Source of the DNA: an uncultured virus (IMG/VR IMGVR_UViG_3300022555_000016)
Lineage: Duplodnaviria; Heunggongvirae; Uroviricota; Caudoviricetes
IMG/VR virus record: IMGVR_UViG_3300022555_000016
Length of the DNA: 64,000 nt
Reading direction: 5' to 3' (one strand)
Below are positions 1-64,000 of the stretch, one piece after another. How positions within the stretch are numbered: position 1 is the first letter of the stretch; the number at the start of each line of letters is the position of its first letter. The notes beneath the pieces were generated by a model, which ran no database searches, had not been told where the DNA came from, and saw only the letters and a program-made list of their open reading frames with translations. The position numbers were made by a program, and so were the translations under genes.

Positions 1-1256
1 GTTAGACATGTAGTCAAGCTGATTTTTAACCCAAGTCTGATCATTGCCTAGTCGGTGGAAGATGCTAGACAACAGCAAAGCAGCCGGATTAAGTGTTGTT
101 TGACTCTCTGGAATTACTAAGCAAAAGGCTCCGCGATCTTTGCTAAACACTAAAGCCGAGTCAAAGCACCCCAGATCAATGTGGTCGTCCTTTAGAACGA
201 TGTTCTTAACTTTAGTTGACATTTTTGTTCCACTTTTTTGTTAGAGTTCTTTTTGAACCTTGGAAAACTTGATATGATTGACTTGCCAGCCGTTAGAGCT
301 ACGATCCCAAACAAAGACGGTATCATCTACTTTATTTCTAGAGATTAGCAACCCAGTTTCATTTAAAGCGTCAACCAGCGATTCAAAACTTTTCCAAACA
401 GGATCACTAAAATCGGTACCGGTTTCCACTAAAACATGGTAGCCCTTGGCCTTTTCCTTAGCATTGACGTATTTAGCGTACAAGGTTTCTTCTTCTGCTG
501 TTAGAGACATTTTACAGTTTCCTTTGTTTTTACTGGTTAAGATTCACGAATCATAGCTAATGTATGCTCTTGTTCCCACCCTCTAATCCAAGCACGGATT
601 AAAGGGCCGTCAAACTCATGCCGTAGCCAATAGGCAGGAGTGTTAAACTCACCATCAGGAGCTTCTCGGTCAACTTTATAGACTAATTTATCCCAGCCGT
701 TGCTTCCTACGCCGTTATTAAAGTCTTCCCTACCTAGTTGTTCAAGCTCTCTAGCTCGATCATAGTTGGAACTTGCAACAAGATAGTCTGATTCACCACG
801 AGAGGCTTGACACATTAAGAACACCTGTTATTTAAGGTATTGTCTTCAGTCTGTAGATTTGCACCCTTGCTCTCCAGAAAAGGAACCAAAACGTTATTAA
901 AACAGTCGCAACAAATATCAAAGAACTTAGAGGTTGTCTCATAGGAAGCGCCTGTGTATTGTCCTACGGTTAGCTTGACTTCAGTTAACGCCCGATCAGG
1001 CCAGTCAGTATTTGACCAATCACCCACATGTTCAACACTATCTTCTTTAACAGTCACTACTCCACACAGGTCACATTTGAACTCAGTTACTACTGGTTTA
1101 GTGCTAGTTACGGTGCTAAGTTCAATTTTTCTCATGATATGCCCTCCAGGGTAATTTGTTTAGTTTCCAACCGTCGAATCCATCAATTACATTAGGGTAC
1201 CCGTTAATAAATAACACCTCGGCGGCTAGTTGCTTACATTACTGAAGTTAAGAGGT

Positions 1257-1347
1257 TGGCGCCCTCGGGTGGGTCCTGCCCCCACCCTTCTACGAATAGC
1301 CGCGTCGCGACAACCAGCTACCGTATTACCCCAATCTCGGGGATGGC
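1257..1347 (-). ncRNA. tRNA-like/tmRNA-TLD-like structured RNA ending in CCA
   Basis: Minus strand reads GCCATC-[CCCG AGAT TGGG]-GTAA-[TACG GTAGCTG GT TGTCGCG AC G CGGCTAT T CGTA]-GAA-[GGGTGGG GGCAGGA CCCACCC]-GAGGGC-G-CCA. It is a GC-rich intergenic island with no ORF. Confidence 0.6.
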
Positions 1348-1626
1348 ATAAACTACAAGACTTAACTTATGTGGTCAGTTAATTAAAATTAGGTTTTGGT
1401 CTTGATGTACTGTTTTGCAAGCTCGGCTAGGTACTCAGGATTCTTGTACCGACTGTCTATATTTTCCCTGAACTTCTTAGCAGTTGCGTCTCTTGATTTT
1501 TTCCAAAGTTCGCCAACTTTACCGGTAAGAATTACTGCTTGTACACCCTTTAATTTGTACTGTAACTCCAACTCTTTATTTTTTAAAGGAGTCGTCAGAC
1601 ATGTACAAACCTCCTAACTGTTAAAT

Positions 1627-1722
1627 TTGCTACTGCACCAGTTACGTTCAGGTTATAGCTTAGACCAGCTCTGAGGCTATGCAGACAAGTTCTGCAACGT
1701 CTCCCTTCCAGTGCAGTAGCAA
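1627..1722. ncRNA. candidate structured RNA closed by a 12-bp perfect stem
   Basis: TTGCTACTGCAC(1627-1638)/GTGCAGTAGCAA(1711-1722) encloses ACGTT/AACGT, ATAGCTT/AGGCTAT and GCAGA/TCTGC stems; intergenic. Confidence 0.45.
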
Positions 1723-2331
1723 CTAGTACAGAAACTATTTCTTAACGGCCGGTTCTGGTTCGCTTGAGAACGGAATAGAATTAGCTGCTTGAAATCCGCT
1801 GATTGGAGGAGAGTACTCTACTTTATCAGAGACTTCGTAAACCACAGTTACAGAGTAACGACCTATGCGTACCTGGATTCCTTCGTATAGCTCTGGAGTC
1901 AGCATAATTGCAAATTCGGCCATTACAGAGTTTGCAATAGCTATTGCAGCTTCTGGCCTAATGACTAAAGATGCCAAATGAGCATCGTTTATAAGTAACG
2001 AGTGACGGTACATAGGGGAGATTAGAAGCTTCTGGTCTAGAGGGATCGCGATAGGCGACCACTCCCGAGTAATGGTAAAATTACCGGCGGTGACTGGGTT
2101 ACTAGCTAAAGTACGAACTTCAACTCGGAAAGCGTGACCTGAGAAATTACTATCAGCCATTTGGTTTAACCTCTTGTTCTACGATTGCTGAAACTAAAAC
2201 ACCGTTAATGTAGTAGGGACTCTTTTTAAATTATATGACCACAACCTGCTAAACAACACAACAACATAACAACATAACACAAGTTTACCTGCGTTTTTAC
2301 CAGGGCGCTTAGGACAATCTTGAGTTAAGCC

Positions 2332-2601
2332 TCATGCTAAACCTTTACTAGACAAAGCTAGGTTAACCTGAAAATTAACCAGATCAACGGATACATTTAA
2401 CCTAAGAGATAACTTCTTAGTTAGGTTAAGCCTATTACGAGCTTTAAACCCTTCAACGGTTACACCACAAATAGCATCACTATCATAAGCGTAGAGTAAA
2501 AGTAGACCTTCTTTATTCACACCATAAGCTGGTACAGGAGGTCCAAGAGAAACGTACATTACGTCAGACTCTGCATCGTAAGTAGCTAGTAAAGCTTTCA
2601 T
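2332..2601 (-). CDS. DUF2283-like protein (toxin-antitoxin-associated)
   Basis: YDAESDVMYVSL...ICGVTVEGF signature. Confidence 0.65.
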   Translation of the reverse strand: MKALLATYDAESDVMYVSLGPPVPAYGVNKEGLLLLYAYDSDAICGVTVEGFKARNRLNLTKKLSLRLNVSVDLVNFQVNLALSSKGLA

Positions 2602-2615
2602 CTAGGTCCTCATAG

Positions 2616-2813
2616 TTAACCAGGAAAACTAGATTGCAAAGAATCCATGTTTTCATTACTGCTGCTGGAGTCAACTACAATAGTTAAAGTGTTATCTTCG
2701 TTCTTAATAAGGTCAACAACAGAACCTTCAACAATCCCTAAGTCAGCGCAAAGCGTACGAGGTAGTCTTACAACTAATCCTTTATATCCCCACTTATTTA
2801 CGATAGTCTTCAT
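2616..2813 (-). CDS. AbrB/MazE/SpoVT-family DNA-binding (antitoxin-like) protein
   Basis: KWG..GLVVRLPRTLCADLGIVEGSVVDL swapped-hairpin motif. Confidence 0.75.
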   Translation of the reverse strand: MKTIVNKWGYKGLVVRLPRTLCADLGIVEGSVVDLIKNEDNTLTIVVDSSSSNENMDSLQSSFPG

Positions 2814-2817
2814 TTGG

Positions 2818-3081
2818 CTAAATCCTAGTCTTCTTAGTTTTTGGAGCGGCTAATGGCGAAAAAGGCTTCATTAAGTCATCAAAACTAATAGGTGTGTAGG
2901 TGTGCTTAACGTCCATTGTTACTAATTCGGGTTCCTTGGGAGGAACTTTAGTCACTACTAGACTGGAGTTTTCAAAGTCTAATTCAACAAAGTCACCATT
3001 CTTCAAGGATAATTTATCTACAACTTCTTTTGGAAGTTTAATAGACAACGAGCCTGCTGATTTAGTTAGTTTAACTTGCAT
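2818..3081 (-). CDS. AbrB/MazE-family DNA-binding (antitoxin-like) protein
   Basis: MQVKLTKSAGSLSIKLPKEVVDKLSLKNGDFVEL; start placed at ATG 3081. Confidence 0.75.
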   Translation of the reverse strand: MQVKLTKSAGSLSIKLPKEVVDKLSLKNGDFVELDFENSSLVVTKVPPKEPELVTMDVKHTYTPISFDDLMKPFSPLAAPKTKKTRI

Positions 3082-3260
3082 TTTTGGTATCCTTGATAGG
3101 CTTAGGTTTACGTCCATGGATAGGAACAAGCTTAGACTTAACTTTAGTTACAACTGGAGTTCGTAGTTCTTTAACCAATTTATCAATGTCAAGAGTTGGT
3201 ACAAATTTCTCAGGTCCCATCTGTTTAATGTTCCTTTGAACTTAACGATTATAGTTTTCA

Positions 3261-3289
3261 ACAGTACACCAAACAATTCTGAATGTCAA
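3261..3289 (-). promoter_or_regulatory. sigma70-type promoter
   Basis: TTGACA-17nt-TACTGT upstream of the AbrB/AbrB/DUF2283 cluster. Confidence 0.65.
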
Positions 3290-3528
3290 GAAGTTTTTAC
3301 CCTATTTATCCTAAGCCTTTTTAGCTTATACAGCCTGCGAACACGGAAGAGAACATGCAAAATATTAGCGAGTAAAACACATACAATAAGGACTAGAGTA
3401 TTGAAGAAGACCTTACCCAGCCAAGGCTCAGGAAGCAATTGACTAAAAATTAAAATTAAACACAAAACGATAAGGCTATAACCAACTAAATTACCTGCTT
3501 TTCTATTGCTCATTGCAAAACCCCTCTA

Positions 3529-3570
3529 AAGAGAACTTGAGTCAAATTCAAAATTGACTCAAGTTCTCTT
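3529..3570 (-). terminator. hairpin terminator after cyclophilin
   Basis: 17-bp inverted repeat AAGAGAACTTGAGTCAA/TTGACTCAAGTTCTCTT. Confidence 0.6.
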
Positions 3571-3579
3571 GCTACAAAA

Positions 3580-4038
3580 TTAGATTAGTCGTATGGAAAT
3601 AATCCGGTCAGGATTGACAACCATGCCTGTATCCTGCGGTCCTAACTTGATCTTGTCAATAGATTCCATGCCAGAAATAACGTGGCCTAGATGAGTGTAT
3701 TGACCGTTAAGGAACGGGGTGTCTGCGGTACAGATAAACATTTGACTAGAGGATGAATCTACAGATTGTGACCGAGCCATTCCTATAGACCCACGAACAA
3801 AGGGCGTGTTAGAAAACTCTGCTTTGACAGTAAAACTGACCCCTCCAGCACCATTTCCCAAGGGGCAGCCAAACTGAGCCATGAAATTTTGGATAACGCG
3901 ATGGAAAGCTAGGCCATCATAGAATCCACCGTTGATCAAATGCTTGATCAACTCACAGTGGTTTGGTGCCAGTGCTGGATTGAACTGAAGAATAGTTGAG
4001 CCGTGGATAGTGGTTAAATTAGCTTGCATTTGAAGCAC
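3580..4038 (-). CDS. cyclophilin-type peptidyl-prolyl cis-trans isomerase
   Basis: GFYDGLAFHRVIQNFMAQFGCP, RGSIGMARS, SQMFIC, FLNGQYT motifs; start may be ATG 4029. Confidence 0.95.
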   Translation of the reverse strand: MLQMQANLTTIHGSTILQFNPALAPNHCELIKHLINGGFYDGLAFHRVIQNFMAQFGCPLGNGAGGVSFTVKAEFSNTPFVRGSIGMARSQSVDSSSSQMFICTADTPFLNGQYTHLGHVISGMESIDKIKLGPQDTGMVVNPDRIISIRLI

Positions 4039-5681
4039 TTTCTTGAATTAGTTCTGGTTGCGTAGACTGTGGAACAGATTGACCCATTGCTTCCAGGTCG
4101 GCTACGTTAGTCGGTAGATTCGGCGGCGGCTTTTGATGCTTCTTATTACGACGCTCGTCAGCTTTCATCCGGCGGCGGGTAGCCCGATTCTGCTTACCGT
4201 CAATTTCTTCCTTGTAGGCCATGTAGGCCAGATTAACACAAAAAGCCCGGCGCAGGATACTGTCTTTATCAATAACCTTAATGTACGACTTGTGGTCCTT
4301 TTCGTACTTAGGAGTTTTGTACTCAACAAGCTGGTTACCTTGCTTGTCAAAAACGTGAGCGGTTCTAGAGACACGAATACTACCGGTCATCAATAACATG
4401 AAGAACGCCATATTGTTCTCCTGTGTATCTTCAGGAGCAACATACGGGTCTTCTACGTCATAGACAGTATCTACTGTCAACTCGTTAGCTGATTCACTAG
4501 CTTCGATCATCACTTACTCCACATTTTATAACAAAAAGTAGTTATTCCCATGATTACACTATTAGTTGACCCAAAAATAGAACGTACTGTACTTACGGTT
4601 ACTTGCGTAATGAGGTTATAAAGACCTTGTGTAGCAATCATGCTAAGAACAACTATAAAAAGAGCTATAGACAAAAACAACCAAACTATTCCGGAAATAG
4701 GCAACATTATTAAAAATAGTCTTCGGTATTTTCTCGGCCAGTTATAAACTTTCAAAAAATCATGCCAGGAGTTAATTATCGTATTTATCATGGTTATCAT
4801 GGTTACTTCCTATTATAACAATTATTAACAAACCACTCGTGGGAGTGTTGAGCACCACAGAAGACTAGAGGTGTGTCCAGACTTTCAACGAACAAAGGGT
4901 CGGCAAAGTAAACTACCGTACCTTGACTATCTACTAAAGGTTTACTCCCACACACGGCACAAGTTACATTAGACCAAACCATAAAAACCGGAGCCCCTGT
5001 TCTTTTAGCTTTCCAGTTAAATGTGACAAAATCAACCAATTGTGGTTTACTCATTCTGAGGGTTCTCGTTTCAAATGGAGAAAGTTAGACCAACCTATCC
5101 AATTATTCCATTGAGAATCTATGCACTGACCCCACTCAGCTATTAGTTTCAGATGAAACTTGTCTGCTAACCCAGTTCCTTTACAGGGAATGCAGAAAGC
5201 TGTGCGAAACGGTTGAACAGAACCAACAATAGTACCGTTACCGCCGCACATTCGGCACAAACACTTCAAATTACACCTAAACGTAGTTTATCAACCTCTT
5301 GTTGAAGGTTAACATGTTGATTAACTAGTTCCTGAAGTTTCTTCGGAACCAACTCTTCCGCTACAGACAACAACTTACTGCAAGTTCTAACTAGATTACG
5401 TTCTTGCTTAACAGTGGTCCAGTTACTGTTGATAGTGGATTCAACTGTATTATTTACAGATTCTTTCTTTGGAGAGGTTAAATTTAAAATATCGGAGTAA
5501 TGGAAATGTTTACCTACAATTTCTACCTTTATTGATAGAACGTCATCACTTTGTTCTATGATGTCTATGTCAACAATGGAGTTGGGATTAAGTTTCCTTA
5601 GATTGGAAAACAGGACAGCCTTTTCTGGGAAATCGTCCAGCGTTAACATTGTTAGCATGGTTATCATGGTTAGCAGCCTCT

Positions 5682-6620
5682 CTAAATCAAGTGACGTTTC
5701 AACTGGTTAATCCGGTCTAGAGTTAGATTACCAGGGTCTTCTTTCTCTATTCCGGCTTCTTTGTCTTCAGGGCACATTTTGAATCGCTTTACGTCTAGTA
5801 CGTCTTTCAGAGTTTTGTTAATCTTAACTGTTCCTAGGTTTCCTGCTTGATCTGGGTCAAGGGCGGTAATAACACGAGTTGGATCAAGACTTAAAACTAG
5901 AAGTTCTTTAATCTTGTTCCAAGTACCGGCACCTAATAAAGCTAAAGCAGGAATGTCGTGTTGTAAAAGGTTCAAGGCGTCTCTAGGTCCTTCCACAATG
6001 ACTACAGTGGAATTAGAGAAGTTGTCACGGACGTAATCGTAAGGGTAAAGCACCTTGGAAGTCCAACCACCGTCTGTGTTAAAGTAGTTAGCCTTTCCTC
6101 TTTTGACAATGTTAGCTCGGATACCACCGATATGAACATCATTGACATGACAAGGAAGGTACAGTTGGCTGCCTCTAAACTTCTCGTTAAAGAATACGTG
6201 ACCGCCAACGTTCCTAACTAATTTACCACTAATACCACGCCATACTTCTTTAGACTTCCACGGAGTCATAGTTGACAAATCTAGACCGTAAGTTTTATCA
6301 TTATGACCTAACATTTCGTCAACTTCGTCCTGAGATATTGTGGTTATTACTTCTTCAGGAGTAGATACTGTGGAAGAAACATAACCAGGAAGACCATAGG
6401 CCGCAGCAATGTCATTCATTGAAGCTGTTTTACCACAGGAGAAGCACTTGCCTGTTCCTGCTTGATATCTAGCTCCTGGAACAAATGAGACTTTCATAGA
6501 AGGTGAGTGGTCGTTGTGCCACTTACACACTATTAGTGCGTACTTACCTCTAAATTGAGCTTTAGCTTCTGAAGGAAGCTGGTTAATAAAGGCTTTGTAA
6601 AACTCGGGATTCTGGAGCAT
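5682..6620 (-). CDS. DNA primase (Zn-binding domain + TOPRIM)
   Basis: CKWHNDHSPS..CFSCG zinc motif; VEGPRDAL and DPDQAG TOPRIM motifs. Confidence 0.88.
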   Translation of the reverse strand: MLQNPEFYKAFINQLPSEAKAQFRGKYALIVCKWHNDHSPSMKVSFVPGARYQAGTGKCFSCGKTASMNDIAAAYGLPGYVSSTVSTPEEVITTISQDEVDEMLGHNDKTYGLDLSTMTPWKSKEVWRGISGKLVRNVGGHVFFNEKFRGSQLYLPCHVNDVHIGGIRANIVKRGKANYFNTDGGWTSKVLYPYDYVRDNFSNSTVVIVEGPRDALNLLQHDIPALALLGAGTWNKIKELLVLSLDPTRVITALDPDQAGNLGTVKINKTLKDVLDVKRFKMCPEDKEAGIEKEDPGNLTLDRINQLKRHLI

Positions 6621-6671
6621 TTTGACAACACGGCTCCACTAGCAATGGAAGTAGGTAATTCGTCTTGAAGC

Positions 6672-7202
6672 TTAACGTCTAGTCTGTCCTTTTACATATT
6701 CTTCTGAAATCCAAAAGGTTATGTTGTCATTGTTACACGCTGTGTGTATCATATCCAGGACGATCCAGAAGTCTAAACCACCTTTACCAATTCCTGGTAT
6801 AGGACAATGGAGTCTTCGCTTCTCTTTGGTCAAGGCTTGCTGAACTGCCCAAGTGTCCAGGTGACGGAGAGAACACAGGATTAAGTCGGAAGGCGAAGGG
6901 TCTTTCCAGTTAACTTTAGTCTGAATTGCACCAATAGACCACTCGCTGCTAACATGTCGGTCGGGCGGTGGATCAACTTGCATAGGAGGAATGATATGAT
7001 AACAGTCTTTGTCTTTGTAATGAGTGTTAATGTAGTGAGCGAAATAAGCAGGAAGTTGAGGGTACCGTTGCTTAGCTTCTAAAGCAATCCCGGCACCCAT
7101 TGTCAGAGTGCCGTCTTTCTTTATGACTCGGTTAGTAGTGATGAAAATATCAGCTTTAGGTGATACGTTGTGGAACAGATTACCTATCTTTATCGTCGCC
7201 AT
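6672..7202 (-). CDS. macrodomain (ADP-ribose binding/hydrolase) protein
   Basis: ITTN..MGAGIAL.AK.RYP, QTKVNWKDPS, PIPGIGKGGLD macrodomain motifs. Confidence 0.8.
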   Translation of the reverse strand: MATIKIGNLFHNVSPKADIFITTNRVIKKDGTLTMGAGIALEAKQRYPQLPAYFAHYINTHYKDKDCYHIIPPMQVDPPPDRHVSSEWSIGAIQTKVNWKDPSPSDLILCSLRHLDTWAVQQALTKEKRRLHCPIPGIGKGGLDFWIVLDMIHTACNNDNITFWISEEYVKGQTRR

Positions 7203-8059
7203 TTGTAGACTCCTCTGAAGAGGTAGGAAGCCCTAACATCTGTCTAGCCTTTTCTAGGTCAAACATGGAAAGACACCGTTCTAGCGACATTTCATGTTGA
7301 TTATAAAACACACACAGGCTAAGAACTAAGGCTGTAGCTATGTTGGTAGCATTCTCAGGCTGGTCTAGGAGTAAAGCTAAAGTAGTTTTAAGCTGATCCG
7401 GAGAGGCAGATTCTAAAAACTCTTTTACGCTAGGTTCCATGATGATCAACTCTTTAAGTTAAGGACTAGTTTAAACATTACATAGAAAGGTGTGCCACTT
7501 AGTAGGATTATTAGGATTTTGATTGCTTCGTATTTAACATGCTCAGGAGGAGGTTTCATCTTAAGGCTTAGCCTTTTCCTCTAATTCTGCTATTCTACGT
7601 TTAAGACTGCGTACAGTGTAGTTAAGGTTAGTGTTAAATAGTTGAATCCTCACATCGATGAGTAATTAACATAACGGACAGGGTAGTTGTCTAAACCGAA
7701 ACTCCAATGAACAACTACCACTGTACCGTCAGAGTGTTTGTTAACATCAAGAATCCTCTCCCTGGGAATGTCCTCTTCAGAAACCCAAAGGTTATATTCT
7801 TGCATAGTGGAGAAAAACTTAGTGCTTTTCTTCAAGACTCTAAACTCCTACTTGGTAGTAGTTCCATTAGTTCATCAAGATGCCCATGACCTTCAGGATA
7901 TTTAACGTTTTTGATAGCTTCCCAAGCGGATTCCGGCAAATCTTCTACTAGGATAGCTTTACGGTCTGACTTAATCTCGGTAGGAGCAACAGTTGTCTGT
8001 GACACATTAGACATATTAGACATTTTAGACATTTTAATAACCCTTTGTCTCTAAGGTAT

Positions 8060-8133
8060 TGGTGGACCAGGAGGTAATCGAAACCTCCTATTCCGATTAA
8101 AAGTCGGGCGCATTACCACTAAACTACAGGTCC
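8060..8133 (-). tRNA. tRNA-Lys(UUU) with encoded CCA
   Basis: GGACCTG-TA-GTTTAGTGGTAATGC-G-CCCGA CT TTT AA TCGGA-ATAG-GAGGT TTCGATT ACCTC-CTGGTCC-A-CCA; one acceptor mismatch and a weak D stem. Confidence 0.85.
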
Positions 8134-8162
8134 ATTTTACCAATTGCACCAACTGAGAACCA

Positions 8163-8191
8163 AGAATAACAGAACAAATCCTGAAAGTCAA
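8163..8191 (-). promoter_or_regulatory. sigma70-type promoter for tRNA-Lys
   Basis: TTGACT-17nt-TATTCT. Confidence 0.7.
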
Positions 8192-8210
8192 GCACATTTT
8201 TACTTAAGAA

Positions 8211-9338
8211 TCACAATTCGGCTTGACGGATTTCGGCTATGATATTCTGAATGATCTGAGTTCCTTTTAGGACCCGTTCGTCATCAAAACCTTTACTCAA
8301 CAAGAAAGTGTCCAAGTTACGAACTACAACTTCGGAAGAATCAGCTAACCGAACTTCGTCTAGTTGAATGTTGGAGTCACCTTCTTGCAAGGCTTTAAGT
8401 TCACCTTTGCTTTTGAATCGGAAGGGGTGATCGGTAATGTTGGGGTGTTCTACTAAGAAGTCATCAGGCAGAACAAAGTCGGAAGGAACAAACAGTTTGT
8501 AGAAGTTAGTTTCAAACTTACCTACGGTGGGTGGCTTGATTTGACCAAGGTCTTGTAGTTCGTTGATTACTAACGTGTGTAGTTTGAACGGTAACTTAAT
8601 CGGAATGAACTTGTGCTTAACAATCAACTTAGTTTTGGACCACTTGATTGTACAGTGGAGAAAACCTTTGTTGAAATCGTTCTCTTTGGTGTAAATTTTA
8701 CTGTAAAGCATTCCTGGGTAAATAGTTCGTTTACCGATACTTTGTAATTTGTGGTTGTGCCCGATAATATTAAAGTCTGACGAGTCTTCTAACTTAATAC
8801 CTTTAGATACAACCCGACCAGAAGTTTCAAACTTAGAACCAACCACATCAACATGTAAAATGTTAACTGTTGGGTACTTGGTAGGTTTAGTCTTGACGTT
8901 AGGGTGAGAACAGAAGACAAAAGGTACACCCTCAATCTTGACCTGAGTCTCTTTTTCAAAGATTTGTAGGTTAGGAGTTAGTTTCTTGTTGGCTAAAAAG
9001 TCAATTAAGTGACTAGAGTGTTGAGCGTCCGATGAAAAGTCATGATTACCTAGGATAAAGTGGAAATTAAGACCAGAGTGGTGCAGGAAATAGCCTAGTA
9101 AATCAGATATTGATTGCTGGGTAGGATTAGACGAATCAAAGATATCACCCGTTTGGATTACCGTCTTAATCCCGTTTTCCTTAGCGTAGTCTAATGCCTG
9201 ATCTACACAAGCCTTAATCTGATCATTTCCGTTTGTTTCGTAGAACCTGTTTAAGGAGTCCCAGTGCAGGTCTCCTATTACAATACATTCCATTTCTAAC
9301 AGTGAGGTAGTTGGTGCAGTTGCAACCATTGCAGCCAT
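8211..9338 (-). CDS. sbcD: SbcD/Mre11-like (T4 gp47-like) metallophosphoesterase recombination nuclease
   Basis: GDLH, GDIFD, GNHD, GHNH motifs; start uncertain (9293-9410). Confidence 0.85.
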   Translation of the reverse strand: MAAMVATAPTTSLLEMECIVIGDLHWDSLNRFYETNGNDQIKACVDQALDYAKENGIKTVIQTGDIFDSSNPTQQSISDLLGYFLHHSGLNFHFILGNHDFSSDAQHSSHLIDFLANKKLTPNLQIFEKETQVKIEGVPFVFCSHPNVKTKPTKYPTVNILHVDVVGSKFETSGRVVSKGIKLEDSSDFNIIGHNHKLQSIGKRTIYPGMLYSKIYTKENDFNKGFLHCTIKWSKTKLIVKHKFIPIKLPFKLHTLVINELQDLGQIKPPTVGKFETNFYKLFVPSDFVLPDDFLVEHPNITDHPFRFKSKGELKALQEGDSNIQLDEVRLADSSEVVVRNLDTFLLSKGFDDERVLKGTQIIQNIIAEIRQAEL

Positions 9339-9369
9339 GTTATGAGCGTCCTTAAAAATACCTTGAAAG

Positions 9370-9687
9370 TTAATCAACGTGTTTAAAAGTGCCGTCGGCT
9401 TGTCGTACAAAGGTACGACTTAAATTAACGTCAATCTTATGATCAATAGCACCAAGCAACAAGTGGATGTTGTAACCTGACTTTCTCGCAACGCCTAAAA
9501 GACATATGAAGCAATCAGCAATTTCAGTGAGGTCTTCAGGAGTACTATATAGTTCCTCAGCCTCTTCTTTTAGCTTTAACACGTAACGATCAGCAGCAGG
9601 GTACTCAAACTTTGCGTCTAACAGTTCTAGCTTTTCCTCAATGTTATGAATCAATTGAGTATAAGTAGTCAAATGAGAGTAGGACAC
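9370..9687 (-). CDS. MazG-like/DUF550 dNTP pyrophosphohydrolase
   Basis: KLKEEAEEL..PEDLTEIADC...KIDVNLSR all-alpha NTP-PPase pattern. Confidence 0.7.
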   Translation of the reverse strand: MSYSHLTTYTQLIHNIEEKLELLDAKFEYPAADRYVLKLKEEAEELYSTPEDLTEIADCFICLLGVARKSGYNIHLLLGAIDHKIDVNLSRTFVRQADGTFKHVD

Positions 9688-9701
9688 TTTTAAGACCCTT
9701 T

Positions 9702-10235
9702 CTAGCTTTTAATTTTCCTTTTGACTCCGAAGGGAACAGAAATAACGTTTCCTGTTGTAGTTGGTGTTGAGCTAATTGAATCTGAAGTAGAAGAAGTTAC
9801 TGAATCGGTAGGTTCAGACGAAGCGGCTTTATCAGACGAAGCGATTACTTGTTTAGCAGCACTTAGGATAAATTCTATATTAGCGGAGGGGTCACCGAAG
9901 TAAACAATAGAGTCAAACGGAATAGTTAAAATTTCCTTTACACCGTTGAAGTAGAGACCAATAGAGAAATAGAAGTCAAAAACTTTCAAATCTGACCACT
10001 GATGTTGAATTACTATTGTCATCCAGCCTGGGTATTTTTTGAGTAGAAAGTCTGGAATTAGTACACCTTTAGCAGAAGTGTTGAAGGTTATTCCAAAATA
10101 ATGTTCTCCAGGAAGGTATCCGTGCTCAGCTACCTTAAAAAGGACAGACTTAACCACTGATCTTAGTGCTACCTGTATCTCTGTAGCGTAGGCTATTGTT
10201 GAGAAGGGAGTTTGAAGTGATGTTGACATGGACAT
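9702..10235 (-). CDS. sspB: alphaproteobacterial-type SspB (ClpXP adaptor)
   Basis: ALRSVVKSVL..LPGEHYFGITFNT..GV..P..L..KYP..MTIVIQHQW..L.V...F.I.LYFNG..E.LTIPFDSI..FGDPS; Ser/Thr linker and C-terminal NVISVPFGVKRK tail. Confidence 0.88.
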   Translation of the reverse strand: MSMSTSLQTPFSTIAYATEIQVALRSVVKSVLFKVAEHGYLPGEHYFGITFNTSAKGVLIPDFLLKKYPGWMTIVIQHQWSDLKVFDFYFSIGLYFNGVKEILTIPFDSIVYFGDPSANIEFILSAAKQVIASSDKAASSEPTDSVTSSTSDSISSTPTTTGNVISVPFGVKRKIKS

Positions 10236-10630
10236 GGAACCTTAATAGCATTATGTTGTGTGGGAAAGTTCTAACTCATAAACGATTTTGACATTTAAGT
10301 CTAGGTAGTTAGTGTTTAAAGCTTTACGGATTAAAACCATGGCTTCAGCGTATTGCTTATGATTACGGTTGCTGATAAACAAGTGCTTACCTAGCCATGG
10401 TAGGTTGTTGCACTTGTCTTTGGGAATAGAAGGCATAGTCGCTAAAATTGTTAATAGGTCGCGACGGTCCTTCTCTGAGAACTTTAGTGTTTTTTGCATC
10501 GATGCCATGATAGACCGAACCATTGGTTGAACCGACCTAACCAACCAATTTCTGCTCCGCACCGCTGACAACAATAGCTAGGCCACTTTGTTGATGCTTC
10601 ACCATAAGACATGTTTGCTTCTCTCATCAA

Positions 10631-10660
10631 GGGTAGGGCTAACACAACTTAGCCCTACCC
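10631..10660 (-). terminator. hairpin terminator
   Basis: GGGTAGGGCTAA-cacaac-TTAGCCCTACCC. Confidence 0.55.
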
Positions 10661-10676
10661 GTTGTCGTTCCAAAAA

Positions 10677-11477
10677 CTAATCCAAGTCTAAGGCAGCCTT
10701 GCCAATCCGACGAAGCTTACCCCAGACCATCCAATCCTTGGCTTCCAAGTCAGCTATAGACCAAGGTACAGCAGTTAAACGGATAGGTAGACCGATTACA
10801 GGCTTGATTCCTGGGTTACGAGGATTGATGTCTTGGTAGTAAAACTCGCCGGTTGACGGGTTCATAGCATAAGCTTGAATCGAGTCAAACGATTTGTTAT
10901 CCACCCAGGCACCACGAGTAACCCAGTGACCTTGACGCATTAGTTCTAGTGCATGGTCAATCGGACTATTACGAGTAACGTTGGCCTGATCAAATACAAT
11001 TTGTAGAAACGCTTTGGCAGCTTGGGTGTAAGTTACCTTGTCAGTAAGTAGTACATCTAACTTACCGTCGCAAGTCTTAATCAGCCTAAATAGTTCCTCT
11101 TTCGAATCATCAAGGAATAAGAAAATGTTAGGCGTATTTGACTTGATGTTAACATCGTGGCTACAATCGTCAACTTCTACAACAGCTTGATTACCGGGAG
11201 CGTTCTTGTTTTGCTCGTTTACGTAATCTTGTAACCAAGCGATACGAGCGATTTCAATGTAAGCACTTTTAACTTGCTGAGGTAAGTCATCCCAAGAATA
11301 GTGAGCAATGTTCCGACGAGTCATCTCGGCAGTGAACACCTCTTGAGCTTTAGAAATAACCTTTGACACTTCCTCTTCTGGATCAAAGGGAAGCTCAAAC
11401 GGAGCTACTTCTGGAGTTTGCGGAGGTGCAGTTAGATCAGTAATATCTGACAAATCTAAAACTGGAACTGAAGACAT
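10677..11477 (-). CDS. hypothetical protein with C-terminal DUF2829/Tad2-like domain
   Basis: ALELMRQGHWVTRGAW ... PWSIADLEAKDW. Confidence 0.55.
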   Translation of the reverse strand: MSSVPVLDLSDITDLTAPPQTPEVAPFELPFDPEEEVSKVISKAQEVFTAEMTRRNIAHYSWDDLPQQVKSAYIEIARIAWLQDYVNEQNKNAPGNQAVVEVDDCSHDVNIKSNTPNIFLFLDDSKEELFRLIKTCDGKLDVLLTDKVTYTQAAKAFLQIVFDQANVTRNSPIDHALELMRQGHWVTRGAWVDNKSFDSIQAYAMNPSTGEFYYQDINPRNPGIKPVIGLPIRLTAVPWSIADLEAKDWMVWGKLRRIGKAALDLD

Positions 11478-12915
11478 AACTAAGATTCCTTGTTATTATT
11501 ACACAAAACAATAGTTCAAACCGGAGGAAGCGGTGTACCTTCACGACTTACTGGGTACAGAAGGAAAGTAGGCGATCCGTCTTCCTTGTTAGTGTAGTCA
11601 ACAGTTATGGAGTTTATAGAGTGACCTTTGGAAATAATGTGCTTACTGTCAAGAGCAACAGAATCCTGCCAACGCTGTGTAGCATTTTGGGCACGTGTGA
11701 TTGCAGTTGACGGTAGCTCACCAGTTAGAAACTGAGCATTAAGCCAATCGCGAAACTCTACAAGATCAGTAGTATTAGGAAACTCGGCCATTTTAATGGT
11801 GTCCTTATTGTTAATGGTGACAAACAATCACTGCCGCAACCGGCTAATGAACATCTGAATTGTGTTACCAATAGCAGATTCGACAATCTGCGGAATGCAC
11901 TCTTTAACTATTGCCTTAACGGCTTCAGCAGGCAAAGACATGTTGCCAGAATAGTTAGATGACCAGTATTCAGGTTTAGCAACTTCGGTCTTGATCATAT
12001 CTTTGAATTGGTTTTCCAACTCTTGCTGAATCATAGCTCTAAGAGGAGAAGGTAACTTTACGTCATTCCGATAGTAGGTAGGGTTTGCGGTAGTGTCAGT
12101 GATAAACCATTTGATCTCCGTTTCCACCATCGCGGTGAACACTTCGTCAGGGATCAAGGCGGTAAATGAGTCCTTGATCCGCTGCTTGATGTTGTCCTTA
12201 GCAGACTGCATTACGGAAGAGAGGTCAACAGTTAAGTTATTAGACATTGTAGGATAGTCCTTATTGGTGGTGAGACAGCACGAAGACTAAGGTAGTAGGA
12301 GAATCACTAAAATTTAAGGTAACTTTGGCGTAGACCGCCGTGTGTGGACAGGTTAGTTCAGCTTTGTACAAGGCTACAGTGTGGTGCTCAATAGCAGCAA
12401 ACAGAAAATCCCAATCTTTAGTTAAAGAGATAGAATCATCAGTTGCCACATTGGATAAGTCGGATTGAATCAATGACCAATCATGTCTCACTACAGATTG
12501 AGCTGTAATTGGGAAAAGCTTGTGAGTCCAGTGTGGTTTATCCGTAGGAATAAACTTACGGTCAATTAGCCAAGCACCAACCTTAGCCCAATTACGAATG
12601 AAGAAATTTGGCTGCAAATCTGTCCAAGTTAAAAACTTGTTACTGATAGTTACCGAGCCAGACCACGAGATTCAAAATGATCAATCTTATCTTGAATGTT
12701 AGCAGCTAAGTTAGCTTGAACCTTTTCTTGCAGGACAGAAGCTAAGCGACCCTCAAGTAAGTCTTTTATTAGGTCTTGAAAGAATAGGATTACTCGCTTA
12801 CGGTTGATGTTATTCAATCCACTTTTACTGTTTAAGGTGGTATCGTTCCATAGAGTCATAGGTATTGAAGTCATTTTAAAGGTGCCTTTTGGGTTAGAGC
12901 ATAGACGTAGAAAGG

Positions 12916-13704
12916 TCAAAACAAAGATTTCAACCCAGGAATTGGTTTAGCCATCGGTACAGAAACTGGTATCTTTAAAGCTGATTTTATACGATTGACT
13001 GCGATATCAAAGTATTTTTGCTCTTTCTCGATACCGATAAAGCGACGACCCGTATTGACACAGGCTACCCCAGTGGTACCCGATCCCATGCAGTTGTCTA
13101 AGACCCAACCGTTAGGCTTAGAATAAGTTTTAACTAGGTATTCTACTAGTTTGAGCGATTTCTGGGTCGGGTGTAAACCAAATTCACAATCAAAGTGCTG
13201 TACAGAGACAGGTAGAAGTTTACCTTCTGGATTGTCTTTGTGCTTACTCTTGGACTTACCGTAGACTTCGCCTAGTTGTTTATCTGCACTAGAAAACCCT
13301 GAGTAAGGTTTACCGTTTCTCATGATCGGATTGTAGTAGGGAGTCTTTAGACCAAAGACAAGGATGTCTTCATGCTTTTTTAGCGGTGCGTACTTTGCAG
13401 CAAAAGGGTTTGTTCCCCTATTTTTCACCCATATCCAACCGTGTCTGTACAACTTAGGCTGAGACATAACCAGAGCACTGGTAAACGGTTGACTAGCGTG
13501 AAGGACAATAGGGCAGTTTGGTTTAGCAATTCGTTTGTAGTGCGCCCACAATTCGTCGAAAGGGATGACAGAATCCCAGTGTGCGGCAGTGGTGCCATAA
13601 GGCAAATCACAAAGAATAAGGTCAATTGACTTGTCTTTTATATCCTGCATTTTATCAAGACAGTCGCCTAGCCATAAATGTATTCGTCGGTCTCCTAGAA
13701 TCAT
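12916..13704 (-). CDS. N6-adenine/N4-cytosine DNA methyltransferase (beta class)
   Basis: GDCLD, DLPYG, HPTQK, VLDNCMGSGTTG, GIEKEQKYF. Confidence 0.93.
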   Translation of the reverse strand: MILGDRRIHLWLGDCLDKMQDIKDKSIDLILCDLPYGTTAAHWDSVIPFDELWAHYKRIAKPNCPIVLHASQPFTSALVMSQPKLYRHGWIWVKNRGTNPFAAKYAPLKKHEDILVFGLKTPYYNPIMRNGKPYSGFSSADKQLGEVYGKSKSKHKDNPEGKLLPVSVQHFDCEFGLHPTQKSLKLVEYLVKTYSKPNGWVLDNCMGSGTTGVACVNTGRRFIGIEKEQKYFDIAVNRIKSALKIPVSVPMAKPIPGLKSLF

Positions 13705-15705
13705 AACTAATATCCTAGTTAAAAACTACTCAATGTCAAAAGGTTCCAGAGTATCGTAATGAATGTACAAAGTAGTAATTACCTTATTGTCTGTAGATTT
13801 AGTCAGTTTAACTTTAACAATTTTACAATTCAGCAAAGTGGCTGACGAAGCTAAAGATGACGGTAAGGGTGAATAGGAATCAAACCGGTTCAGGTGAATT
13901 TCTCCAAAATTAGGTTCCACCCAGTCTTGGAGAAAAGAGTAGGCAGTACGAATAACGTCTAAATTAGGTGTTTCTAGGTAATTAAGCTCTAATGAGTTTG
14001 AATCATCTTGACAGTAGGAAGTGGAATTGTCAGTAATGTGTTTAAGGTTATAGCTAATTAGCTCTTGATCAGCCAGTAACTCACCACCAAAGTCAATAGA
14101 ATGATCGGTTGCATAGGTTTGATAAAGTAGCATTGGAGGTGTATCCTTGGTTAAGGAGTTTCTAGGAAGTTACTGAGGTTGCTGGGATAAAGCCGCAACT
14201 TAATTGGTAGGTTCTTTAACCAGATATCAAAAAGGAAGTGGTTATTTTTAGAAATTGAAACATGAATGGAGTCAACTGTACCAAATAAGGTCGGTAAGTC
14301 TGTGTGCAAGTTCAGCCAAGCGTCCACTAATCCTTGAGCTAAGTTGATCGTAGTTAAATTAGAAGGAAGTTCGTCAAATCTAGCATGTAGCCAGAGGTAC
14401 AGTTCACCTATATTAGCAGTATCTGGCAGAATGTCAGGATGAAACATCGAGTCTAGATAGGAAACTTTAGTTACCTTAGCTTGATCGGGAGTCAACTTAG
14501 GTGTAGTTATAGTGGATCGCTTGGGTTTGGAAAATAAAGACAGCAAACCTAACAGGTCAGATAGCTGAGGAGCATGGAACGTGTGCAACAAATAGGACAT
14601 GACTAGGCACCCTTTTAGGTAGATGTGATGCCTTCTTGACTAAGTTTCCTCTAGCTTAGAGAAGCTTTTAATTTTTCTTCTAACACGGTAACTACTGCTT
14701 GGATTCCCGCTTCATAACCTTCCAGGTACTCTTGACTAGGATAGCCTTTAAGGAGAACCAACGGACGAACTTCAGCAATAGCATCATCTAATCCTTGCCA
14801 ATAACCAGCAACTAAAGCTTTGGCTACTACGGCAGGGTCCATAGAAATAGTAGGGAAAGATGTGATTATAGAATTTGACATGACTAAAACTCTTTGAACC
14901 TTTTGTGGAGTTGGCGGGTTAAGTTAACGCACTAATGCCTAGCAACTTGTTAGTCAAGGCAGACAAGGAGTCTTTGACACCTTGAGAGTAGCGAGGGTCG
15001 GTTTCAGAAGTTCCAAGGGATAACAACGACCTTGAAAATTCAAGCAATTCTCTAGTTGTTTCAGCCTTTATTGCTTGACGCTCATCAGAAACAAGCTGTT
15101 GAAATGCTTCCCAAAAAGACTTGGTTGCCGTATCTAAATCAACAGCAGAGTCTAAGGTTAGTTTACCGGTGTCTAAATTAAACTCACCACCGTAGAAATG
15201 CAAACTACCACGTAAATAGGCTGCAGCAGATACTGTAGTAGTCTCAAAATGTTCAAGGTTCGTTAAACTCAAGCTACTCTCCTTTTGTTAAGTTAGCTAC
15301 CATGTCAGAGGCAGCCGTTGGGTATTTAGTTATTAGTTTTTCCAAGGTTTCTAGCTCTCGTGTGGAGATTGACTTTTCTACAGAGAGGCTACGCTCTATT
15401 CGTTGACGATGTTCTTCAAAGGTCTCAGGACGCTTGTAGCGTATTTCAAAATTAGTATAGTAGTAATTATCCTCATCACAGTCAATGCAAGCCATTACAT
15501 TTAGACTATTGCGGTAGTCTGGATGTACTGAATTAGCTATGTCGGTTAACCACTTTACAAAGCCAGTTAACTTGTAGGGCGCTTTAGCTATCTCATAGCT
15601 ATACGGAATAGGAATAGAAGACCAGTTATTATCATACACTGTGCATTCTACTAATTTCCAGTCGTGGTTTGGGTTAGGTTCGGATTCTGGCATTGTTAAC
15701 TGCTC

Positions 15706-16446
15706 CTACAAAAGATTGGTCTGAACGAACTTAACTTCTTTGGGTAGATCAGAAGTAACCCAAGATTCCACAAACGCATGGTCCAGTTTCAAGATAGCAT
15801 AGACATTATTCATCAAGTAGAGAAAACGTATATGAAGGTTTGGGCCTTCTGCTAAGCTATCTTGGTGATTGTTACTCTCGTCACACACCACATGAGTTTC
15901 ATAAAAAATTGGATAATGGCTACGATTCACAAAACGGGCTAAAATTTCATTTGATTCTTTAACTAAATCAAATCTAGTTAGCGAATCGTTTAACCCTCGG
16001 AAAGTAGGAGCAAGATGTCTAATTAAGCCGTCTACCAAATTTACCGTTAACATAATAGGGACTATGCGCCGGACTACACTGTCTAACACTAAGTCAGTAC
16101 CCCACAAGTAGTTGTTGGAGGCTCTGTGGACGATTGGGTTAATTCCGACGTTAGTTAAAGCGTCCCGTACTTCTACTGAGTACGTCGCAGTTAGTGGTGT
16201 TGATACCTTACCACGAACTATCCCAGCAGGCGGTGATGCTTGACTTTTAATTGACGATTTAATAATAGTACGAATTTCATAAATCAAGGCTTCAATGGCA
16301 TCACAAGATGTCACTGCGTAATGGATACCATCTGCTAGATTTGATGGAATCTCAGAAGTAGAAGAGATAAGATGAATGAAAACAGGAGTTTGATCAACAT
16401 CTTTTATAGTACTAGTTAGTATTGACTCTACTACTTGATGGGTCAT
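15706..16446 (-). CDS. protein with tail-sheath C-terminal-like domain
   Basis: RDALTNVGINPIV..LWG...VRR...NDSLTR...VVCDESNN resembles the myovirus sheath C-terminus. Confidence 0.55.
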   Translation of the reverse strand: MTHQVVESILTSTIKDVDQTPVFIHLISSTSEIPSNLADGIHYAVTSCDAIEALIYEIRTIIKSSIKSQASPPAGIVRGKVSTPLTATYSVEVRDALTNVGINPIVHRASNNYLWGTDLVLDSVVRRIVPIMLTVNLVDGLIRHLAPTFRGLNDSLTRFDLVKESNEILARFVNRSHYPIFYETHVVCDESNNHQDSLAEGPNLHIRFLYLMNNVYAILKLDHAFVESWVTSDLPKEVKFVQTNLL

Positions 16447-16483
16447 TTTTGTTAACCTTTTCTTATGGGTAATTATTAAACGT

Positions 16484-16512
16484 AGTGTAGCAAAATTAAA
16501 CTAGGAAGTCAA
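16484..16512 (-). promoter_or_regulatory. sigma70-type promoter
   Basis: TTGACT-17nt-TACACT. Confidence 0.65.
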
Positions 16513-17159
16513 GAGTTATTTTAGAGAATTTTAGTTGGTTGAGTTGGTTGAGTTGGTTGAACCGAAAAGTTCAGTTAAACCGGATAGTGTTGTATTTGAA
16601 AGGACCACCGCAAACGATACCATGGACTACTATCCCGTTGTAGTTGGTAGCGGTGAACTTGGTGTGGTACGGCTCATCAGAACAACCGAGGTAGCTATAA
16701 CCCTCGATGAGTATGTTACGGAAACCGGCGTCCGTTAGAGTCTTAGTAGCACTGGCATCATCCGAATGCATAAAGCAAAGTGCAAATAAAAAGAAAGCCG
16801 CAAAACCAACGCAAAGAACAATAATTGAGACGTTCTTTGCATTTTGTTCTGAATAGTTTGACATTATTCATCTTCCCAAGGTTCAATTACGGTTATTTTA
16901 GTGACTACTGGTTTAACTCCGGGATTAGGCCAGTCGTAGTCAAACTCTATTACCTGTTTAGCTGTAGCACAAGCGTCTGGTAGCATTGGATGAGTTACGT
17001 GTACAAAAGTCTGAGGTGGGTAGTAATCTTTCCCGGACTCTACTTTTAAAACGGTGAAACCTAAATCCTCTAATAGAGTACAGTCTTCATCTACATAATT
17101 TAGTGGGTAGGTACCATCATCCTCATCAAACTCGCTTTCGTACACAATTACTGCTTGTT

Positions 17160-17678
17160 TCATTTATTAGAACCTTTGGTCAAAGAGCTTTTAAACTCAA
17201 TTATCTCGTCAAGAGTAGCGGGAACCATGAGGTCATCCCACCGACTGAGTGGTAGAGAGTAGTTATTAGCTTTACTGTAATAAGAACGCCCAAAAACTAC
17301 TGTAGGTTCTGAATTGAACTGATCATCTAGATCAATTACATTGATTACTTGATAGAAAACGCTATCGTAAGCTCGGTGACAAGAATCAATAGGCGTAGGT
17401 CGCCAAATGGACTTTTCTCTTGGGCGGGATAGAAAATCTTGATCTGGAATGTAGTTCTCTAGGTCTAAAGGATGATCACTGCCATATGTATAGATTTCAC
17501 CGTCAACGCCGTACAGACGATAGATATCAGGAGCATCAGGAATGAACCAAACTTGGTGGGTGCGAGAATCATGGTGATATTTGGTGTAAGAAGAATCTAA
17601 CGGTTTTACCATAAAGACAGGTTCACTGGGAAGATTAGGTCCACCTTTAGTGCGTAGCGGTTTAGTCCAGTCTAACAT
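17160..17678 (-). CDS. hypothetical protein with DWxKPLR domain
   Basis: MLDWTKPLRTKGG...DLEN; the same module is repeated in 49909..50898. Confidence 0.5.
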   Translation of the reverse strand: MLDWTKPLRTKGGPNLPSEPVFMVKPLDSSYTKYHHDSRTHQVWFIPDAPDIYRLYGVDGEIYTYGSDHPLDLENYIPDQDFLSRPREKSIWRPTPIDSCHRAYDSVFYQVINVIDLDDQFNSEPTVVFGRSYYSKANNYSLPLSRWDDLMVPATLDEIIEFKSSLTKGSNK

Positions 17679-17697
17679 TTTATTGATTCCTCATGAA

Positions 17698-17727
17698 GGT
17701 CCGGGTAATTAACAGATTACCCGGACC
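17698..17727 (-). terminator. hairpin terminator
   Basis: GGTCCGGGTAAT/ATTACCCGGACC. Confidence 0.55.
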
Positions 17728-18553
17728 CTTTTTGGTAATTAGGTAAACAACCGTTTGTAATTGTTATACTCGGAGGCTGTTACGCGACTGCTAGTTAGTA
17801 CGTCTTCAGCACAAGTCCAAGAAAACTTGTAAACAACTCCAGGACCTGTACTGTATGTCTTAGACACAAGAGTAACAACTACTGGGAAGAAGGTGTATTT
17901 GCCAGCACCAAAAGCAATTACTATGCCGTTATCTAGGTATTGAACATCGCCACAAACACAACACGTACCAGTAAACTCTTCACCGGTAACTACTGCAACT
18001 AGCTCAGAATCATCGTTGAACAGAGCTAACTTCTTGGTTGAAGTTATGAAAACTGGCTGATCAGCGGTTTTATAGGATGGAGCTAACGCTGCTTCTAAAG
18101 TTTCGACGCAAGGGATGCAATCGTAGGCCATAGTTTTTGAGTCCTTGTTACTAGGACAAATAGTCGTTAGGAGTACCACAGCAACCGCACTTACTTCAGG
18201 CCACTGATTACTGTATTGGCGTAGTAGTTATTAAAGGTGCTGTGGTTAAAGGTGCTGTGGTTATAGTAGCCGGAGCCGGAATGGTCGGTGGATGCAAAGG
18301 GAGGAGGTATTCTGATTTATAGCTTACGTTATGATCGCAAATCCGAAGAATACCCTTAGTGTCGTCTGGAGACTGCTTGAACCTAACAATACCGCCTATT
18401 GAGGCACTCTTACAAATGTCAGGAGGACCTAGATCAACTTCCTCAGTTTCTGGGTTCAAACCGTGGAACAGTCGTAGAAAATCAGATAGTTTCATTTTTA
18501 GAGCCTTTAATAATGATGAGAGGGAGAATAGGTTAATCTCCACTAGATTCAAG

Positions 18554-19978
18554 TCAAGAGTTGAAACTTAGCCAAGTTTCTTCCTTAGTCTGGTTGTTAC
18601 GCAGACGGACTTTAGTACCTTGAGCGGTTAAACTGTAGTCAATTACTTCGTAGCCCGGCACTACAGTCTTCATCAGGTCAGGTAACGACTTTAGCAGTTG
18701 GTCCAGGGGAGATTTTAGAGTGATTGTGGTAGTTGGACCACTGGTTAACATGTTAGTCAAGGTGACCTCTCCAGATAGGGTTACGTAAGAAGTGTTAGCA
18801 GAGGAGTTACTTGGGTCTTTTGCCACTTTGTTAGCGTCAACGTTGATAGCGTTATTGGAACACTTATAATCGGGAAAGGGTTGTTTGGGGCTACTTGGCT
18901 TAGCAGCAAGATTCGGTTCGTCAGTGAGGGAACCGTGACAAGAACACTGGGATTTAGAAGTAGAAGACTTGGAACGACCGACATCCTTTGTCGCGTTAAC
19001 ATGGTCGGAAACGTCCACGTGGATAATAGCTAGTTGGCTAGTTAACTGTAGGTCGTAGTAGTTATTGTCACCACCACGGTACGGTAGCAACTTTTCCTGG
19101 CGGAGGTGGGCAACCATGTCGTTAAAGGTGATAAGATAAAGTTCATTATTGTACATAGTATCAATAACAGACAGTTGGTCTGTTTGATTGAGCCAAGCAC
19201 GTAAGGCTTGATCTACTTTGAGATAGTGGACCGTGTGACCGCTGAGAAGACGGTTGGTGCTTAGGAAAATACCGCAACTTTGACGAAGGACTACGGAATT
19301 GATGTTTTGTTGTTTTAAGCTGTCTACTTGGTTAGGCAGGAGAGGGTTGAGAAGGTGTATAATGTCGGAAACAAATAGGGAACCATGAGGGTAGTTATGA
19401 AACTCTAGGAGGTTTTCTAGAACGAACAAGGTAATAGGGACCGTTTCTACTTTATTACTGAAGACGTTGAAGAATACAGCACTATGGGGAGCGTAGTAGG
19501 CTAGGGTCGTAGAATCAAAGACTTCACCTGGGCGGGGATAGTTAGGTAAGGTAGAGTCTACCCTACAGGACATCAAAGCTACACAACGGTTGTTGTACTT
19601 GTTCCGTTGTTGTAGTACGAATTCGGATAAGAGTTTAGTAGCGGTTAGAGTTAAATCAGTAGGAGGAAGAATGTATTTGAAACTGAAGGGGGTCAGGTTG
19701 GTCAGGTACTCACAGACGTTTAGGGGATTCATATTACTAGGGTAGACTAGGACTGTTATTTCGGCTCCGTGCTTTGTTATCAAGTTGTAGCGGCAAAACT
19801 GAACTATGCTAAGGTTAATGTTTGACGCGGCTGATAGGGATGATAGCAAGGCGTCACAGGAGTTTAGGTTGGAGCGACCTAGCTTGAACTGTGTTATCTC
19901 TGAAACCTTGTCCGATTCAACCATTACTAGGGCGGTTTGTGGATTTGAGGTTTCGGTCCAGTTAAAAGAGTTGGTCAT
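18554..19978 (-). CDS. hypothetical protein, divergent tail-sheath-like central region
   Basis: NQVDSLKQQNINSVV..GIFLSTNRLL and RCVALM segments resemble sheath proteins; weak. Confidence 0.35.
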   Translation of the reverse strand: MTNSFNWTETSNPQTALVMVESDKVSEITQFKLGRSNLNSCDALLSSLSAASNINLSIVQFCRYNLITKHGAEITVLVYPSNMNPLNVCEYLTNLTPFSFKYILPPTDLTLTATKLLSEFVLQQRNKYNNRCVALMSCRVDSTLPNYPRPGEVFDSTTLAYYAPHSAVFFNVFSNKVETVPITLFVLENLLEFHNYPHGSLFVSDIIHLLNPLLPNQVDSLKQQNINSVVLRQSCGIFLSTNRLLSGHTVHYLKVDQALRAWLNQTDQLSVIDTMYNNELYLITFNDMVAHLRQEKLLPYRGGDNNYYDLQLTSQLAIIHVDVSDHVNATKDVGRSKSSTSKSQCSCHGSLTDEPNLAAKPSSPKQPFPDYKCSNNAINVDANKVAKDPSNSSANTSYVTLSGEVTLTNMLTSGPTTTITLKSPLDQLLKSLPDLMKTVVPGYEVIDYSLTAQGTKVRLRNNQTKEETWLSFNS

Positions 19979-20373
19979 TTTTGTTGGAGTCCTTTAGGGG
20001 TTAGAGAATAACTGTGGTGCCGGTTACTACATAGTCTGAGTCGTAGGTTAAGGGTGTAGCGGTAGAAGGGTCACCTGGAGTAGACACTACAACCATCTTG
20101 TCGGCCAATTGTTGCAGGGATTCTTTTGACGGTGAGACTTTGGACGCCGGGACTTTGGACAAGTAGTTAACTACTTCCGATTCTGGGACACCTTTAGTCA
20201 TTCCTACATCCACCCCTTTGTTGTGCAACGCTTGACGCATTGAGCGAAAGGTGGAGTCTGGAATAGGTAGATAGGATTCTAGTGTATCGGACATTTTTGT
20301 TGTGGCCTTTAGGTTAGAGTCCAGTTGGTCATTTTCGCCTTCGGCGTTTTTGACCAACTGGACTTTTTAGGTT

Positions 20374-21858
20374 TTAGTCGGCTTCTAGGTCGGTCTCTAC
20401 AATCTCTTCCTTAGCAGAGATTCCCTTGCTCTGATTCTTCTCGGTCATTTTTTTGAAACCGACTCCACTGCGAATCTCAGCAAAGAAAGTCTCACGAAGA
20501 TCAATGTAAGACTTGTAACCCAACAGCTTAGCAGCTTCCTTCTTCTCGTTAGGACCAAGCTGTGCAGCTAAGATATATTTCTTGAACTCCAAGAAGGTTA
20601 CCTTCTTAGGTGTAGCTATGCTCTCGTTACCTACAAGACGGAATCCGGTACGCTTACCGTCAGCCAACCCTGTCATTAGACAATATTGGTAAGCGTCATA
20701 GGCAGGGCAGTAACCACGACCTTCTCCGTTACTATCCTTTGTCCAGACCCGCAAAAGACCGGTAAACCCGGCTGTACCGGCAGATTTATTCTTCGTAATT
20801 GTACAGGACTTATAAACATATTTATCATTGGCATCATCTACCCACGAAGCAGGCTCTAACTCGTCAACTTTGTACGAGGAAGCGTGAGGTACCCCAGTAG
20901 CAAAAAACCGGATACGCAACCCTGAGTAGAATTGAAGTGCCCTACCTCCGCATTCATATAGGGATTTGACCCTCCCCGGCCTCTCCCGTATCTGATTTAT
21001 GCCTAACAAGATAAATCCCTTGGACCTAAGCTTCCCTACAACCTTAGGTAGAAAAGTAGAAAATAGCCTAGCCGTCTCCGCAAGACCAGAAGTACCGGAA
21101 TCATCGCCAGTTTCGTCATGTGATTCTCCGAGGAGGGCCGGGAAAGAATCGCATATAACTATACCAGCAGGACCTGTTTCCTCGGTTTTCACCCAGTATT
21201 TGCCCGTACTCGAAAACAGCTTAGCACTAGGAGTCATCCCTAACGTCTTTAGCCGTTCGCGCACGCCATCCTTAGCAGAAGGCCACACAAGAAACCAAGA
21301 TTTCTCTTCTGGCATATACCTACGTTCTGGTAAGCTTAACAGCAAATCACGAGTATGTAAGAAAAAGGACTCAAACCCTGAACTATCACTATAAAAAGCT
21401 CGAGGACGACGTACCCAAGAACCATTAGAATCTTTAGTGCCAAAAACCTCCTCAACAGGAACTCCTAAAATATTACGTGCGTAGATTTCGTTTAAACTGT
21501 TCTCGGGATCCGCTAGCCTTATCAGCATGTTTTTCGTCTTAAGAGCCTCTCCGAAGACGTGAACTGAAGCTGTTGTTTTAGAGCTAGCCTCTTGACCAGA
21601 AAACTGTGTCATTGTACCACAAGGCAACCCTCCGCCCGTAAGTAAATCAAGAACTAAGTTTCCAGTGGAAAGAGGATTAAGGGAAGTTAACGCCGAAGTT
21701 GTAATGTTGTAAGCTTTGTTCAAAGACTCAATCTTATCAAGATAATAGTTGAGTAACGGATTGTCCATGTCAGCTACAGCAGCCGCTTCAGCATTTTTGG
21801 TAGCTTTTCGTTCTGCTAGAGTAGGCTTAGGTGGTGCATTTTTCTTGGCGAAAGCCAT
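20374..21858 (-). CDS. recA: RecA/UvsX-like recombinase
   Basis: LSTGNLVLDLLTGGGLPCG, Walker A GQEASSKTT, DPENS, CDSFPAL, INQIRE, GGRALQFYSGLRI, KNK. Confidence 0.9.
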   Translation of the reverse strand: MAFAKKNAPPKPTLAERKATKNAEAAAVADMDNPLLNYYLDKIESLNKAYNITTSALTSLNPLSTGNLVLDLLTGGGLPCGTMTQFSGQEASSKTTASVHVFGEALKTKNMLIRLADPENSLNEIYARNILGVPVEEVFGTKDSNGSWVRRPRAFYSDSSGFESFFLHTRDLLLSLPERRYMPEEKSWFLVWPSAKDGVRERLKTLGMTPSAKLFSSTGKYWVKTEETGPAGIVICDSFPALLGESHDETGDDSGTSGLAETARLFSTFLPKVVGKLRSKGFILLGINQIRERPGRVKSLYECGGRALQFYSGLRIRFFATGVPHASSYKVDELEPASWVDDANDKYVYKSCTITKNKSAGTAGFTGLLRVWTKDSNGEGRGYCPAYDAYQYCLMTGLADGKRTGFRLVGNESIATPKKVTFLEFKKYILAAQLGPNEKKEAAKLLGYKSYIDLRETFFAEIRSGVGFKKMTEKNQSKGISAKEEIVETDLEAD

Positions 21859-22076
21859 GGTAAAGATACCTTTCTAGGAGGATAATAGGGTTTAAAAAGT
21901 GTAGAAAACTTTGGCACTAATAAACAAAAATTGCGAAGTTGGTTGAAACACTAATAACTGGACGTTAACCCTTGCTAAATCAAACGCAAACATCAAAAGT
22001 TGAAATTTCTCATTTTACGTTTTGGGAATAACTTAATTTTGTTTAGTGAGAGAAATTTAAAAATTTACTGAAGGGT

Positions 22077-22499
22077 TTGACTATGTTAATCAAGAATAAG
22101 CGTAAAGCATATCATACAGTTGAGCAAAGGGTCTACTCTTGCCAATATCATGTAGTTTTATGCTCAAAGTTTAAACGTAAAGTTTTTGAAGGTGATGTTA
22201 AGAAAGCCTTTGAAAAATGGCTAAAAGATCAACAAGAGAACATTGGCTATACCCTTGTAGACTGCGAGATGGTTGTAGAGAGTATACACCTTGTACTAGA
22301 CGTAGACCCTAAAGTCGGAATACATAACGTAGTGGTTAGGATCAAGTCAGGCTCCTCAAACTATATCCGAAACAAATTTAAGGACGTAAAGACTAGGTTT
22401 CCATCCCTATGGTCACGCTCGTATTTTATTGCGTCTGTTGGGTCTGTTGCTCTACTAAGTATCAAGTCCTACATCCAAGCTCAAACAAAGTCCCAGTGA
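22077..22499 (+). CDS. tnpA: IS200/IS605 TnpA (Y1 HUH transposase) homolog, HUH degenerate
   Basis: VYSCQYHVV.CSKFKRK, IKSGSS, LWSRSYFIASVG, YIQAQ; the canonical DHVH reads ESIH. Confidence 0.9.
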   Translation: MTMLIKNKRKAYHTVEQRVYSCQYHVVLCSKFKRKVFEGDVKKAFEKWLKDQQENIGYTLVDCEMVVESIHLVLDVDPKVGIHNVVVRIKSGSSNYIRNKFKDVKTRFPSLWSRSYFIASVGSVALLSIKSYIQAQTKSQ

Positions 22500-22523
22500 C
22501 TTTTCAAGAAGGAGTGAACTAAT

Positions 22524-24611
22524 ATGTTTATAAATAGCTTAGGTCGTGTTTGTATAACTCCTGAAGAAGCTCAGGAAAAGGAAAACAAACTAGTTGAGAT
22601 GATTGATAAGGGTATTACAGATATAGCGGAATTGGCAACTCATTGGAATTGTCACTATGTTTCTATGTTACATTTCCTTAGAAGTAGGACTATTACTAGA
22701 AACGGACAAGACATACGGTTAGATATAGTGCTTAAAAATATTAGAGATGTTAAAAAGAAGGAAGCACATGATAAGATGATGTCATCAGTCAAAGCTTTAA
22801 TTGATGAGGGAGTAACTTCTATAAACGACTTAGCTATTAAACTAGAAGTTGACTATAACTTCATGTACCGTTTTCTAAGAAATAATAAACTGCTAAACCG
22901 GGGAAATGACGCAGGTCCTGTTAACTTCTTAAGAAACCGGACAACTTTAGACAAGACTTATGTTCTAAAATTGATAAAATCTGGTGTGGATTCTATCAGA
23001 GAATTAGCTGAAGAGGCGGGTGTTAATTATGAGACTATGGTTGACTTTCTTGATGATAAAGGTATCTCTAGAGAGAAGTTACTAGGTAGACGAGAACAGA
23101 ATAAAAGGGACTACCGAGATAACGTAGACAAGATAATAGAATTACTATCTAAAGGCTATACTAAAAAGGCGGTTGAGAAAGAGCTTGGTATAGGACGTAA
23201 AGGGGTTGATGTTATTTTAGACAGCCACCCTGAACTAAAAGATAGCTTTGAGAAGTCTCAAACCTCATATAATCTAAGTCTATACACTAATAGCATTGCA
23301 CCTCTGCTAAAAGCGGGAAAGTCTACTATAGAAATTAGTGAATTACTAAATCTTAAAGTAAGAGCTGTGCGTAGGGCTATAAAGGAGTTTAAAGAGAGTA
23401 AAAAGCCTGTTAAAACTAGGTTACTCGACAATAAGACTATGTCGAGGTTTAATAAACTGTTGGTTAAGGGTAGGTCCCTAGATAAAATTGCTAGAATTTT
23501 AGACTTACCTGCATCTTCTATGTTAGGCTATATCTATAGTAACCCACAGCTAATGGACTCTTATAACATTGTGGAAGACAAGTTTGGTTTAGAAAAGCAA
23601 ATAGCAGAAAAACTGTTTGCTTTATTAAGGTTAGGTACTACAGTAAGAGATATAAAAGATAGACTGAATATAAGCCACGCCTTATACTTTAGACTCAGGA
23701 AACGTTACGCAGAGGATTACGAAAAGGCTTTTCTAAAAAGCCACAATTTCGTAAATAAAATAGATACTGACACCAGAATGCTTCGCATAAAAGCAAACTA
23801 TTCCGCTCTTAAAAGTCGCTGCAAGAAACGCGGAATTCCTTTTGCTATTGAAATTGACGATGTTGAATATCCAGAGTATTGTCCAGTTTTAAATATAAAA
23901 CTAAACTATTTTGGTAAACGTGGTGAAGGAGATATGAGAAATTATTTTTCTTATGACAAATTTTACCCACGTAAAGGTTACCTCGTAGGTTTAGTATTTT
24001 GTATGAGTCACCGAGCTAACACACTTAAAAATGACCTTAAATCTTCAAGAGAATTAGGGTCAATAATTTCAGCTCTTAAAGGTGACCCTAAGTTTAAAAC
24101 TAACTATATCACAAACGATGACTACCGTATGAGTATGTACCGTAGGGCCAAGCACAGAGCTAAAAAGAAGGGTATGCCGTTTACTATAACGCCAGAAGAC
24201 ATCAAACTTCCTGCGAGATGTGTCGTGCTAGGCATACGTCTATGCTACACTAACGATACTATGAGATACAATTCGCCTTCACTTGATAGAATTGACAATT
24301 CGAGGGGGTACGAGCCCTCGAACATCTGGGTCATATCAGCGCGTGCTAATGGGCTAAAACTTGACGCTACTGTTGAAGAGCTTAAACTGTTGTTTAAGTG
24401 GATGCGTAAAGTAGAAGACGTTATGCTTATTAAGACTTTTAGAGACCTTAAACTCAACAAAACTAAAGGTGTTCCTCTATCATCTAAACCTAGAATTTCT
24501 ACAACACCTGTTGTAAAAGATCATCTTACTAAGTCTAAGGTGAATACTCCAGAAGACATTAAGGCAGAGATTAGTAGGCAGAGCCTGCTGAAACAACGAT
24601 CTCTATTTTAG
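22524..24611 (+). CDS. multi-HTH protein with two C-terminal HNH-like (beta-beta-alpha) nuclease domains
   Basis: About 6-7 HTH-like repeats; RxKKxGxPF..CPVL..SYDK/SLDRIDNSRGYEPSNIWVISARAN domains. Confidence 0.75.
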   Translation: MFINSLGRVCITPEEAQEKENKLVEMIDKGITDIAELATHWNCHYVSMLHFLRSRTITRNGQDIRLDIVLKNIRDVKKKEAHDKMMSSVKALIDEGVTSINDLAIKLEVDYNFMYRFLRNNKLLNRGNDAGPVNFLRNRTTLDKTYVLKLIKSGVDSIRELAEEAGVNYETMVDFLDDKGISREKLLGRREQNKRDYRDNVDKIIELLSKGYTKKAVEKELGIGRKGVDVILDSHPELKDSFEKSQTSYNLSLYTNSIAPLLKAGKSTIEISELLNLKVRAVRRAIKEFKESKKPVKTRLLDNKTMSRFNKLLVKGRSLDKIARILDLPASSMLGYIYSNPQLMDSYNIVEDKFGLEKQIAEKLFALLRLGTTVRDIKDRLNISHALYFRLRKRYAEDYEKAFLKSHNFVNKIDTDTRMLRIKANYSALKSRCKKRGIPFAIEIDDVEYPEYCPVLNIKLNYFGKRGEGDMRNYFSYDKFYPRKGYLVGLVFCMSHRANTLKNDLKSSRELGSIISALKGDPKFKTNYITNDDYRMSMYRRAKHRAKKKGMPFTITPEDIKLPARCVVLGIRLCYTNDTMRYNSPSLDRIDNSRGYEPSNIWVISARANGLKLDATVEELKLLFKWMRKVEDVMLIKTFRDLKLNKTKGVPLSSKPRISTTPVVKDHLTKSKVNTPEDIKAEISRQSLLKQRSLF

Positions 24612-24633
24612 ACTGGATGGAATCCAAAGGTGT

Positions 24634-24894
24634 CTAACCCAACACCTTGTAAAACTTTCCCTTAAATGCTAAACCTCTAGAGTAGTCCAAAGGTGTTCCT
24701 AAAACAGGACAATGTGTTACACTAGCTGCCTTTTTAATGTCCGCTGCACAGAGCCCAAAGGGTACACCTTCTAGTTTAGCCTGCGCTTCAATGTCTGTTA
24801 ACATTCTAGCTATTTCGCTCTCGTTGAATACTACGTTCTCAGACTTTTCCAACTTGCTAGTCTTCAACTTCTTCTTAAGCTTGCTTTCACCCAT
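24634..24894 (-). CDS. small protein with truncated CPVLG nuclease-associated module
   Basis: AKLEGVPFGL..DI...THCPVLGTPLDY; lacks the DRID..N catalytic part. Confidence 0.55.
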   Translation of the reverse strand: MGESKLKKKLKTSKLEKSENVVFNESEIARMLTDIEAQAKLEGVPFGLCAADIKKAASVTHCPVLGTPLDYSRGLAFKGKFYKVLG

Positions 24895-24961
24895 GTTACC
24901 TACTCCAGTTGTTCACTACACCCAATGTACCAATACAACCAACCTCAAAAGGAATCTAATC

Positions 24962-25111
24962 ATGACTAGCCAAAAGACTCCAGTAACCACTGAGACTTTC
25001 AAGCAACCTACCAGCCGTGCAGAAATTCTTGCACTTACGGGTATGAAAGAGCTTCCTACTCACTGTCCAGTTTTGGGTATCAAGCTGAACTACTCTAACC
25101 TACGTGACTAA
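24962..25111 (+). CDS. 49-aa protein with truncated CPVLG module
   Basis: AAGGA RBS, then MTSQK...ELPTHCPVLGIKLNY; followed by a terminator. Confidence 0.55.
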   Translation: MTSQKTPVTTETFKQPTSRAEILALTGMKELPTHCPVLGIKLNYSNLRD

Positions 25112-25134
25112 CCACTAAAAGCTAACACCACCCC

Positions 25135-25170
25135 AAGGGAGTAATTGGCACATTAGCCAATTACTCCCTT
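25135..25170. terminator. bidirectional-type hairpin terminator
   Basis: AAGGGAGTAATTGGC/GCCAATTACTCCCTT followed by a T run. Confidence 0.65.
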
Positions 25171-25185
25171 TTCTATTCTACCTAG

Positions 25186-25214
25186 ATATTAACACACCAA
25201 TTCTAGAAAGTCAA
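25186..25214 (-). promoter_or_regulatory. sigma70-type promoter
   Basis: TTGACT-17nt-TAATAT. Confidence 0.55.
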
Positions 25215-26240
25215 CTAAAAAGTTGCTGACTTAAAAGAAAAGTTGTCACGCCGCAAACTCTGGCAACTTAATCCAGTCACTATTTAGCACCGTGTAGATT
25301 TCAACCCAGGAGATGTCAGTGCTATAACGAATAACACACTGAACATCCCAAATGGACCCGGCTAACAAAGGCTTCAACTTGCCCATGATGAACTTAGCAT
25401 GGTGTGGCGTAAGCTGCTCTTCCAATCCAGCGGGTCCAGCGATATTACCCTCAAAGTTAACAGTAACATCGACATCAGGATTGTTTTTCGCAAACTCAAC
25501 CAAAGGGTTAGGAAAAATGTAAAGCCAGAGGGACAACTTTTTCTTAAGCCCACTCTGCAAATTGGTGTTATCCCAATCCGGCTGGTAGTTATCAATTAGG
25601 GTTAACAACCCCGCGAAGATACCTTCCAACTCATCATCGGAGTAAGGCCAGTTTTCTAGTTTTAGGACATTCCTACGCGTTGACAAGCTCTTAGCAATTG
25701 CCAGATTAAGCTTGGCGTCTAAACTACGAACGATAGTCATTGTTTTACCCTCCATCACACCACAAGTTCAACAAAACCAATGACTCTTTTAACTGATTTC
25801 TTCAGGCTCTTACCCAAACACTCAACCTCTTTGAACACGATCCGGTCCAGGACTAAATCGTCCAAGTAGTAACCCCAAATACCGTAAGGACCGTTGCTCT
25901 CTTTCCTGTTTCTCAGTCCGGTCATACGGCCAGGGTCACCAACTTCTTCCTCTTCCTTGTCATAAATACGAGAATAACCTAAATTAACACACTTGAACAA
26001 AGTTAACCTGCTAAACCCGGCTTTACACTTGAACTTCAGGTCTACTTCTCGCCGCAACGGAAACGTGAACCGTAGCACAATTTCACCACTATCTATTAAC
26101 ACCTCGTCACTAATAGGCAAATCGTCAGAGTAATCTACCACCTTCGGCGAATCTTCAAATTTAATCTTGATCATTATTTCTCTACCCCGAACCCGGTTGT
26201 TCAACTAGGAACAACCGGGTCCTTTTATCTACAGGTGTAT

Positions 26241-26423
26241 TTATTTTATTACCGGCTTGCCACCGTTAGCCTTTTGTTCAGCTCTAACTTCCTTAAGTAT
26301 TGAGTTAAAAGCTTCTTCCTCAATTTTTCTAAACTCTTCCTGAGTGTCATGAAACCGTTGACACACCCTTTTAGCCTCCTCAAATGAGTAGACTTTCTCT
26401 TGCTTATCTCCGCTGCGAGCCAT
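26241..26423 (-). CDS. hypothetical protein, tandem module copy 3
   Basis: KVYSFEEAKRVCQRF..EEAF..IL.EVRA. Confidence 0.6.
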   Translation of the reverse strand: MARSGDKQEKVYSFEEAKRVCQRFHDTQEEFRKIEEEAFNSILKEVRAEQKANGGKPVIK

Positions 26424-26428
26424 GACTT

Positions 26429-26599
26429 TTATTCTTCTTTATTACACTTACGTCGTGCCCGCACTCTCAATAAAACTTCCTGAAAAGCCTCTTCTTCTGA
26501 CTTTCGAATCTCTTCCCGATGCTCTTGAAACCACTTACAAGCTTCCTTAGCCCCTTCAAGAGAGTATATTACCTCAGATGTATCATCCGAACGAACCAC
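26429..26599 (-). CDS. hypothetical 56-aa protein, tandem module copy 2 (not in ORF track)
   Basis: GTG start; MVRSDDTSEVIYSLEGAKEACKWFQEHREEIRKSEEEAFQEVLLRVRARRKCNKEE. Confidence 0.65.
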   Translation of the reverse strand: MVRSDDTSEVIYSLEGAKEACKWFQEHREEIRKSEEEAFQEVLLRVRARRKCNKEE

Positions 26600-26604
26600 G
26601 ACTC

Positions 26605-27309
26605 TTACTCTTCTTTATTAGACTTATCTCGCGCTCTAACTTCCATTAGAATAGAGTGGAGCATTTCTTCCTTAAGTTTTTCAAAATCTTCCCGTGTGTC
26701 ATCAAACCACTTACACACTTCAACTGCTTCCTTAAAGGAATAGATTTTACCTACTTCTTTGTCCACATTACGAGCCATAACCTTTACTCCAGGTTTAGCA
26801 AAATGATAAAACAACTCTTTAGAGTTAAAAGTTGACTTAACTGGAGAAAGCTTATATCCTATAGAGTCAAGAACTTCAAATAACTCAAGGTAACGAGTCT
26901 TTGTGACTTTTTCATCCGTTAATTTTAAAACGAGGTAATCTGGATTCCCTGACTTAATCAAAACTACAGGTACCAAAGAATTTATCAATTTACTGATTTT
27001 AGTACTATCATTTCTTAAATCATATTTATCTATTAAAGCTTGAGACTCGGAGGTTACACCATCATGAACTATGATGTATTTGCCACTAACATTATCATTG
27101 ATAAATAAGCCGTAACCTAACTCAACATAAGATAACTTATAACGTAAACTAAAACAAACGCTTAAGGTTGGAAAAGAATTCGCATATTCTGCTACTTTCT
27201 TAAGGTAAACTATTGCACCTCCTGATTCTCTAACCTCCCAATCAGCTTTATCATTAAACTTCCATTTGGACAAGTGTGCTTCAATGTACTGGTATAAGTC
27301 TTTAAACAT
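26605..27309 (-). CDS. hypothetical protein carrying tandem module copy 1 at the C-terminus
   Basis: C-terminal MARN..KIYSFKEAVEVCKWF..EVRARDKSNKEE. Confidence 0.6.
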   Translation of the reverse strand: MFKDLYQYIEAHLSKWKFNDKADWEVRESGGAIVYLKKVAEYANSFPTLSVCFSLRYKLSYVELGYGLFINDNVSGKYIIVHDGVTSESQALIDKYDLRNDSTKISKLINSLVPVVLIKSGNPDYLVLKLTDEKVTKTRYLELFEVLDSIGYKLSPVKSTFNSKELFYHFAKPGVKVMARNVDKEVGKIYSFKEAVEVCKWFDDTREDFEKLKEEMLHSILMEVRARDKSNKEE

Positions 27310-27324
27310 AGTTACTACTCCTTC

Positions 27325-27600
27325 CTAACAACCTAACCCTGCAACACAGGCACAAACATCAGAACTGGAAATTGGGCTAGAGCCTTTCCAAGTAGACTTC
27401 TCTACAACGTCTACGTTATTATCAGAGTTGTCAGGATCAATTGAAGCATTGTACATTACCCACTTATTACCAATAGCAATGTACGCTTGATCGCTATTCT
27501 TATCATAGTAGATGTCATAGTCTTTAAAAGTAGTAGGTTGCTTATCTAACACGCCTAAAAGATTTAATTCAGTCATTGATTTTACCTCCCTACGAACCAC
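27325..27600 (-). CDS. small protein with C-terminal CACVAGLGC motif (paralog A)
   Basis: Paralog of 28036..28323; start may be the later Met (MTELN). Confidence 0.6.
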   Translation of the reverse strand: MVRREVKSMTELNLLGVLDKQPTTFKDYDIYYDKNSDQAYIAIGNKWVMYNASIDPDNSDNNVDVVEKSTWKGSSPISSSDVCACVAGLGC

Positions 27601-28035
27601 TAAAACTTTAGAATCTCTAGTGGTTCGTCATATAAAACTAAACTTACTCTACAAGAACCAGTGTACCAGCATCACCAAGAACTGATTCTGCCCAAGCATA
27701 CAACTTTTCCCGAAGGTCAGGATCAATAATATCCAGAAACACGTAGTCACAAGGGTTTTCGGGTAACTCTCCAATGTTTTCGGCCGTAAACGAACCCCAA
27801 ACTATTAAATCTCCTTCTTTAACGAGATCGTTGTACGCTTTAGCAAAATGTGTGATTAACTCTTTAGTTGTTGATTCCTCGCTGAGAAAACGAAGCCTAA
27901 GCTTGGAATCAAACAAAGTTAAACCTAGAGCACTAGCCATTGCTAATTTTACTTTACCATGACCAACTTCAGCAACAATTTTAACTGTACGCATAACTTC
28001 TCTCCACAGACTAGATTAAAAATTACGAACCCACC

Positions 28036-28323
28036 CTAACAACCTACTCCTGCAACACAGGCACAAACGTCGGAACTATTTGAACCACTGTCTCCGACCC
28101 AACTACTAACTGTAGCGTCTGTACCACGTTGAACGCTAGAGGCAAGTGGAGTGTATGACAGGTTGTACATTACCCACTTACCGTCAATAGCAATGTACCC
28201 TTGACCCGTATTCTTATCATTATAGAAATCATAGTCATCAAACTTAGTAGGTTGCTGGTCTAGTTCACCTAAATAGTTTAGCGCATTCATAACAACACCC
28301 TTTCCTAGATTAAAAACTACCAA
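28036..28323 (-). CDS. small protein with C-terminal CACVAGVGC motif (paralog B)
   Basis: LG.LD.QPT.F.DYD.Y.DKN..Q.YIAI..KWVMYN.S shared with paralog A. Confidence 0.6.
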   Translation of the reverse strand: MVVFNLGKGVVMNALNYLGELDQQPTKFDDYDFYNDKNTGQGYIAIDGKWVMYNLSYTPLASSVQRGTDATVSSWVGDSGSNSSDVCACVAGVGC

Positions 28324-28678
28324 CGATGTCCGATTTGGACAACGCAGCGTATTTCAAAAACCCACGAGCAACGTCCCAGTCAAGTTGGGTTATTAGTTTT
28401 CTATTGTACTCCCACCAGTCAGGCAACCAGTCTGGAGAAAACAATAAAGGTACTACTTCATCAGCAGCTTGCACCAAATAATCCGGGATGCTATAGCAAC
28501 CTTCCCTAGCCTCCCAGGTGTCAGGATCATGCCTAATCTTGAAGTCTTCTGGGTTAAGCTCTGGTTTGTCTACCTGACCACTCCAATAGTCTACAAGAGT
28601 GCAGCATACCCTAAAGTTTAGGGACTTAGTGTTGGGACTATCTCCAGCAAACATTATTGCACCCACAACGCAAACTCC

Positions 28679-29113
28679 TTAACTCAACCAAGCTTCTTCT
28701 AAAGTCTTCACTGGAACCGGCTTTGGTTCCTTACTGTCGTAGGACATGTCAACCACATTGACAATCCTACCTATATTTACAGGAAAACAGCCAAAGAACT
28801 TGGTACCGTCAATCTCAACAGTCTGTTTACAACCGACCCATGTTTTATGATCCATTACCCTAGTAAACCAACTGTAGAAATATTCTTTTGATTCCTTACA
28901 GCCTGTTAGATCAAAAGATAGTTTTCCTGGAATGCGTCTAAGAGGTATGCCAGTCTCCCTATCACCAACATGCTCTTCCCTAAAGACAGGAATCACGCCC
29001 AATATCCAATCAGTCCTACCTCTAGTTATCTCTTCTTTAAGGTACTCTTGCTCATCAGCAGTTAGATTAAAACTGTTGATCTCTACCGAATCGTTACCGA
29101 TCTTGATAAACAT
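28679..29113 (-). CDS. hypothetical protein, T4 gp19 tail-tube-like segment
   Basis: IPGK.SF...YFYSWF...FFGCFPVNIG...MSYD. Confidence 0.4.
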   Translation of the reverse strand: MFIKIGNDSVEINSFNLTADEQEYLKEEITRGRTDWILGVIPVFREEHVGDRETGIPLRRIPGKLSFDLTGCKESKEYFYSWFTRVMDHKTWVGCKQTVEIDGTKFFGCFPVNIGRIVNVVDMSYDSKEPKPVPVKTLEEAWLS

Positions 29114-29790
29114 GAGCTATTTCTCCTCTAGGAAAATTACGGCCTACGACTATCCACGACGATTGTTGTTTCGTACATAGAGATAATCCAAAACAATCAT
29201 TACCGGCCAGAAAGTCCAGGCAAGTAAGACTAAACAAAATAGCTTAACAATAGAAGCTAAACCCAACCAAAAATTATGATGAAACATGTAGTTAAACAAC
29301 ACTGAAAAGTTCAAATCCGCCATATTTCTTAAATTACCGATCATATAGACGAAAAAACCAAAAAAGTAAATAGTCCAAAAATAAATCATCACCAAACTCC
29401 TCAACTACCGATTAGAATCAAAAACAACAACTTGCCAATAAACAACCCACTGATGAAAGCACCCAACAAACAAATGTAGGCTTTGTCCACTTCAAACCCC
29501 ATTACCAAAAACCGTTAACTAAAAACTCGGACACGTTTTTGATCCGAACGTTGGTTTTAACCATTCTACTATCCCTGGAACCCGCAGCGTCCGTGTAGTG
29601 TTCTTCCTCATAGACTAGGCCGCAGTGTTTACACACATAGAAATATGGCTTTTCGGGATAGACCAATTGATCATTAACTACCGTTAGGAGTTTACCAAGA
29701 AAAACAAAATCCTCATGTATTTCGCTACAACAAGAACGACGATGAACAGCTGTTACCGTTACAGACATAACACCTCCTTAATTACGAGGT

Positions 29791-29928
29791 TGGTCGCAGG
29801 AGAGAATCGAACTCTCGTCTCGGCGCTGACCGTGTTCTACCATTGAACTAGAGAGTGCAAACACTCCCGAACGGAATTGAACCGCTCATCTCGGTAGGGT
29901 CCGTGTTTTACCATTAAACTACTGCAAC
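29791..29928 (-). ncRNA. double tRNA-like RNA (two D arms, two T arms, no normal anticodon arm)
   Basis: GTTGCAG-TA-GTTTAATGGTAAAAC-A-CGGACCCTACCG-AGAT-GAGCGGTTCAATTCCGTTC-GGGAGTG TTTG CACTCTC-TA-GTTCAATGGTAGAAC-A-CGGTCAGCGCCG-AGAC-GAGAGTTCGATTCTCTC-CTGCGAC-CA. Confidence 0.85.
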
Positions 29929-29973
29929 ACAGAGGGTGAGAGTAAGTCTAAGCTGTACTCCCACCCAAAATAG

Positions 29974-30483
29974 TTAGACTACAGTTCCATCAACTTTACC
30001 AATTAAAACCTCTCTAGCGGTAAAACTAGAACAACCTGTACCACCACCAATAGGTACAGTCTGATTTGTCAAGTTGTCAGAACTAATAACTCCTATTGCT
30101 GTAGTAGAACTCAACTCTGACCGAAGACGATAACCTTCCAACGGCCAAATCTGAGTAACTGCGTCTTGCCTAGCAATCTTACGACCTAGCTCCGCGTCAA
30201 AGTTCTCAGGGCTAGCACAAGCGGACTTACCGACCACTGTGAAACCGTTCTTGAGAACTAAAACACACAAGGTCAAGAGGGATAAGGCTACGGGAAGTGA
30301 AGCTATCGCTTCAGGCTTAGTTGCTTCCTTTGGAAGAGAATCGTAGTATTCCCCAAACACACCGTCAGAGGCTAAAAAATAAAACTCTTGGGTGATGGTG
30401 TTTTCAATGTCTTGAGGAGTAATCCTAGGAGCAGTTAAACCCTTAGCCTGAATTTCTGCTTCAATTTGATTGTTAGTAGACAT
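29974..30483 (-). CDS. N4 gp49/Sf6 gp66-family phage protein
   Basis: TAPRITPQDIE, LTLCVLVLKNGFTVVGKSACASPENFDAELGRKIA...IWPLEGY; start at MSTNN. Confidence 0.85.
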   Translation of the reverse strand: MSTNNQIEAEIQAKGLTAPRITPQDIENTITQEFYFLASDGVFGEYYDSLPKEATKPEAIASLPVALSLLTLCVLVLKNGFTVVGKSACASPENFDAELGRKIARQDAVTQIWPLEGYRLRSELSSTTAIGVISSDNLTNQTVPIGGGTGCSSFTAREVLIGKVDGTVV

Positions 30484-31100
30484 GGTTACTTGTTCCTTTG
30501 AGATGGTTGGCGCCACGGAGCGTTTAACAACAACGGAGCAAACGTTAGAGCATAATGAGAGTGTTGCTTCATTACAGCAGTACACGTCAACTCTTCTAAA
30601 ACTTTTTGAAAAGCCTCTTTGTCTCCAGTTACTGAACCGTCCGCATTGATTTGTACGGATATCCCAGGAAACGATATAGCGTAAGGATAAGCCGCCGTGA
30701 CTTCATCAGGCTTATTGCAATACATAACAGAATTTGAACCTTCCGACATGGTTACTTGACCCTTCTGACTAGAGTTAGACAGATTCAACAAGCAAGTCAA
30801 CGCCTAAAACTTTACCTACATAGGTTGTACCCTTATAGTTAAGTAAGTGCTTAGCCATAGCCTCAATATAAGTGGAGTAAGTACGCGGGTGTTGCATGGC
30901 ATACTTAAAACCTTTTAGACCGTCTTCCACCTTCTGGTTAGCGTCAAAAAAGTTTGCAAATTGAGGATCAGTGCTCAAGTCAACAAACTGTTTAGGAGGA
31001 ATTGTTAACTGTTGAATATGCTTACCTCTCACCTTAGCAGTTTCCATCTGCTTACAAAGAATTTCCAATGCTGACATAACTACTTGGTCCTTCCGACATG

Positions 31101-31916
31101 CTACTTATCCTTGGTTAAGACGACCGGATCAGCACCATCAAAGATGACTTCGACCCGGTTGGTGACGGTAGCGAAGGAAGGCATATCCAACCTAACAATC
31201 TCCCACCGTTCAATTGGACCAACAGGACGGTGTTTCTCTGGTATTTTACTCAGAACAGTAGCGTCCAACTCTTTAACTACTCGGCGCTTTTGCACGAAAG
31301 TTCCACGTTTAAAGAATGCTGGGTAGTTGTTCCAGTTGACACCTTTCTCAAAAAGCATCTCTTGGATGACACGGCAGTTCTTCTTGAACAACTGCTTAGA
31401 CGAATAGTAGTGCCGACCAGCCATCTCTATTGAGTTGCGGGTAGCGTCCCGTTCCCGCCACAGGATCATGTTTGCAGTTTCAATCAACGTCGGTAGGTTG
31501 ATTATTCTAGCGTCAAAGTGTGGCAGTAGTTTAGCTACCCTATCCGGCCAGTGCTTAACGGCCAAAGAAGTAAACTTTGCCGTGGTCATGGCTGCTAGGA
31601 CTGAGTGCAACTTGCTAAGCTTACCGTTGAAGAACGTTTGACTGGTAGGGTCAGGCTGGTACCACACTAGAGAGATTTCGTCAGACTGGGTGTAGCCCAG
31701 ATTAGCGTTAGCCTCAGCAACCAACCACTCAGTTGTTTGAATCATACACTCTGACAGGCGAAGATCGTAAGGCCGTTCCATTCCATGAGTAAACTTAGAG
31801 AAAGAACGACCGTCAACCCTAGCATAAATAGGGATCAAAGGAAGAAGGTGTCGGTCAGTTTCCCGCCGCTCATAGTCCTTCATCCTATCGCCAAAGTCAT
31901 CACGACGGCTAGACAT
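31101..31916 (-). CDS. thg1: tRNA(His) guanylyltransferase Thg1-like 3'-5' polymerase
   Basis: GDRMKDYE, RVDGRSFSKFT, YTQSDEISL, FDAR, WRERDATRNSI, FKRG. Confidence 0.95.
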   Translation of the reverse strand: MSSRRDDFGDRMKDYERRETDRHLLPLIPIYARVDGRSFSKFTHGMERPYDLRLSECMIQTTEWLVAEANANLGYTQSDEISLVWYQPDPTSQTFFNGKLSKLHSVLAAMTTAKFTSLAVKHWPDRVAKLLPHFDARIINLPTLIETANMILWRERDATRNSIEMAGRHYYSSKQLFKKNCRVIQEMLFEKGVNWNNYPAFFKRGTFVQKRRVVKELDATVLSKIPEKHRPVGPIERWEIVRLDMPSFATVTNRVEVIFDGADPVVLTKDK

Positions 31917-33180
31917 CAGGTTCTACCTCACTATCAACCAAGTCGTCCATGGAATCCTCGGAATCTGGATGAACAGCTTTCAAAAACTCAATGAAAACAT
32001 GAGCCAACTCTACTATGGCTGTAACTGAGTAGTCTAGTAGCTTGTCGTTGTTATTATTGAATAAGCTCCAACTACGATCAGGGTGGTGGTAGCACAAACG
32101 ATGCCTAACACCGTCAACATTGAAGTACAGGCCGCACTGCCGAATGAACCCTTTCTTGTTTTCGCTGTAGTCCCAAGTTATCTCCTTAGGATTATCAGCA
32201 ACAACGAGCATGGCTCCAGTTATTACGTGGAACAGCCGCATTGCAGCGTTGGGGTCATAGTCATAACTGCCACAATCCCCAATTATCCTATTGGTCAAAG
32301 CAGCTAGGCAATAGGCAATTTCTGGTTCCGCGTAGGGATCAGAGTTTACTAAGTCTTTAACCAACCAGACCTTATGTTCCATATCAGTTATAGGCTTTAG
32401 AGACATGGTGTTTGCTCCCTTACTCAGCAGTTATAGAGTGTGGATTATCGCAACGTGTAACTTTTACACGAGGAACCTCTTGATTAACTAATTGAACCCA
32501 CAAGGCCGACAACGTCTTAAATACTAAAGTTTTCTTACCTTGTCTTGGGTCAGAATTGTCCCAACCACGACTGACTACCATCTCTTGTTGGTTCAATAAC
32601 TCTGCTTTTGCCTGCTCTACGGTAACAGTTTTGCCACCAATTCCAAACAGGCTTGGCATTAAGGTAGTTATTTTCTCGTCATCGTCTAGAATGTCTGAGA
32701 AAAAGAACTCTATTGTCTTATCTTTACACTCCGGGCACAAAGTGTGAAGGTACATGTTGCCAGAGAACCAATGATAGCTCTTACCGCACTGCGAACACTC
32801 GCTAGGATAAACTCCCATCTTTAATTACTCCTTGTTGCTGTCATCGTAATTAAACGTAACTTGAACAGTAACTGCATCAGAGTCTACAGGTTTAACGTTA
32901 TGCTCATCGTAACCTGAAAGCGTAACTTTCTGATAGATAGTATCGTCCGCCAGCATGAAGTCGCAAGAACCGTCAGCGTTATGTTTAACTTTGACCAGGG
33001 AGGATGTTAACTTACCATCTTTGTCAACAACAGCAATAGGCTGTTCCAGAGCATGAAAGGTTTCGTCTTGTTCAACGTTAGCAACATTGTCACCGTCAGC
33101 AGTACCGGCAATATAGTTAGACCACATTTTAACATAGTTGCTAACGCTATTAACCGAAGATGATTCGGTTATAGTAAGTT

Positions 33181-33866
33181 CTACAGACATGTCACATTCT
33201 CCTTGTTAAAGAGACTATCTAAACTAGAGTGTAAGTCGGCAATTGACCCATTATTTTCAACGACGTGGTCAAAAGGCCAACCGATCCACTGCCACTCACT
33301 CTCATGAACTACGTTGTCGTCTTTATCTCTAATTACTACAGGACGCAAGAAATTCTCGCTATAGGTGGACTTAAGATAAACAACTTCGTCGTGCCAATCA
33401 GGCAATGGACCACGTTGACCCAGACTAATATGCCGCCTAGTTCTTTAATCATCTGAAGTTCATTAACGAATCTACAGTCAGTAATAACAACTTTGTCTTT
33501 ATTTAATAACCGACGTTTCAACGATAAAACCCAAATGTCAGGATGTAGACAGTCCCGGAAGATTTCAGTACCTAAGTACTGTAGAGCAAAGCGCGGAGTA
33601 AACCTCGGTGATATTTTACTGCCTTTGTGATTAGGCCAATCAAGGTGCTGTTCCCACCAATGGTCTGGAGTCTCACGCCACTACCTAGACTCTGGTGTAT
33701 CACCTTCCAATAACTTCCGGTCCCAACCGAACAAAGCAGCAGTTATGTTTTTAAGCGACTTGGCAAACGAGTCTTTGGTGAAACCTTTATTCTCGGTTAA
33801 CCAGTTACCGATTGTGTCTTTACCTGCCGACTTCCAACCGCAGATTCCAATAATTTGTTTGGTCAT
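33181..33866 (-). pseudogene. deoxynucleoside monophosphate kinase, disrupted by an in-frame TAG (33681-33683) and a 1-nt deletion near 33416
   Basis: IIGICGWKSAGKDT..SFAKSLK..ESR*WRE..TPRFALQYLGTEIFR..DIWV..VITDCRFVNE..GGILVWV/RGPLPDW..HESEW..NNGSI. Confidence 0.8.
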
Positions 33867-33888
33867 AGATATTACCTACTGTTAAAAC

Positions 33889-33917
33889 ATAGTACCACAA
33901 CGGTACAAACAAGTCAA
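33889..33917 (-). promoter_or_regulatory. sigma70-type promoter
   Basis: TTGACT-17nt-TACTAT. Confidence 0.7.
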
Positions 33918-35110
33918 GCGGAATCTTTTTTAAAAGATTCCGCTTTTTCTAATCCTTCAATCTTTCAGGCGTCCGGTTTTGTCTAGCCATAAACCACGCT
34001 CTGCCATGAACCCAAGCCAGTTGTAGCAACGTTGGTTTTGTAACCACTTGCGTGGGTAGGTAGGGAGTTTGCCACAATCAACTCCGTTACCTTCTTCCAA
34101 TTGTCTTTTGAAAGCGGTACGTCCTTGCCTGAACCAAATAACATATTTGGACACGGTAATAAAGTTAGTCCCATCTTTTTCGTCTATTAAAGGCATAAGG
34201 TTAGTCCTTTACTCAGAGTCATGACAGAGCCACCTTACACCGTAAAGATATAAGGGTAGAGAAACTTCGCTGACTTGTGTCTGATCAAACTTGCCAGTAG
34301 CTTTGATATAGTTGGCTACTGTGAGGGCTTTATCAACGTCTCTCAATCTAGCGGAATAGATACTCTTTTGACGAGTCTTTCTAGCTAGAAAACTCTCAAG
34401 AGCTGATTCTTTGGTTGGACAGGCATGTTTCTTGTTGTGGCTGTTTAGGACTAAAACCTCGTCTGATCCTGAAAAATCGCCAAACCACCTACGTAGTTTT
34501 ACTCCTTTTGGAGTTAACTTAGTTACCCTAAACTCCAAAAGATTAACTTTAAGAGTGCTTGATCCTACGATATTATCAAACTCATCAACCGGCGGTGCGT
34601 AGGATTGGTCCTCGTACCTGTACCAGATGTCCCCAACTTGTGGTGTAAACATGATTATCTACCTCAACCGAGAAAGAAGCTTGTTATATCGACGATCAAA
34701 CAAGTCAATCTTTAACTTGGAGTGGTTACTGCACGACAAGTCCAAGGCGTCATCTCGAAAACCTAGACACTGCAAAGACATAGCTTGAAAATGTTTGATC
34801 TCAAGGTTAACTTTTTGAATCTCGTTGAACGTATCCATGGCGACTCCTAGTTAGGACGAAGGTCAATAAGCCTAATGATGCTATGGCTCCCAAACAAACG
34901 TTGTGCAAACACTTCTACCGCTTCAGCAACCTCCCTACAAGCAAAACCTGTAGCTTTACTGAAATCATCACTGTTGTTTGAAAAAGGCACCCATTCATCG
35001 GTAGTTACATTGTACAAATAGGACTTATGGAACTCTAAAGTTTCCAACTCTTTTAACAAGACCTCCTTAGACTCAAAAAGCTTAACCAAAGTTTCAGCAC
35101 TAACATCGGC

Positions 35111-35293
35111 GCTACACAGATAGAACATATATGACACACCTCTCGCTAAAGCTGAGAGGTTTCTTCCTGTGTGCTCTTGGGTAGCTAAGCCAAGATAACA
35201 GGCAGCCTCCTACTTTCAAGGGAATCTAGACCCTCTCTTAGGAGTTGAGGCGTTCCCGGTGTCCTCCGGTACACTGTCCGTTTCAGTGGACGA
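35111..35293 (-). ncRNA. free-standing IS605/TnpB right-end omega-RNA-like element with putative guide
   Basis: TACCGG-AGGACA-CCGGGAAC, GCCTGT...ACAGGAA, CCTCTC-AGCTTTAGC-GAGAGG-TGTGTCA; GACAC/GTGTC pseudoknot. Confidence 0.7.
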
Positions 35294-35299
35294 TAAAGC

Positions 35300-35328
35300 A
35301 TCGTAACACAAAAGAATCAGGAAGTCAA
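35300..35328 (-). promoter_or_regulatory. sigma70-type promoter driving the omega-RNA-like element
   Basis: TTGACT-17nt-TACGAT. Confidence 0.7.
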
Positions 35329-35397
35329 GGAAACTTTTAGTACAGGTAAGATTCTATTGAACTAGGATTCTAGAAGTAGTTGGCTAAAATGTTAGAA

Positions 35398-35560
35398 TGG
35401 CGGGAATACCCGAAGGTGTTAGGTTTTTAGTCCTTATATCTCCGCCCTAGTTGTGCGTAGCACAACGTCGAAGAAGGGCTGGAGCTTTACGGACGATACA
35501 GTAAACTCCTTACAGGGTTAACTTTGAAGTTCTAAAACTGTTCCTGGCGGGAACAAGCCC
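35398..35560 (-). ncRNA. candidate pseudoknotted structured RNA
   Basis: GGAGTTTAC/GTAAAGCTCC stem whose loop TGTATCGTCC pairs with GGAGATATA; GCCCT/AGGGC and GTTGTGC/GCACAAC stems; ACC-TTCG-GGT; no ORF. Confidence 0.5.
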
Positions 35561-38500
35561 ATGATTTTAATCCTTATCTGATAACACAGGGATCGTGTCT
35601 TTGCCTAAAGCTGCTAGTTGTTGCCGAGTGTAAACCAGTTCTTTCAACCAAGCAGCCAATTGAAAATGTGCAGCAGAGCACGCGCCTGTATAAGTAGTAC
35701 TTACCTTCAGCGCATGAATTATGGCTTCATTTAACTCTTTGGAGTCATCAAACATTGATATTATCCTTACCTTTAGTTACCTTATTACTGCGAGGCCCGA
35801 AGTTCATGCAGAAATGAAACTCGTCAGTAGTGGACTTACAGTCACAGTCACGTTTATCAAACCGACAACTGCTAACGTAGTAGGCATTTTTTTGAATCTC
35901 AATGTTCGTTAAGCTCCGATTGCTAATGTCCCAAAAGACACAATTATGACAGCAATCTTCTGACGATAGACCGTAACCACGTTTACCCAATAAATGTCTA
36001 CCCCAAGAACTCATTGTAGGTTCTAAACGAGGCTTAAAATTAACGATGTTGTCAGACATTCTTCTTCCTTTCTTAATAGCGGTCTAAACATCTCGCTTTA
36101 GGTTCTGTACTGGAACAATTATTATTTTACCTTCGAGATTATCTTCAAACCATTTAATGGTATCTTTGTCAGACCACGTTACCCAATCAGGAGAATAAAC
36201 AGAATGAAGGGCAGCGTTTCCTCTGTGTACCCCTAGAAGGGTAGCTCTAATGTTCAAGGGTTTACCTAGATAAAACCCCTCATGGACAACAGCAGAATTT
36301 ACCCCTAGAAACGAGGAAATACACAAGCCAGCCGCAGACTCTACAGAAGTAACGAAATCCCTGGAAAACTCATAACAGTCCTCAATAGGGTTTTGACTTA
36401 TTTTGTCTATCAACCTAGCTAACGTGTTGAGATGATTTTGCCAAGACTTATGAGGCATCCCAGAAATAATCCAAGCAGTGTCTAATTGACGCAAAGAAGA
36501 TTTTGAGCTTTCTCGTTCTTTAGGTGTAGTCCTGGAAAAATCGATGTTGAAAGACTCTTTAACATTCTGAGCAGAGGCTATTAACTTATCCATACCGTCT
36601 AAAACGCGTTTTGGAAAAGCTAAACAAACTTCCTGTAGCACCTTACTCGCATTACTTTTGTGCAAATAGAAATCGGCCATTAGTTTGTTCCTTTGTCAAA
36701 AACCTACAAATCCCAACCGTGCCTATCAGCAAGGTCACAACTTAAATTTATTGCTCTATCCTCGGCTTCTTGCTCTGTTTCCGCTTCAATTTCATAAATA
36801 GGTACACCATCCCCATGTTCAAGTAGAGCAGCTTCTTTAGTTTGAAAAATTTCAGTCCTAGACCAAGTTAAAACCGCAAAAAATGTTGCCATTACTGTTC
36901 TTTCTTAGCTGCGGTCTCTAAAACCGCTAGACAACCGTGAGACAAGTACGGTTTGCCTTGATAATGGACGGTAAAAGGGTTGTCAACTACTACGTTGCAA
37001 TTTGGACACCAAGCTTTACCAGCCGCCAGGGCATCTTCTCTTTGCTTGTTTCGCCTCAACATCTCCCAATGTTCCGCCCAGCCGTAATGACTATGAGAAG
37101 TTGATAGATTACATAAATAACACATTGTTTACCTCTGTAGTTAACTTGGCAGCTTGTTCCGCAACGCTGATAAGGCAGCTGGAATGTCGTCAGGGTGGAT
37201 AATTCCTGTTTTAACGTTAAACTCTGACTCATCAATGATAAAAATATCACCACGCTTAGCTACTTCTGTAGCCACCCACTTGAATCCAGTTAGAGTTTCT
37301 AGTAGTCTCAACTGCATCTTTTGGAAAACTTCAAAAGTTAATGGTAGTTCTTCTTTATCAGGAACAGTTGAACTTTGAGTTAAACAAGCAGTAAGAGTCA
37401 GTTCAGACAACTTGTTGTTTAGCTCTTCTGACAGTTTGATTGGCTCTGCGTATTTGGCGTATTTGGTATATTTGAGGGTAGGAATCATGGTTAACAACCC
37501 TAATTTTTAATAAGAATCAAACGTCCGTTTATGTTAGCCATAGCTTCTCTCAAAAGACAAGCTACCCTATAGGCAGTACCACAGTCTGAAACGTTAATTA
37601 TTACAGTGTCAGCAACTACATCAAGTACCTTATTACTTAATAATCCTTCAATGTCATCTATTATTTTAAGGTTGCTAGGATGGGAACCCAGTACTAAATG
37701 ATCAATATCGGTAATAAAAGTAACTTGTTTACCAGCACGAGTTACTGCACAGCCTATAGCAAGCTCTATTGAGAGTCCAAATAAATGAGTTACTTGATTT
37801 TCCGCAGAAATGTTAATTACGTGCATAACAAGTCTCTCCTATTTTAATGCTTCAAAATGATTGAACAAGAGTTTAATCTAATCGCGTTGCTGGACAAGTA
37901 GTAACTATTCAGGCAATCTAAGTAGACTCGTTCCGGCGAACTGGGGAAATAATACAAGTTAGCCACGTAGCCGAGGGTTAAAGCTAGAACAACCGAGCAA
38001 AAACAGATAGTTATGGCTTTGTTACGGGGCATGGAAGAAACTCCTGGTATGGTAGTCAGGGGAGAGTTGGTTGTTCTCCCCTGACTATAAAACCTTAGCC
38101 TAATTCGTTAATACTTGTTTTAACAGCCTTAAAAGACGCGGTGTCTTGACTGCTTGTTAGCGTAACATCAGACTAAATTGGAAATCCAACCTTCATAGTT
38201 ATGGAAGGGTCTGGAATATCCGCCTTATCGGCTAAAAGTTTAACAATTACCAGGCGACCATTAGCAGTAAGTAGGGCGCGTTTAGCCATGTCTGCTATTT
38301 CGGCAACTAGCTTCGAGTCTTCTACATCAACAACAACTAGGTTTAGAGTGTAACTCCTAATACCAGTCCTAATGCTATCAGTCTTAACAACTCTAAGATT
38401 GTTAGCAGAATGACTATCAAGGTAATGGTCTGACACCAATACAACTTGATGATCTGGATTAGCCGTAGCATAACCCATCGCCATAGCAACTGCTAATTGC

Positions 38501-38576
38501 GCTTTGCCACTTTGACTACTTCCGCTTAGTTCTAAAACTTCAACCATTGACTAGACTCCTTCTTGAGATTATTAAC

Positions 38577-38605
38577 ATGTTACAACAATCGAACGATGAA
38601 GTCAA
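38577..38605 (-). promoter_or_regulatory. sigma70-type promoter
   Basis: TTGACT-17nt-TAACAT. Confidence 0.65.
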
Positions 38606-40911
38606 GGAAATTTTTACCAAAAAGCCCAAGGTGTAGTTTGATTTACACCTTGGGCTTTTCAGTCTATTTAGATAGGTTAACTGGCGTCTTTAATGGACTT
38701 GATGTAAGTGTTGAACCAGTCAGTAGGAGACATCCACTTAACACCACCAGTACCGTCAGCTACAACAATTGAGCCTTCAGCAACAGGATTTTCTTTTTTG
38801 AACACTTCACCAATAATTCCAAAGGTACCGTAGGAACGAAGCTGAGAAGCATTAACTGCCATACCGGTGTTATAGTTACTAGCCATGGTAGCGTCCTTTA
38901 AAAGGAGATAGTTACAGAAAGGTCAAATGACCAAAACAATTAGTTAGGTTAACTAAGTGCTTAGTCCAGCACCCAAGGATGTCGTTTGTTGAATTAAAAC
39001 CCAACGACCGTTGTCAAACACGACGTAGCAGTTAATTAACGCTTTACCTTCGTAGCGCAATGTCCTTAAATCACCTTGCTCACCGCTAGAAGGCGTGCGG
39101 TCTAGTTCATAGTAGCCTTTGTAGACAACTTGTCCTTCAACCGGTTCCTTGGACTGACTAGAAGATTCTTCAGTAGTTTTGTTTGAACGGGCTTGGTTTG
39201 ACAAACCGACAATATCGCCGCTCCACTTACCACACCAGTCTACTGCTTTAGTTGTCGGCCAAGTTCCTTGAGGACAGGGTGACTTTTGCCTACACAACCC
39301 ATTATCATTATAATTAAAGGCTTCCCAATAGTCGCAAGTTGAGCATCTCATTTTGTGCTTGATCTTGTTAGACATGTCGTGCTCCACGAGTTTGCATTTC
39401 AGTTAGAGTTATTTCCATGGTTTTCAACCGATCTATTAAAGTTGATTCGTCTAGGGACAACTTTGCACTTAGCTGAGGATCAGCATGTTGAACTGTTACC
39501 TTAGCAGCACCTAGAGATTCAAGGTGCTTGGCTAGAAGGACAATTAGAGAAGTCTTACCAGAGTGTTCTGGTGCTGAAATTTGAATTGTTACACGAGCAT
39601 TAGGCATCTAAGGCTGTCCTTTTATAGGTCTATAAAGTTGAGTGTTAGGTGGAGGCGGGCGTTCATAACGTTTCTCGTCTGGACACAAGGTTTCTAGGTT
39701 ATGGAACCCTGCGACTACGTGGACACAGAGAGAATCAACCTTCCAGAACAACAACTTGCTTTGGTGGATTAAGCACCTGTGGTTCTGTCTGTTGAAGTGT
39801 ATGCAGTTGTAGTTTATTCCCACTTGGGACTCCTTACGTACAAAACTTCATAAGTTGCCGGTGTCTACACAAACCGTAATAGAAACCTGAATCCTTATGA
39901 CTTTCTCTCATCTTAGCATAGGGCATAGCGCGGAAGGTCACTTTAGACGGCTGCTTAAGTCGGGTTCTAAAGTTAGACAACCATGGTGTGTACAGTCTAT
40001 GATAGAGGTTCTCTGGTGGTCGGCGTCGTTCAAAGGCGTATTTAGACATTACTTATTACTCCATAGCGACCAGGGCCAAATAGACATTACCACAAAGAGA
40101 AAAGTCAACTCTATAGTACTAAACTGATAATTATGGTACCACAAGGCTAGGACTATAGAGCTTACACCGATACCTATTAGGTTTACTTTGGAGAACATTG
40201 GCTTCCTTTGGTTGGAAGAGAAGGTGGTAGATTTTACTGTCTACCCCCTTCTCTTTAGGTTACAAGGTCAATGACTCAGATTGCTGGTAGATAGCATTGG
40301 CGACAAGCTGTGTTGTTGCTATTACCGTAGGTGGGGCGTTATGGTCAACTAACAACAGGTTCACGGCTAACTAGTTCCTCTTTATGAAGAGACAGGTTGA
40401 CTATCTCAAAACAGGCAAATTGAGAGTTTTCAAAAGGCCACCCTGAAGACAGGTTCCAACCGTATAGTGGATTTACTGACATGCTATTGCTCCTTTGGAT
40501 AGCCGTTCAGATTTAGACTCTTGAATCATCTCTTCCAATCTAGAAGTTGTATCATTTAGGTCCTTGGTTATAGCTTTCAGTCTAGTTGAGTAATTGTTGA
40601 AAGCGTTAATTAAACCCTTAAGGGCGTCAAGCTGTTTGTCAAAGGAGGACATGACTGGTTAATCCTAATCCATAGCTGTTTCTATGATGATAGTTAAAGA
40701 TTACTTAATTAGGAGACAACTCCAAACTTGACAATCTCATGGTCTTCGGGATTGAGGTTGTGGTGGATTAGTTCTAGAGTTAGAGCGTTGACGGAGTTTG
40801 AAAAATGCGCGTGGTGAGCGTTAGAGGTGTAGCTGTAGCTAGCGTTACCTGTGAACCATTCACCGTGCTTGTTCCGGGCAGCATAGATTATTTGGTTATT
40901 AGAGTTGGACA

Positions 40912-41574
40912 TTAGGTACAAACTCCTTTACCGGATAAGTAGTTAACGTGGGCTTCTTTTTTCTGAGCAATTGTCTTATGATACCACTCCCTGGTGGCGG
41001 ATAGACGGACTTCTGAGTTAGGATCGTTTTTCAACTTTTCCAGAACGTAGTCAGGAGTGTTAGGGTGCCAAGCAACTTCGCGACGAACCGACCAATCAGG
41101 ATCGTTAGCGAGTTTTTCCAAAGTAGCAGTTGCGGTTTTAAAATTGGAAGCTACAGAACAACGAACATGAATATCACCATAACTTGCTAAAACCTCTAAA
41201 ATAGAAATAGGTGTACGGTAGCTAGTTGCTAAAGCCGTAGCAACTCGGTAGTCAGAATCTTCCACTAGTTTAGATAGGATTTCTAGTGGTACGTTGGGAT
41301 TGTCTACTAGAGCAGCACGAACTTCCCAATTAGGACTTGAAACATAGAGGTCAAAATCTGAGGTTTCTCGTGCAAGAGAAACTTCTTTAGTTGTTTCCCG
41401 GAACGTTAAAAACTCGTTTTGAATACAGTCCAGGCAATAGGCTACTGAACCGTACTCACCTTCTGATGTGTCAACTTCTAAGCAGAGTTTGTCTTGACCA
41501 CAGTTATCACAAGTTGTTTGGTTTATATCAGTTGTGGAGATTCTGCTATAGTCCAACTCTACGGATTTTAACAT
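40912..41574 (-). CDS. HEAT/leucine-rich-variant repeat protein
   Basis: Repeats of VR.A.A.NP.TP..VLEKL..D. Confidence 0.75.
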   Translation of the reverse strand: MLKSVELDYSRISTTDINQTTCDNCGQDKLCLEVDTSEGEYGSVAYCLDCIQNEFLTFRETTKEVSLARETSDFDLYVSSPNWEVRAALVDNPNVPLEILSKLVEDSDYRVATALATSYRTPISILEVLASYGDIHVRCSVASNFKTATATLEKLANDPDWSVRREVAWHPNTPDYVLEKLKNDPNSEVRLSATREWYHKTIAQKKEAHVNYLSGKGVCT

Positions 41575-42004
41575 GATTAGGAGTCCTGTGTTAAAGTAGA
41601 AAGTTTAATCCAGCCGAAAGCTATACAACCACCGATAATATCTAAGTCAATAGAATTGGTACCTTTTTTTATTACGGACCTACCCTTTACAGACAACAAA
41701 GTTTCACCGTCAGCAATGTAGTTGAAAACCCACAGAGGGAGCAGCCAATGATTATTGGGCCAAACGCGGAAACCTAAATTTTCTAAAGTGGTTGTAGGTA
41801 GAGAGTCCAACTCGGCAATTGTAACTTTACGAGAGAATTGTTTCCTAGTAGGGAAAGGCGCGTCTTTCCAAATATAGGCTACTTCATCAGACCAATTATC
41901 TTCATAGGCAGCACCACAAGCTGCTGTATTGGCTAGAGTAGTCAGTACATCAAACAAATAAGTGTCAACAGGTATATTACCCATGGCTAGGTTGTCCTAA
42001 TAGG

Positions 42005-42057
42005 AAAAGCCGGGTGGTCAATTTTCGCTAAACTGCGAGAGTGACCACCCGGCTTTT
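42005..42057 (-). terminator. long hairpin terminator after the SSB-like gene
   Basis: AAAAGCCGGGTGGTCA/TGACCACCCGGCTTTT. Confidence 0.7.
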
Positions 42058-42078
42058 ATGTTACTTGCTACGCGAGTT

Positions 42079-43449
42079 TTACCGGCGCTTCTTAGCTACA
42101 GGCTTACTTGTAACCTTTGGGGCAGGCTTCTTAGCCTTAGCTGACTTGCTGGACTTCTTAGGCGCGTCGTCATCGTCGGAGGAATCGTCCGAGTCGTCGT
42201 CTAAATCTGACAAGTCTAGCGAGTCGTTGTCAGAGTCATCCGAGTCGTTGTCTTCTTCAACTTGGCGCTTCTTGCTGGAAGACTTTTTGGAAGTCTTAGC
42301 AGGAGGGGCGTCATCGTCATCGTCCATGTCATCGATGTCTGACAGGTCGAGGTCCGAATCATCGTCGTCTTCAACGACTTTTTTACTCGACTTCTTGACG
42401 GTTGACTTACTGGACTTCTTGGGCTCGTCGTCTAGATCATCATCAAATTCGATGTCTGAGTCGTCTTCATCCTCGTCCCGAGACTTTTTCTTGGACGTGG
42501 ACTTTTTGGGAGCAGGAGTGTCGTCTAGATCGTCGTCGTCAGAATCGTCGAGATCAATGTCTTCTTCAACCTGACGCTTCTTGGACTTCTTAGATTTGGG
42601 TGAATCTTCAAGGTCCTCAGGTAATCCGTCGTCGTCTTCAGAAGAGGAAGAAGACTTCTTTCCAGTGTAAAGAGGCTTACCTTCACGCGTGCAAAGTTGC
42701 TTCTCAAGACGAATTGCTTCAGCCTTTGCTTCAGCCTCCGGCTGTACCAGAGTGTCAATTAGACTAAGGTCATAGACAAAGTAGGACTTCTCTTCGTCAG
42801 TCAACTTTGACTTGGTTCCGATAGAAACATCAAATCTCGCGGTGCCTTTCTCTTGGGGGTTGCATTTGTAGTTGACCTCAAAACCATAGGTTGCATGAGA
42901 CGGACCAAACTCTTTTACGGTACCGTCTTTCAAAGTACGCTCGTTCATACCCTTAAGATTCTGAGTCTTAGATGCACAAGTACCATTAAGAATGGCTACT
43001 TGTACAGGAGTCCAAGTCTGGCTATCCTTAGTGATAAAGCCAGTTTCCTTCTCTTCTCGTGTAGGACGAGGTAAATTTTCAGGCTTAGACTTCTGTAACT
43101 TACGGTTAATAGTATTAGTGACCACATTCTTAGTCAACGGAATAGTGTACTTCCCGGCGAGTTCTTGATACGGGCAGTATTTAATACGAGTCTCACCAGA
43201 CTTCTTATCCTTAACCTTAATGAACTCACCAGTAGTAGAGTCTACGTTTAGCGCCTGCTTAAAAACTGAGATAACCTTAGTCTTAGTCTGAATGTTAAAC
43301 CAATAGCCAGCTTGGATACGAATGTCTCCAATGTGACGAAGAGGAAGCCATTTAATTGCATCTTTCTGAATATCTATGCAATTAAATAAGTCCTGTACAT
43401 ACTTGCGCTCTCCGAAAGAACTGACGTTAACTGACTCCCAATCGGCCAT
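42079..43449 (-). CDS. putative single-stranded DNA-binding protein with a long Asp/Lys-rich tail
   Basis: Folded N-terminal half (CPY, YGFEVNY..GTARFDVS, YDLS) and a ~190-aa tail of alternating acidic/basic blocks; own promoter and terminator. Confidence 0.45.
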   Translation of the reverse strand: MADWESVNVSSFGERKYVQDLFNCIDIQKDAIKWLPLRHIGDIRIQAGYWFNIQTKTKVISVFKQALNVDSTTGEFIKVKDKKSGETRIKYCPYQELAGKYTIPLTKNVVTNTINRKLQKSKPENLPRPTREEKETGFITKDSQTWTPVQVAILNGTCASKTQNLKGMNERTLKDGTVKEFGPSHATYGFEVNYKCNPQEKGTARFDVSIGTKSKLTDEEKSYFVYDLSLIDTLVQPEAEAKAEAIRLEKQLCTREGKPLYTGKKSSSSSEDDDGLPEDLEDSPKSKKSKKRQVEEDIDLDDSDDDDLDDTPAPKKSTSKKKSRDEDEDDSDIEFDDDLDDEPKKSSKSTVKKSSKKVVEDDDDSDLDLSDIDDMDDDDDAPPAKTSKKSSSKKRQVEEDNDSDDSDNDSLDLSDLDDDSDDSSDDDDAPKKSSKSAKAKKPAPKVTSKPVAKKRR

Positions 43450-43560
43450 TTTAAGCTCCCTTTAGCCTAGTTTTAGGCTTTGTTGACGATACACGAAAAA
43501 GTTAGAAACTTTCTATCAAACTAACTTGTTTCAAAGTTAACTTGAGTATTTAGTGTAGGT

Positions 43561-43589
43561 ATACTAGCACAGGAAAATCTGGAAGTCAA
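43561..43589 (-). promoter_or_regulatory. sigma70-type promoter
   Basis: TTGACT-17nt-TAGTAT. Confidence 0.65.
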
Positions 43590-45529
43590 GAAAAATTTTA
43601 GCACTATTAGTGTCACTAGCCTTCACAACTTTGAAGTCCTCTATGTTCATCACGAAACTCCCAGCACCTGTCTAATCTCGGATTTAGCTGCTTGTTTACC
43701 GTTCTCAAAAGTTCGCTGCATAGCCCTGGCTACCGACTCGGCCAAGTGAACATTAGGCAAAGTTACATAGCTAGTCTCTCCACGCCAAGGGTAACAAACT
43801 TCAAACTCAGTCGCCTCGGGATCCTGTCTATCACAAATTTCTCTAGACGAACTGTTGGCAATAGACTTGTATGCCACAACTTTAATATTTGACATTATGC
43901 AGCACTCCTAGCAACAGCATCCAATCATCCAACCACCACACCGGCCCAAGAGGTCAAACGGCTTAACAAGTACTCGTACAAAACCCAAAACGGGTTGCTA
44001 TCCAGCTGCTCCTGTTCGCGCTGTTTCTCGAAAACTCGATTGACCTCGATAGCAATAGCCTTAGCTGATTCAGTACAACCATTAGCATCCAAACCAAAAG
44101 ACGGCAGGTACAGTAGTTCGGGGTTCTCGTCTGAGAGTTCTCTTAGTTCGAGGTTGACTCGAGATAGCAAAACGTCCGAATCAACCTCCTCTCCAGATGC
44201 CAGAAATAAAGGATAACCCATGATTCCACCCTATCAATAAACAATATCTGAATAATTAACTATTAGTTGTCCAAGGTCATCTATCTTCAAACGACAACCC
44301 TGTAGTTCAACTTTGTCGTCACTAATTAGTGAGAAACTACCGTCAAAATTCCGTTTGCCTAAGTTAAAAGTGATCAACCTGTTATGTCCGTCCAAGTTCA
44401 ATATTACACCTAACGGGTGCTCTAACGGAGCATAGTCGTAGCTCTTAGGAACAGAAACAGGCTGCCACTTGTTAACTCTAAACGAATCGGACACGCCAAA
44501 CTCCACAACTGGTTTCTACAGCAACTACGTTAGCCAACTAACAACAAAAATAACGACCAAATATAATTGCACAGCTTACCAAAGCCGTATATCCCTCCTA
44601 AAACCAATAGGAACAAACCTAACAAGTAAAATACCGTTGACAAGTCAGTAGGTGGTTGCTTTTCTGGATCAAGAAAATCAAACTCGTGCAGCATTACAAT
44701 CTACTCCTTACTCCAGGGTACGTTCAACAACGTAGAGATGAAAACCTTATTGGCCCTTTTAACCAATTGAATTAACAGCCTAAGTACACCAATTACTGTG
44801 TTAACCGCTAAAAACACGGCAACCAAGGTGATTATTCCTAAGTTGCAAACTACAACTCTCAACCTAATCACCGCGCTAATTTTCTTAGGCTTAAGTGCTG
44901 ACATTAACTTTTATGCCAAATAGAGTGCAAGAATGCTGCAAATGTTAAAACGGCTAGAGTTACTCCGACTCCTACCAAGATTACTATCCCGACAATATGG
45001 AACAACCCCATTACCAGCAACCACAACGGAATCGAGATAGGAAACGTTAAAACAAACAGTTTCCTATAGAACATATGCCAAGACATTGGGTTTCTCAACA
45101 ATGTGAACCAATTAACAGCTGTGTCAACAAACTGCACCATTTGACAAACTCCTTTAACTACTATAGGGCTAAAGAATAAACACAGATTCATGACCAAACC
45201 GTGGCTCAACTTCGACAATGGATTGTATATGGACATCTGTGTTGTCTGTGTCAGACACAACCTTTAGCCTAAAAGTCTTGTAGGAATTATTTGACCAGAC
45301 ACTGTCCAGCAGTAGTTGTTCCACTGGCTTGTCTCTATAGGCAAAACTTACGCGGAACTTCTTAGCTACTGTTAAAGACTCTAGCACGGGAAATCCTCTA
45401 AGTCAAGGACAATTTTACAAGACTTTTACTCACGCTTTTTGACTATGATTAGGACTAACCGTTTTTAAAATTCCTTATTCTTGTCGGCAATAGTTCCTAG
45501 AATCAAAATTAAGATTCCTCAAAAAAGAG

Positions 45530-46552
45530 TCAGTTATTAGTGGCACGCAACTTGTCAATTTCATCTTCGTTTAACGAATAGTGGATACCCATAAGCAACA
45601 TTGCGATGCCTGATTCGTCCGCGTAACGAACTATGCGAGACATACGGTGCTGCCGCTGTCTCGCTATCAATGAGGCTTCCATATCAGAATTTTCGTTGGG
45701 GTCCTGAAGATCAGCTACTGATTCCAAATCAACGTAGAAGTTGAGTAGTTGTTGACCTTGATTTTGTAACTTACGGCGCTGAACTGAAGGTATACTGTAA
45801 GCAGTACCAAATTCATGACTACTAACCGCAGCATGAACACCGTCTTTAAACCAAGCCTCAATGTAACTGGTTAAAGCTCCTCTATCAGGATCGTATTTAT
45901 CAATACCTTTAGATATACTAAGGAGTAAATTACCTATCAAATCTACTTGAGAAATGTGCAGCTTGGTATGCTTCATAGCACTACGACTTTTATTGCAAGC
46001 ATTACGCACATGTTTTTCAATAATATACCCTTTAAACGTAGAACTAAGCTCGTAGCTGATTTGAGCGTTTCTAATTGTGGTATACAAACTACCTTGGCAG
46101 TTAAATACTGACCGTTCAATAACATTGAGCTGCTTTAATAACTTAGAACGCTCCTTAACATCTTGAATTGTCCAAAGCTTAAGGTACAATTCTTCATATT
46201 CCTTAGTGCGCTTGAAAAACTCAGCTAACATGTCAAACCACACATTTCGCTCGAGTCGTAACTCAGTAAGGAGCAGCTTTTTACGAACTTTGGATGGAGT
46301 AGCAAGCATCGTAAAAAGCTTACAAATGAAGTCTGTTCGTTCTACGTTGGAGTACTTTCGCCTATTGTTAGAGTAAATGCTAGTAAAAAGTTCAGCAATC
46401 GTATTTTCAACAAAGTTTGTATTTTCCAGAATAGGTGTAACGGCAGACATCAAAAGAGTATCAAGTACTGCTACAATTTGCGACCCTGATAGATTGTAAT
46501 TAAGTTGCTCTTTAATGTTAAGAAGAGCGTGTAAACTATCTGTATCTGACAT
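45530..46552 (-). CDS. phage RNA polymerase sigma factor (sigma70 region 2-like)
   Basis: DLIGNLLLSISKGIDKYDPDRGALTSYIEAWFK; start placed at MSDTD. Confidence 0.75.
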   Translation of the reverse strand: MSDTDSLHALLNIKEQLNYNLSGSQIVAVLDTLLMSAVTPILENTNFVENTIAELFTSIYSNNRRKYSNVERTDFICKLFTMLATPSKVRKKLLLTELRLERNVWFDMLAEFFKRTKEYEELYLKLWTIQDVKERSKLLKQLNVIERSVFNCQGSLYTTIRNAQISYELSSTFKGYIIEKHVRNACNKSRSAMKHTKLHISQVDLIGNLLLSISKGIDKYDPDRGALTSYIEAWFKDGVHAAVSSHEFGTAYSIPSVQRRKLQNQGQQLLNFYVDLESVADLQDPNENSDMEASLIARQRQHRMSRIVRYADESGIAMLLMGIHYSLNEDEIDKLRATNN

Positions 46553-46597
46553 GTTTAAAACCTTACTGTGCAAACTCTCCTACACTTAATTAAAATT

Positions 46598-46626
46598 AGT
46601 ATAACTTACTAAGAAGAAAAAGTCAA
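46598..46626 (-). promoter_or_regulatory. sigma70-type promoter for the sigma factor gene
   Basis: TTGACT-17nt-TATACT. Confidence 0.7.
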
Positions 46627-47702
46627 GGAGTATTTTTACCTCCTTGACTTTTTCTGTGGTTGTTATTTCTTCTCAACTAAGGTCGAGACTAGCACATGGT
46701 CAACTCCTTTAGCATCAACACACTTGATGTCAGGATCATAGACTGAGTAGTCGTTAGCCAGGAAGAACCCAAACGATTCGCAACTCTGTCTAGAAGACTC
46801 ATTCTTGGAATGAGTTATAGCTGTGGAGGAGATAATGATAATAGACAGAAGCAACATTAGGACAGGGAACATGTTTAACCCTTTCTCTGTTTAAGTAGTT
46901 TAAGTAGTTACAGAATCGACAACTGCTTTGATGTTAAAGACTACGCCATCTGGACAGCCGCATGTTACCGTGCAATCCAAATCTATTGACAAGACTTCTA
47001 AGTCAAGGTCAACTAAGTGGCCTAGCACCTCTGGCTCGTTTTGGAGTCTAAACCGGACAGAACTAGGTAACTTGTGGCTAGAGATATAGGTACCGTCACA
47101 ACCAATCTCCTTTTTATGAAATTCTAGAATCTCTATTAACCTAGAGACTGTTAGGTTGTTTGACTCAATCTCCGTTGTTAACCTCTTTGACTAAGATCGG
47201 ATAGACGGCACCGTGACTCTCCAGTCCAGTTACGTCAAGCCGGTGGAGAATAAGAACCAAGTCGTTAACTGTTACAGAGTTGTCAAACTCTTCTAGCACA
47301 GCAGTTACCCACTTAACCCGAACTTTCCAAGCAGGCCAAGTTTCTCCTGGAGGGATTAGATGAGCTACCTTATCTGACAAACCGTAGCAAGGGTGCTCTT
47401 CAGGTACATTTTCTGCTCGACAAAGAGCGCGTGCCAACTTTTCAATTAGTTTGTTTGAGAACATTTATAGGTTACTCCTTTAGTCTTGAAGCATCTCTTC
47501 TTTAACTACAAACTTGTGCCAGTGAGCGTCATCGTGCTTATGGGCACAGGGTGGTTGCTCTCTGACAAACTTTTTAGCACTGTCAGGATTGGAGTAGATT
47601 CCAACCAAAACTTCTGTATAGTTACGGTCACGGTCAGGGTAGCAATAGCTGTAGGTTCTGCGAACTACGGTATAAACAAGACCAGCCATGATTGGTTGCC
47701 TC

Positions 47703-48128
47703 TTACTTCAACCATTCTTTGGGAAACCCCAAAATTCTTACGTCTAAGTTTATCACGTCGCAGAGTTTCTTAAGATCATGAACATCGCTGCGCTTGGAAC
47801 GCTGCTCTGCTCTAACAACGAGTTCTACAGAGACTCCTGACTTAAACGCCAAGTCTTCTACAGACAACCCGGCTGCCAATCTAGCGTCCTGGATATCTTG
47901 TTCGCTATTAGGTAGAATAGCAGTACCTTTGTCAAAAATCTCCAAGATCATTGCTTTAAACGCTACTGGAGTCATAATAGTTTTAAGATAATCAGCAGTA
48001 ATTCTAACTCCGGTAGCAGGCTGACTATCTATAGCAATGTGATCTTGACACCTAACAAAAACATCAGGTGTTGTATCAACACCTTTACTGTTTGTAATAA
48101 CGTAGTCCATAACGAACCTCCTGCTCAA
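47703..48128 (-). CDS. XRE-family HTH protein
   Basis: IQDARLAAGLSVEDLAFKSGVSVELVVRAE. Confidence 0.75.
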   Translation of the reverse strand: MSRRFVMDYVITNSKGVDTTPDVFVRCQDHIAIDSQPATGVRITADYLKTIMTPVAFKAMILEIFDKGTAILPNSEQDIQDARLAAGLSVEDLAFKSGVSVELVVRAEQRSKRSDVHDLKKLCDVINLDVRILGFPKEWLK

Positions 48129-48168
48129 CTGGACGACTCATCCTAACAGGACGAACTCCAAAAGTCAA

Positions 48169-48657
48169 CTACAATTTACACCAGTCGTCCCACAAGTTAA
48201 TTACTTGTTTACCTTCCGACAAAGCGTAACGGACAGCGTTTGCTGCCCCACCTTCAGTTTGACCGTTCCACAAAGCTAATACAACGTCACCGTGATCTAC
48301 AACCCAGTGGTCGCGTTCTTTCCAACGGTCTTTAATATGCTGCCCTTGGTTCTTAAACACACCGTCATGGATATGAACTGTAGCGTAGGTCAACAAATCA
48401 TCTAATTGTTGCTTAGCTTCAATCGGCCAGTTGTGACCTTGTTTTGAATGAGATAAAGCAGCGACTAGCGGAATTCCTAACTGCTTAGCTGCACGAGCTA
48501 CAGCCCAATCCCAACCTGGAGCCAACCCAGAGATAACTTTGTTTACTGACTGTTGAGGTAGCAACCAAGTTAAGGGTAGGTTAAAGAGTTTGATATCTAC
48601 CTCGGGAGTAAAACCACCGAGAAGTGGTGGTTGGTGTCCGGTTACTGAGAGGTTCAT
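48169..48657 (-). CDS. YspA/SLOG-family nucleotide-binding protein
   Basis: VTGHQP, ISGLAPGWDW, RDHWVVDH..VLALWNG..GGAANAVRYA. Confidence 0.8.
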   Translation of the reverse strand: MNLSVTGHQPPLLGGFTPEVDIKLFNLPLTWLLPQQSVNKVISGLAPGWDWAVARAAKQLGIPLVAALSHSKQGHNWPIEAKQQLDDLLTYATVHIHDGVFKNQGQHIKDRWKERDHWVVDHGDVVLALWNGQTEGGAANAVRYALSEGKQVINLWDDWCKL

Positions 48658-48749
48658 GATTCAAGCTGCCATTAAAGTCGCTATCCCAGAAATCCTGGCG
48701 GTTCTCTCAGGTAAACTAAGAACATGAGCCAACAACTCTTGCTCAGTAG

Positions 48750-49595
48750 TTATTGCTTTTGGTTCCATAGTTTGAGTGCCTCCTTGTTGGCCGCTTGGAC
48801 CAGCAAATCCAAGTCAGCCGCGTACCAACCTGCACCATTAAACCCTTGAACCTCAAGAAGATAGAGGTAACCATTAGATTCACAAACATCCAAGGTAAAC
48901 ATTGAACAAGGGTTATGGTTTAAGATAACCTTCTCGCCAAAATCCAGCACATTATCAGGGACAATAGCACTCTTGTACGGGTAACCACGCCTACGATACT
49001 GACTTCCAGTTACTACTTGCCCATCAGCAACAAATAACCGCCACTCATTGGTGATTTTGAACGGAATACCCAGAACTACTTTAGTGTCACCGGTCAAACC
49101 AAATAGTTTTCCTTCCATTACGTCGTTGTAGAAACTTTTTAGTTTGTCGTAGGTGTAAACCTCCCCAACAATAGATTTGGAATCATTGAAAGGTCTGACA
49201 AACAACTCGGTTAGGTATTCTTGAATAGTTTTGCTAGAAGACATTACTTCAGGAATATCTTTTATCGGCAAAACCCAAGTGGTTCTTGAAGAGTTTAGCA
49301 AAAACTCTTCCCAATGTTCTACCCACACAGCGTAGTTAAAAAAGTCAATAGTAGAAAATATTCCAGGATACCAATTAGGTCTATGTTTAACAGCATTGTC
49401 ACAAAAAGATGTGCTACCTGACAATAGTACAGGACCATCATAATCAATAGTCGGCAGATACTCCGGCAAGTCAGAAGTAAAAGGTTTAATGACTACTTCT
49501 TCTGCAATAGCGTTGTTTCTACGAATAGCATCCAACAACTGCTGATTGTCAAAAGAGTTTCCCAAGCTGGTTTGAACTATCCACAGAGGTTTCAT
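48750..49595 (-). CDS. ATP-grasp (DUF4343/R2K-like) protein
   Basis: FVRP..DSKSIVGEV, EWRLFVADGQVVTGSQY, FTLDVC..LLEVQGFNGAGWY. Confidence 0.8.
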   Translation of the reverse strand: MKPLWIVQTSLGNSFDNQQLLDAIRRNNAIAEEVVIKPFTSDLPEYLPTIDYDGPVLLSGSTSFCDNAVKHRPNWYPGIFSTIDFFNYAVWVEHWEEFLLNSSRTTWVLPIKDIPEVMSSSKTIQEYLTELFVRPFNDSKSIVGEVYTYDKLKSFYNDVMEGKLFGLTGDTKVVLGIPFKITNEWRLFVADGQVVTGSQYRRRGYPYKSAIVPDNVLDFGEKVILNHNPCSMFTLDVCESNGYLYLLEVQGFNGAGWYAADLDLLVQAANKEALKLWNQKQ

Positions 49596-49908
49596 GATTT
49601 ACTCCAAGGTTAAAACTGTATTAAAGCGATTGCCCGTAGTTGTCAATTCGTAAGCAACCTGTACAACGTTGTAGGAAAAATAAGCTGTTTTTAATTGATC
49701 ATCTTCTTGGACCCTTACGATCTCTCCTACTCTAGGAAGGAGATTAAACTTTGTTTGTTTTCTAGTGTTTGTCTTGCGGAAAAACAACTCTACGTCAATC
49801 ATAGCTACTCTCCTGGTTATCGTTTGTAGTGCCTAACATGGTAGAGGCTACCTGAACAGAACAGGATGACTCTCACTCACCCTGTTTTGTTTTGTCTAGG
49901 TGTGTTGA

Positions 49909-50898
49909 CTAAACTTCCCTAACAACTACTATTGTCTTAATTTCAGTAGTTACTTCAGCCACAACTTTAGCAATTTTACACCTTGAGAAAATAGTGTCTT
50001 TACGCCCAGCTAACTCCTTAGCTTTGCCTAAAGCGGAATCATAGTCAGGGTATTCACCCTTAAGAGCTACCTCGTTTTCAATGACAAAGTAGCTTACTTT
50101 GACTTTGGCTTCAGGTTCGTAGTTTTCCAACTCAGAGATTACTTGATTATCCTTACCCCTATTTTTACCGTTCAAAGAATAGCTATCTTGCGAACCATCA
50201 GTGAATTTTACTATGTTGTCATGAGCAAACTTAGCTGTGTTATGATAACTAACGACTAACCCGTCGTGTTTCCGACGCAAAGGTTTGGTCCAATCAATGA
50301 TACTGGTCGCCATAGCTTTAACTTCCTCTTGTTGGTAGTTGATTACGTCGTAGTCACAAACTCTATCTGGAAACACCCTACCCGTAATAGAATCTACGTC
50401 ATAGTCCGGCGTAGATACGTCTTTAACCTTGACACGAGTCTTTCCTGGGTAAAACATACTGGGAGGATAGGAGCCAGCTACTTCTACCTCGTACCTAGTT
50501 TTTAAAGGCTTAGAAAAATCAACGTTTGGTAGCTCAGCTAGATCAAAGTTTTCCAAGCATCCTCCAGGAGTTATGGAGTTTTCAGCAATTCCGTAGAAAC
50601 TAACTACTTTGTCAGTAGTAGAGTTGAAATCTGGCCTGAAAGTAGAGACCAACGCACCGTCCCGCTTACGGCGCAGTGGTTGATTCCACTGCAAAGGTTT
50701 AGTACAGTTTTCTATGTCATAGGTGTAGTGTTCAGAGTCTAACCGACAACCGTCAACCGCGTAGACTGCACTGGTTCGGTCAGAAAAGTTAACCTTAAAC
50801 TTATCACCAAGAATCGGCTCAACGGATATAGCCGGTGTGCCGTCAATTTTAAGTCGGATGGGTTTGTTCCAATCTATGTTAGCCACTGTAGTAGCCAT
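49909..50898 (-). CDS. protein with four DWxKPLR repeats
   Basis: IDWNKPIR, LQWNQPLRRKRDG, VDFSKPLKTR, IDWTKPLRRKHDG, each ending ..EN/IN. Confidence 0.6.
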   Translation of the reverse strand: MATTVANIDWNKPIRLKIDGTPAISVEPILGDKFKVNFSDRTSAVYAVDGCRLDSEHYTYDIENCTKPLQWNQPLRRKRDGALVSTFRPDFNSTTDKVVSFYGIAENSITPGGCLENFDLAELPNVDFSKPLKTRYEVEVAGSYPPSMFYPGKTRVKVKDVSTPDYDVDSITGRVFPDRVCDYDVINYQQEEVKAMATSIIDWTKPLRRKHDGLVVSYHNTAKFAHDNIVKFTDGSQDSYSLNGKNRGKDNQVISELENYEPEAKVKVSYFVIENEVALKGEYPDYDSALGKAKELAGRKDTIFSRCKIAKVVAEVTTEIKTIVVVREV

Positions 50899-50996
50899 AT
50901 TGGCAACTCCTTGGTTTGTTAATAAACAATAACCGCTACTTTTGCCGTTGCTGCCCAAGTAGCTAAAGTTTTTGAAAGACTGCCGTGCTTGTTGCT

Positions 50997-51239
50997 TCAC
51001 AAAAAATTCCTAACTAAACTTCTAATTTTATCTTGATCATAATTTACCAACATATCTTGAATAGTTTTAGGATAATTTTTATTAGCTGACTCTAACATAG
51101 AGTTAAGATAATCTTCTTGAATAATGATAAAATTATTATTGCTACGTACAACTCTAACGGCACCTTTCATGGCTAAATCTAAAACTTTACCGGAGGTTTT
51201 GTTTAGCTCAGTCGCAGATACTTGATGTTGAACGATCAT
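50997..51239 (-). CDS. Phd/YefM-family antitoxin-like protein
   Basis: VSATELNKTSGKVLDLA..G.VRVVR; AT-rich; own promoter TTGACA-18-TACAGT at 51267-51296. Confidence 0.7.
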   Translation of the reverse strand: MIVQHQVSATELNKTSGKVLDLAMKGAVRVVRSNNNFIIIQEDYLNSMLESANKNYPKTIQDMLVNYDQDKIRSLVRNFL

Positions 51240-51348
51240 AAGTCCCTCCGTTGTTGAACATTTAACACTGTAGCACAGCAGTGGCTAGTCTGTCAAGAAG
51301 AACCAACTAACCACTGCTGTTTTGTGCAGTTAAGGTTAAACGGATAAT

Positions 51349-52353
51349 TTAAACAGCAGCTAGAGTTTGCTTCATTAGAACCCGAATATTTTTGGGTAGC
51401 GACTCTTTGTCCAGTAGGTATAAGGAAAAAGCTTCAGCAAACAAGGAGCGGGCTGACTTCATGGCGCTATCAGAGATAATGACGGACTTAGCACCTATTT
51501 CCAGTGGGTTTTTGGGAGATATCTCGTCCAGGTTGGCTTCTTTATCTTCCAACATGAAGTCAATATCAGCTTTTTCAAGAGCATGAACCCGTTTAAAGAA
51601 GCGGAATATCTCTTTGGCTAAGAGAAGGCGAGATTCATCCTCCTTTAATGAAGCTAGTAACTCCTTGCAGGAACCCGTTTGCTTCAAGTCTTGAATGATA
51701 CTTTTTATATCAACATCTGTAGTCTGCGACAACACCGTCGATTTAATAAAAACTGCCACCCACTTACTTTTAAGTTCTGCTGTAACTAGATTGTACCAGA
51801 GTGAGTTTCCGGTCTCACGTCCTACGTAGGAATCTAGCGACTCCAAGTCTTCATCTTTTGGTCGCAGAATGAAAATGTCGTCTTTGTCATCCTTGCGATT
51901 ATGCTTGTAAGAAGCCACCAACTTACCTGCTGGAGGGCGAAGTTCGACTCGAATTTGCTTAGAGGCGAACCAGCCGCGCTGTTTGGCTATACCACCGACT
52001 TTCTGTAACGATGTGGTTATAACTTCCAAGTCGGCATCAGACAACTCTGTAAATACGTGTACTTCGCCCCAGGGCTGTATTTTTATACTCTTGGCATAGG
52101 TCTCAATTTTTACACCGAAAACAGACCCGAAGCAAAACGGAGATGAGCCCAAATTGGCTACAGCTTCCCTCTTAGCAAACTCCACTTCCGTCTTACACTC
52201 AGAGTTGTACATATCAGCGTTATTGATTACACCGCTATACGTGGTATCAGTACCACTGTCTTTAGGCGCTTTCTTAACACTTTCAACTAATACCAAATGT
52301 TTCTTGTTTTTCTCATCAACAATGACAACGAAGTCTTTTTCTTTTATGATCAT
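51349..52353 (-). CDS. conserved hypothetical phage protein, possibly a degenerate zincin fold
   Basis: C-terminal LFAEAFSLY; the HExxH position reads RETGN. Confidence 0.3.
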   Translation of the reverse strand: MIIKEKDFVVIVDEKNKKHLVLVESVKKAPKDSGTDTTYSGVINNADMYNSECKTEVEFAKREAVANLGSSPFCFGSVFGVKIETYAKSIKIQPWGEVHVFTELSDADLEVITTSLQKVGGIAKQRGWFASKQIRVELRPPAGKLVASYKHNRKDDKDDIFILRPKDEDLESLDSYVGRETGNSLWYNLVTAELKSKWVAVFIKSTVLSQTTDVDIKSIIQDLKQTGSCKELLASLKEDESRLLLAKEIFRFFKRVHALEKADIDFMLEDKEANLDEISPKNPLEIGAKSVIISDSAMKSARSLFAEAFSLYLLDKESLPKNIRVLMKQTLAAV

Positions 52354-53053
52354 GCCACAAACTCCTTAAGTTATTAAAAGCCAACGCTAGTTACCCAAAC
52401 AAGTCAAACTACTTTAACTTCCGGCCAGCCCAAGTGCTGTGCTACAACCTGTGCTTCTTGAAACATCTCCTCCCTGTATCGGAACAATGAATCACTATCT
52501 TTACTTACCCAGCCACGAGCAGCTATGTTTAAGGCTGAGTAGTTAGCCTCCAGGAGCTTAGAATCGTCTACCAACTTTGACCAATTAGACTCAAAGTTAA
52601 AATTACCACTACGACAATTCAAGACAGTCTTAGTCCCTACATCAAAAATAGCTTCAGCCCTAATTTTGATAGATAAAGACAAGGAAGGTTGGTCAGAGAC
52701 AGGGCTGATTATCGGGTCTACTATGACACCGTTACCGTTTAGAGCAACGACAACCAAACGGTTACTGTCTAGTAATGACGGTTTACAGGTCAAAATTGTC
52801 GTTCCTATCACATTAGAAGTCAGCAAAGTTGCTGCGGAAGCAACTGTACCTATTAGTACTGAACTTCGAGTAAGATTCATTATAGCTATCTTTCTAGAGT
52901 TGATTGTAGCAAATAGTCGCAGGTCTTACGTAAGGTTGTTAAGCTATTATAAGTCCTGTCTTTAGGCCACAAATTACTGGAGACCTGGGATGTACTACTA
53001 GACACCCTTTACCTCGAGTGCATGCACCGGGCTATTAGTTAACCTTAAACAGT

Positions 53054-54787
53054 TCAACCGACGTAGTGATTGCCTCTAATTAACCGTGAGTCCTTCTGAA
53101 TCTGAATCTTGAAAGGTGTTGTTAGTACCTTCTTGACCCAGTCTTGGTCAACCGTAGGCAATCCCATACGAGTCTTGAACTTTCTAAGGACGTTTACTGA
53201 GGATTGAACGTCAGAGTGAACATGAATCCCTTTAGCGGTGATATACAAGCCTCGTCGGACCCGTGTACCACTGTAATGAGGACTGGGAGCACCCTTAACA
53301 TAGCATGGAGGGAGATAGTCACCGTCCATAGCAGACCCTTTACTAGTGTGTGATTCATTCTGTAAGTGGACTGTAATACCTACTGCTACGCACTTGTAGG
53401 TTAACATTTCCACGAACCGATTGAAGGGGAGCCTAGTAAAGTTCTTCATACCCTTAGCAAACTGTTTCCAGTCTAGATTCCTACCGATAACTAGGATTAC
53501 GACACCCTTCTCCACGAGCAGCTTCACTAGCGTGCTGGAAACGTTGTGGAGGTAGTGGTCCAGTCTATTTCTAAGCTTATTGTAAGCGGCTTGAATCCTC
53601 TTTGAAGAGTTCTGTGGGACTTTAGAAGTTAGAATCTGACTCAACTCCTGATCGTACTCAGGAGGCTCGGGGTACAATGAATCGTGAGTAGCAAAAGCTT
53701 GCTGAACCATCAAACCTAGCATAAGGTAGTTAAACGGGTTGGACTCAGGGTCTTTCAACTCCCTAAGACGTTTCCTCTTCAACTCTAGCTCTTCTTTAGC
53801 TTTAGTACGTTCGTCTATTAACTGACGTTCCCTAGCCGGTTTAGACCAGTAGAGGTCCCGTTTAAGCTCTTCTATCTGGTAGTAGGACCAAAGTAATAGA
53901 GACTTCAGAATCCAACCGTTAAAGGCTATAGGCTTTGGATTACCTTCGATTACCCCAGCGGCTGTAACGTTTAACCCTAGGTCAAAGCTTGCTATGGCTT
54001 GTAGTTCTTCCTGCTTAGCAGTCCAGTTACCTGTAATCTCTTCGTTGTAGACTACTTCTACGTTGTAACCACCTACTATTGGTATGTAGCGTACTTCCGT
54101 GATTCCAACGTCTCTTAGGACAGGTTTACCCCTGGAATCCTTCTTTATAGCTTGTTTACCGTTAGCGTCGGTAACAACTTGAGGTTGCATGTGGAGGGTG
54201 AAGGGTATTTCCTGTTTAAACTCAGGATTCTTAGGGCAAAGGGTGATGATTCCCTTGGGAGCAATAGACTCTGATAACCTAGCGCCTTTGACCTGTTTCC
54301 TATCAGAATCAATGATCTGACCACCGGACATGGTCTGGTAGGTAAATTTAACAGGCTTACGACTGTCAGTCCTACGGATGTACTTATCACCCTTGAATCC
54401 AGGCGGTTGAGGGCAAGCCTTGTACTTCTTAGGAAACTGTTTCTGGAGTTCCTTGCTTTTAGTCCACTCCCAGAAGTCAAACCAAGCTGCTTCGAAGGAC
54501 TTCCAGTCGTCATGGAGCATCTTAACGGTAGCTTGAGCTACTTTAGCAGGTAACCGTTGGTACTCTAGAGTCGGTTTTAACAGCTTAACTAGCTCTGGTA
54601 GACTAGGAATCCTACGCCGTTGGAAGCCTGGTTTCTTATAGTTGTCTTGGTTGTAATTCCAGATTTCTAGTAGAAGGTGGAGACCTACATGATAGAGTTT
54701 GGAGGACAAAAAGCAAGTACGATCAATACTCCTATCCCAAGGGTGTTTTGGACCTACAAACTGTTTTTGAGTCCTAGTTTCTAACAT
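53054..54787 (-). CDS. tnpB: TnpB-family RNA-guided nuclease, enlarged (577 aa), zinc-finger-less clade
   Basis: RuvC-I FDLGLN; RLDHYLHNVS; LVIGRNLDWKQ; NF..LPF..F..MLTYKC..VGI; NESHTSK; SGTRVRRGLY; RuvC-III HSDVQSSVNVLRK. Confidence 0.9.
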   Translation of the reverse strand: MLETRTQKQFVGPKHPWDRSIDRTCFLSSKLYHVGLHLLLEIWNYNQDNYKKPGFQRRRIPSLPELVKLLKPTLEYQRLPAKVAQATVKMLHDDWKSFEAAWFDFWEWTKSKELQKQFPKKYKACPQPPGFKGDKYIRRTDSRKPVKFTYQTMSGGQIIDSDRKQVKGARLSESIAPKGIITLCPKNPEFKQEIPFTLHMQPQVVTDANGKQAIKKDSRGKPVLRDVGITEVRYIPIVGGYNVEVVYNEEITGNWTAKQEELQAIASFDLGLNVTAAGVIEGNPKPIAFNGWILKSLLLWSYYQIEELKRDLYWSKPARERQLIDERTKAKEELELKRKRLRELKDPESNPFNYLMLGLMVQQAFATHDSLYPEPPEYDQELSQILTSKVPQNSSKRIQAAYNKLRNRLDHYLHNVSSTLVKLLVEKGVVILVIGRNLDWKQFAKGMKNFTRLPFNRFVEMLTYKCVAVGITVHLQNESHTSKGSAMDGDYLPPCYVKGAPSPHYSGTRVRRGLYITAKGIHVHSDVQSSVNVLRKFKTRMGLPTVDQDWVKKVLTTPFKIQIQKDSRLIRGNHYVG

Positions 54788-55136
54788 CTCGTGAGTCCAA
54801 TTTAAAAAGAGTCTAGGAGAAAATTTACAACCAAAATTAAGATTCTGACTCGAGGTGAATCAGAAAAAGATTCTAGAAAGATTCTTACAAAAAACTTAAG
54901 GTTCTTGTAGAAACTAAGTTAAGGTATTCAATACTAGACCCATTAGGTTTTGTCCTTACCTCGATACTTATCCAACAACTTCTTCTCGTCTTCATCAAGG
55001 TGGTCATAAGGAAGACCGCCGGACATGTTGAGTAGAAGATTTTGTAGTTGAGCTTCTTCTGACTCAGGTTCGGACAATAGGGCACAGTTCTGATCAAGCT
55101 CAAGGCCAAAAGTTTCTGACATGACAAACTCCTTTA

Positions 55137-55608
55137 TTACACCAAATATCTGTAACCGCTACAATTAAATCCAAAATTAAGCCACTTTATTTGCTCCTTT
55201 GTTAAAGGAGAAAGTAATTCATTAGTCAATATAACTTTACATTTAATAATTAAAACCATTAGGTTTACGTAACCTTTTCTCTTAACCTTTATGTCCGACA
55301 AGGACCACTCTTCTCCAGTTATCTGGTAATCAGAAACAGATTCAGGAACTATTAGTTGTTTTCTAGTTACGTAGACCGTAGGATTTTCTATTACTTGCCC
55401 CTGACCATACAATAGCTCGCGGATTATAGTTCCGTAGTTTGGTTTTACATGCCCTGTAATAGCGTACAAGCATTGCTTGACAGTAGGACAAAAGCAAACT
55501 CTTCTAGTAACCAAGTCCTCTGGTTTTACTGCGGACCCTGGAATTCGTGCTGACAGAATAGGATTCTCTCCTAAGTCTTTAGAGGATACATGGTATCTAG
55601 TCTTAGCC
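55137..55608 (-). CDS. hypothetical protein, possible ADP-ribosyltransferase-like fold
   Basis: YHVS..ARIP..ED..TRRVCFCPTV..CLYAI..TGEEW. Confidence 0.35.
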
Positions 55609-56835
55609 ATAAAAGTTACCTTCCTTACGATTCTTGATAGCACACCACCAATCAGTTTTATGACGCAAAACACCCCAAGATAAAGCTACCAACTGACCGT
55701 CTACCCAATAAGACTTATAGTTACCAGTAGAAGCCTCTACTTTAACCGTGGGGTAGTGGTGTCTAACATAGTCTAACACCGAGTCAATGCTATTAAGGCG
55801 TTCCTTCTTTCCACCGTTTAACAGTCTCCATCCTACGTTTCCTACCATTACAACCACCTTTTTATAAGAAGTCTACAGGTCAGGCGACATCTTCTATATA
55901 TCTTACCAGCCAACACAGTGTCTGCAACACGACGAGGCCATTCTGTATCACAGGTATTGGTGTCGGCAATAGTTTCAAGAGCTTGGCGACAACGATCTCG
56001 TGCTGCACACAAACCTTCTATCACTGCGTGAGAGGCTTACCTTTTGGGCCAAAAATCTTTCCACACAACTTTAAAAGTTGAAACCTCAACAATCTGTGCA
56101 AAGGCACAATCTGGAAAATGTAGCTTCTTGCGATAGTCCTCAACAAACGTTAAAGCTGACTGAAAATCAGCAAACTTGCCACGAAAAGAGCCCCAACCCC
56201 ACAAACTAGTGTCGGGGCTATCTTCATAACCACCAACAAACACTAAATATTGGTATAGCATGTTACAAACTCCACACCTGAGATCAAGAGTAGACACTGC
56301 TGATCTCTTGATCTCAGGTTTGTTAAACTAGGTTATGTCAAGTCAGGTCTTGGATTTTCCAGCCTGTGGAAACCAAGGTGCGAATTAGAGATTCTTTATT
56401 GCTCACCAACTGAGCTTCAAGCAACTGAGGGCAGCTATCAAAGTCATCCTCGTCGTCGTCATATAGAGAAATGAGGTCATCCTGAGCGGCGATCATTTCA
56501 GAGTTTATAGAGGACGGACCTCTAAACAAAGTTTTGACTAGCAAGGTGTTTGTTGCCAAGTCAAACGTATCCGGGTAGATGGAGAACTTAAGATCGTTAA
56601 TAATAACGTCGATTCCTAGTTGTTCTCCTGACATGAGCCAGCCAGGCAAGTCCACTTCCTTAGACAGAAGTTCAAAGGAAGGGTTCCTATTTTTCTTGAT
56701 GTCCTTCCTATTGGCAAAGAAGACCAAAGGTAGAGACAAGAGGCAGTGTACGTTAGACATAGGTTATATTTCCTTGCAGTGTTTTGTTGAAGGTCCTGAT
56801 CATGACAGAACAAAAACCGAATGTCAAGGGGAAAA

Positions 56836-57078
56836 TTAACACTGACTGAGTTGTCTTTTTTCAAGAGGTAGAGAACGGACAAAACGCTTGATATCTGAGC
56901 GCCAGTTCTGGATTCCCAACCGATCTGACGGAGTTCCTGCTAGGGGAAACTTACGACCGGCGACAATTAAGTGAGTATGCTTTCCTCCATCTTTTAGATC
57001 GTAAGGAATATTGTGCTGAGACAATATCTTCTCAGCTTCACGAACTCTTTCCCGTTCGTGCTTATTAAGAACAATCAT
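56836..57078 (-). CDS. HicA-like dsRBD-fold small protein
   Basis: GGKHTHL....FPLAGTPSDR....N.RSDIKR. Confidence 0.55.
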   Translation of the reverse strand: MIVLNKHERERVREAEKILSQHNIPYDLKDGGKHTHLIVAGRKFPLAGTPSDRLGIQNWRSDIKRFVRSLPLEKRQLSQC

Positions 57079-57126
57079 GATAAAACCTTAGTAAAGCAAT
57101 TAAAGAAATAACTTATCTTGGTAGAC

Positions 57127-57155
57127 AGTTTACCAGACTTAAAAACGAAAGTCAA
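57127..57155 (-). promoter_or_regulatory. sigma70-type promoter
   Basis: TTGACT-17nt-TAAACT. Confidence 0.65.
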
Positions 57156-57228
57156 GAGAAATTTTTCACAAAAAATAAACCTAGTAGACTCTATTAACTA
57201 GAGTCTACTAGGTTGTTAATGAGAAAAG

Positions 57229-58296
57229 TCATGGCTTACTTGGCTTACGCTTCGAGTTAATGTCAACTACGTTAGGAGAAGCAAACTTCTTAACTTTTGG
57301 TTTAGTAGTTAACTTCTTCAACTCAGTCTTAATTGTTGCCAACTCTGTACGGTATCCCTGCATCAAAGCATCAACTTCTGTCTTAAAGGTCTCATGCTTC
57401 TCGGTCAAAACGTTGATTCTCAGTCGTAGATGAGAGTTGGCAGATTGTAACTTACCAAAATCAACAGCTAACTTAAGACAAACATCTAGGTTTGAACGAG
57501 TCATAGTCACAGTCTGGTTTAGATCGTTTGCTAAATCAGCCACCTTAGCAGGAATTGGAGCAGAGAGTTTCTTGACACGTAGCCCCAACTTTTTAGTTCT
57601 AGCGGCTGACTTAGCTACATCGTCCACACAGGTCTCTGTGTCAATTACTGCGTTCGCTACTTGCTCAGCCACAGAAGTCTTAATCTTTGAAGTTACTTCT
57701 GGAGTTAGTTTGTTGAGAAGCTTCATCAGCGTAGGCTCTTGTTCGGCAAGAACCGTCTTAATTACATCCTGAACATCTCCCATAGTCATGTAGCGAGGGT
57801 ACGGCTCAACCTCCTTTGAGTTTGAGTAGGGAGGATGCCACATGTCCTGACGAGGTGGATTGTTAGCGGCGTCAAACTTACCAATTTTACGGATAGAAGG
57901 AAGGACGGTTCCTGTAACCCACTTACGAAACTTGTGCGGCGTCGTACCTGCCGTAGTAGCTAGACGACAACGGAGCGTTAAACTATAGAACCCTGATTCG
58001 TTAATCAAAGTAACCAGTTTAGCACCACTTACCAGACCCTCCGTTGAACCGAGGGTCGAGGCCAACCCATTGATTTTGCTCATTATATCCTGAAATCCAG
58101 GCTCACCGTACTTAACTAGTGAATGCTCATCCTCGTCTAGTTGGTTCTTAGCACTACTGGGATTCTTGATGCCTAGGAACTTGCACACGTCAACCAACTT
58201 AAACCAAGGTTCATCATTCTTAATAAAGACGATTAGTGGGTTACCAGCAAAGTCAAACGTCTGCTTGTCGTACACGGTAGTAGCCTTACTAGTCAT
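57229..58296 (-). CDS. BRO-N domain (antirepressor-like) DNA-binding protein with coiled coil
   Basis: FDFAGN..EPWF..DVCKFLGIKNPS, INESGFYSL, FRKWVTGTVLPSIRKIG; promoter TTGACA-17-TAGGGT at 58352-58380 supports the start at 58296. Confidence 0.88.
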   Translation of the reverse strand: MTSKATTVYDKQTFDFAGNPLIVFIKNDEPWFKLVDVCKFLGIKNPSSAKNQLDEDEHSLVKYGEPGFQDIMSKINGLASTLGSTEGLVSGAKLVTLINESGFYSLTLRCRLATTAGTTPHKFRKWVTGTVLPSIRKIGKFDAANNPPRQDMWHPPYSNSKEVEPYPRYMTMGDVQDVIKTVLAEQEPTLMKLLNKLTPEVTSKIKTSVAEQVANAVIDTETCVDDVAKSAARTKKLGLRVKKLSAPIPAKVADLANDLNQTVTMTRSNLDVCLKLAVDFGKLQSANSHLRLRINVLTEKHETFKTEVDALMQGYRTELATIKTELKKLTTKPKVKKFASPNVVDINSKRKPSKP

Positions 58297-58539
58297 AGTG
58301 AACAACCCTTTCTCAAGGGAGGTCAAGCTGATTCCTGACCTACCGACTATGACCCTACACCCTTCCGAATCCTTTGTCAAGAAAAATCTAAAATTTTTGT
58401 TAATAAGAAAATTTGTCAAGCAAAATCAAAGGTTTGTCTGTCTATGAGAGTTTGATGAATCAAAAAACCCAGTAAACTCTAGTTAAAGAGTTTACTGGGC
58501 TTAAGAGCTACTAAACTACTTAGACAAGCAGACAGCGGT

Positions 58540-59586
58540 CTAGTCCTCTAAACTGTCTTCATTCCTACTACGGAAGTATTTACGTAGAAGGTCACGTAAG
58601 GTTATATTGTTTCCAGATAGTACGGGGAGACCTTGCCAATCGTCTACTAAGTCTACATCAGGATCAAACTTTGAATCAACGATTACGCTTCTACGAGAAA
58701 CATAGCCTCGATGCTTCTTAGAACCATGATGGTTGTGTGCTATAGTACCGGAAATATAGCCTATGTTCTTACGAACGTACTGGCTACATAGCTGTACAAA
58801 CCTAGACAAGCGGCGACGATAACCTGGAGTAATAGTGTCTGGATCAATGAAGTCTACTGAAGAATGATCTAAATTTAACAAACCTGCAAAGGAGAGTGCC
58901 ATGACATAGTCTGCTGCTCCAGTAACACACCAGTCTAAAATGCCAATCTTGTCGTAAATCTCTTTACGAATTGCCCAGGCGTAGCCATAATGACTCTTAG
59001 GAGCTTTAAAGCTATGACCGTAGTCAGCGTTAGGTACTTCCCGAAAGTCCCCGTCTACCCACGCCGCACAGAATGACTTATCTACGGTAGAACCATGCTC
59101 ATTTTGAATAATCTCTCCTTTTGCGGAAAGATCAACTGAATTGGACCAAGGTTGCACGACTGCGTAGTGCTGTAAAGCAGCAATCGTTTTACTAGCCCAC
59201 TGAGCGTCAAGAAATGTCAAGTCAGCATCAATCCAAGCAATGTACTTAGCATCATGAGGGACAGCACGACTAATTCCTACTTTAATTAAAGCCTCTTTTA
59301 ACCAAGTCTCATGGCGTTCATCACCACGCAGTTGGACATGGAAAGGATTAGCAGCGTCAGTTACTTCCCACGGACGATTACCGAAAGCGTGCTCTACACG
59401 AATAACTTGAACGTTAGGTGTAGACTCCAAACGCTCAACACATTGGAGAAATAGAGGAACACGACTTTTCCAACCAACGGGATTAGACAACACGGCGATA
59501 CAGTAAAGTGTGTTTTCTGGGTCTAAACCGCTACGTGGGTCTTTAGGATGACTATAGTGTAAACCAACATTAAGTTTGTTTGACAT
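58540..59586 (-). CDS. GT-A fold glycosyltransferase-like protein
   Basis: WLKEALI..G, YIAWIDADL (DxD), HYGYAWA, GAAD, HNHHGS..R.Y. Confidence 0.65.
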   Translation of the reverse strand: MSNKLNVGLHYSHPKDPRSGLDPENTLYCIAVLSNPVGWKSRVPLFLQCVERLESTPNVQVIRVEHAFGNRPWEVTDAANPFHVQLRGDERHETWLKEALIKVGISRAVPHDAKYIAWIDADLTFLDAQWASKTIAALQHYAVVQPWSNSVDLSAKGEIIQNEHGSTVDKSFCAAWVDGDFREVPNADYGHSFKAPKSHYGYAWAIRKEIYDKIGILDWCVTGAADYVMALSFAGLLNLDHSSVDFIDPDTITPGYRRRLSRFVQLCSQYVRKNIGYISGTIAHNHHGSKKHRGYVSRRSVIVDSKFDPDVDLVDDWQGLPVLSGNNITLRDLLRKYFRSRNEDSLED

Positions 59587-59723
59587 TTCTTGAAACCTTC
59601 TTAAAATTATTAACCTCAGCCCTACGATCAAAATTAAGAACCAATAGTAGTTTTTAAAGACGTTGTTACAAAACGACACAATTTTTCTTAGTTTTACCAC
59701 AATTTTGTAACATTACTACCAGG

Positions 59724-59778
59724 CGTAAAAAGAGTCCAGTAGCACGAAAACTACTGGACTTCAAGGACACATTGACTG
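59724..59778 (-). repeat. composite repeat copy 1: CGTAAAAAGA-hairpin-CACATTGACTG
   Basis: Same flanks as 62191..62249 around a different hairpin (GTCCAGTAG/CTACTGGAC). Confidence 0.6.
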
Positions 59779-59800
59779 GAAGATAGCTAGTAACACTAAA

Positions 59801-60814
59801 CTAAGTTTGTTCTCTAAGTTTTGCAGCGTTTAAGTAGTCAATGGCACGTCTGATTAGTTTAGTCTTGTCTCTAAACTCACCTAACGCTACATTGCATGTG
59901 CGACAAGCGTAGCCTCTAATTAAACCTGTAGTGTGGCAATGTTCAATTTCAAGGTAAGGAACGTCATTACCACAGATAGCGCAAGTGCAGTAAGTAGATG
60001 ATACTTTATCAAGTAACTTTCTTAAGTACCTACCATGAGCTGCGTTGTTTTTACCTTTAAAACCATTCAAAACCGTATGGATCATTAGCCTAACCCTAAT
60101 GGAAAACTTAACGTTCTCTATTACAATTACAGCAATTTTAGACCTTGAAAAGTTAAGCAGCTTACTAATAGTTTTAGTTGACTTGCCAGATTCCCATAAA
60201 CCTATTACTTTTTTAGCAAAGTCTATTTTAATAGCTCTACGTGTAGCACTTCCCTTATCAATACTCTCCTTAAGAGGAGATGCTCTTTTTAAGATATTAT
60301 TAGGAATACTGTTTTTAGTAAGAGCCTTGCTAACAGTATTCACAGAAATATTAAATTTTGCTCCAACTTCAGCCTTGGTAACATTAGGTTCAGAAAGATA
60401 AGCTTTACAGATTTGTTTTTCCAGCTTACCTGTCAACTTCCTAGAATTTGGCCTACCTGCGGCGTTAACTAGTCTAATAACTATACCGTTTTCTTCTAAG
60501 ACTTTCCTTATGGTATGCTTGCTTACCCCGTAGTCTTTAGCAAGTTTAACCAAGTTTTGTAATTTAATATAGTCTTTTGCTATGGCGGCTTCCTCCGCCT
60601 CAGAAAAAACATGCCTACCATTAACCATAGGACGTGTAAACTCTTTTTTACGATCTTTCCTAAACTGCCTACGCTTAACTACCCTTACGCCGTGCTTTGC
60701 CCGCACTTTGCGTACAATATAACCACTAACATTACAAATCTTACCTGCTTCTTTTAAGTTAAAGCAAGAATTATAGGCGTTTATTATAAGAAGCTCATCT
60801 TCTTTGGACAACAT
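59801..60814 (-). CDS. multi-HTH protein with C-terminal endonuclease VII domain
   Basis: About 4 HTH repeats; CAICG..IEHCHTTGLIRGYACRTCNVALG. Confidence 0.85.
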   Translation of the reverse strand: MLSKEDELLIINAYNSCFNLKEAGKICNVSGYIVRKVRAKHGVRVVKRRQFRKDRKKEFTRPMVNGRHVFSEAEEAAIAKDYIKLQNLVKLAKDYGVSKHTIRKVLEENGIVIRLVNAAGRPNSRKLTGKLEKQICKAYLSEPNVTKAEVGAKFNISVNTVSKALTKNSIPNNILKRASPLKESIDKGSATRRAIKIDFAKKVIGLWESGKSTKTISKLLNFSRSKIAVIVIENVKFSIRVRLMIHTVLNGFKGKNNAAHGRYLRKLLDKVSSTYCTCAICGNDVPYLEIEHCHTTGLIRGYACRTCNVALGEFRDKTKLIRRAIDYLNAAKLREQT

Positions 60815-60842
60815 GTGTAAATCCTTTATACTTAAGGTTAAA

Positions 60843-61651
60843 CTAAAGCGGATACTTTAAGTAAAGTATCGCCGATTCCATATAGTCAGTATTGTCTTTA
60901 AGCAGCCCTAATCCCGAGTTGCAACAGTAACATAAGTAACCTCTAATAGCACCACTTACGTGGCAATGATCTATAGTTAAAGATTCTACTTCTCCACAAA
61001 TGTCACACGCTCTAGGTTTAATGTCTAGCATACGTCTTAAGTACTCCTTACTAGATTCATAACTGGTACCTAATAAATTTGTTGTAACGTAAGTTATTAG
61101 GCTTTCAATCTTCTTAGAGAAGTGCCTATTTTCACAAATGTAGTCTGCTACGTTATATATAGGCTTCCTAATGTTAGCAGAAATAGTGTCAATATTAACA
61201 CCTTCATCCCACATAGTTAGTATACTATTAAACGTATCTTTATGCTTACGGACTCTTTCTTTTAAAGCTTCCTCAGAATTAGCGTGTTTTATAGATTCTT
61301 CATGTATAGCTTTACGTTTATTACGTTGAAATTCCGTATTAGTAGGTATTCCAAAGGAATTTAAAATTCTACTAACTGTAGTACAACCAACATTATATTT
61401 AATGGCTAAAGAACTAATGTTAGCGGAGGGAGTTTCATACTCACGACATAAGGCTACTTTTTGCTCATAAGATAAAAAGGTTTTAGACTTACTTTTAATA
61501 ATTGAAGTGTCTAAACAAAAATCTATATCATGTTTCTTAAGCACTTTTTAATCTTATAAACTGTAGTACTAAACCTAACAGCCGTGCCATTTAAGTTTGA
61601 ACTTTTGGTATAGAAATCGACAATGGTTAATTCTTGCTCTTGAGTAAACAT
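60843..61651 (-). CDS. multi-HTH endonuclease VII protein, N-terminal HTH joined via a frameshift at 61545-61549
   Basis: CDICG..IDHCHVSGAIRGYLCYCCNSGLG; upstream ATG 61651 with AGAAGGA RBS encodes MFTQEQELTIVDFY..KIKK out of frame by one nt. Confidence 0.8.
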
Positions 61652-61670
61652 AACTAAAATCCTTCTAGGT

Positions 61671-62084
61671 TTACAGTTTGCGTTGAAGTTCAATGAACGC
61701 TAGAATCTCTTTAACGGAGGAGGAACCTACTGTAGCAATGAAACAATTCTTGGTCCACATGCAAGGGATTCGACTCTTTAGGTCAGGAAACTTGGACCGT
61801 AGAATCCTAGCTGAACCATCTTTGATCTTATCAACTATAGACATAATAGTTACGGTTGGGGGTATGTCTACTACTACGTGAACATGGTCGTCTGTAATCT
61901 CCACTCCCAATAACACGTAACCAAACTCTACTTGTTTGTCTCTAATGAATCCCTTTAATACTGTAGAAATACCGTCAACCAAGACATGACGACGATACTT
62001 GGGGCAGAACACTATGTGGTACTGACAGGAGAAAACCTTGTTGTTTTCCTTACGGTAGGCTTTCTTGGGAGGCTTTACCAACAT
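61671..62084 (-). CDS. tnpA: IS200/IS605 TnpA homolog, catalytic Tyr replaced by Phe
   Basis: VFSCQYHIVFCPKYRR, intact DDHVH, IKDGSARILR, MWTKNCFIATVG, FIELQ instead of YIxxQ. Confidence 0.92.
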   Translation of the reverse strand: MLVKPPKKAYRKENNKVFSCQYHIVFCPKYRRHVLVDGISTVLKGFIRDKQVEFGYVLLGVEITDDHVHVVVDIPPTVTIMSIVDKIKDGSARILRSKFPDLKSRIPCMWTKNCFIATVGSSSVKEILAFIELQRKL

Positions 62085-62190
62085 TTTAGAATATTCCTTA
62101 TAAGTAGACTCTTAGTTTAACATAGCTCCTATCTTAAAATTAGATTATTACCAAATTTTAAAGGCTGATAGTAAAAGAAAATTTTACTCT

Positions 62191-62249
62191 CGTAAAAAGA
62201 CAAAAGCCTTAGGAGATTATCTCCTAAGGCTTTAAGATCACATTGACTG
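62191..62249 (-). repeat. composite repeat copy 2 / terminator after hfq
   Basis: CGTAAAAAGA-CA-AAAGCCTTAGGAGA/TCTCCTAAGGCTTT-AAGAT-CACATTGACTG. Confidence 0.6.
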
Positions 62250-62303
62250 AGTCATAGTAGATAAACTGATGATAGTAAGTTACTAGAGAAGTTGAATAAC
62301 GTC

Positions 62304-62504
62304 TCAGTTACTCGCGCTACACGGTAGTACTGTCGATACAGCTTGGATGAATACTATTTGCTCAATACCTCTCCCAAATAGCTTGATAACTTTAGCATCA
62401 AATGCGGTGATCTGACCTTGAAGCTTAATTCCACTATTTAGGAAGATTGTGACTTCGGCTCTACGAGCTACCAAATCAGACAGAAAATCTTCTTGTACAG
62501 ACAT
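62304..62504 (-). CDS. hfq: Hfq-family Sm protein
   Basis: VQEDFL..VTIFLNSGIKLQGQITAFD..EQIVFIQAVSTVLP; start at ATG 62504. Confidence 0.9.
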   Translation of the reverse strand: MSVQEDFLSDLVARRAEVTIFLNSGIKLQGQITAFDAKVIKLFGRGIEQIVFIQAVSTVLPCSASN

Positions 62505-62737
62505 GTTAATAAGTCCCTTTATTATGAGGCACTTTTTCAAAAGTGACCTTCTTTGTTGAAAATAGATAAAATTTTAGTCATTATAGCAAACAACCAAACC
62601 CACACCCTTAAACTAAAATTAGGATTATTAAAAATATCTATTATAGTTAACTTATAATTTAACGGTACGTATAGCTACTTAGTCATTAAAATCAAGGCAT
62701 TATAGGCAGATAAACATAGTAGAATTTAGACAAAAAG

Positions 62738-62771
62738 AAACCCTGTTGGACAATTAAGCCCAACAGGGTTT
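62738..62771 (-). terminator. hairpin terminator after nrdJ
   Basis: AAACCCTGTTGG/CCAACAGGGTTT with a T tract on the minus strand. Confidence 0.65.
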
Positions 62772-62795
62772 CAGGTTTACAGAGTCAAAGTCAAG

Positions 62796-64000
62796 TTAAC
62801 CACATTTAGAGTAACCGCAGTCTAAACAGGATTGGCACCCTTCTTTACGTATTAAACTAGGCTGTTGGCACTTTGGGCAAATTTCACCCAGCACCTTAGG
62901 CTTAACACTAGAATCAACCTGTTCAATGTTAACTAAACGGTCCTTACTGGTGTCGTGATAGTTAATACTTTGTAAGTGCTGATGTATGATTATACCGATG
63001 TACGCAGTTAAGGATGGGATATATTTACCCTTAACCCATTGACCGCCTTGAGGAGAGTGCGTCTGCAAAAGCTCTTCAATTACGAAACTAGCATCTGTTC
63101 CGTCATCAGCGGAACGACGGAAGATTCCAGATATCATCCGGGTCAAGGCTACGATTAACTCTAGGCTCTCTACGGCTTTAGTATTAACAAAAAGCTCAAA
63201 GGGAAGAACCTTACCGTCTTCCGAAATTATATTGTTAATAGTTATGTAGTAAGCGCGTGAAGAGTCTACACCCCACTTTATCTTATAAGACTTACCTTCC
63301 AGAACATCAGGCCGCTCAGGCTTACCGTTCTTGCTCATTTTCTTAGTAACCTTTTCTTCTTGAGGCAAAGCTTTTAGCTCGTCAGCAGTTACTGCTTCAG
63401 AAGTGACACTTAATATACTACCACGATTAGGATTGGGGCGATAGGTAGTAACTCCCTTACACCCCGTATCGTAAGCGGTCATGTATACAGACTTAAACTC
63501 ATCAAAAGTTATAGACTCAGGACAGTTAACAGTTTTACTAACAGCAGCGTCAATATACGTCTGACAAGCAGCTTGCATAGCTAAATGTTCATCAACAGTA
63601 AGTTCTAAGGCTGTAACCATACTATTAGGCAAACTGCTTAAAGAAGCAGTTACTGGGTCAAGCTTGTTTACTGAACAATATAGCTGCCATCCGCGATCAC
63701 AAACAGCAAACTCCTTAAATGACTCGTCTAACTGGCGAACTTTCCTATAGTACCTGAAAGAAAAAGTTGGCTCCAACCCTGAAGATACATTACCGTAGTA
63801 CAGACTAGTTGTACCATTAGGAGCACAGGTCTGTAGCACGGCATTACGGATACCAGTCTTCCTTATTAACTTTTGAGTATCCTTAGGTAAGTCTTTAAAG
63901 AAATGATTATCACACCACCCTTTACTGTACAAAGGAAAGGCTCCACGCTCTACAGCTAATTCAGCGGACGCGTGATAAACAGTATCACGCCAAGTTTTTA
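62796..64000 (-). CDS. nrdJ: class II (adenosylcobalamin-dependent) ribonucleotide reductase, 5' end outside window
   Basis: ELAVERGAFP, GIRNA..APNGTTS..SSGLEP, HL.MQAA.Q.YID.AVSKTVN, GCKGVTTYR, RP..LEGK domain, CPKC..EGC..C.DCGYSKCG. Confidence 0.93.
   Translation of the reverse strand, partial: KTWRDTVYHASAELAVERGAFPLYSKGWCDNHFFKDLPKDTQKLIRKTGIRNAVLQTCAPNGTTSLYYGNVSSGLEPTFSFRYYRKVRQLDESFKEFAVCDRGWQLYCSVNKLDPVTASLSSLPNSMVTALELTVDEHLAMQAACQTYIDAAVSKTVNCPESITFDEFKSVYMTAYDTGCKGVTTYRPNPNRGSILSVTSEAVTADELKALPQEEKVTKKMSKNGKPERPDVLEGKSYKIKWGVDSSRAYYITINNIISEDGKVLPFELFVNTKAVESLELIVALTRMISGIFRRSADDGTDASFVIEELLQTHSPQGGQWVKGKYIPSLTAYIGIIIHQHLQSINYHDTSKDRLVNIEQVDSSVKPKVLGEICPKCQQPSLIRKEGCQSCLDCGYSKCG

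Follow-up and report, generated by a model that had tools for sequence, protein, structure and literature searches.

Why should a phage carry a gene for a Y1 transposase, TnpA, immediately in front of a gene for a large HTH nuclease, in the place where IS605/IS608-type elements carry tnpB? The question is raised by a 64-kb stretch of DNA from an uncultured virus (the window, meaning the whole stretch analysed here), in which both TnpA genes directly precede nuclease genes, on the same strand and with TnpA first.

Layout of the two loci

The features of locus 1 and its surroundings are:

20374-21858, minus strand: RecA/UvsX-like recombinase gene (Pfam RecA 2.9e-20; phrog_97, UvsX-like, 7.9e-29)
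22077-22499, plus strand: TnpA1 open reading frame (database form from the ATG at 22083, 138 aa)
22507-22514, plus strand: Shine-Dalgarno sequence AGAAGGAG, 9 nt 5' of the nuclease ATG, read from the sequence
22524-24611, plus strand: open reading frame of the 695-aa nuclease, 24 nt after the TnpA1 stop (which ends at 22499)
22524-23720, plus strand: HTH array, residues 1-399 of the 695-aa protein (Pfam and NCBIfam matches)
23751-24098, plus strand: HNH module 1, residues 410-525, degenerate (phrog_3322 match; alignment)
24099-24473, plus strand: HNH module 2, residues 526-650, catalytic core intact (alignment; predicted model)
24634-24894, minus strand: truncated nuclease remnant (phrog_3322 1.1e-05, profile positions 27-99)
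24962-25111, plus strand: second truncated remnant, 49 aa (CPVLGIKLNY box in the alignment)
25135-25170, plus strand: perfect 15-bp hairpin with a T-run, terminator-like

An earlier, sequence-only reading had described tnpA as followed, after a short gap and a ribosome-binding site, by the nuclease gene, in an AT-rich unit divergent from recA, and the sequence bears this out, with a GC content of 0.35 for the unit against about 0.41 for the window. The unit is also, as that reading had it, the only large plus-strand one in the window, so TnpA1 and the nuclease share an otherwise unused orientation. TnpA1 itself matches Pfam Y1_Tnp (4.8e-29) and NCBIfam transpos_IS200 (2e-29), and the hairpin at 25135-25170 is the sole strong plus-strand terminator-like site downstream of the unit. 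The two remnants of the nuclease family between the unit and this hairpin had escaped earlier notice. The minus-strand remnant represents the N-terminal half alone and stops just past the CPVLG box in the alignment, and the plus-strand remnant has no Pfam match.

The features of locus 2 are:

62796-63998: RNR large subunit gene, beside the locus
62191-62249, minus strand: left flank, with the box CAGTCAATGTG..CTT.AAG, a terminator hairpin (62203-62233) and TCTTTTTACG
61671-62084, minus strand: TnpA2, 137 aa (Y1_Tnp 1.2e-29)
60843-61544, minus strand: HTH and Endonuclease_7 nuclease, 233 aa (PF02945 1.2e-16)
59801-60814, minus strand: multi-HTH and Endonuclease_7 nuclease, 337 aa (PF02945 1.9e-15)
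59724-59778, minus strand: right flank, with the same box, a different terminator hairpin (59733-59760) and TCTTTTTACG

A recurrence of the layout at 59.8-62.1 kb with another nuclease family, reported previously, is thus confirmed as a minus-strand run of three genes, that for TnpA2 and then two of HTH-Endonuclease_7 type. These two nucleases are paralogs (32% identity over 204 aa, 2e-27), and their scores against PF02945 (60.8 and 57.0 bits; Pfam gathering cut-off 23.6) mark them as members of the recombination endonuclease VII family. The locus is bracketed by a direct repeat on the gene strand, in which a hairpin stands between a 20-nt box and a 10-nt box, and this motif occurs in these two places only within the window. 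The stems of the two flank hairpins are unrelated and both look like terminators; at loci 1 and 2 alike, terminator-like sites are confined to the surroundings of the unit. Beyond the three intact nuclease genes of these loci, a PHROG scan of the other 111 open reading frames of the window found no nuclease gene of either kind in the 64 kb.

The nucleases and the TnpA proteins

The 695-aa protein had been read as a multi-HTH protein with two HNH-like modules, the first degenerate and the second intact, and on this the Pfam matches, phrog_3322 and the alignment agree. The protein matches Pfam HTH_7 (2.2e-12), HTH_23 (5.2e-09) and, more weakly, HTH_28, HTH_29 and others, as well as NCBIfam HTH_Cbp1 (2.5e-09), and about seven HTH units can be counted by reading the sequence. 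The phrog_3322 'endonuclease' profile matches it in two stretches (2.1e-45). In an alignment that took in 49 homologues, module 1 lacks the near-invariant G50 and N80, whereas module 2 keeps D68, G75, Y76, N80, S85, A88, N89 and K92 and has lost P47 alone among the near-invariant residues, so the contrast drawn between the two modules holds. The core of module 2 reads SLDRID..GY..N..VIS.RAN.LK, and in this phage family an Asp stands in the SLDRID motif where many HNH enzymes have His.

The predicted model of module 2 has a pLDDT of 87.9, and its top solved match with two aligners is the HNH domain of PacI, a rare-cutting restriction endonuclease (PDB 3ldy, 3m7k). Identity to PacI is about 21-22% and the scores are middling, both with Foldseek (E 6.3e-3, probability 1.00, TM 0.48) and with VIA-align (Z 6.2, rmsd 3.6, 89 residues aligned); ScoMcrA, EcoKMcrA, colicin E7 and the Cas9 HNH follow with modest scores. 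In a model of both modules (residues 406-655), pLDDT is 40-59 across module 1, too low to bear on the idea of a single-chain PacI-like pseudo-dimer. Family match, core residues and predicted fold together indicate that module 2 is probably an HNH (beta-beta-alpha-metal) nuclease of the PacI-like phage family phrog_3322. In 106 phage records, modules of this family are encoded by small genes that stand alone and are labelled 'endonuclease/HNH', and all 67 members examined at viral loci are single-module open reading frames of 80-256 aa. The 695-aa protein, in which seven HTH units precede two HNH modules in tandem, differs from its own family and has an unusual architecture for a long-site nuclease.

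Its HTH array bears a weak likeness to that of the 337-aa protein of locus 2, with three units in register (BLASTP E 7e-4) and a Smith-Waterman z of 5.7 (0/300 shuffles as high), a z-score that is inflated because shuffling also destroys the generic HTH pattern. This likeness would fit descent of both loci from one ancestral TnpA-nuclease module. A complex prediction for TnpA1 with the 695-aa protein, run without controls, scored 0.00 and says nothing either way.

Both TnpA proteins were aligned to the solved TnpA of IS608 (2a6m/2vhg for TnpA1). In TnpA1 (4e-24), DHIHIL of IS608 corresponds to ESIHLV and KQYIENQ to KSYIQAQ; H64 has become Ser, giving an HUH motif of S-I-H, and the catalytic Tyr and the Gln are retained. 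In TnpA2 (3e-31), KQYIENQ corresponds to LAFIELQ; Y127 has become Phe, and the HUH motif is intact (H-V-H). A probable third paralog lying outside the window, P0026, has H-V-H and a Trp at the position of the catalytic Tyr, and the metal-site Gln is retained in all three proteins. The substitutions at catalytic positions in TnpA1 and TnpA2 were not remarked on in the earlier reading. Both proteins have the Y1 fold, and neither carries the full catalytic set of both HUH His residues, Tyr and Gln. IS608 TnpA is reported to be inactivated by mutation of H64, H66 or Y127 (PMC3597680). Six TnpAs with Y-x-H in place of H-x-H precede TnpB genes, so loss of the first His may not always kill the enzyme.

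Among 1.84 billion representatives, the top non-self match of TnpA1 is TnpA2 (38% identity, 1.7e-28). In trees, TnpA1, TnpA2 and P0026 cluster together (SH-aLRT 90 and 89) and nest in a 17-row clade in which 11 of the 14 other TnpAs are TnpB-linked. The divergence of the three has been accelerated, with terminal branches of 1.47-1.68 against a median of 0.15, about ten times those of TnpB-linked relatives. P0026 is found on 29 contigs, the longest of 208,448 bp, and this is also the longest of the contigs carrying TnpA1 (28) and the 695-aa protein (24); P0026 is probably a third TnpA paralog of the same phage genome. Other relatives, such as P0025, P0070 and P0072, lack both catalytic features and are fully dead, so degeneration does happen without complementation; a P0070-based scan for degenerate TnpA relatives found nothing, and the alignment of a clade lacking HUH proved highly variable. 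In a Pectinatus MAG, P0020 is a lone gene flanked by those for OmpH and a HAD-hydrolase; one relative is accompanied by TnpB, and one contig stops at the gene. Finally, GC3 is 0.396 and 0.457 in the TnpA genes, against a phage mean of 0.391 (sd 0.066), and 0.315, 0.261 and 0.308 in the nuclease genes, a composition from which the TnpA and nuclease genes appear to have had different histories.

Search for the pairing and for mobile ends elsewhere

Conservation of the TnpA-nuclease adjacency in other genomes was the point on which the sequence-only reading had made its proposal depend, and there the outcome spoke against a conserved element family. The adjacency was found at 0/80 viral TnpA loci (L001-L080) and in 0/4 phage isolates, and the open reading frame immediately downstream of the nearest viral TnpA genes was TnpB in 56/72 cases and an HTH-nuclease in 0/72. 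From the other side, a scan of viral contigs with the HNH-module alignment gave 67 loci, none with a TnpA within 3 kb of the nuclease-family gene, and a scan of viral contigs with the Endonuclease_7 alignment gave no match. The 695-aa protein, TnpA1 and RecA, each used to scan viral contigs, brought up no relative of the phage or of the unit; a word-index search with the 695-aa protein returned, among 7,998 candidates, the protein itself and one weak 446-aa match, and RecA as a metagenome query gave nothing but a contig identical to the window. The contig and metagenome scans yielded neither a relative nor an allele lacking the nuclease. The pairing looks real in this phage genome and was found in no other genome examined.

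The nearest relatives of these TnpAs belong to IS605/IS608-type elements (ISHp608; the phage copies L001-L080, Geobacillus virus E3 and Saccharomonospora phage PIS 136), with tnpA followed by tnpB. The units described here resemble them in TnpA fold and length and in their gene order, a small tnpA being followed directly, on one strand, by a gene for a larger nuclease. Unlike them, the units have substituted catalytic residues, copies that are 38% rather than about 100% identical and, at locus 1, no recognizable subterminal hairpin ends. TnpB or IscB with a guide RNA is absent from loci 1 and 2, and the absence of TnpB, omega-RNA and end hairpins noted before is true at locus 1; a TnpB-like gene elsewhere in the window (53057-54787) is unlinked. 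An Rfam gathering scan of the window gave two tRNA matches only, and lax Rfam scans of both loci gave nothing relevant. Searches for inverted and direct repeats and DNA folding revealed no hairpins or repeats in the flanks of locus 1. By BLAST, the flanks of loci 1 and 2 share no DNA similarity and no common ends, nor are the flanks similar to the element ends of 14 clade relatives; from all the searches for IS ends, the flank repeat of locus 2 alone emerged. There are no near-identical copies of either unit. The stretch is contained in 8 runs from 3 studies, none listed as RNA; the contigs of 4 runs were identical over 17000-29000, without joints, indels or loose ends and with no excision or empty-site form, although this is weak evidence as contigs drop rare forms. 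To judge from these features, the units are not working IS200/IS605 elements. The 'undescribed element' of the sequence-only reading therefore survives as a pairing of Y1 TnpA with protein-guided, probably homing-type nucleases at both TnpA genes of the window, and is unsupported as a mobile element, since the TnpAs lack the full catalytic set, the loci share no ends and the paralogs have diverged so far; the alternative offered in that reading, a domesticated TnpA-nuclease module, may still hold.

The TnpA-REP or RAYT proteins retain their catalytic residues. They are known domesticated Y1 transposases (PMC8266576, PMC3333891), and the phage TnpAs are like them in being relatives of Y1 TnpA kept by a host genome without TnpB, and unlike them in that the window holds no repeated REP-like family of hairpins. 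We rejected RAYT identity, as TnpA2 scored 15.4 bits against NCBIfam REP_Tyr_transpos (cut-off 80) and TnpA1 gave no match.

What the cassettes may be

The explanation that we tentatively favour is that these are two lineage-specific cassettes of an uncultured freshwater jumbo phage, IS605-type relics in which the place of TnpB is held by homing endonuclease genes. Long ago, the phage lineage would have acquired an IS605-type element (tnpA-tnpB), whose tnpA would have given rise to the two visible paralogs and probably to a third; these would have shed TnpB and recognizable ends and then one catalytic residue each, the fold being kept. The place behind each visible tnpA would have been taken by free-standing, protein-guided homing endonuclease genes. 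In the 695-aa protein, recognition of a long, asymmetric site on the DNA would fall to the seven HTH units and cleavage to the intact PacI-like HNH module, the degenerate sister module probably being structural only. Each unit is probably one operon, because the gaps are short, there is a ribosome-binding site and the genes are not separated by a terminator. During mixed infection, the nuclease would cut nuclease-less relatives near its own gene, and repair would copy the cassette with co-conversion of the neighbouring tnpA, so that TnpA-like proteins that no longer transpose may persist as hitch-hikers or with a new role.

We infer a homing type for these nucleases from the stand-alone phage family, the predicted PacI HNH-like fold and an Endonuclease_7 match above the cut-off. 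Free-standing homing endonucleases of large phages include the T4 Seg and Mob proteins and I-HmuI-type HNH enzymes. A general description of this class is given in section 3.2 of PMC13565253. The phage nucleases are like its members in combining a modular DNA-binding region with a small nuclease domain and in lying, AT-rich and with decayed remnants nearby, in intergenic positions beside conserved DNA-metabolism genes; each unit adjoins a core gene of this kind, recA/uvsX-like at locus 1 and the RNR region at locus 2. The two truncated remnants downstream of locus 1 point to repeated nuclease invasion and decay at this site. Unlike the known enzymes, the 695-aa chain has seven HTH units and tandem nuclease modules, and a TnpA gene heads the operon. 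Several observations tell against the favoured explanation. The TnpA-first, same-strand layout at both TnpA genes, with no other nuclease gene of these kinds in the 64 kb, is a hint that the genes do more than share a permissive island. That three paralogs have stayed intact and kept their fold, although the phage genome is compact, speaks for selection acting on TnpA itself, which hitch-hiking does not explain. The weak likeness between the HTH arrays of the 695-aa and 337-aa proteins, the six Y-x-H TnpAs that precede TnpB genes and the failure of the scans to turn up a nuclease-less allele weigh on the same side.

Three other explanations have to be set beside this one. Decaying IS200 remnants and independent homing genes might simply have piled up, with no link between them, in AT-rich, insertion-tolerant islands. 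Both loci are such islands beside classic homing targets, the recA/uvsX-like gene and that for the RNR large subunit; the remnants at locus 1 show turnover, the nuclease families differ between the loci, TnpA and nuclease genes differ in composition, and the pairing is absent elsewhere. We nevertheless regard coincidence as rather unlikely. To find tnpA ahead of its nuclease gene on one strand at both loci, across short gaps uninterrupted by a terminator, would by our own estimate be roughly a 1-in-16 outcome were orientation and order random; moreover, TnpA1 and its nuclease share an orientation that is otherwise unused, and the TnpA reading frames are intact and undecayed. The main idea of the earlier reading was instead an active composite transposon, in which TnpA moves the unit and a protein-guided nuclease replaces TnpB, cutting the emptied donor site. 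In its favour, the known role of TnpB is described as homing-like (10.1101/2023.03.14.532601; PMC10690162), the direct repeat of locus 2 lies in the orientation of IS605 ends, and the left-end hairpin of IS200 is reported to be itself a terminator (PMC4513863). We find this highly improbable, however, as each TnpA lacks a residue described as essential in IS608 TnpA (PMC3597680), the hairpin stems at locus 2 are wholly different, locus 1 has no flanking repeats, near-identical copies are missing and, more weakly, the contigs of 4 runs contain no joints. A 2026 review also calls protein-guided nucleases 'almost impossible' partners for restorative homing unless the target of the transposon is fixed (PMC13565253).

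The remaining explanation, which we think unlikely, is that TnpA was exapted: TnpA1 would form obligate heterodimers with TnpA2 and with the third paralog, each a single-site nickase working with the HTH-array nucleases. TnpA1 would supply, in trans, the Tyr that the HUH site of its partner lacks, and the enzyme would nick hairpin single-stranded DNA and stay covalently bound, without strand transfer; recombination or replication might begin at such a nick, or a nicking HNH module might add the second cut of a double-strand break. An engineered IS608 TnpA heterodimer, H64A/Y127F, is reported to have a single trans-active site, and to cleave RE and the RE-LE junction robustly with strand transfer undetectable (He et al., 2013, PMC3597680). 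The defects of the paralogs (S-I-H with Tyr in TnpA1, H-V-H with Phe in TnpA2, H-V-H with Trp in P0026) are complementary in just this sense, and as one partner lacks the first HUH His and the other the Tyr, only one trans active site could form. The kept metal-site Gln, the survival of whole reading frames on branches as long as about 1.5 changes per site and the operon-like layout at both loci also fit. In contrast to the engineered protein, TnpA1 and TnpA2 are natural paralogs, with Ser rather than Ala, 38% identical and encoded about 40 kb apart, and their pairing is hypothetical, as are the DNA substrate and any contact with the nuclease. By our own arithmetic, three paralogs that each lose one of two features would show each kind of loss by chance about 3/4 of the time; the fully dead relatives degenerated without complementation, and the adjacency is unseen outside this genome. 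It is more improbable still that in this phage an IS605 transposase has become a small family of HUH nickases, obligate heterodimers with a single active site, with each paralog wired by operon to a long-site, protein-guided HTH nuclease, as a TnpB-free and RNA-free nicking-cutting module that would serve homing or the initiation of recombination.

The complementary losses in the active sites nonetheless make a prediction, namely that the homodimers are dead and the heterodimer is a cleavage-only nickase. If so, this would be a natural counterpart of the engineered H64A/Y127F heterodimer and the first natural split-site Y1 HUH enzyme, none being described in the literature searched. With both visible tnpA genes wired to protein-guided nucleases, this genome tests the view, as put in PMC13565253, that such nucleases are 'almost impossible' partners. 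The pairing shows either homing genes colonizing the nuclease slot of transposon relics, or such pairs cooperating.

Two tnpA-nuclease loci in a probable freshwater phage genome

All the features described in the sequence-only reading are present in the window. At the first locus, TnpA1 is followed after 24 nt by a 695-aa protein, and at the second the same layout recurs with another nuclease family, TnpA2 preceding two genes for proteins that combine HTH and Endonuclease_7 matches:

22077-22499, plus: TnpA1 (database form from ATG 22083), Y1_Tnp 4.8e-29
after the TnpA1 stop, plus: 24-nt gap containing AGAAGGAG, then the ATG at 22524
22524-24611, plus: 695-aa HTH and nuclease protein
24634-24894, minus: truncated phrog_3322-family remnant, just downstream of the 695-aa gene
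24962-25111, plus: truncated phrog_3322-family remnant, just downstream of the 695-aa gene
59.8-62.1 kb locus, minus: TnpA2, Y1_Tnp 1.2e-29
behind TnpA2, minus: 233-aa HTH and Endonuclease_7 protein, 1.2e-16
behind TnpA2, minus: 337-aa HTH and Endonuclease_7 protein, 1.9e-15

The many HTH repeats and two HNH-like domains claimed for the 695-aa protein were recovered as HTH matches throughout residues 1-400 (HTH_7 2.2e-12, HTH_23 5.2e-09 and others; about seven units, counted by eye) and as two stretches matching phrog_3322, 'endonuclease' (2.1e-45). Both phrog_3322 remnants end directly after the conserved CPVLG box. The 233-aa and 337-aa proteins are paralogs (32% identity, 2e-27). A PHROG scan (1e-5) of the other 111 window ORFs revealed no further HNH or EndoVII-type gene, and Rfam gave no match at either locus.

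Nearly every gene of this 64-kb phage-like window lies on the minus strand, and the gene content includes a primase, SbcD, SSB, a sigma factor, a Thg1-like enzyme, the large subunit of RNR, Hfq and a RecA/UvsX-like protein. No near match was found among 50,697 phage records, viral-contig scans retrieved no close relatives, and the sole return of a metagenome scan for relatives was a contig identical to the window. The stretch is present in freshwater and lake metagenome runs from three studies, and the exact TnpA1 protein occurs on 28 contigs of up to 208,448 bp; we read the source as an uncultured freshwater jumbo phage. Other features of the window are as follows:

8060-8133, minus: tRNA-Lys(UUU) gene
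29862-29928: second tRNA match, weak
26241-26423, 26429-26599 and the C-terminus of 26605-27309, all minus: three adjoining genes sharing a motif of ~55 aa, ..YSFEEAK..C.WF....EEF.K.EEEAF..L..VRA..., together they make up a small set of tandem paralogs that matches no family
31104-31916, minus: tRNA-His guanylyltransferase-like gene, phrog_4717 2.3e-80
33184-33405 and 33684-33866, both minus: apparently split deoxynucleoside monophosphate kinase (phrog_139), its two ORFs, ~280 nt apart, aligning to profile positions 81-134 and 215-261; a window-wide scan matched no Rfam intron family
53057-54787, minus: TnpB-like protein of 577 aa with no TnpA beside it

The TnpB-like protein matches OrfB_IS605 (5.3e-09, residues 383-439), Cas12f1-like_TNB (8.8e-07, residues 455-533) and phrog_506 (8.3e-18); its N-terminal third is unmatched by these families, since the PHROG match begins only at residue 224.

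Catalytic residues and relationships of the TnpA proteins

When TnpA1 is aligned with the solved IS608 transposase, E-S-I-H stands opposite D-H-I-H. TnpA1 has thus lost the first histidine of HUH, and its C-terminal helix retains both Tyr and Gln. TnpA2 retains H-V-H and carries Phe at the catalytic Tyr. According to PMC3597680, the IS608 active sites are hybrid, pairing the HUH of one monomer with Y127 of the other, and substituting H64, H66 or Y127 abolishes activity. Among 135 aligned TnpA matches of 120-210 aa, both histidines occur in 86, Tyr with Gln in 91 and Phe with Gln in 21, truncated rows contributing to the remainder; non-canonical catalytic columns are common in the more distant matches. 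Y-V-H replaces H-V-H in the TnpA genes of six contig loci (L033, L036, L039, L040, L065 and L066), directly before intact TnpB genes. With such pairs present on several viral contigs, some elements that look live may be able to do without the first histidine of HUH.

A separate TnpA-like group from metagenomes and MAGs (alignment A5) has both HUH histidines plus Tyr in none of its 16 rows. Many rows have Phe for Tyr, Gln and the fold residues are retained, and 15 of the 16 cluster together (SH-aLRT 86). In a Pectinatus MAG one member, P0020, is a solitary gene flanked by those for OmpH and a HAD hydrolase.

A5 members, protein matches: P0020, P0036, P0044, P0051, P0058, P0081, P0097, P0098, P0102, P0114, P0117, P0122, P0124, P0131, P0139, P0152
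Contig locus entered with the A5 group: L153, 1679-2128

When 1.84 billion representatives were searched exhaustively with TnpA1 by HMMER, only 282 matches reached 1e-10, the best non-self match being TnpA2 (38%, 1.7e-28). A further protein, P0026, has H-V-H with Trp at the Tyr position and shares 39% identity with TnpA2 and 34% with TnpA1. P0026 is found on 29 contigs and is not encoded within the window; because its longest contig (208,448 bp) is also that of TnpA1, it is probably this phage's third TnpA paralog. All three cluster in two quick trees (SH-aLRT 90 with 116 rows, 89 with 61 rows), for which the tool warned of long-branch attraction, and nest in a well-supported 17-row clade in which TnpB lies behind 11 of the 14 other TnpAs. 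In the 61-row tree their terminal branches measure 1.47-1.68 changes per site, against a median of 0.15.

Element ends and the pairing in other genomes

The flanks of the two loci have no DNA similarity to each other. The only hairpin in the locus 1 flanks is a perfect 15-bp terminator-like one (25135-25170) downstream of the remnants. Locus 2 is bracketed by two copies of a repeat that reads, on the gene strand, CAGTCAATGTG..CTT.AAG, then a terminator-like hairpin, then TCTTTTTACG:

62249-62191, gene strand: first bracket copy
59778-59724, gene strand: second bracket copy

The two hairpin stems are unrelated, and the motif occurs nowhere else within the window and bears no likeness to the ends seen in TnpB-bearing relatives within the clade. 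This repeat could be a duplicated regulatory cassette or a vestige of ends; in IS200 the hairpin at the left end also acts as a terminator (PMC4513863). Contigs of four runs over 17-29 kb are identical and showed no joints. The gene immediately upstream of TnpA2 encodes an Hfq-like protein (62304-62540, minus; Pfam Hfq 4.1e-14), and a perfect terminator hairpin of 15 bp lies between the two. In Salmonella, Hfq represses IS200 tnpA (PMC4513863); the neighbourhood here may be coincidence.

The sequence-only reading had proposed a search for Y1_Tnp beside HTH-nucleases elsewhere, and this came back empty. In the best 80 viral-contig TnpA loci, 72 had a scorable immediate downstream ORF, which was TnpB (OrfB_IS605 or Cas12f1-like_TNB) in 56 and an HTH-nuclease in none; tblastn of the three window nucleases against the 80 loci gave one weak Endonuclease_7 match, ~4 kb off on the opposite strand. 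An annotated TnpB-size transposase adjoins tnpA in each of four phage isolates with TnpA relatives (explicitly OrfB in two), and neither TnpA nor a similar HTH array lies within 3 kb of the nuclease-family gene at any of 67 loci. In the contigs, isolates and loci surveyed, the pairing is thus not conserved outside this genome, and a literature search mostly at abstract level found no phage in which a Y1 TnpA is coupled with homing nucleases of the HNH or EndoVII kind.

Nuclease modules and possible histories of the loci

The phrog_3322 module is common in phages as a small stand-alone gene (106 phage records), and at the 67 viral-contig loci the matching ORF is of 80-256 aa with a single module in every case. 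Both window modules were aligned with 49 distinct homologues, giving near-invariant residues C46, P47, V48, L49, G50, I51, L53, D68, G75, Y76, N80, S85, A88, N89 and K92. The first module had been called degenerate and does lack G50 and N80; the second has lost only P47. A structure model of module 2 (mean pLDDT 87.9) matched no solved structure at E <= 0.001 in Foldseek, where the HNH restriction enzyme PacI ranked top (E 6.3e-3, TM 0.48/0.46), followed by ScoMcrA, colicin E7 and Cas9 HNH domains. PacI also came top of 48,161 chains with an aligner independent of Foldseek (Z 6.2, rmsd 3.6, 89 residues). These scores are modest yet consistent with the PHROG annotation. As an architecture, the 695-aa protein is an orphan: a word-index search returned self and one weak match, and the window sequence is the major database form, on 24 contigs.

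TnpA1 and TnpA2, with GC3 of 0.396 and 0.457, resemble the remaining 70 phage ORFs of >= 100 aa (mean 0.391, sd 0.066); GC3 in the three nuclease genes is 0.315, 0.261 and 0.308. This pattern would fit long-resident tnpA genes with nuclease genes that are later-arriving or differently constrained. Opposing that history, three units of the HTH array in the 695-aa protein align in register with three in the 337-aa protein (E 7e-4), a pattern compatible with a single ancestral module whose nuclease domain was exchanged; the array score (z 5.7) was reached by none of 300 shuffles, a margin that any two HTH arrays might achieve likewise.

The sequence-only reading had proposed an undescribed element or a domesticated TnpA-nuclease module. 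An active composite transposon with protein-guided restorative homing seems very improbable: catalytic residues are substituted in both TnpA1 and TnpA2, no clear ends or near-identical copies were found, and section 6.3 of PMC13565253 deems such homing almost impossible unless the transposon has a fixed target. A truly cooperative TnpA-nuclease module, in which the complementary defects would be a natural counterpart of the H64A/Y127F heterodimer, is unlikely. The engineered IS608 heterodimer cleaves without strand transfer (PMC3597680), and the mostly abstract-level literature search found no naturally complementary TnpA paralogs. Pure coincidence in an island is a possibility on the unlikely side. 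We put most weight, tentatively, on the tnpA paralogs being relics that no longer transpose, the nuclease slot behind them having been taken over by free-standing homing endonuclease genes; each resulting tnpA-nuclease unit would be transcribed as one and sit next to core genes of DNA metabolism.

Follow-up and report, generated by a model that had tools for sequence, protein, structure and literature searches.

The large freshwater phage to which the 64-kb stretch of DNA analyzed here (the window) belongs carries at least three old and diverged copies of TnpA (T1, T2, and T3), each of which lacks one catalytic residue. Because the three copies are diverged, have each suffered one catalytic loss, and lie directly before a homing-endonuclease gene, they look recruited to a non-transposing job and not like parts of a split enzyme or mere debris. 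Our best reading is that an IS200/IS605-type TnpA was duplicated long ago and that selection has maintained the copies, which no longer transpose. We consider the chances about even that they are domesticated, noncatalytic, dimeric TnpA-like proteins heading homing-endonuclease cassettes.

T1 is a TnpA-like Y1_Tnp protein of 138 amino acids, encoded on the plus strand at 22083..22499 from an ATG start that agrees with the gene call of the collection; a TTG start at 22077 gives a longer form of 140 amino acids (22077..22499). It contains the stretches VVESIHLVLD and SIKSYIQAQTKSQ, with Ser in place of the first His of the HUH motif (E-S-I-H) and both the Tyr and the Gln of Y-x3-Q retained. T2, of 137 amino acids, is encoded on the minus strand at 61671..62084, and its stretches TDDHVHVVVD and EILAFIELQRKL carry an intact D-D-H-V-H, a Phe in place of the catalytic Tyr (F-I-E-L-Q), and the retained Gln. 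Both match the Pfam profile Y1_Tnp (PF01797) over positions 2-121 of 121 (E value of 4.8e-29 and 101.4 bits for T1, 1.2e-29 and 103.3 bits for T2). The IS608 TnpA chains 2vhg and 2a6m align with each protein without gaps, with "dhih" over "esih" in T1 and "qyienq" over "afielq" in T2, and therefore Ser occupies the position of the first HUH His and Phe that of the catalytic Tyr. The ORF reading and these alignments bear out the residue states that the initial annotation had assigned to the two proteins (ESIH with Y-x3-Q kept, and DDHVH kept with Tyr replaced by Phe), and both ORFs are uninterrupted, as it had claimed. The lesions are not sequencing noise, because the same T1 protein recurs identically on 28 contigs and the same T2 protein on 22, in each case from several sources. 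In P0018, a variant of T2 that differs at two other residues, the Phe is still there. Over positions 17000-29000 of the window, four runs of lake or freshwater origin yielded contigs with an identity of at least 99%.

The same annotation had counted two TnpA paralogs. Both are real, but the count was incomplete, as a third lesioned paralog (T3, also P0026) lies outside the window, at 6001-6414 of a 129-kb contig (L050). T3 has an intact D-H-V-H, a Trp in place of the Tyr, and the retained Gln, and matches the Y1_Tnp profile with 103.7 bits, again over positions 2-121 of 121. It is apparently carried by the same phage of about 208 kb, and its contigs share the longest contig (208448 bp) and the sources with those of T1 and T2. 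T1 and T2 are 38% identical without a gap, and pairwise identities among the three range from 33 to 39%. Among 1.84 billion representatives, T2 is the best match to T1; the two are grouped in the tree with an aLRT of 88-89, and a clade of all three is not rejected (p-AU of 0.47).

Aligned over 137 codons, T1, T2, and T3 show no gap and no stop, with a pS of 0.77-0.89, which is saturated, and a pN of 0.40-0.44. The three genes are not decaying: change at synonymous sites has reached saturation, but pN stays at this level, and the codon comparison thus reveals purifying selection. One might still regard the copies as dead IS200/IS605 remnants nearing loss, whose reciprocal pattern arose by chance. 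Lesions are indeed frequent near T1, in 57 of 137 complete sequences (a tally that includes T1, T2, P0018, and T3), and they also occur in ordinary settings, such as a solitary copy in a bacterial (Pectinatus) MAG and a Tyr-to-Cys copy adjoining a TnpB-like ORF. However, besides the uninterrupted codons, all three proteins match the full Pfam profile with 101-104 bits (compared with 132-143 bits in four relatives whose catalytic residues are intact), the predicted fold of T1 is confident (mean pLDDT of 90.7), and lake samples from 2016 to 2020 carry the identical sequence. Plain decay is therefore already disfavoured, and we regard it as highly improbable. Ordinary phage copies, surveyed in two sets of viral loci, form a contrast to the three genes. 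Among 49 loci in the first, 46 ORFs match the Y1 profile and both motifs are unchanged in all full-length ones; among 80 loci in the second, most of which have a TnpB-sized neighbor, 75 of the 78 listed ORFs span both motifs, with no change in any of the 75. Four cultured-phage copies are annotated as IS200/IS605 pairs.

Each of the three genes lies immediately upstream of a gene for a multirepeat DNA-binding endonuclease, and the nuclease belongs to a different family each time, namely, phrog_3322 for T1, Endonuclease VII for T2, and the CapR/DUF4379 zinc-finger type for T3. With a nuclease domain joined to DNA-binding repeats and a position between phage genes, these genes have the makeup of free-standing homing-endonuclease cassettes; the linkage to TnpA-like genes is that of three cassettes in one phage. 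In cassette 1, the conserved upstream motif GGGAATAACTTAATTTTGTTTAGT (22024..22047, plus strand) lies about 36-60 nt before the ATG of T1 and is promoter-like or operator-like. A gene for a protein of 695 amino acids (22524..24611, plus strand) begins 24 nt past T1 and encodes many HTH repeats, with matches to HTH_7, HTH_23, and HTH_28 in Pfam, and two C-terminal endonuclease modules; the protein matches phrog_3322 in two stretches (E value of 2.1e-45) and also phrog_1035 and phrog_3118. It is followed by an 86-codon ORF on the minus strand (24634..24894) of the phrog_3322 type (E value of 1.1e-5) that carries a CPVLG...L.Y motif and probably remains from a further endonuclease gene, and by a 49-codon ORF on the plus strand (24962..25111) in which that motif reads CPVLGIKLNY; this second ORF matched no family and no PHROG and is possibly another such remnant. 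The cassette has a terminator-like end at 25135..25170 (plus strand), a hairpin with a perfect 15-bp stem and then a T run.

Cassette 2 lies on the minus strand. Its upstream edge is marked by a terminator-like hairpin past the Hfq gene (62203..62233), and the conserved motif GGTAATAATCTAATTTTAAGATAG (62129..62152) is upstream of T2. Within the 64-kb window, for which 0.01 matches are expected, the 24-nt pattern of this motif matches only the regions upstream of T1 and T2, and it is also present before T3, so it is common to all three genes. Past T2 is a 42-codon HTH-like ORF (61523..61651, with its ATG at 61651), for which the Pfam search gave no match. At an AAAAAG run (61544-61549), it overlaps, in the −1 frame, the start of a 233-codon gene. 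The ORF may encode a small protein in its own right, a frameshifted N terminus, or the product of a programmed −1 shift. The 233-codon gene (60843..61544; phrog_2633) encodes HTH and HNH-type Endonuclease VII domains (Endonuclease_7, E value of 1.2e-16), and its tandem paralog of 337 codons (59801..60814; 32% identity) encodes multiple HTH domains and Endonuclease VII (E value of 1.9e-15). A terminator-like hairpin recovered by the hairpin search ends the cassette at 59733..59760. In cassette 3, a DUF4379/CapR zinc-finger-type protein of 511 amino acids starts 13 nt past T3 and matches phrog_559 and phrog_681 with E values of about 1e-59. All the genes flanking cassettes 1 and 3 are oriented opposite to them.

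Free-standing homing endonucleases adjoin the gene that they target. The reason for the adjacency seen here may instead be that tnpA-like genes are a target of homing endonucleases, or a place beside which these settle, with no joint function. It can be proposed that the TnpA-like genes are not partners of the nucleases but have a phage function of their own, or none tied to the nucleases, and that nucleases which cut in or near a conserved neighbor gene were repeatedly copied in alongside it. Three different nuclease families with different DNA-binding repeats would be in keeping with this proposal, as would that known adjacency, and the endonuclease remnants in cassette 1 and the two tandem genes in cassette 2 look like repeated invasion. 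However, the three families would each have to target copies of the same small gene that are only 33-39% identical, and in cassettes 1 and 3 the nuclease genes lie within 13-24 nt past the stop codon of the TnpA-like gene, run in the same direction, and have the upstream motif in common with it, which is an operon-like arrangement. In the four runs of lake or freshwater origin, the flanks of cassette 1 are not joined on any contig, and a variant without the cassette did not turn up; the search also gave no related phage for comparison. We therefore judge this explanation rather unlikely.

The initial annotation had proposed that T1 and T2 form a split, heterodimeric transposase. Its structural premise agrees with what is described for IS608 TnpA, which assembles its active sites in trans and is inactivated by mutation of H64, H66, or Y127 (He et al. 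2013, PMC3597680). In the same study, a heterodimer engineered to carry H64A and Y127F retains a single active trans site and cleaves RE and the RE-LE junction, while strand transfer is undetectable. Applied to this phage, T1 would be the only Tyr donor and T2 and T3 the HUH donors, such that a heterodimer would rebuild one trans site from the HUH of T2 or T3 and the Tyr and Gln of T1, the other site being dead on both counts. Such a dimer would act as a single-strand nickase, guided by hairpins, that forms a 5′-phosphotyrosine link and for which strand transfer would be impossible. The two kinds of lesion are the same as in the engineered pair and likewise lie on separate polypeptides (T1 and either T2 or T3); they are single and complementary, with the Gln kept in all three proteins. 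In 22 of the 25 relatives elsewhere with a changed Tyr, the HUH is also altered, in contrast to the perfect D-H-V-H of T2 and T3. Coexpression would be possible through the shared upstream motif. Modeling of the T1/T2 heterodimer also speaks for this proposal: the score over three runs is 0.80 and that of the best control 0.00, with at least 92% contact agreement between runs, a partner pLDDT of at least 86, and an interface that includes residues 66-67 and 126-135 in both chains. Of 157 solved complexes, 116 attain this mark, as do 2 of 215 mismatched pairs, but the mark does not distinguish heterodimers from homodimers, and since solved TnpA homodimers exist, the pass may reflect likeness, or memory of those structures, only.

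Against such an enzyme stand the surroundings of the active site. Region scores were calculated with the catalytic columns excluded and 81 intact relatives as the reference, whose means are inflated because the matrix was derived from the intact sequences themselves. The HUH strand scores 3.2 in T1, 7.8 in T2, and 11.0 in T3, against 27.6 ± 7.9, and the alpha-D helix 9.0, −5.7, and 4.3, respectively, against 32.8 ± 8.5. These values lean as a split site would predict, with alpha-D best in T1 and the HUH strand better in T2 and T3, but the half retained by each protein is unlike that of active enzymes, and the sequence surrounding both halves appears relaxed in all three. The first strand, a predicted dimer contact, scores 37.1, 49.5, and 49.5 against 40.7 ± 19.3, which suggests that the core is retained. 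The engineered IS608 partners, by comparison, differ from the wild type solely at the mutated residues, whereas the partners here are 33-39% identical and their heterodimer is a predicted one. Moreover, the T1 and T2 genes are at least 39 kb apart, each with its own nuclease partner, lesioned relatives are common and occur without a visible partner, and a site that cannot rejoin DNA would trap the protein covalently on it. A search of the cassette ends, the shared motif, and the window revealed neither IS ends nor a hairpin that could be a candidate substrate, the strong hairpins at the cassette edges being only terminator-like and mutually unrelated, although weak or diverged ends may escape such a search. 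Thus, the trans-site premise and the confident model stood, but with a third lesioned paralog and relaxed surroundings we consider the rebuilding of one active site by a heterodimer unlikely.

The other possibility raised by the initial annotation, that both proteins are noncatalytic binders serving partner nucleases, fits better than the heterodimer and corresponds to the domestication that we favor, although a binding target was not found: the cassette ends and the shared motif contain no conserved hairpin, the motif showed no conserved secondary structure, and the window has no repeated palindromic element or REP-like repeat family. Each cassette begins with the shared motif and the TnpA-like gene, continues with one or two genes of the free-standing homing-endonuclease type, encoding arrays of HTH or zinc-finger repeats and a nuclease domain, and closes at a terminator-like hairpin. 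The putative TnpA-like dimer would not cut but would still bind nucleic acid, much as TnpA does with single-stranded hairpins, and its putative tie to the nuclease would be that of an accessory or regulatory subunit of its own cassette. It might hold or mark DNA at the cassette or the cassette target; alternatively, it might control expression of the cassette through the shared upstream motif.

The TnpA-like proteins of this phage can be compared with known systems. T1, T2, and T3 share their Pfam family with the IS200/IS605 TnpAs of IS608 (2vhg and 2a6m) and ISDra2 (2xm3), have about 34-40% identity to IS608 TnpA at the same length (about 137 amino acids), and keep the class 1 Y-x3-Q spacing with its Gln; as in IS608 TnpA, the predicted dimer is twofold, with alpha-D against the HUH strand of the partner. 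They differ in that each lacks one catalytic residue: the HUH with both His is found, as H-V-H, in T2 and T3 but not in T1, and the Tyr is missing from T2 (F...Q) and T3 (W...Q). Unlike those of IS200/IS605 elements, the copies have no detectable subterminal hairpin ends around them, are not near-identical, and neighbor protein-only endonucleases rather than TnpB or IscB. RAYTs (TnpA-REP), which are domesticated single-copy Y1 HUH proteins, are likewise derived from a transposase, kept by selection, and not autonomous IS. In PMC6006769, however, RAYTs are described as retaining the HUH and Tyr motifs in the class 2 context Y-x3-NP, whereas the proteins of this phage have class 1 x-x3-Q, have lost catalytic residues, and are not accompanied by REP-like arrays in the window. 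The gene order, with a small TnpA first and then a nuclease able to act in homing, also recalls the IS605 tnpA-tnpB pairs, TnpB being a guide-RNA homing endonuclease according to Meers et al. (bioRxiv 10.1101/2023.03.14.532601). The nucleases here are of the HNH/His-Me and zinc-finger types with protein DNA-binding repeats, and the cassettes have neither a TnpB fold nor a guide RNA, with TnpA catalysis predicted to be disabled.

The boldest form of the split-site proposal is a naturally split HUH enzyme in which only heterodimers would cut, without rejoining (as in the engineered IS608 pair), on single-stranded DNA at replication forks. We regard it as distinctly unlikely, but if true, its nicking could initiate recombination by which the linked homing-endonuclease cassettes are copied, or the enzyme could have a role in phage replication. 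Such an enzyme would be the first natural trans-complementing derivative of a Y1 transposase and would represent a new coupling of a transposase relic to homing.

The initial annotation described two TnpA-like paralogs with reciprocal catalytic lesions in the window, and the lesions are as it described them. The reading frames of TnpA-1 (T1; 22077/22083-22499, plus strand) and TnpA-2 (T2; 61671-62084, minus strand) contain no interruption and encode 138-140 and 137 amino acids, respectively; each product matches the whole Pfam Y1_Tnp profile and can be aligned without gaps to the IS608 TnpA of known structure. By these alignments, Ser occupies the first His position of the HUH motif in T1, which retains the Tyr and Gln of Y-x3-Q, and T2 has Phe at the Tyr position and retains D-H-V-H and Gln. 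The two proteins are 38% identical, and a T2 variant from another sample carries two substitutions elsewhere with the Phe unchanged.

Both paralogs are real, but the count of two falls short, as a third, T3 (P0026 among the protein matches), lies outside the window, from which it is absent. Its gene is located at L050:6001-6414 on a 129-kb metagenome contig, and the protein combines H-V-H with Trp in place of the Tyr. T1 and T2 protein sequences recur on contigs of up to 208448 bp, and T3 is found on 29 contigs, of which the longest (208448 bp) and the sources are the same as for T1 and T2. Considering the agreement in longest contig and sources and an upstream motif common to the three genes, we infer that T3 belongs to the same phage. 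A 9-nt promoter-like word common to the window and L050 was also considered as a link between them and was rejected as too weak. Adjoining the T3 cassette are two very basic small Lys/Arg-rich proteins (L050:3956-4264 and 5489-5842, minus strand) and two paralogous proteins of about 290-314 amino acids, none of which has a family match.

To place the lesions among relatives, 166 proteins, consisting of the top matches of T1 and the matches of T2, were aligned on one profile, and 137 of them span both motifs. The motifs are intact in 80 of the 137; HUH alone is changed in 29, Tyr alone in 6, three of which (T2, the T2 variant P0018, and T3) belong to this phage, and both in 22. The replaced Tyr is Phe in 25 of 28 cases, Trp in two and Ser in one, and Gln is retained in 131/137. 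These counts indicate that catalytic residues have often been lost among the closest relatives of T1. Many of the T1-nearest metagenome relatives (P0020-P0166) lack HUH or Tyr residues and retain full length, which suggests, at the level of sequence, a wider class of non-catalytic TnpA-like proteins. One lesioned copy is solitary in a Pectinatus MAG, and another, with Cys at the Tyr position, adjoins a TnpB-like ORF. On viral contigs, 46 ORFs of a first set match the Y1 profile, and all full-length ones have both motifs unchanged; in a second set, where a TnpB-sized gene mostly adjoins, 75 of the 78 ORFs listed span both motifs, and all 75 are unchanged. The TnpA loci of four cultured phages are ordinary pairs annotated as IS200/IS605.

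T2 is the top match of T1 among 1.84 billion representative proteins, and two quick trees join them as sisters, with aLRT of 89 and 88. These trees do not settle the placement of T3, and the AU test does not reject a single clade of T1, T2 and T3 (p-AU 0.47). Synonymous sites are saturated between the pairs (pS 0.77-0.89 versus pN 0.40-0.44), so that dN/dS is not computable. It might be supposed that the three genes are simply decaying, but this is unlikely, since despite the saturated synonymous differences the 137 aligned codons of the three genes contain no gap, pN stays at the values given, and the predicted fold of T1 is confident (mean pLDDT 90.7).

It has also been proposed that the two lesions compensate for each other in a heterodimer, a trans-complementing nickase in which the Tyr of T1 and the HUH of T2 form one active site; the idea can be extended to the HUH of T3. 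The structural premise is sound: according to PMC3597680, the active sites of IS608 TnpA are formed in trans, and in an engineered H64A/Y127F heterodimer a single trans site is active, which cleaves RE and the RE-LE junction with no strand transfer. Modelling of T1 with T2 gave 0.80 in three runs versus 0.00 for the best control, with at least 92% contact agreement and partner pLDDT of at least 86, and the interface takes in residues 66-67 and 126-135 of both chains. Among solved complexes, 116 of 157 reached the pass mark that this result exceeds, and among mismatched pairs, 2 of 215 did; however, the result does not separate heterodimer from homodimers and, because solved TnpA homodimers exist, may reflect likeness only. 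Such a nickase would fit the presence of exactly one lesion per paralog and the perfect HUH of T2 and T3, whereas elsewhere 22 of 25 Tyr-changed relatives lack part of HUH. Against it, a search for substrate-like hairpins and repeated palindromes found none, and the surroundings of the catalytic residues score low in all three proteins. With catalytic columns excluded, the HUH strand scores 3.2 in T1, 7.8 in T2 and 11.0 in T3 versus 27.6 ± 7.9 in 81 intact relatives, and the alpha-D helix 9.0, −5.7 and 4.3 versus 32.8 ± 8.5; the matrix was derived from the intact set, which inflates the mean of that set, but the gaps are still large. The first strand, a predicted dimer contact, scores 37.1, 49.5 and 49.5 versus 40.7 ± 19.3. 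We regard a nickase of this kind as possible but improbable.

Each of the three genes stands at the head of a cassette with one or more endonuclease genes downstream. In cassette 1, a gene encoding 695 aa begins 24 nt downstream of T1; its product combines numerous HTH repeats with two endonuclease modules of phrog_3322, and two small remnants and a terminator-like hairpin come next. The remnants (24634-25111) are short ORFs on opposite strands with the CPVLG..L.Y motif of the phrog_3322 endonuclease; judged by sequence, they seem to be what is left of former endonuclease genes, so repeated invasion of this spot is probable. Tandem repeats of families D2, D3 and D5 lie just past this cassette (26266-26718 and 27312-28290), with units of about 176 nt in three copies and 711-714 nt in two. 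Cassette 2 consists of T2, a 42-aa HTH-like ORF, two tandem HTH and Endonuclease VII genes (32% identity) and a terminator-like hairpin. The 42-aa ORF and the 233-aa Endonuclease VII gene overlap where the former ends and the latter begins (61541-61551, minus strand); an AAAAAG run lies there, and the endonuclease gene is in the −1 frame. This arrangement may represent two independent proteins, a disrupted gene, or programmed −1 frameshifting. The 695-aa partner of T1 and the 337-aa partner of T2 have no more than weak HTH similarity to each other. In cassette 3, T3 is separated by 13 nt from a gene for a 511-aa protein, which has four DUF4379/CapR zinc-finger repeats, matches the endonuclease families phrog_559 and phrog_681, and has many phage matches; the cassette ends in a 21-bp perfect palindrome. 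Cassettes 1 and 3 are oriented opposite to all flanking genes.

All three TnpA-like genes have a common motif, GG(G/T)AATAA(C/T)(C/T)TAATTTT..., about 35-60 nt ahead of the ATG, and its 24-nt pattern has no other match in the window versus 0.01 expected. The motif shows no conserved secondary structure, and neither hairpins common to the cassettes nor IS ends were found. An Hfq-like gene (62304-62540, minus strand; Pfam Hfq, E 4.1e-14) lies immediately 5' of cassette 2, has its own terminator hairpin (62203-62233), and is preceded at around 62600-62625, some 60-90 nt ahead of its start, by a looser copy of the motif. A different element, a 41-nt family with the core GAAGTCAAG, occurs in seven copies (8162-8202, 16483-16523, 33888-33928, 35299-35339, 38576-38616, 43560-43600 and 56798-56838); on the gene strand it has a TTGACT-type −35 box and then a −10-like box, and it is probably the main promoter class of the phage.

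The window appears to derive from a large phage genome, with nearly all ORFs on the minus strand and genes for a RecA/UvsX-like protein, Hfq, one tRNA-Lys and several endonucleases. Megablast of 18000-30000 found no near-identical record in the phage collection, and no relatives of T1, the RecA/UvsX-like neighbour, or the lesioned relatives P0032, P0025 and P0070 were found on viral contigs. The cassette 1 stretch is present in lake and freshwater metagenome runs from three studies (2016 to 2020), and over 17000-29000 the window shares at least 99% identity with contigs from four of the runs. These contigs, which for three of the four runs are short low-depth pieces, showed neither differences nor a joint across cassette 1. 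No RNA dataset was listed with this stretch.

We give about an even chance to the best-supported reading, namely that T1, T2 and T3 are TnpA-like proteins that have been domesticated, each non-catalytic on its own and probably forming dimers, and that they occupy the promoter-proximal position in homing-endonuclease cassettes, and we infer that they have a role for these cassettes. That the endonucleases merely settled beside TnpA-like genes seems doubtful. To our knowledge, no known transposase is smaller than the TnpA of IS200/IS605, whose partner TnpB gave rise to Cas12. RAYTs, the known domesticated relatives, retain their catalytic residues, whereas T1, T2 and T3 each lack one. Full-text searches and passages of a 2026 review yielded no pairing of a lesioned TnpA with a protein-only homing endonuclease. 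What appears to be one phage has long kept three catalytically crippled TnpA copies, each wired to a protein-only homing endonuclease. This suggests a function of the TnpA fold that involves no catalysis, or catalysis only by the copies jointly, and it suggests that transposons and homing-endonuclease genes, two kinds of selfish DNA, are linked.

What the first reader, a model, noticed from the sequence alone, without database searches (positions are those of the whole stretch)
29791..29928. Double-elbow tRNA: a tRNA whose anticodon arm leads into a second, circularly permuted tRNA
Seen (minus strand, 138 nt): two near-canonical D arms (TA-GTTT AATGGTA AAAC; TA-GTTC AATGGTA GAAC) and two T arms (TTCAATT, TTCGATT loops). 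The acceptor strands do not pair within each unit. The outer GTTGCAG pairs with the final CTGCGAC (followed by CA, overlapping CCA), while the inner GGGAGTG and CACTCTC pair with each other, capped by TTTG. Each anticodon region is only 12 nt (CGGACCCTACCG; CGGTCAGCGCCG). They fold either as 3-bp stubs or, better, with each other as a ~10-bp bulged helix. That gives an outer tRNA (acceptor-D1-T2) joined through its anticodon stem to an inner permuted tRNA (T1-capped acceptor-D2). Neither unit can decode. Known: the T/capped-acceptor/D permutation occurs in bacterial YrlA Y RNAs, but I know of no fusion to a second tRNA body. Inference: a purpose-built bivalent tRNA mimic, e.g. an anticodon-less decoy for tRNA-targeting defence nucleases, a sponge for elbow-binding proteins or a ribosome ligand. 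The swapped complementarity argues against two decayed tandem tRNAs.
Basis: partly seen in the sequence, partly recalled or inferred. Interest (0 to 1): 0.92.

Follow-up and report, generated by a model that had tools for sequence, protein, structure and literature searches.

The report
Two-bodied anticodon-less phage tRNA mimic
A lake-water phage carries a 138-base gene for an RNA that should fold into two tRNA-shaped bodies sharing their strands, with no anticodon, so it cannot read codons and most likely works by imitating tRNA shape; the design recurs in other phages but its job is untested.

Summary
Window 29791-29928 (minus strand) has two tRNA-like units, each with canonical D and T arms. 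Their acceptor strands pair across units (7/7 outer, 7/7 inner capped by UUUG) and not within units (2/7 each). Each anticodon region is 12 nt. The unconstrained minimum-energy fold of the 138 nt is this double cloverleaf. ARAGORN calls nothing. Rfam gives only two borderline tRNA hits and no YrlA hit. Contigs from three studies carry the identical sequence, so it is not a mis-assembly.

I found no sequence homologue in GenBank phages, IMG/VR, JGI metagenomes or GTDB genomes. Homologue covariation for this locus is therefore untested. The same strand-swapped design, with unrelated stem sequences, occurs in a 276-kb phage contig and twice in another metagenome contig. Related two-headed permuted forms also exist.

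Local stubs are about four times more probable, and 39% of loop shuffles cross-pair as well.

Best reading: a co-transcribed, RNase P-released, non-decoding bivalent tRNA mimic. A decoy or sponge role is inferred, not shown. Closest known are the YrlA tRNA-like module and phage T5 RNA2.

The parts
29922..29928 (-). outer acceptor, 5' strand GUUGCAG (RNA 1-7)
   Evidence: pairs 7/7 with 29793-29799; pair probability 0.98-1.0
29905..29919 (-). D arm 1 (GUUU AAUGGUA AAAC), with U8 A9 before it
   Evidence: (Rfam tRNA alignment)
29892..29903 (-). 12-nt stub in place of anticodon arm 1 (CGGACCCUACCG)
   Evidence: a 3-bp local stub or half of an inter-unit helix, undecided
29869..29887 (-). T arm 1 (6-bp stem, loop UUCAAUU), preceded by AGAU
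   Evidence: probability 0.97
29851..29868 (-). inner acceptor hairpin GGGAGUG-UUUG-CACUCUC
   Evidence: 7/7 pairs; probability 0.96-0.995
29834..29848 (-). D arm 2 (GUUC AAUGGUA GAAC), with U A before it
29821..29832 (-). 12-nt stub in place of anticodon arm 2 (CGGUCAGCGCCG)
29800..29816 (-). T arm 2 (GAGAG UUCGAUU CUCUC), preceded by AGAC
29792..29799 (-). outer acceptor, 3' strand CUGCGAC plus discriminator C (29792)
   Evidence: discriminator statistics
29934..29966 (-). stable hairpin between the upstream stop codon and the RNA; no U tract
   Evidence: -18.9 kcal/mol, z -3.55; no terminator-like site
29766..29790 (-). 3' trailer: ACCUC (29786-29790) complementary to the Shine-Dalgarno GGAGGU (29772-29777) of the next ORF; ATG at 29766-29768
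   Evidence: read; pairing not tested

Best explanation
The stretch encodes a non-decoding, two-bodied tRNA-like RNA of about 138 nt. SHOWN by sequence and folding: there are two complete sets of tRNA elbow parts (D loops AAUGGUA with G18 G19; T loops UUCAAUU and UUCGAUU; U8, A14, A21, G53-C61). The acceptor strands are swapped, so one acceptor stem closes the whole molecule and the other is an internal hairpin capped by UUUG. There is no anticodon loop. INFERRED: (1) The RNA is co-transcribed with the flanking minus-strand genes. It is cut out at its 5' end by RNase P and at its 3' end, after discriminator C, by a tRNA 3'-end nuclease. The upstream hairpin protects the 3' end of the upstream mRNA. 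(2) It folds into two L-shaped bodies. These are either joined end to end through a shared helix in the anticodon-stem position (nested form, as predicted for the analogues L299 and L298b), or they form a side-by-side strand-swapped pair with two short stubs. This sequence does not decide between the two; my odds are about 55:45 for nested. (3) It acts in trans by presenting two tRNA elbows and one acceptor end to proteins that read tRNA shape rather than codons. There would be two acceptor ends if RNase P also opens the 7-bp inner cap, as it does in M. smegmatis YrlA. The role I think most likely (about 0.3) is a decoy or sponge for a tRNA-body-binding host factor such as a tRNA-targeting defence enzyme, or a handle for tRNA end-repair enzymes. 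(4) Likely origin: tandem duplication of a single anticodon-less tRNA mimic. The units are 39/53 identical. In a fresh duplicate the strands can already pair across units, and later change locked the swapped fold.
For: Anatomy and pair counts. The MFE is the double cloverleaf, with acceptor pair probabilities of 0.96 or more. Each unit hits Rfam tRNA (29.3 and 31.2 bits), while ARAGORN finds no tRNA. The sequence is identical in contigs of 3 studies. It lies in a 205-nt gap between same-strand ORFs with no promoter-like or terminator-like site, with a stable hairpin upstream. The design recurs with unrelated stem sequences: L299 = L330 (276-kb viral contig; outer 7/7, inner 6/7 plus 2 further bp) and two tandem copies in L298 (outer 7/7, inner 6/7). 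A model of the window fold scores these best after the window itself (52.8, 42.8, 39.7 bits). On the model-fitted alignment of the 4 sequences, 97% of cells pair (67% in shuffles; 39-46% when the partners are slid). 6 of 7 outer and 7 of 7 inner acceptor pairs change on both sides. Other two-headed permuted forms exist: L329, L316, L309, L325. Single-unit phage mimics with the same 12-nt stub + AGAU exist, such as L291. [quoted passage not shown]
Against: I found no sequence homologue of this element, so there is no covariation among true orthologues. The 4-sequence alignment was fitted to the model and its rows are probably analogues, not orthologues. There is no RNA evidence. The fold z-score is modest (-2.02). 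The nested helix is not favoured by energy and is no better than shuffled loops. No partner protein is identifiable: the neighbours are orphans, and the analogue loci share no neighbour families. A single tRNA-like fold would suffice for mRNA processing, so an effect in cis cannot be excluded.
Confidence: 0.55

Rival explanations
1. It is a cis-acting punctuation element. The tRNA-like fold exists only to direct RNase P and a 3' nuclease to cut the polycistronic mRNA between the gp49/66-family gene and the downstream small ORF. The released RNA has no job of its own.
For: No promoter-like or terminator-like site around it. A stable hairpin with no U tract lies just upstream and could protect the new 3' end. 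The RNA ends 14 nt before the Shine-Dalgarno sequence of the next ORF, and its trailer ACCUC is complementary to that sequence.
Against: One acceptor/T minihelix is enough for RNase P. Here a second complete elbow and a 7-bp inner acceptor are kept with all canonical loop bases. The same two-bodied design recurs inside tRNA clusters of other phages, where no mRNA needs cutting (L299, L309).
Confidence: 0.2
2. It is a histidine-type acceptor mimic served by the phage's Thg1-like enzyme. After RNase P cleavage the Thg1-like protein encoded 1.2 kb upstream adds G-1 opposite discriminator C73. The RNA is then bound or charged by HisRS without any anticodon.
For: The outer discriminator is C and base -1 is U. 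Among 549 ARAGORN tRNAs of my loci, C73 occurs in 28, and 18 of those are tRNA-His. The neighbouring protein is closest to the bacterial Thg1-like protein 4kgk (E 6e-35). A Thg1-like protein binds the acceptor stem and elbow, not the anticodon, in its repair mode (PMC4820378, passages read). L298 also has C73.
Against: That paper reports that G-1 addition itself uses the His anticodon, which is absent here. In 19 other phage loci with this enzyme I found no tRNA-His and no such RNA within 6 kb. L299 has G73. The D arm type is not isotype-specific. 65 kb of the contig are unseen and may hold a normal tRNA-His.
Confidence: 0.08
3. It is a Y-RNA-type scaffold: the tRNA-like head of a YrlA-like RNA working with a Ro60/Rsr protein and exonucleases.
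For: The inner module has the T arm / capped acceptor / D arm order of YrlA. YrlA-like loci were picked up by the same pattern (L305, L320).
Against: No RF02553 match even at E up to 10. There is no terminal Ro-binding helix or GNCGAA motif. No TROVE domain in the 116 window ORFs scanned.
Confidence: 0.07
4. It is non-functional debris: two decaying tandem tRNA genes, or an assembly chimera.
For: No homologues and no expression data. The two units are 74% alike, as a recent duplication would be.
Against: Cross-unit pairing is 7/7 + 7/7 against 2/7 + 2/7 within units. The D and T stems differ between units by compensating changes. Identical contigs come from 3 studies. The design recurs elsewhere.
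Confidence: 0.05

Closest known systems
YrlA (Y RNA-like A, Rfam RF02553; Chen et al. 2014, PMC4201824)
   Same: The inner module has the same order: T arm, acceptor-like stem closed by a loop, D arm, with tRNA-type loop bases. M. smegmatis YrlA, which has a 7-bp capped acceptor, is cut there by RNase P and receives CCA (passages read).
   Different: No Ro60-binding terminal helix or motif, no Rfam match, and no Ro60/TROVE gene in the window. Here the module is closed by a second, ordinary tRNA body with its own acceptor stem.
Phage T5 RNA2 (AY543070 32959-33083, annotated 'tRNA-like stable RNA with unknown functions')
   Same: A tRNA shell (8-bp acceptor, D arm, T arm) whose anticodon-position stem encloses a second T arm, so a two-elbow, non-decoding phage RNA.
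   Different: T5 RNA2 has no inner acceptor stem and only a small D-like hairpin. It lies in the tRNA cluster. There is no sequence or model similarity (no blastn match; no R1 match at E up to 1).
Canonical tRNA (Rfam RF00005)
   Same: D and T arms, U8/A9, a 4-nt variable region, and a 7-bp acceptor with a discriminator base.
   Different: Acceptor strands pair across units, not within them. 12-nt stubs replace the 17-nt anticodon arms. No encoded CCA, whereas the phage's own tRNA-Lys encodes one.
Circularly permuted tRNA genes of algae and archaea (recalled; earlier scan notes)
   Same: The back half of a tRNA is written before the front half, with the acceptor ends joined.
   Different: Those genes yield a decoding tRNA after cutting and ligation at a bulge-helix-bulge motif. 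Here there is no anticodon and the setting is bacterial/phage.

Membership tests
tRNA (RF00005) | acceptor stem formed by the 5' and 3' ends of one ~75-nt unit | tested here: not met
   within-unit pairing is 2/7 in both units; it is 7/7 only across units
tRNA (RF00005) | 5-bp anticodon stem with a 7-nt loop | tested here: not met
   12 nt in each unit; the Rfam alignment skips 11 model positions; ARAGORN makes no call
tRNA (RF00005) | D and T arms with conserved loop bases; score at or above the gathering threshold | tested here: met
   29.3 and 31.2 bits against a threshold of 29, so borderline
YrlA (RF02553) | tRNA-like module in the order T arm, capped acceptor-like stem, D arm | tested here: met
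   RNA 42-95
YrlA (RF02553) | terminal Ro60-binding helix with the conserved GNCGAA-type motif (as named in PMC4201824) | tested here: not met
   the ends form a 7-bp acceptor stem; the motif is not in the 138 nt
YrlA (RF02553) | match to the Rfam covariance model | tested here: not met
   no RF02553 match at E up to 10 in 29500-30250
YrlA (RF02553) | Ro60/Rsr (TROVE) gene nearby | tested here: not met
   no TROVE hit in the 23 + 93 window ORFs; about 65 kb of the 129-kb contig could not be read
T5 RNA2-type tRNA-like stable RNA | tRNA shell with a second T arm in place of the anticodon loop | tested here: met
T5 RNA2-type tRNA-like stable RNA | sequence or model similarity to T5 RNA2 | tested here: not met
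   no blastn match to GenBank phages; R1 does not match L313 3460-3584 at E up to 1
T5 RNA2-type tRNA-like stable RNA | accumulates as a stable RNA in infected cells | not testable with these tools
   no RNA run holds the stretch
Permuted tRNA gene | processing yields a tRNA with an anticodon | tested here: not met
   no anticodon loop in either unit

The most novel reading that the evidence does not exclude
This is one member of an undescribed class of phage 'strand-swapped' multi-headed tRNA mimics. They arise from tandem anticodon-less tRNA-like units whose acceptor strands evolve to pair with the neighbouring unit. RNase P opens both the outer end and the inner cap, giving a two-piece RNA with two elbows and two CCA ends. 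That RNA cross-links or titrates tRNA-shape-reading proteins such as host tRNA-targeting immune enzymes or tRNA end-repair and charging enzymes. Here it may carry a histidine-type C73 end serviced by the neighbouring Thg1-like enzyme.
Probability: 0.2. Interest if true: 0.85.

Novelty: new variant of a known kind. Interest (0 to 1): 0.68.

Why it matters
Phages are known to carry tRNAs, and a few carry 'tRNA-like stable RNAs' whose function has stayed unknown for decades (T5 RNA1/2, T4 species 1/2). A clean design made of two complete tRNA bodies and no anticodon says that tRNA shape itself is the useful property, and that presenting two bodies at once is useful too. The design recurs with unrelated sequences in several phage lineages. 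If it is a decoy or a handle for tRNA-reading enzymes, it would be a new RNA-based tactic in phage-host conflict over tRNA. It would also be a compact natural scaffold for studying elbow recognition. The strand-swap route from a tandem duplicate is a simple, testable way for new RNA architectures to evolve.

Tried and rejected
Searches for homologues found none.
- blastn of the element and of 10 kb around it against GenBank phages: no match. The same for the L299 and L298 elements.
- IMG/VR scans with an exact 22-mer and with a degenerate D-loop/stub pattern: 0 matches.
- IMG/VR T-loop-to-D-arm pattern: 120 loci listed of about 210. Inner complementarity was 7/7 in 1 locus and 6/7 in 11. Those I read (gap of 25 nt or less) were ordinary tandem tRNAs.
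- IMG/VR short-anticodon pattern: 74 stretches, 40 distinct. They were single mimics or chance matches, and none was double apart from the tandem pair L291.
- Double patterns: 19 metagenome stretches, one of which is the window's own contig L302; 3 and 4 viral stretches; 11 in GTDB genomes, none of which has a swapped outer acceptor.

Other lines that gave nothing.
- Synteny: of 22 window proteins, only the Thg1-like one matches the 19 Thg1 loci. tblastx of L332, L329, L299, L298 and L331 against the window found nothing.
- The scan with the gp49/66-family protein gave 80 unrelated loci and was of no use.
- No whole genome is held for the window, and its contig is not held for a record-wide search.
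- The genome search with model R1 on 5 viral records missed L330's own element, so that route is insensitive.
- No RNA holder is listed among the 8 runs.
- Isotype from the D arm: not informative.
- Neighbour functions: Pfam, PHROGs and NCBIfam give nothing for the adjacent small ORFs. The flanks of the analogues share no families.
- T4 rnaC and rnaD have only one T arm and are not a parallel.

Literature. Searches on YrlA/phage, Thg1/phage, T5 stable RNA, anticodon-nuclease decoys, permuted tRNA/bacteriophage, megaphage tRNA introns and 'two elbows' found no description of this design. The 2026 preprint on bacterial tRNA mimics (outline and abstract read) and the 2023 viral structured-RNA survey (passages read) do not describe it. 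That survey's supplementary tables were not opened.

Full report
WHAT IS THERE

On the minus strand of window 29791-29928 lie two tRNA-like units of 67-71 nt. Each unit has U8-A9, a 4-bp D stem with the loop AAUGGUA, an A at position 26, a 12-nt stretch where the 17-nt anticodon arm should be, a 4-nt variable region (AGAU, AGAC), and a T arm with loop UUCAAUU or UUCGAUU closed by G53-C61.

The acceptor strands do not pair within a unit (2/7 and 2/7) but pair perfectly across units. GUUGCAG (1-7) pairs with CUGCGAC (130-136). GGGAGUG (61-67) pairs with CACUCUC (72-78) across a UUUG cap.

Without any constraint, RNAfold returns exactly this double cloverleaf as the minimum-energy structure of the 138 nt. 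The energy is -44.3 kcal/mol, the z-score is -2.02, and 7 of 200 shuffles fold as well. Pair probabilities are 0.98-1.0 for the outer acceptor and 0.96-0.995 for the inner one.

ARAGORN finds only a tRNA-Lys(UUU) at 8060-8133 in the whole window. Rfam gives two borderline tRNA matches, one per unit (29.3 and 31.2 bits; threshold 29). It gives no YrlA, tmRNA or other family match even at E up to 10.

- T stem 1 has 6 bp, not 5.
- No CCA is encoded. The tail after the stem is C-A-A-C-C, whereas the phage's own tRNA-Lys encodes A-CCA.
- The 12-mers do not pair better with each other (see below).

IS IT REAL DNA, AND IS IT MORE THAN CHANCE?

The window is part of a 129,496-nt metagenome contig (L302). 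The stretch is held by 8 DNA runs of 3 freshwater or lake studies. Contigs of runs from two studies other than the likely source cover the element without a single difference: X6 record 3 covers 29765-30003, X7 record 6 covers 29625-29922, and X2 holds it in a 38-kb contig. A mis-assembly is excluded.

As a null, I took 335 distinct adjacent tRNA pairs called by ARAGORN in my loci. Cross-unit 7/7 pairing occurred 7 times for the outer strands and 3 times for the inner strands. Both were 6/7 or better in 9 pairs, but all of these also keep their normal within-unit pairing, so they are near-duplicates. Full cross-unit pairing together with lost within-unit pairing, as here, is not a chance pattern.

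CONTEXT

The window is phage-like. It encodes a UvsX-type recombinase, SSB, primase, SbcD-like nuclease, ribonucleotide reductase, Hfq, SspB, a DNA methylase, IS200/IS605 genes and many orphan ORFs, nearly all on the minus strand.

The element fills a 205-nt gap between a Phage_gp49_66-family gene (29974-30585) and an 88-aa zinc-ribbon-like ORF (29502-29768), on the same strand. No promoter-like or terminator-like site lies within 29300-30700. A stable hairpin with no U tract (29934-29966; -18.9 kcal/mol; z -3.55) sits between the upstream stop codon and the RNA. So the RNA is probably co-transcribed and cut out.

A Thg1-like gene lies 1.2 kb upstream (31101-31916; Pfam Thg1 2e-30; nearest solved structure the bacterial Thg1-like protein 4kgk, E 6e-35). 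No TROVE/Ro60, RtcB or RNA ligase was found in 116 window ORFs.

RELATIVES

I found no sequence homologue. blastn against GenBank phages gave nothing. Eight pattern scans of IMG/VR, one of JGI metagenomes and one of GTDB genomes gave nothing with this sequence except the window's own contig. There is no synteny with 19 other Thg1-bearing phage loci.

The architecture, however, recurs.
- L299, which is identical to L330 (a 276,032-nt IMG/VR contig rated 100% complete), carries a 150-nt element in a tRNA cluster. Its outer strands are GAUGAUA/UAUCGUC (7/7) and its inner hairpin is AGGACUGUG-CUAGAA-CACAGGCCU. It has two canonical D arms, two T arms and no anticodon loop.
- L298 (L312 holds the same sequence from another record) carries two tandem copies. 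Their outer strands are GGAUGUG/CACAUCC (7/7, discriminator C) and their inner capped acceptor pairs 6/7. In these copies unit 2 keeps a full anticodon arm, CAU in one copy and UUU in the other.
- A covariance model of the window's fold (R1) ranks these highest after the window itself among 83 sources: 52.8, 42.8 and 39.7 bits. Single tRNAs or single mimics scored 41.7 bits or less.
- On the model-fitted alignment of the four sequences, 97% of cells pair, against 67% in shuffles and 39-46% when the partners are slid. 6 of 7 outer-acceptor pairs and 7 of 7 inner-acceptor pairs change on both sides. The caveats are that there are only four rows, the alignment was fitted to the model, and the rows are probably analogues rather than orthologues.

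Other topologies of the same idea turned up.
- L329 has an 11-bp terminal stem enclosing two permuted tRNA heads.
- L316, L309 and L325 are chains of T arm / capped stem / D arm.
- L305 and L320 are YrlA-like RNAs.
- Many single phage tRNA-likes have shortened anticodon arms. One example is L291, a tandem pair with a 12-nt GNRA-capped stub followed by AGAU, as in the window.

Earlier notes of this scan describe the same design in other phages. They are unchecked leads, not evidence.

HOW THE TWO BODIES ARE JOINED

There are two possible folds. In form A each 12-mer makes its own 3-4-bp stub, and the two L-shaped bodies are a side-by-side strand-swapped pair. In form B the two 12-mers pair with each other, giving two ordinary four-way tRNA junctions joined end to end.

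For this sequence the nearest-neighbour model slightly prefers A:
- The energies are -43.0 or -44.3 for A against -43.2 for B.
- With all arms enforced, the probabilities are 0.73-0.77 for local pairs against 0.18-0.19 for cross pairs.
- The cross pairing is no better than in shuffled loops: 39% of 400 shuffles reach it.

Both stubs share the same CGG/CCG stem, which a duplication would produce anyway.

In favour of B:
- Every linker then stays within one body.
- In L299 the arms-enforced fold forms a 9-bp + 3-bp inter-unit helix.
- In L298b a CCCA/UGGG inter-unit helix closes the inner body. That helix sequence is conserved in both L298 copies.

I leave the question open, at about 55:45 for B.

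MECHANISM

The RNA cannot decode, and that much is shown by the sequence. The rest is inference.

It keeps everything that RNase P, 3'-end nucleases, the CCA-adding enzyme, T- and D-loop modifying enzymes and Thg1-like repair enzymes read, namely the acceptor/T stack and the elbow. It keeps them twice. Chen et al. report that M. smegmatis YrlA, alone among the Y RNAs they tested in having a 7-bp capped acceptor, is cut in the cap by RNase P in vitro and in vivo and then receives CCA (PMC4201824, passages read). The window's inner acceptor is also 7 bp, so a two-piece form with two free acceptor ends is possible.

The simplest working model is a released, stable, bivalent tRNA-shape mimic that binds or titrates tRNA-body-reading proteins. 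Which proteins these are is unknown.

One specific idea is a histidine-type end. The discriminator is C73, and in my sample 18 of the 28 tRNAs with C73 are tRNA-His. Base -1 is U, and a Thg1-like enzyme is encoded nearby. Such enzymes bind the acceptor stem and elbow without the anticodon in their repair mode (PMC4820378, passages read).

Several points count against this idea:
- The same paper says G-1 addition uses the His anticodon.
- None of 19 other phage Thg1 loci has a tRNA-His or a two-bodied element of this kind within 6 kb.
- L299 has G73.

The main rival is a purely cis-acting processing signal. The operon position and the flanking hairpin fit it. A second complete body is more than that job needs, and analogues sit inside tRNA clusters.

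ORIGIN (INFERENCE)

The two units are 39/53 identical, with compensating differences in the D and T stems. In a fresh tandem duplicate of a single mimic such as L291, the 3' acceptor strand of copy 1 is already complementary to the 5' strand of copy 2. Divergence that keeps only the cross-unit pairs would lock the swapped fold.

COMPARISON AND NOVELTY

The inner module works like the tRNA-like head of YrlA. The RNA nevertheless fails YrlA membership on the Ro-binding helix, the Rfam model and the Ro60 neighbour.

Phage T5 RNA2 (AY543070 32959-33083) is the nearest described phage RNA. It is a tRNA shell whose anticodon-position stem holds a second T arm, and it is annotated 'tRNA-like stable RNA with unknown functions'. 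It lacks the inner acceptor and shows no similarity to the window element.

Seven literature searches found no description of a tRNA joined to a complete permuted tRNA body. I therefore rate it a new variant of a known kind (phage or bacterial tRNA mimics), real as a structure-bearing gene, with its function untested.

Noticed in passing
window 29934-29966 (-): A strong hairpin (GGGUGGGAGUA...UACUCUCACCC; -18.9 kcal/mol, z -3.55) with no U tract lies right after the upstream stop codon. Its stem shares GGGAGU/ACUCUC with the inner acceptor of the RNA.
   Followed up: partly
window 29772-29790 (-): The 3' trailer ACCUC is complementary to the Shine-Dalgarno GGAGGU of the next ORF (start at 29768). 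This could couple translation to RNA processing.
   Followed up: no
window 31101-31916 (-): A phage Thg1-like 3'-5' polymerase, closest to the bacterial Thg1-like protein 4kgk. 19 relatives occur in IMG/VR contigs of 8.7-490 kb, and none has a tRNA-His within 6 kb.
   Followed up: partly
window 62304-62540, 9702-10235, 3580-4038 (-): The phage encodes an Hfq, an SspB-like adaptor and a cyclophilin-type prolyl isomerase.
   Followed up: no
window 22077-24611 (+), 53054-54787 (-), 61671-62084 (-): There are two IS200-type TnpA genes and a TnpB/Cas12f-like gene. A 695-aa HTH + HNH/endonuclease VII protein is among the few plus-strand genes.
   Followed up: no
L298 1420-1567 and 1637-1782 (+): Two tandem strand-swapped double units whose inner, capped-acceptor body keeps a full anticodon arm, CAU in one copy and UUU in the other. 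The inner tRNA is opened in its variable loop by a CCCA/UGGG helix.
   Followed up: partly
L329 2958-3092 (-): A viral contig carries an 11-bp terminal stem (GUGCCCCGAAG/CUUCGGGGCAC) enclosing two permuted tRNA heads in series, like a two-headed Y RNA. No tRNA genes were called in the 6-kb locus.
   Followed up: partly
L301, L304, L306, L307, L318, L319, L326 (around the pattern match): In bacterial contigs and MAGs, a tRNA-like gene has its anticodon loop replaced by a tetraloop on a 5-bp stem (for example CCGGA-GCGA-UCCGG). It is followed directly by an ordinary-looking tRNA and has a conserved upstream 'GUGUUCCGC'.
   Followed up: no
L296, L297, L321-L324, L327, L328: Nostocales cyanobacteria carry a conserved anticodon-less tRNA-like gene (acceptor GUUUGAU/AUCAAAC, encoded CCA in some). 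It lies directly upstream of a tRNA with an unusual anticodon loop.
   Followed up: no
L299 about 2790-2905 (+): A tRNA-like gene of the 276-kb phage has an insert of roughly 40 nt in its anticodon region, just upstream of the double element.
   Followed up: no
L006 2924-3024 (-); L001 6795-6852 (-): Near phage Thg1-like genes there is a skipping-rope RNA match (52.9 bits, above threshold) and a near-threshold type II hammerhead match (35.6 against 37 bits).
   Followed up: no

Follow-up and report, generated by a model that had tools for sequence, protein, structure and literature searches.

A tnpB-less omega-RNA module in an uncultured phage, related to guide RNAs of cyanobacteria and cyanophages

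According to a summary of Altae-Tran et al. (2021) in PMC10691335, omega-RNAs that stand alone reportedly function in trans when a compatible effector is present, and the same summary gives their biological role as unknown. Gene-less PATE-like elements that encode omega-RNAs are noted in the accessible portion of Meers et al. (PMC10055086), which also names RF03065 and RF02998 as TnpB omega-RNA models. As for the architecture of such RNAs, the cryo-EM study of ISDra2 (PMC10097598, the extract available) describes an omega-RNA in which the loop of an early stem pairs with nucleotides -5 to -3 and the last stem before the guide carries a UUUA tetraloop. A 2026 preprint (10.64898/2026.02.14.705889) describes how tnpB has been exchanged between a cyanophage and its host; the terms 'omega' and 'guide RNA' do not appear in its available text.

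The element described here lies in a 64,000-nt stretch of DNA from an uncultured virus (IMG/VR record IMGVR_UViG_3300022555_000016, Caudoviricetes), and we refer to this whole stretch as the window. Like the stand-alone omega-RNAs and PATE-like IS200/IS605 derivatives, insofar as the sections cited above describe them, the element combines a scaffold and right-end boundary with its own flanking guide, has no adjoining effector or transposase and is present in several copies. Its identification as a TnpB omega-RNA (right-end) module without tnpB is well supported and, stand-alone omega-RNAs being a known kind, the phage element is a new member of that kind and not a new kind of system. The phage copies have no left end and are thus not complete PATEs, for which both ends are needed. 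They differ from the described stand-alone omega-RNAs in residing in a phage, in that no compatible effector is seen in the window or at the locus of the second copy (L002, see below), and in that one copy has become fused to a promoter by an inserted segment. All genes surrounding the element are on the minus strand, and in this direction one reads a promoter, a ~165-nt non-coding RNA with five hairpins and a sharp 3' end, and then the start of the next gene:

35300-35328, minus strand: sigma-70-type promoter TTGACT-17-TACGAT (read directly from the sequence, found by promoter scan and part of a repeat family)
35131-35296, minus strand: omega-RNA scaffold without tnpB (from the R3 covariance model, the two-copy alignment and consensus fold, and family covariation)
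35291-35276, minus strand: H1, a 4-bp hairpin
35269-35256, minus strand: H2, CCGG-AGGACA-CCGG, with the loop AGGACA
35244-35207, minus strand: H3, CUCCUA...UAGGAG with an inner hairpin
35202-35166, minus strand: H4, CCUGU...ACAGG with an inner CUUGG/CCAAG
35160-35138, minus strand: H5, containing CCUCUC-A-GC-UUUA-GC-GAGAGG (35159-35139), with a UUUA loop
35138-35131, minus strand: tail U-GUGUC-AU
35259-35263, minus strand: proposed 5' strand of the pseudoknot, GACAC in the H2 loop, complementary to 35137-35133
35133-35137, minus strand: proposed 3' strand of the pseudoknot, GUGUC, two nucleotides before the scaffold end
35111-35130, minus strand: putative guide flank ATATGTTCTATCTGTGTAGC (copies diverge right after GUCAU)
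34847-35128, minus strand: downstream ORF, 93 aa from the ATG or 96 aa from the GTG at 35137, with no Pfam family

The first-pass annotation, made from the sequence alone, had listed the promoter, the stem-loops, the CUCCUA/UAGGAG domain, the terminal hairpin and the tail, and all of them are indeed present on the minus strand at these positions. The pairing of GACAC with GUGUC that it proposed may form: the strands are complementary in the window and both sides change together in L002, where they read GACAU and AUGUC, although the covarying loop base could instead pair inside H2. Across the family introduced below, G(G/A)CA stands opposite an invariant UGUC in 17 out of 17 aligned members, which is a complementarity by sequence. 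The arrangement has the same topology as the ISDra2 omega-RNA in the available extract of that study, with several stems, an early loop proposed to form a pseudoknot with the nucleotides 3-5 before the guide, and a UUUA-closed stem adjacent to the guide; the scaffold is 116 nt there versus ~165 nt here and no sequence similarity is claimed. The single-sequence fold modestly beats shuffles on both strands (z of -2.0 and -2.3), and several stems use G-U pairs in the transcribed sense, which are C-A mismatches on the opposite strand. No terminator was found after the element, so that a discrete RNA would require processing. A small protein encoded in the element was considered and rejected, since what separates the copies is indels of 1 and 2 nt together with compensatory changes in the stems.

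What is the origin of this RNA? We addressed its kinship with two covariance models, R1, built from the two phage copies, and R3, built from seven omega-RNA regions adjoining tnpB in cyanobacteria, with no phage sequence included. Run over 72,024 bases with filters off, R3 returns the window element as its top match (27.3 bits, E 1.2e-4) and the L002 copy as the second (22.3 bits, E 1.8e-3), followed by a next match at 10.8 bits. In the opposite direction, R1 gives 22 matches at E <=1 in three cyanobacterial genomes (present in two of the three), and under stricter filters it finds matches in 4 of 151 genomes sampled from that class. These matches are weak but consistent: common to all is the 3' module GAAGAAUCC..CUUUAG..GGAGUGUCAA with divergence right after it, all the cellular ones carry AAGAAUCC, the hairpin with the CUUUAG loop and the tail AGUGUCAA, and many have in addition the AACGC motif and an H2 hairpin whose loop reads GGGCA or GGACA. 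The scores that link the phage copies to the cellular family are modest (22-27 bits) and come mainly from H2 and the 3' module, the central domain being different. R1 has no further matches in the window or L002.

Among 13 loci matched by R1, three have tnpB directly upstream with the end of the ORF overlapping the match (L087, L097 and L098), four are at contig edges, and in the other six no tnpB occurs in the available upstream sequence, which is 1.5 kb or more. At L087, from Scytonema sp. HK-05, the match overlaps an intact 407-aa TnpB at its 3' end (Pfam OrfB_IS605 2.4e-19 and TNB 6.2e-22; NCBIfam guided_TnpB 236 bits). The L087 element has 51 matches, full-length and partial, in a single genome (G001), and wherever a match extends to the query's 3' end, similarity ceases at the GTGTCAA boundary (query ~1406-1427); at the RNA level, cellular copies diverge after GUGUCAA. 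Six copies of the cellular family were aligned in search of its left end and target motif, and no clean boundary emerged. In an alignment of 17 family sequences, which is fitted to the model and therefore favours structure, 94.9% of cells are paired, as compared to 67.3% in shuffles and 39-47% in slid controls; in this same model-fitted alignment 24 out of 30 pairs are changed on both sides, and none of 500 shuffles reaches the observed values.

The family extends to cultured cyanophages, where TnpB proteins of the L087 family are found, with identities of 71% for Nodularia phages, 55% for the MaMV phages of Microcystis and 52% for Anabaena phage A-1(L). R3 matches six places in three cultured cyanophage records and five of the six overlap the 3' end of an annotated transposase. 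The relatives that adjoin tnpB (Scytonema sp. HK-05 L087, Nodularia phage vB_NspS-kac68v161 gp155, Microcystis phage MaMV-CH01 58R and Anabaena phage A-1(L) A1L_70) have in common with our element H2 with its G(G/A)CA loop, AACGC, AAGAA(U/A)CC, the last hairpin with the CUUUAG loop and the GUGUCA tail, and the inner H3 motif AGAUUCCC is common to the element and the Microcystis phage RNA. In these relatives the RNA overlaps an intact tnpB at the gene's 3' end and terminates in UCAA. The copies described here, by contrast, have no tnpB, terminate in UCAU and possess their own central domain (H3/H4). The UCAA end is found in all 15 aligned cellular and all three aligned cyanophage members, and the UCAU end of both phage copies might weaken recognition.

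A tnpB immediately upstream of the phage copies is absent, as judged by tblastn with the L087 TnpB at E <=10 over the window and L002 (best E 1.5), and the ORFs upstream of the phage copies have no Pfam family. The description of the element as a TnpB-type omega-RNA with no adjacent tnpB is therefore borne out both by the reciprocal covariance models and by the lack of a tnpB remnant in tblastn, with a correction to its 5' part, which is homologous to the last tnpB codons, as in canonical omega-RNAs: the 5' end of the module aligns with the 3' coding sequence of tnpB (NAAINIL region), and no left end was found for the phage copies. The usual TnpA route of movement is closed to copies without a left end. 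A search with TnpB omega-RNA models was suggested in the first-pass annotation. The element is recovered by R3, as above, and not by Rfam: no model reaches its gathering threshold on the window, and 34600-36000 has no relevant match at E <=10; RF03065 and RF02998, which represent the same kind of RNA, do not match the element at E <=10. Rfam is also blank (E <=1) for the family members that adjoin tnpB, and its silence is thus not evidence against membership.

Three studies of freshwater and lake metagenomes include DNA runs that contain the source stretch, and we compared the contigs of four public runs over 34200-36700. The assemblies break at 35156, 35208, 35241 and 35296 and again at 35436-35505, with a summed depth at the break regions 3-4 times that of the flanks (e.g. 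86-106 versus 26 in run X1), and several diverged versions of 35156-35296 appear, at depths near those of the phage contigs in all four runs. An invariant 24-mer searched in metagenome contigs leads to two loci, the window's own 129,496-nt contig and L002, a second copy on a 41,892-nt contig from the same metagenome, 86% identical over 143 nt. The two copies align across the whole element and diverge directly after GUCAU. Their consensus fold of 36 pairs contains three compensatory changes, one one-sided change (C-G to U-G) and no broken pair, and H1 is retained as a hairpin at the same place with a different sequence. By our reading of variant tables and loose contig ends, two further copies carry a different, self-complementary inner H3 hairpin, three versions of the outer H3 stem occur, each with mutually complementary arms, and in one variant of the last hairpin CCUCC...GGAGG replaces CCUCUC...GAGAGG. 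In total the same lake samples hold at least four diverged copies with compensatory stem changes, and upstream contexts differ among the copies.

Exact scans of viral contigs with a 28-mer and a 24-mer and of genome contigs with a 22-mer gave no matches, a 17-mer scan of viral contigs gave three loci which are all chance matches as judged by R1, the neighbouring proteins and the window TnpB have no relatives among viral contigs, and blastn of the region against INPHARED phages found no match.

Compensatory changes in at least four copies argue against an inert scar, and the sharing of the same 5' truncation point by the two full copies suggests that the gene-less module itself was duplicated and then diverged, which is our main argument against that reading. 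The comparison of copies thus points to a gene-less module that has probably been copied and maintained under selection for RNA structure. One may alternatively suppose that the compensatory changes predate the truncation and arose in active elements; the common 5' truncation point argues against this.

The promoter of the window copy has a history of its own. The -35 box TTGACT (35328-35323) and the -10 box TACGAT (35305-35300) are separated by a 17-nt spacer on the minus strand, and the consensus promoter scan reports the same TTGACT-17-TACGAT with 9/12 matches and a TG preceding the -10 box. The promoter sits within a 41-nt repeat family, D1 (35299-35339), with seven copies in the window. 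By our reading, four of the six other D1 promoters are ~20-40 nt from their gene, one is ~110 nt away and one immediately precedes a tRNA gene. Only the promoter part of the element is repeated within the window, as the sole matches that blastn returned for the element in the remainder of this stretch were the other promoters. This is a general phage promoter, which drives also the genes downstream. The earlier statement that the RNA has its own promoter is therefore correct in that TTGACT-17-TACGAT directly precedes it but overstated in its wording, since the promoter serves the downstream genes and arrived with an inserted segment, the traces of which are as follows:

35491-35520, minus strand: displaced original 5' leader, TAAGGAGTTTACTGTATCGTCC, sharing homology with the L002 copy at its 5' end
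35296-35490, minus strand: 195-nt segment between TATCGTCC repeats, holding a hairpin module and the promoter

The first 20 nt of L002 (AAGGAGTTTAACGTAT...), which correspond to the NAAINIL-coding part of tnpB in the R3 alignment, align with window positions 35520-35491, ~200 nt upstream of the element body. The 8-mer TATCGTCC occurs twice, at 35491-35498 and at 35288-35295. Taken together, the position of the leader and these repeats indicate that an ancestral module has been split by the 195-nt segment, so that its body now begins a few bases after the start of transcription. The hairpin module inside the segment (~35436-35487) is itself multi-copy in the samples, contigs break and depth rises 3-4-fold at 35436-35543, and another copy in the runs joins 35296 straight to 35446, without the promoter part. 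The L002 copy has no promoter and its 5' end abuts the stop codon of the upstream gene.

The would-be guide sequence begins ATATGTTCTATCTGTG. Its overlap with the start of the next gene, noted at the outset, is confirmed (ATG at 35128, three bases after the tail end at 35131, or GTG at 35137). Within the window the guide has no second match at <=3 mismatches, and neither phage guide, from the window or from L002, matches elsewhere in the window beyond chance.

One candidate partner is the TnpB encoded by the phage itself, and the first-pass annotation had proposed the protein at 53-54 kb for this role. Two features are relevant:

53054-54787, minus strand: the only TnpB of the window, 577 aa (identified by Pfam, NCBIfam and alignment)
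52913-53007, minus strand: signature of this TnpB's own omega-RNA, GGGUG[UCUAGUAGUA]CAUCC, further hairpins and an ACUAU tail (identified by pattern match and alignment)

The RuvC residues D269, E478 and D526 of this resident TnpB are intact and the protein contains long insertions. Its cellular relatives, at 80 loci in Ktedonobacteria and cyanobacteria, possess an omega-RNA consisting of the hairpin GGGUG[UAGUAGU]CACCC, further hairpins and a tail ending in AACUAU. A single match to the signature pattern is present in the window, where chance would give 0.04; it lies immediately 3' of the phage tnpB, at 52913-53007, and this region aligns with the omega-RNA ends of six cellular relatives. It was recognised by the pattern and the alignment and not by R2, a model of this clade's omega-RNA, which finds nothing significant in the window, either at the element or at the phage tnpB flank. 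R1 has no match at the resident tnpB flank or in the 80 loci of its relatives, where nhmmer and blastn likewise find nothing, and tblastn with the L087 TnpB does not reach the resident TnpB. Full-length matches to the resident TnpB in a large protein database are limited to a 99% counterpart and one 63% relative, and a PDB sequence search with the 577-aa protein returned no matches. The resident TnpB thus appears, on comparison of sequences, to have its own cis guide RNA of a family different from that of the element. A 695-aa ORF adjoining a Y1 transposase was considered as a hidden TnpB and rejected, as it encodes a multi-HTH protein.

These observations allow the possible roles of the element to be weighed. 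That it serves in trans as a guide for the resident 577-aa TnpB (53054-54787) could be argued from their sharing of one genome, from the intact RuvC triad and from the activity of stand-alone omega-RNAs in trans with compatible effectors as given in the summary of PMC10691335. We consider it extremely improbable, because this protein has its own omega-RNA signature directly 3' of its gene and belongs to another clade, which makes it an unlikely partner; because the scaffold of that clade, with its UAGU (UAGUAGU) loop and ACUAU tail, is unlike the element throughout (GACA loop and GUGUCAU tail); because R1 finds nothing at its flank or at the loci of its 80 relatives; and because the TnpB of the cognate family has no tblastn match to the 577-aa protein. 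That the element pairs with the protein at 53-54 kb is consequently unlikely.

A cis-acting leader independent of TnpB, in which H5 would hide the Shine-Dalgarno sequence of the downstream ORF and so control translation or RNA stability, has in its favour that the only Shine-Dalgarno-like sequence of that ORF, GAGAGG at 35144-35139, is the 3' arm of H5 and precedes the ATG at 35128 by 10 nt, and that the leader of ~165 nt is long in comparison with the roughly 20-40 nt found at four of the six other D1 promoters. The relation to the start codon is not conserved, however, as the L002 module ends 27 nt before the ATG of the next gene and the AGGAG of that gene lies outside the module, while the features that are conserved are those of the TnpB family; we regard this role as very unlikely. 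The other possibility without an RNA-guided function is an inert scar, i.e. a right end left over after deletion of tnpB that merely happens to lie in a 5' untranslated region. The cognate tnpB is indeed absent from the 72 kb examined, a left end is lacking, none of the 15 aligned cellular members has the same terminal base, the element lies within operons with no terminator following it, and tnpB-less copies are common also in cyanobacteria (the 6 out of 13 loci mentioned above). Against it, the stems are preserved by compensatory changes among at least four copies with none of the 36 stem pairs broken between the full copies, and the identical 5' truncation point of these two places their divergence after the loss of the gene, so that a scar seems to us rather unlikely. 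Finally, the element may be a decoy that soaks up or reprograms a host TnpB to the benefit of the phage. TnpBs of the cognate family are abundant in cyanobacteria, as the 51 matches to the L087 element in one genome illustrate, the window copy stands behind a phage promoter and several copies are maintained; the sequence, however, offers nothing that would separate a decoy from a guide, and we know of no anti-phage role of TnpB. A decoy is in our opinion highly improbable.

The best explanation overall is probably that of a gene-less omega-RNA module, selected for its structure, which would work with a cognate TnpB supplied in trans and would not be the guide of the 577-aa TnpB. In this scenario the module originated as a 5'-truncated copy, without the nuclease gene, of the right end of an IS200/IS605-type TnpB element, from a parental family common in cyanobacteria and cyanophages. 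It would have retained what a guide RNA needs, namely the hairpin of the proposed pseudoknot, the central hairpins, the last hairpin with its UUUA loop and the sharp right-end boundary, with each copy followed beyond this boundary by a different flank as the would-be guide. The 195-nt promoter segment would then have been placed between the leader and the body of the window copy, with transcription likely to begin a few bases before H1 and to continue into the downstream genes. A cognate TnpB, encoded either in the cyanobacterial host or in a part of the phage genome not seen here, may bind and trim the transcript. The resulting complex would be directed to DNA in which the flank sequence stands beside the target motif of the family, that is to phage alleles without the insertion. 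Such targeting of insertion-free alleles is the known 'homing' role of these RNAs. The partner, the processing and the targeting are inferred.

The locus provides a well-documented case of a phage with several stand-alone TnpB guide-RNA modules, the stems of which are kept by compensatory change. The omega-RNA family defined here has no entry in Rfam 15, although cyanobacteria and cyanophages carry it widely, and models of it would improve the annotation of 'structured intergenic RNAs' in cyanophage genomes. Since the modules are of another family than the TnpB which the phage encodes, do phages borrow the TnpB of the host via guide RNAs of their own? In a more far-reaching version, which we find unlikely, a dispersed set of gene-less omega-RNAs with guides from phage gene starts would be loaded by an abundant host TnpB and would serve either as a weapon against co-infecting relatives that lack the insertion, in the manner of a gene drive or of superinfection exclusion, or to neutralise the nuclease. 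Such a version is compatible with structural selection on modules lacking tnpB and with their mismatch to the phage's own TnpB, and in it one copy would have its own promoter while the others would be read through within operons.

The last hairpin of the gene-less omega-RNA module, H5, gives a terminator-like signal when read on the opposite strand, and a second structured module lies beside the element:

35138–35160, plus strand: terminator-like site, the reverse complement of H5
35436–35505: hairpin module, CUCC-A-GCCC ... GUUGUGCUACGCACAAC ... GGGC-GGAG

We rejected the former as a plus-strand terminator, as it is simply H5 in reverse complement, its T-rich tail being the AAGAAA linker seen from the other strand, and no plus-strand gene in the window ends at this site. 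The hairpin module, too, occurs in multiple copies in the lake samples (freshwater and lake metagenome contigs compared with window 34200–36700), where contigs break at its position and depth reaches 3–4 times that of the flanks; at one other locus two hairpins appear to stand in tandem.

Promoter-like repeats of 41 nt, following the pattern TAAAA.TTTCCTTGACTT...TA...T, occur seven times on the minus strand of the window, one of them directly upstream of the tRNA gene at 8063–8133. They probably represent the standard early or middle promoter of the phage.

8162–8202, 16483–16523, 33888–33928, 35299–35339, 38576–38616, 43560–43600 and 56798–56838, minus strand: 41-nt promoter-like repeats of one family

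The window also carries a resident TnpB and two regions with Y1 transposase genes:

52913–54787: TnpB of 577 aa with its own omega-RNA signature, long insertions and an intact RuvC triad
22000–25200: opposite-strand island with a Y1 transposase, a multi-HTH protein and a 124-aa ORF
22077–22499: Y1 (IS200-like) transposase of this island
22524–24611: 695-aa protein of many HTH domains (Cbp1-like repeats), same island
61671–62084: second, diverged Y1 transposase gene, in region 59801–62084
60843–61544 and 59801–60814: two HTH-endonuclease VII proteins, after this Y1 gene

Among 5.8 billion proteins, the only full-length matches to the 577-aa TnpB were a near-identical counterpart (99%) and one relative at 63%, and its omega-RNA signature is shifted, lying wholly downstream of the stop codon. 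The island looks like an IS200-type insertion with unusual cargo.

Among relatives, Nodularia phage NC_048757.1 gives a weak match (70455–70560, minus strand; 22.4 bits, E 0.0035) to R3, the covariance model built from seven cyanobacterial omega-RNA regions adjoining tnpB. No transposase gene lies nearby. The cultured cyanophage may thus far retain here a remnant of a stand-alone omega-RNA. In the cyanobacterial genome G001, loci L099–L104 appear, from an alignment of cyanobacterial elements of this omega-RNA family read by eye, to share a small reading frame, conserved and on the reverse strand, immediately before tnpB.

Bro-N domain genes of the window (57229–58419) and of the contig carrying the second phage copy, L002 (146–1201), are 82–85% identical in DNA over parts; the two contigs represent either a single large genome that carries paralogues or two phages that are related and co-abundant.

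Other repeats lie inside or between small ORFs at 26266–26718 and 27312–28290, namely a 101-nt unit in three copies at 176-nt spacing and paired 55-nt and 128-nt repeats ~711–714 nt apart. Three phage-borne homologues and one weak domain match complete the list:

31101–31916: Thg1 (tRNA-His guanylyltransferase) homologue
9702–10235: SspB homologue
3580–4038: cyclophilin homologue
10677–11477: Tad2-like (Thoeris anti-defence) domain, weak match
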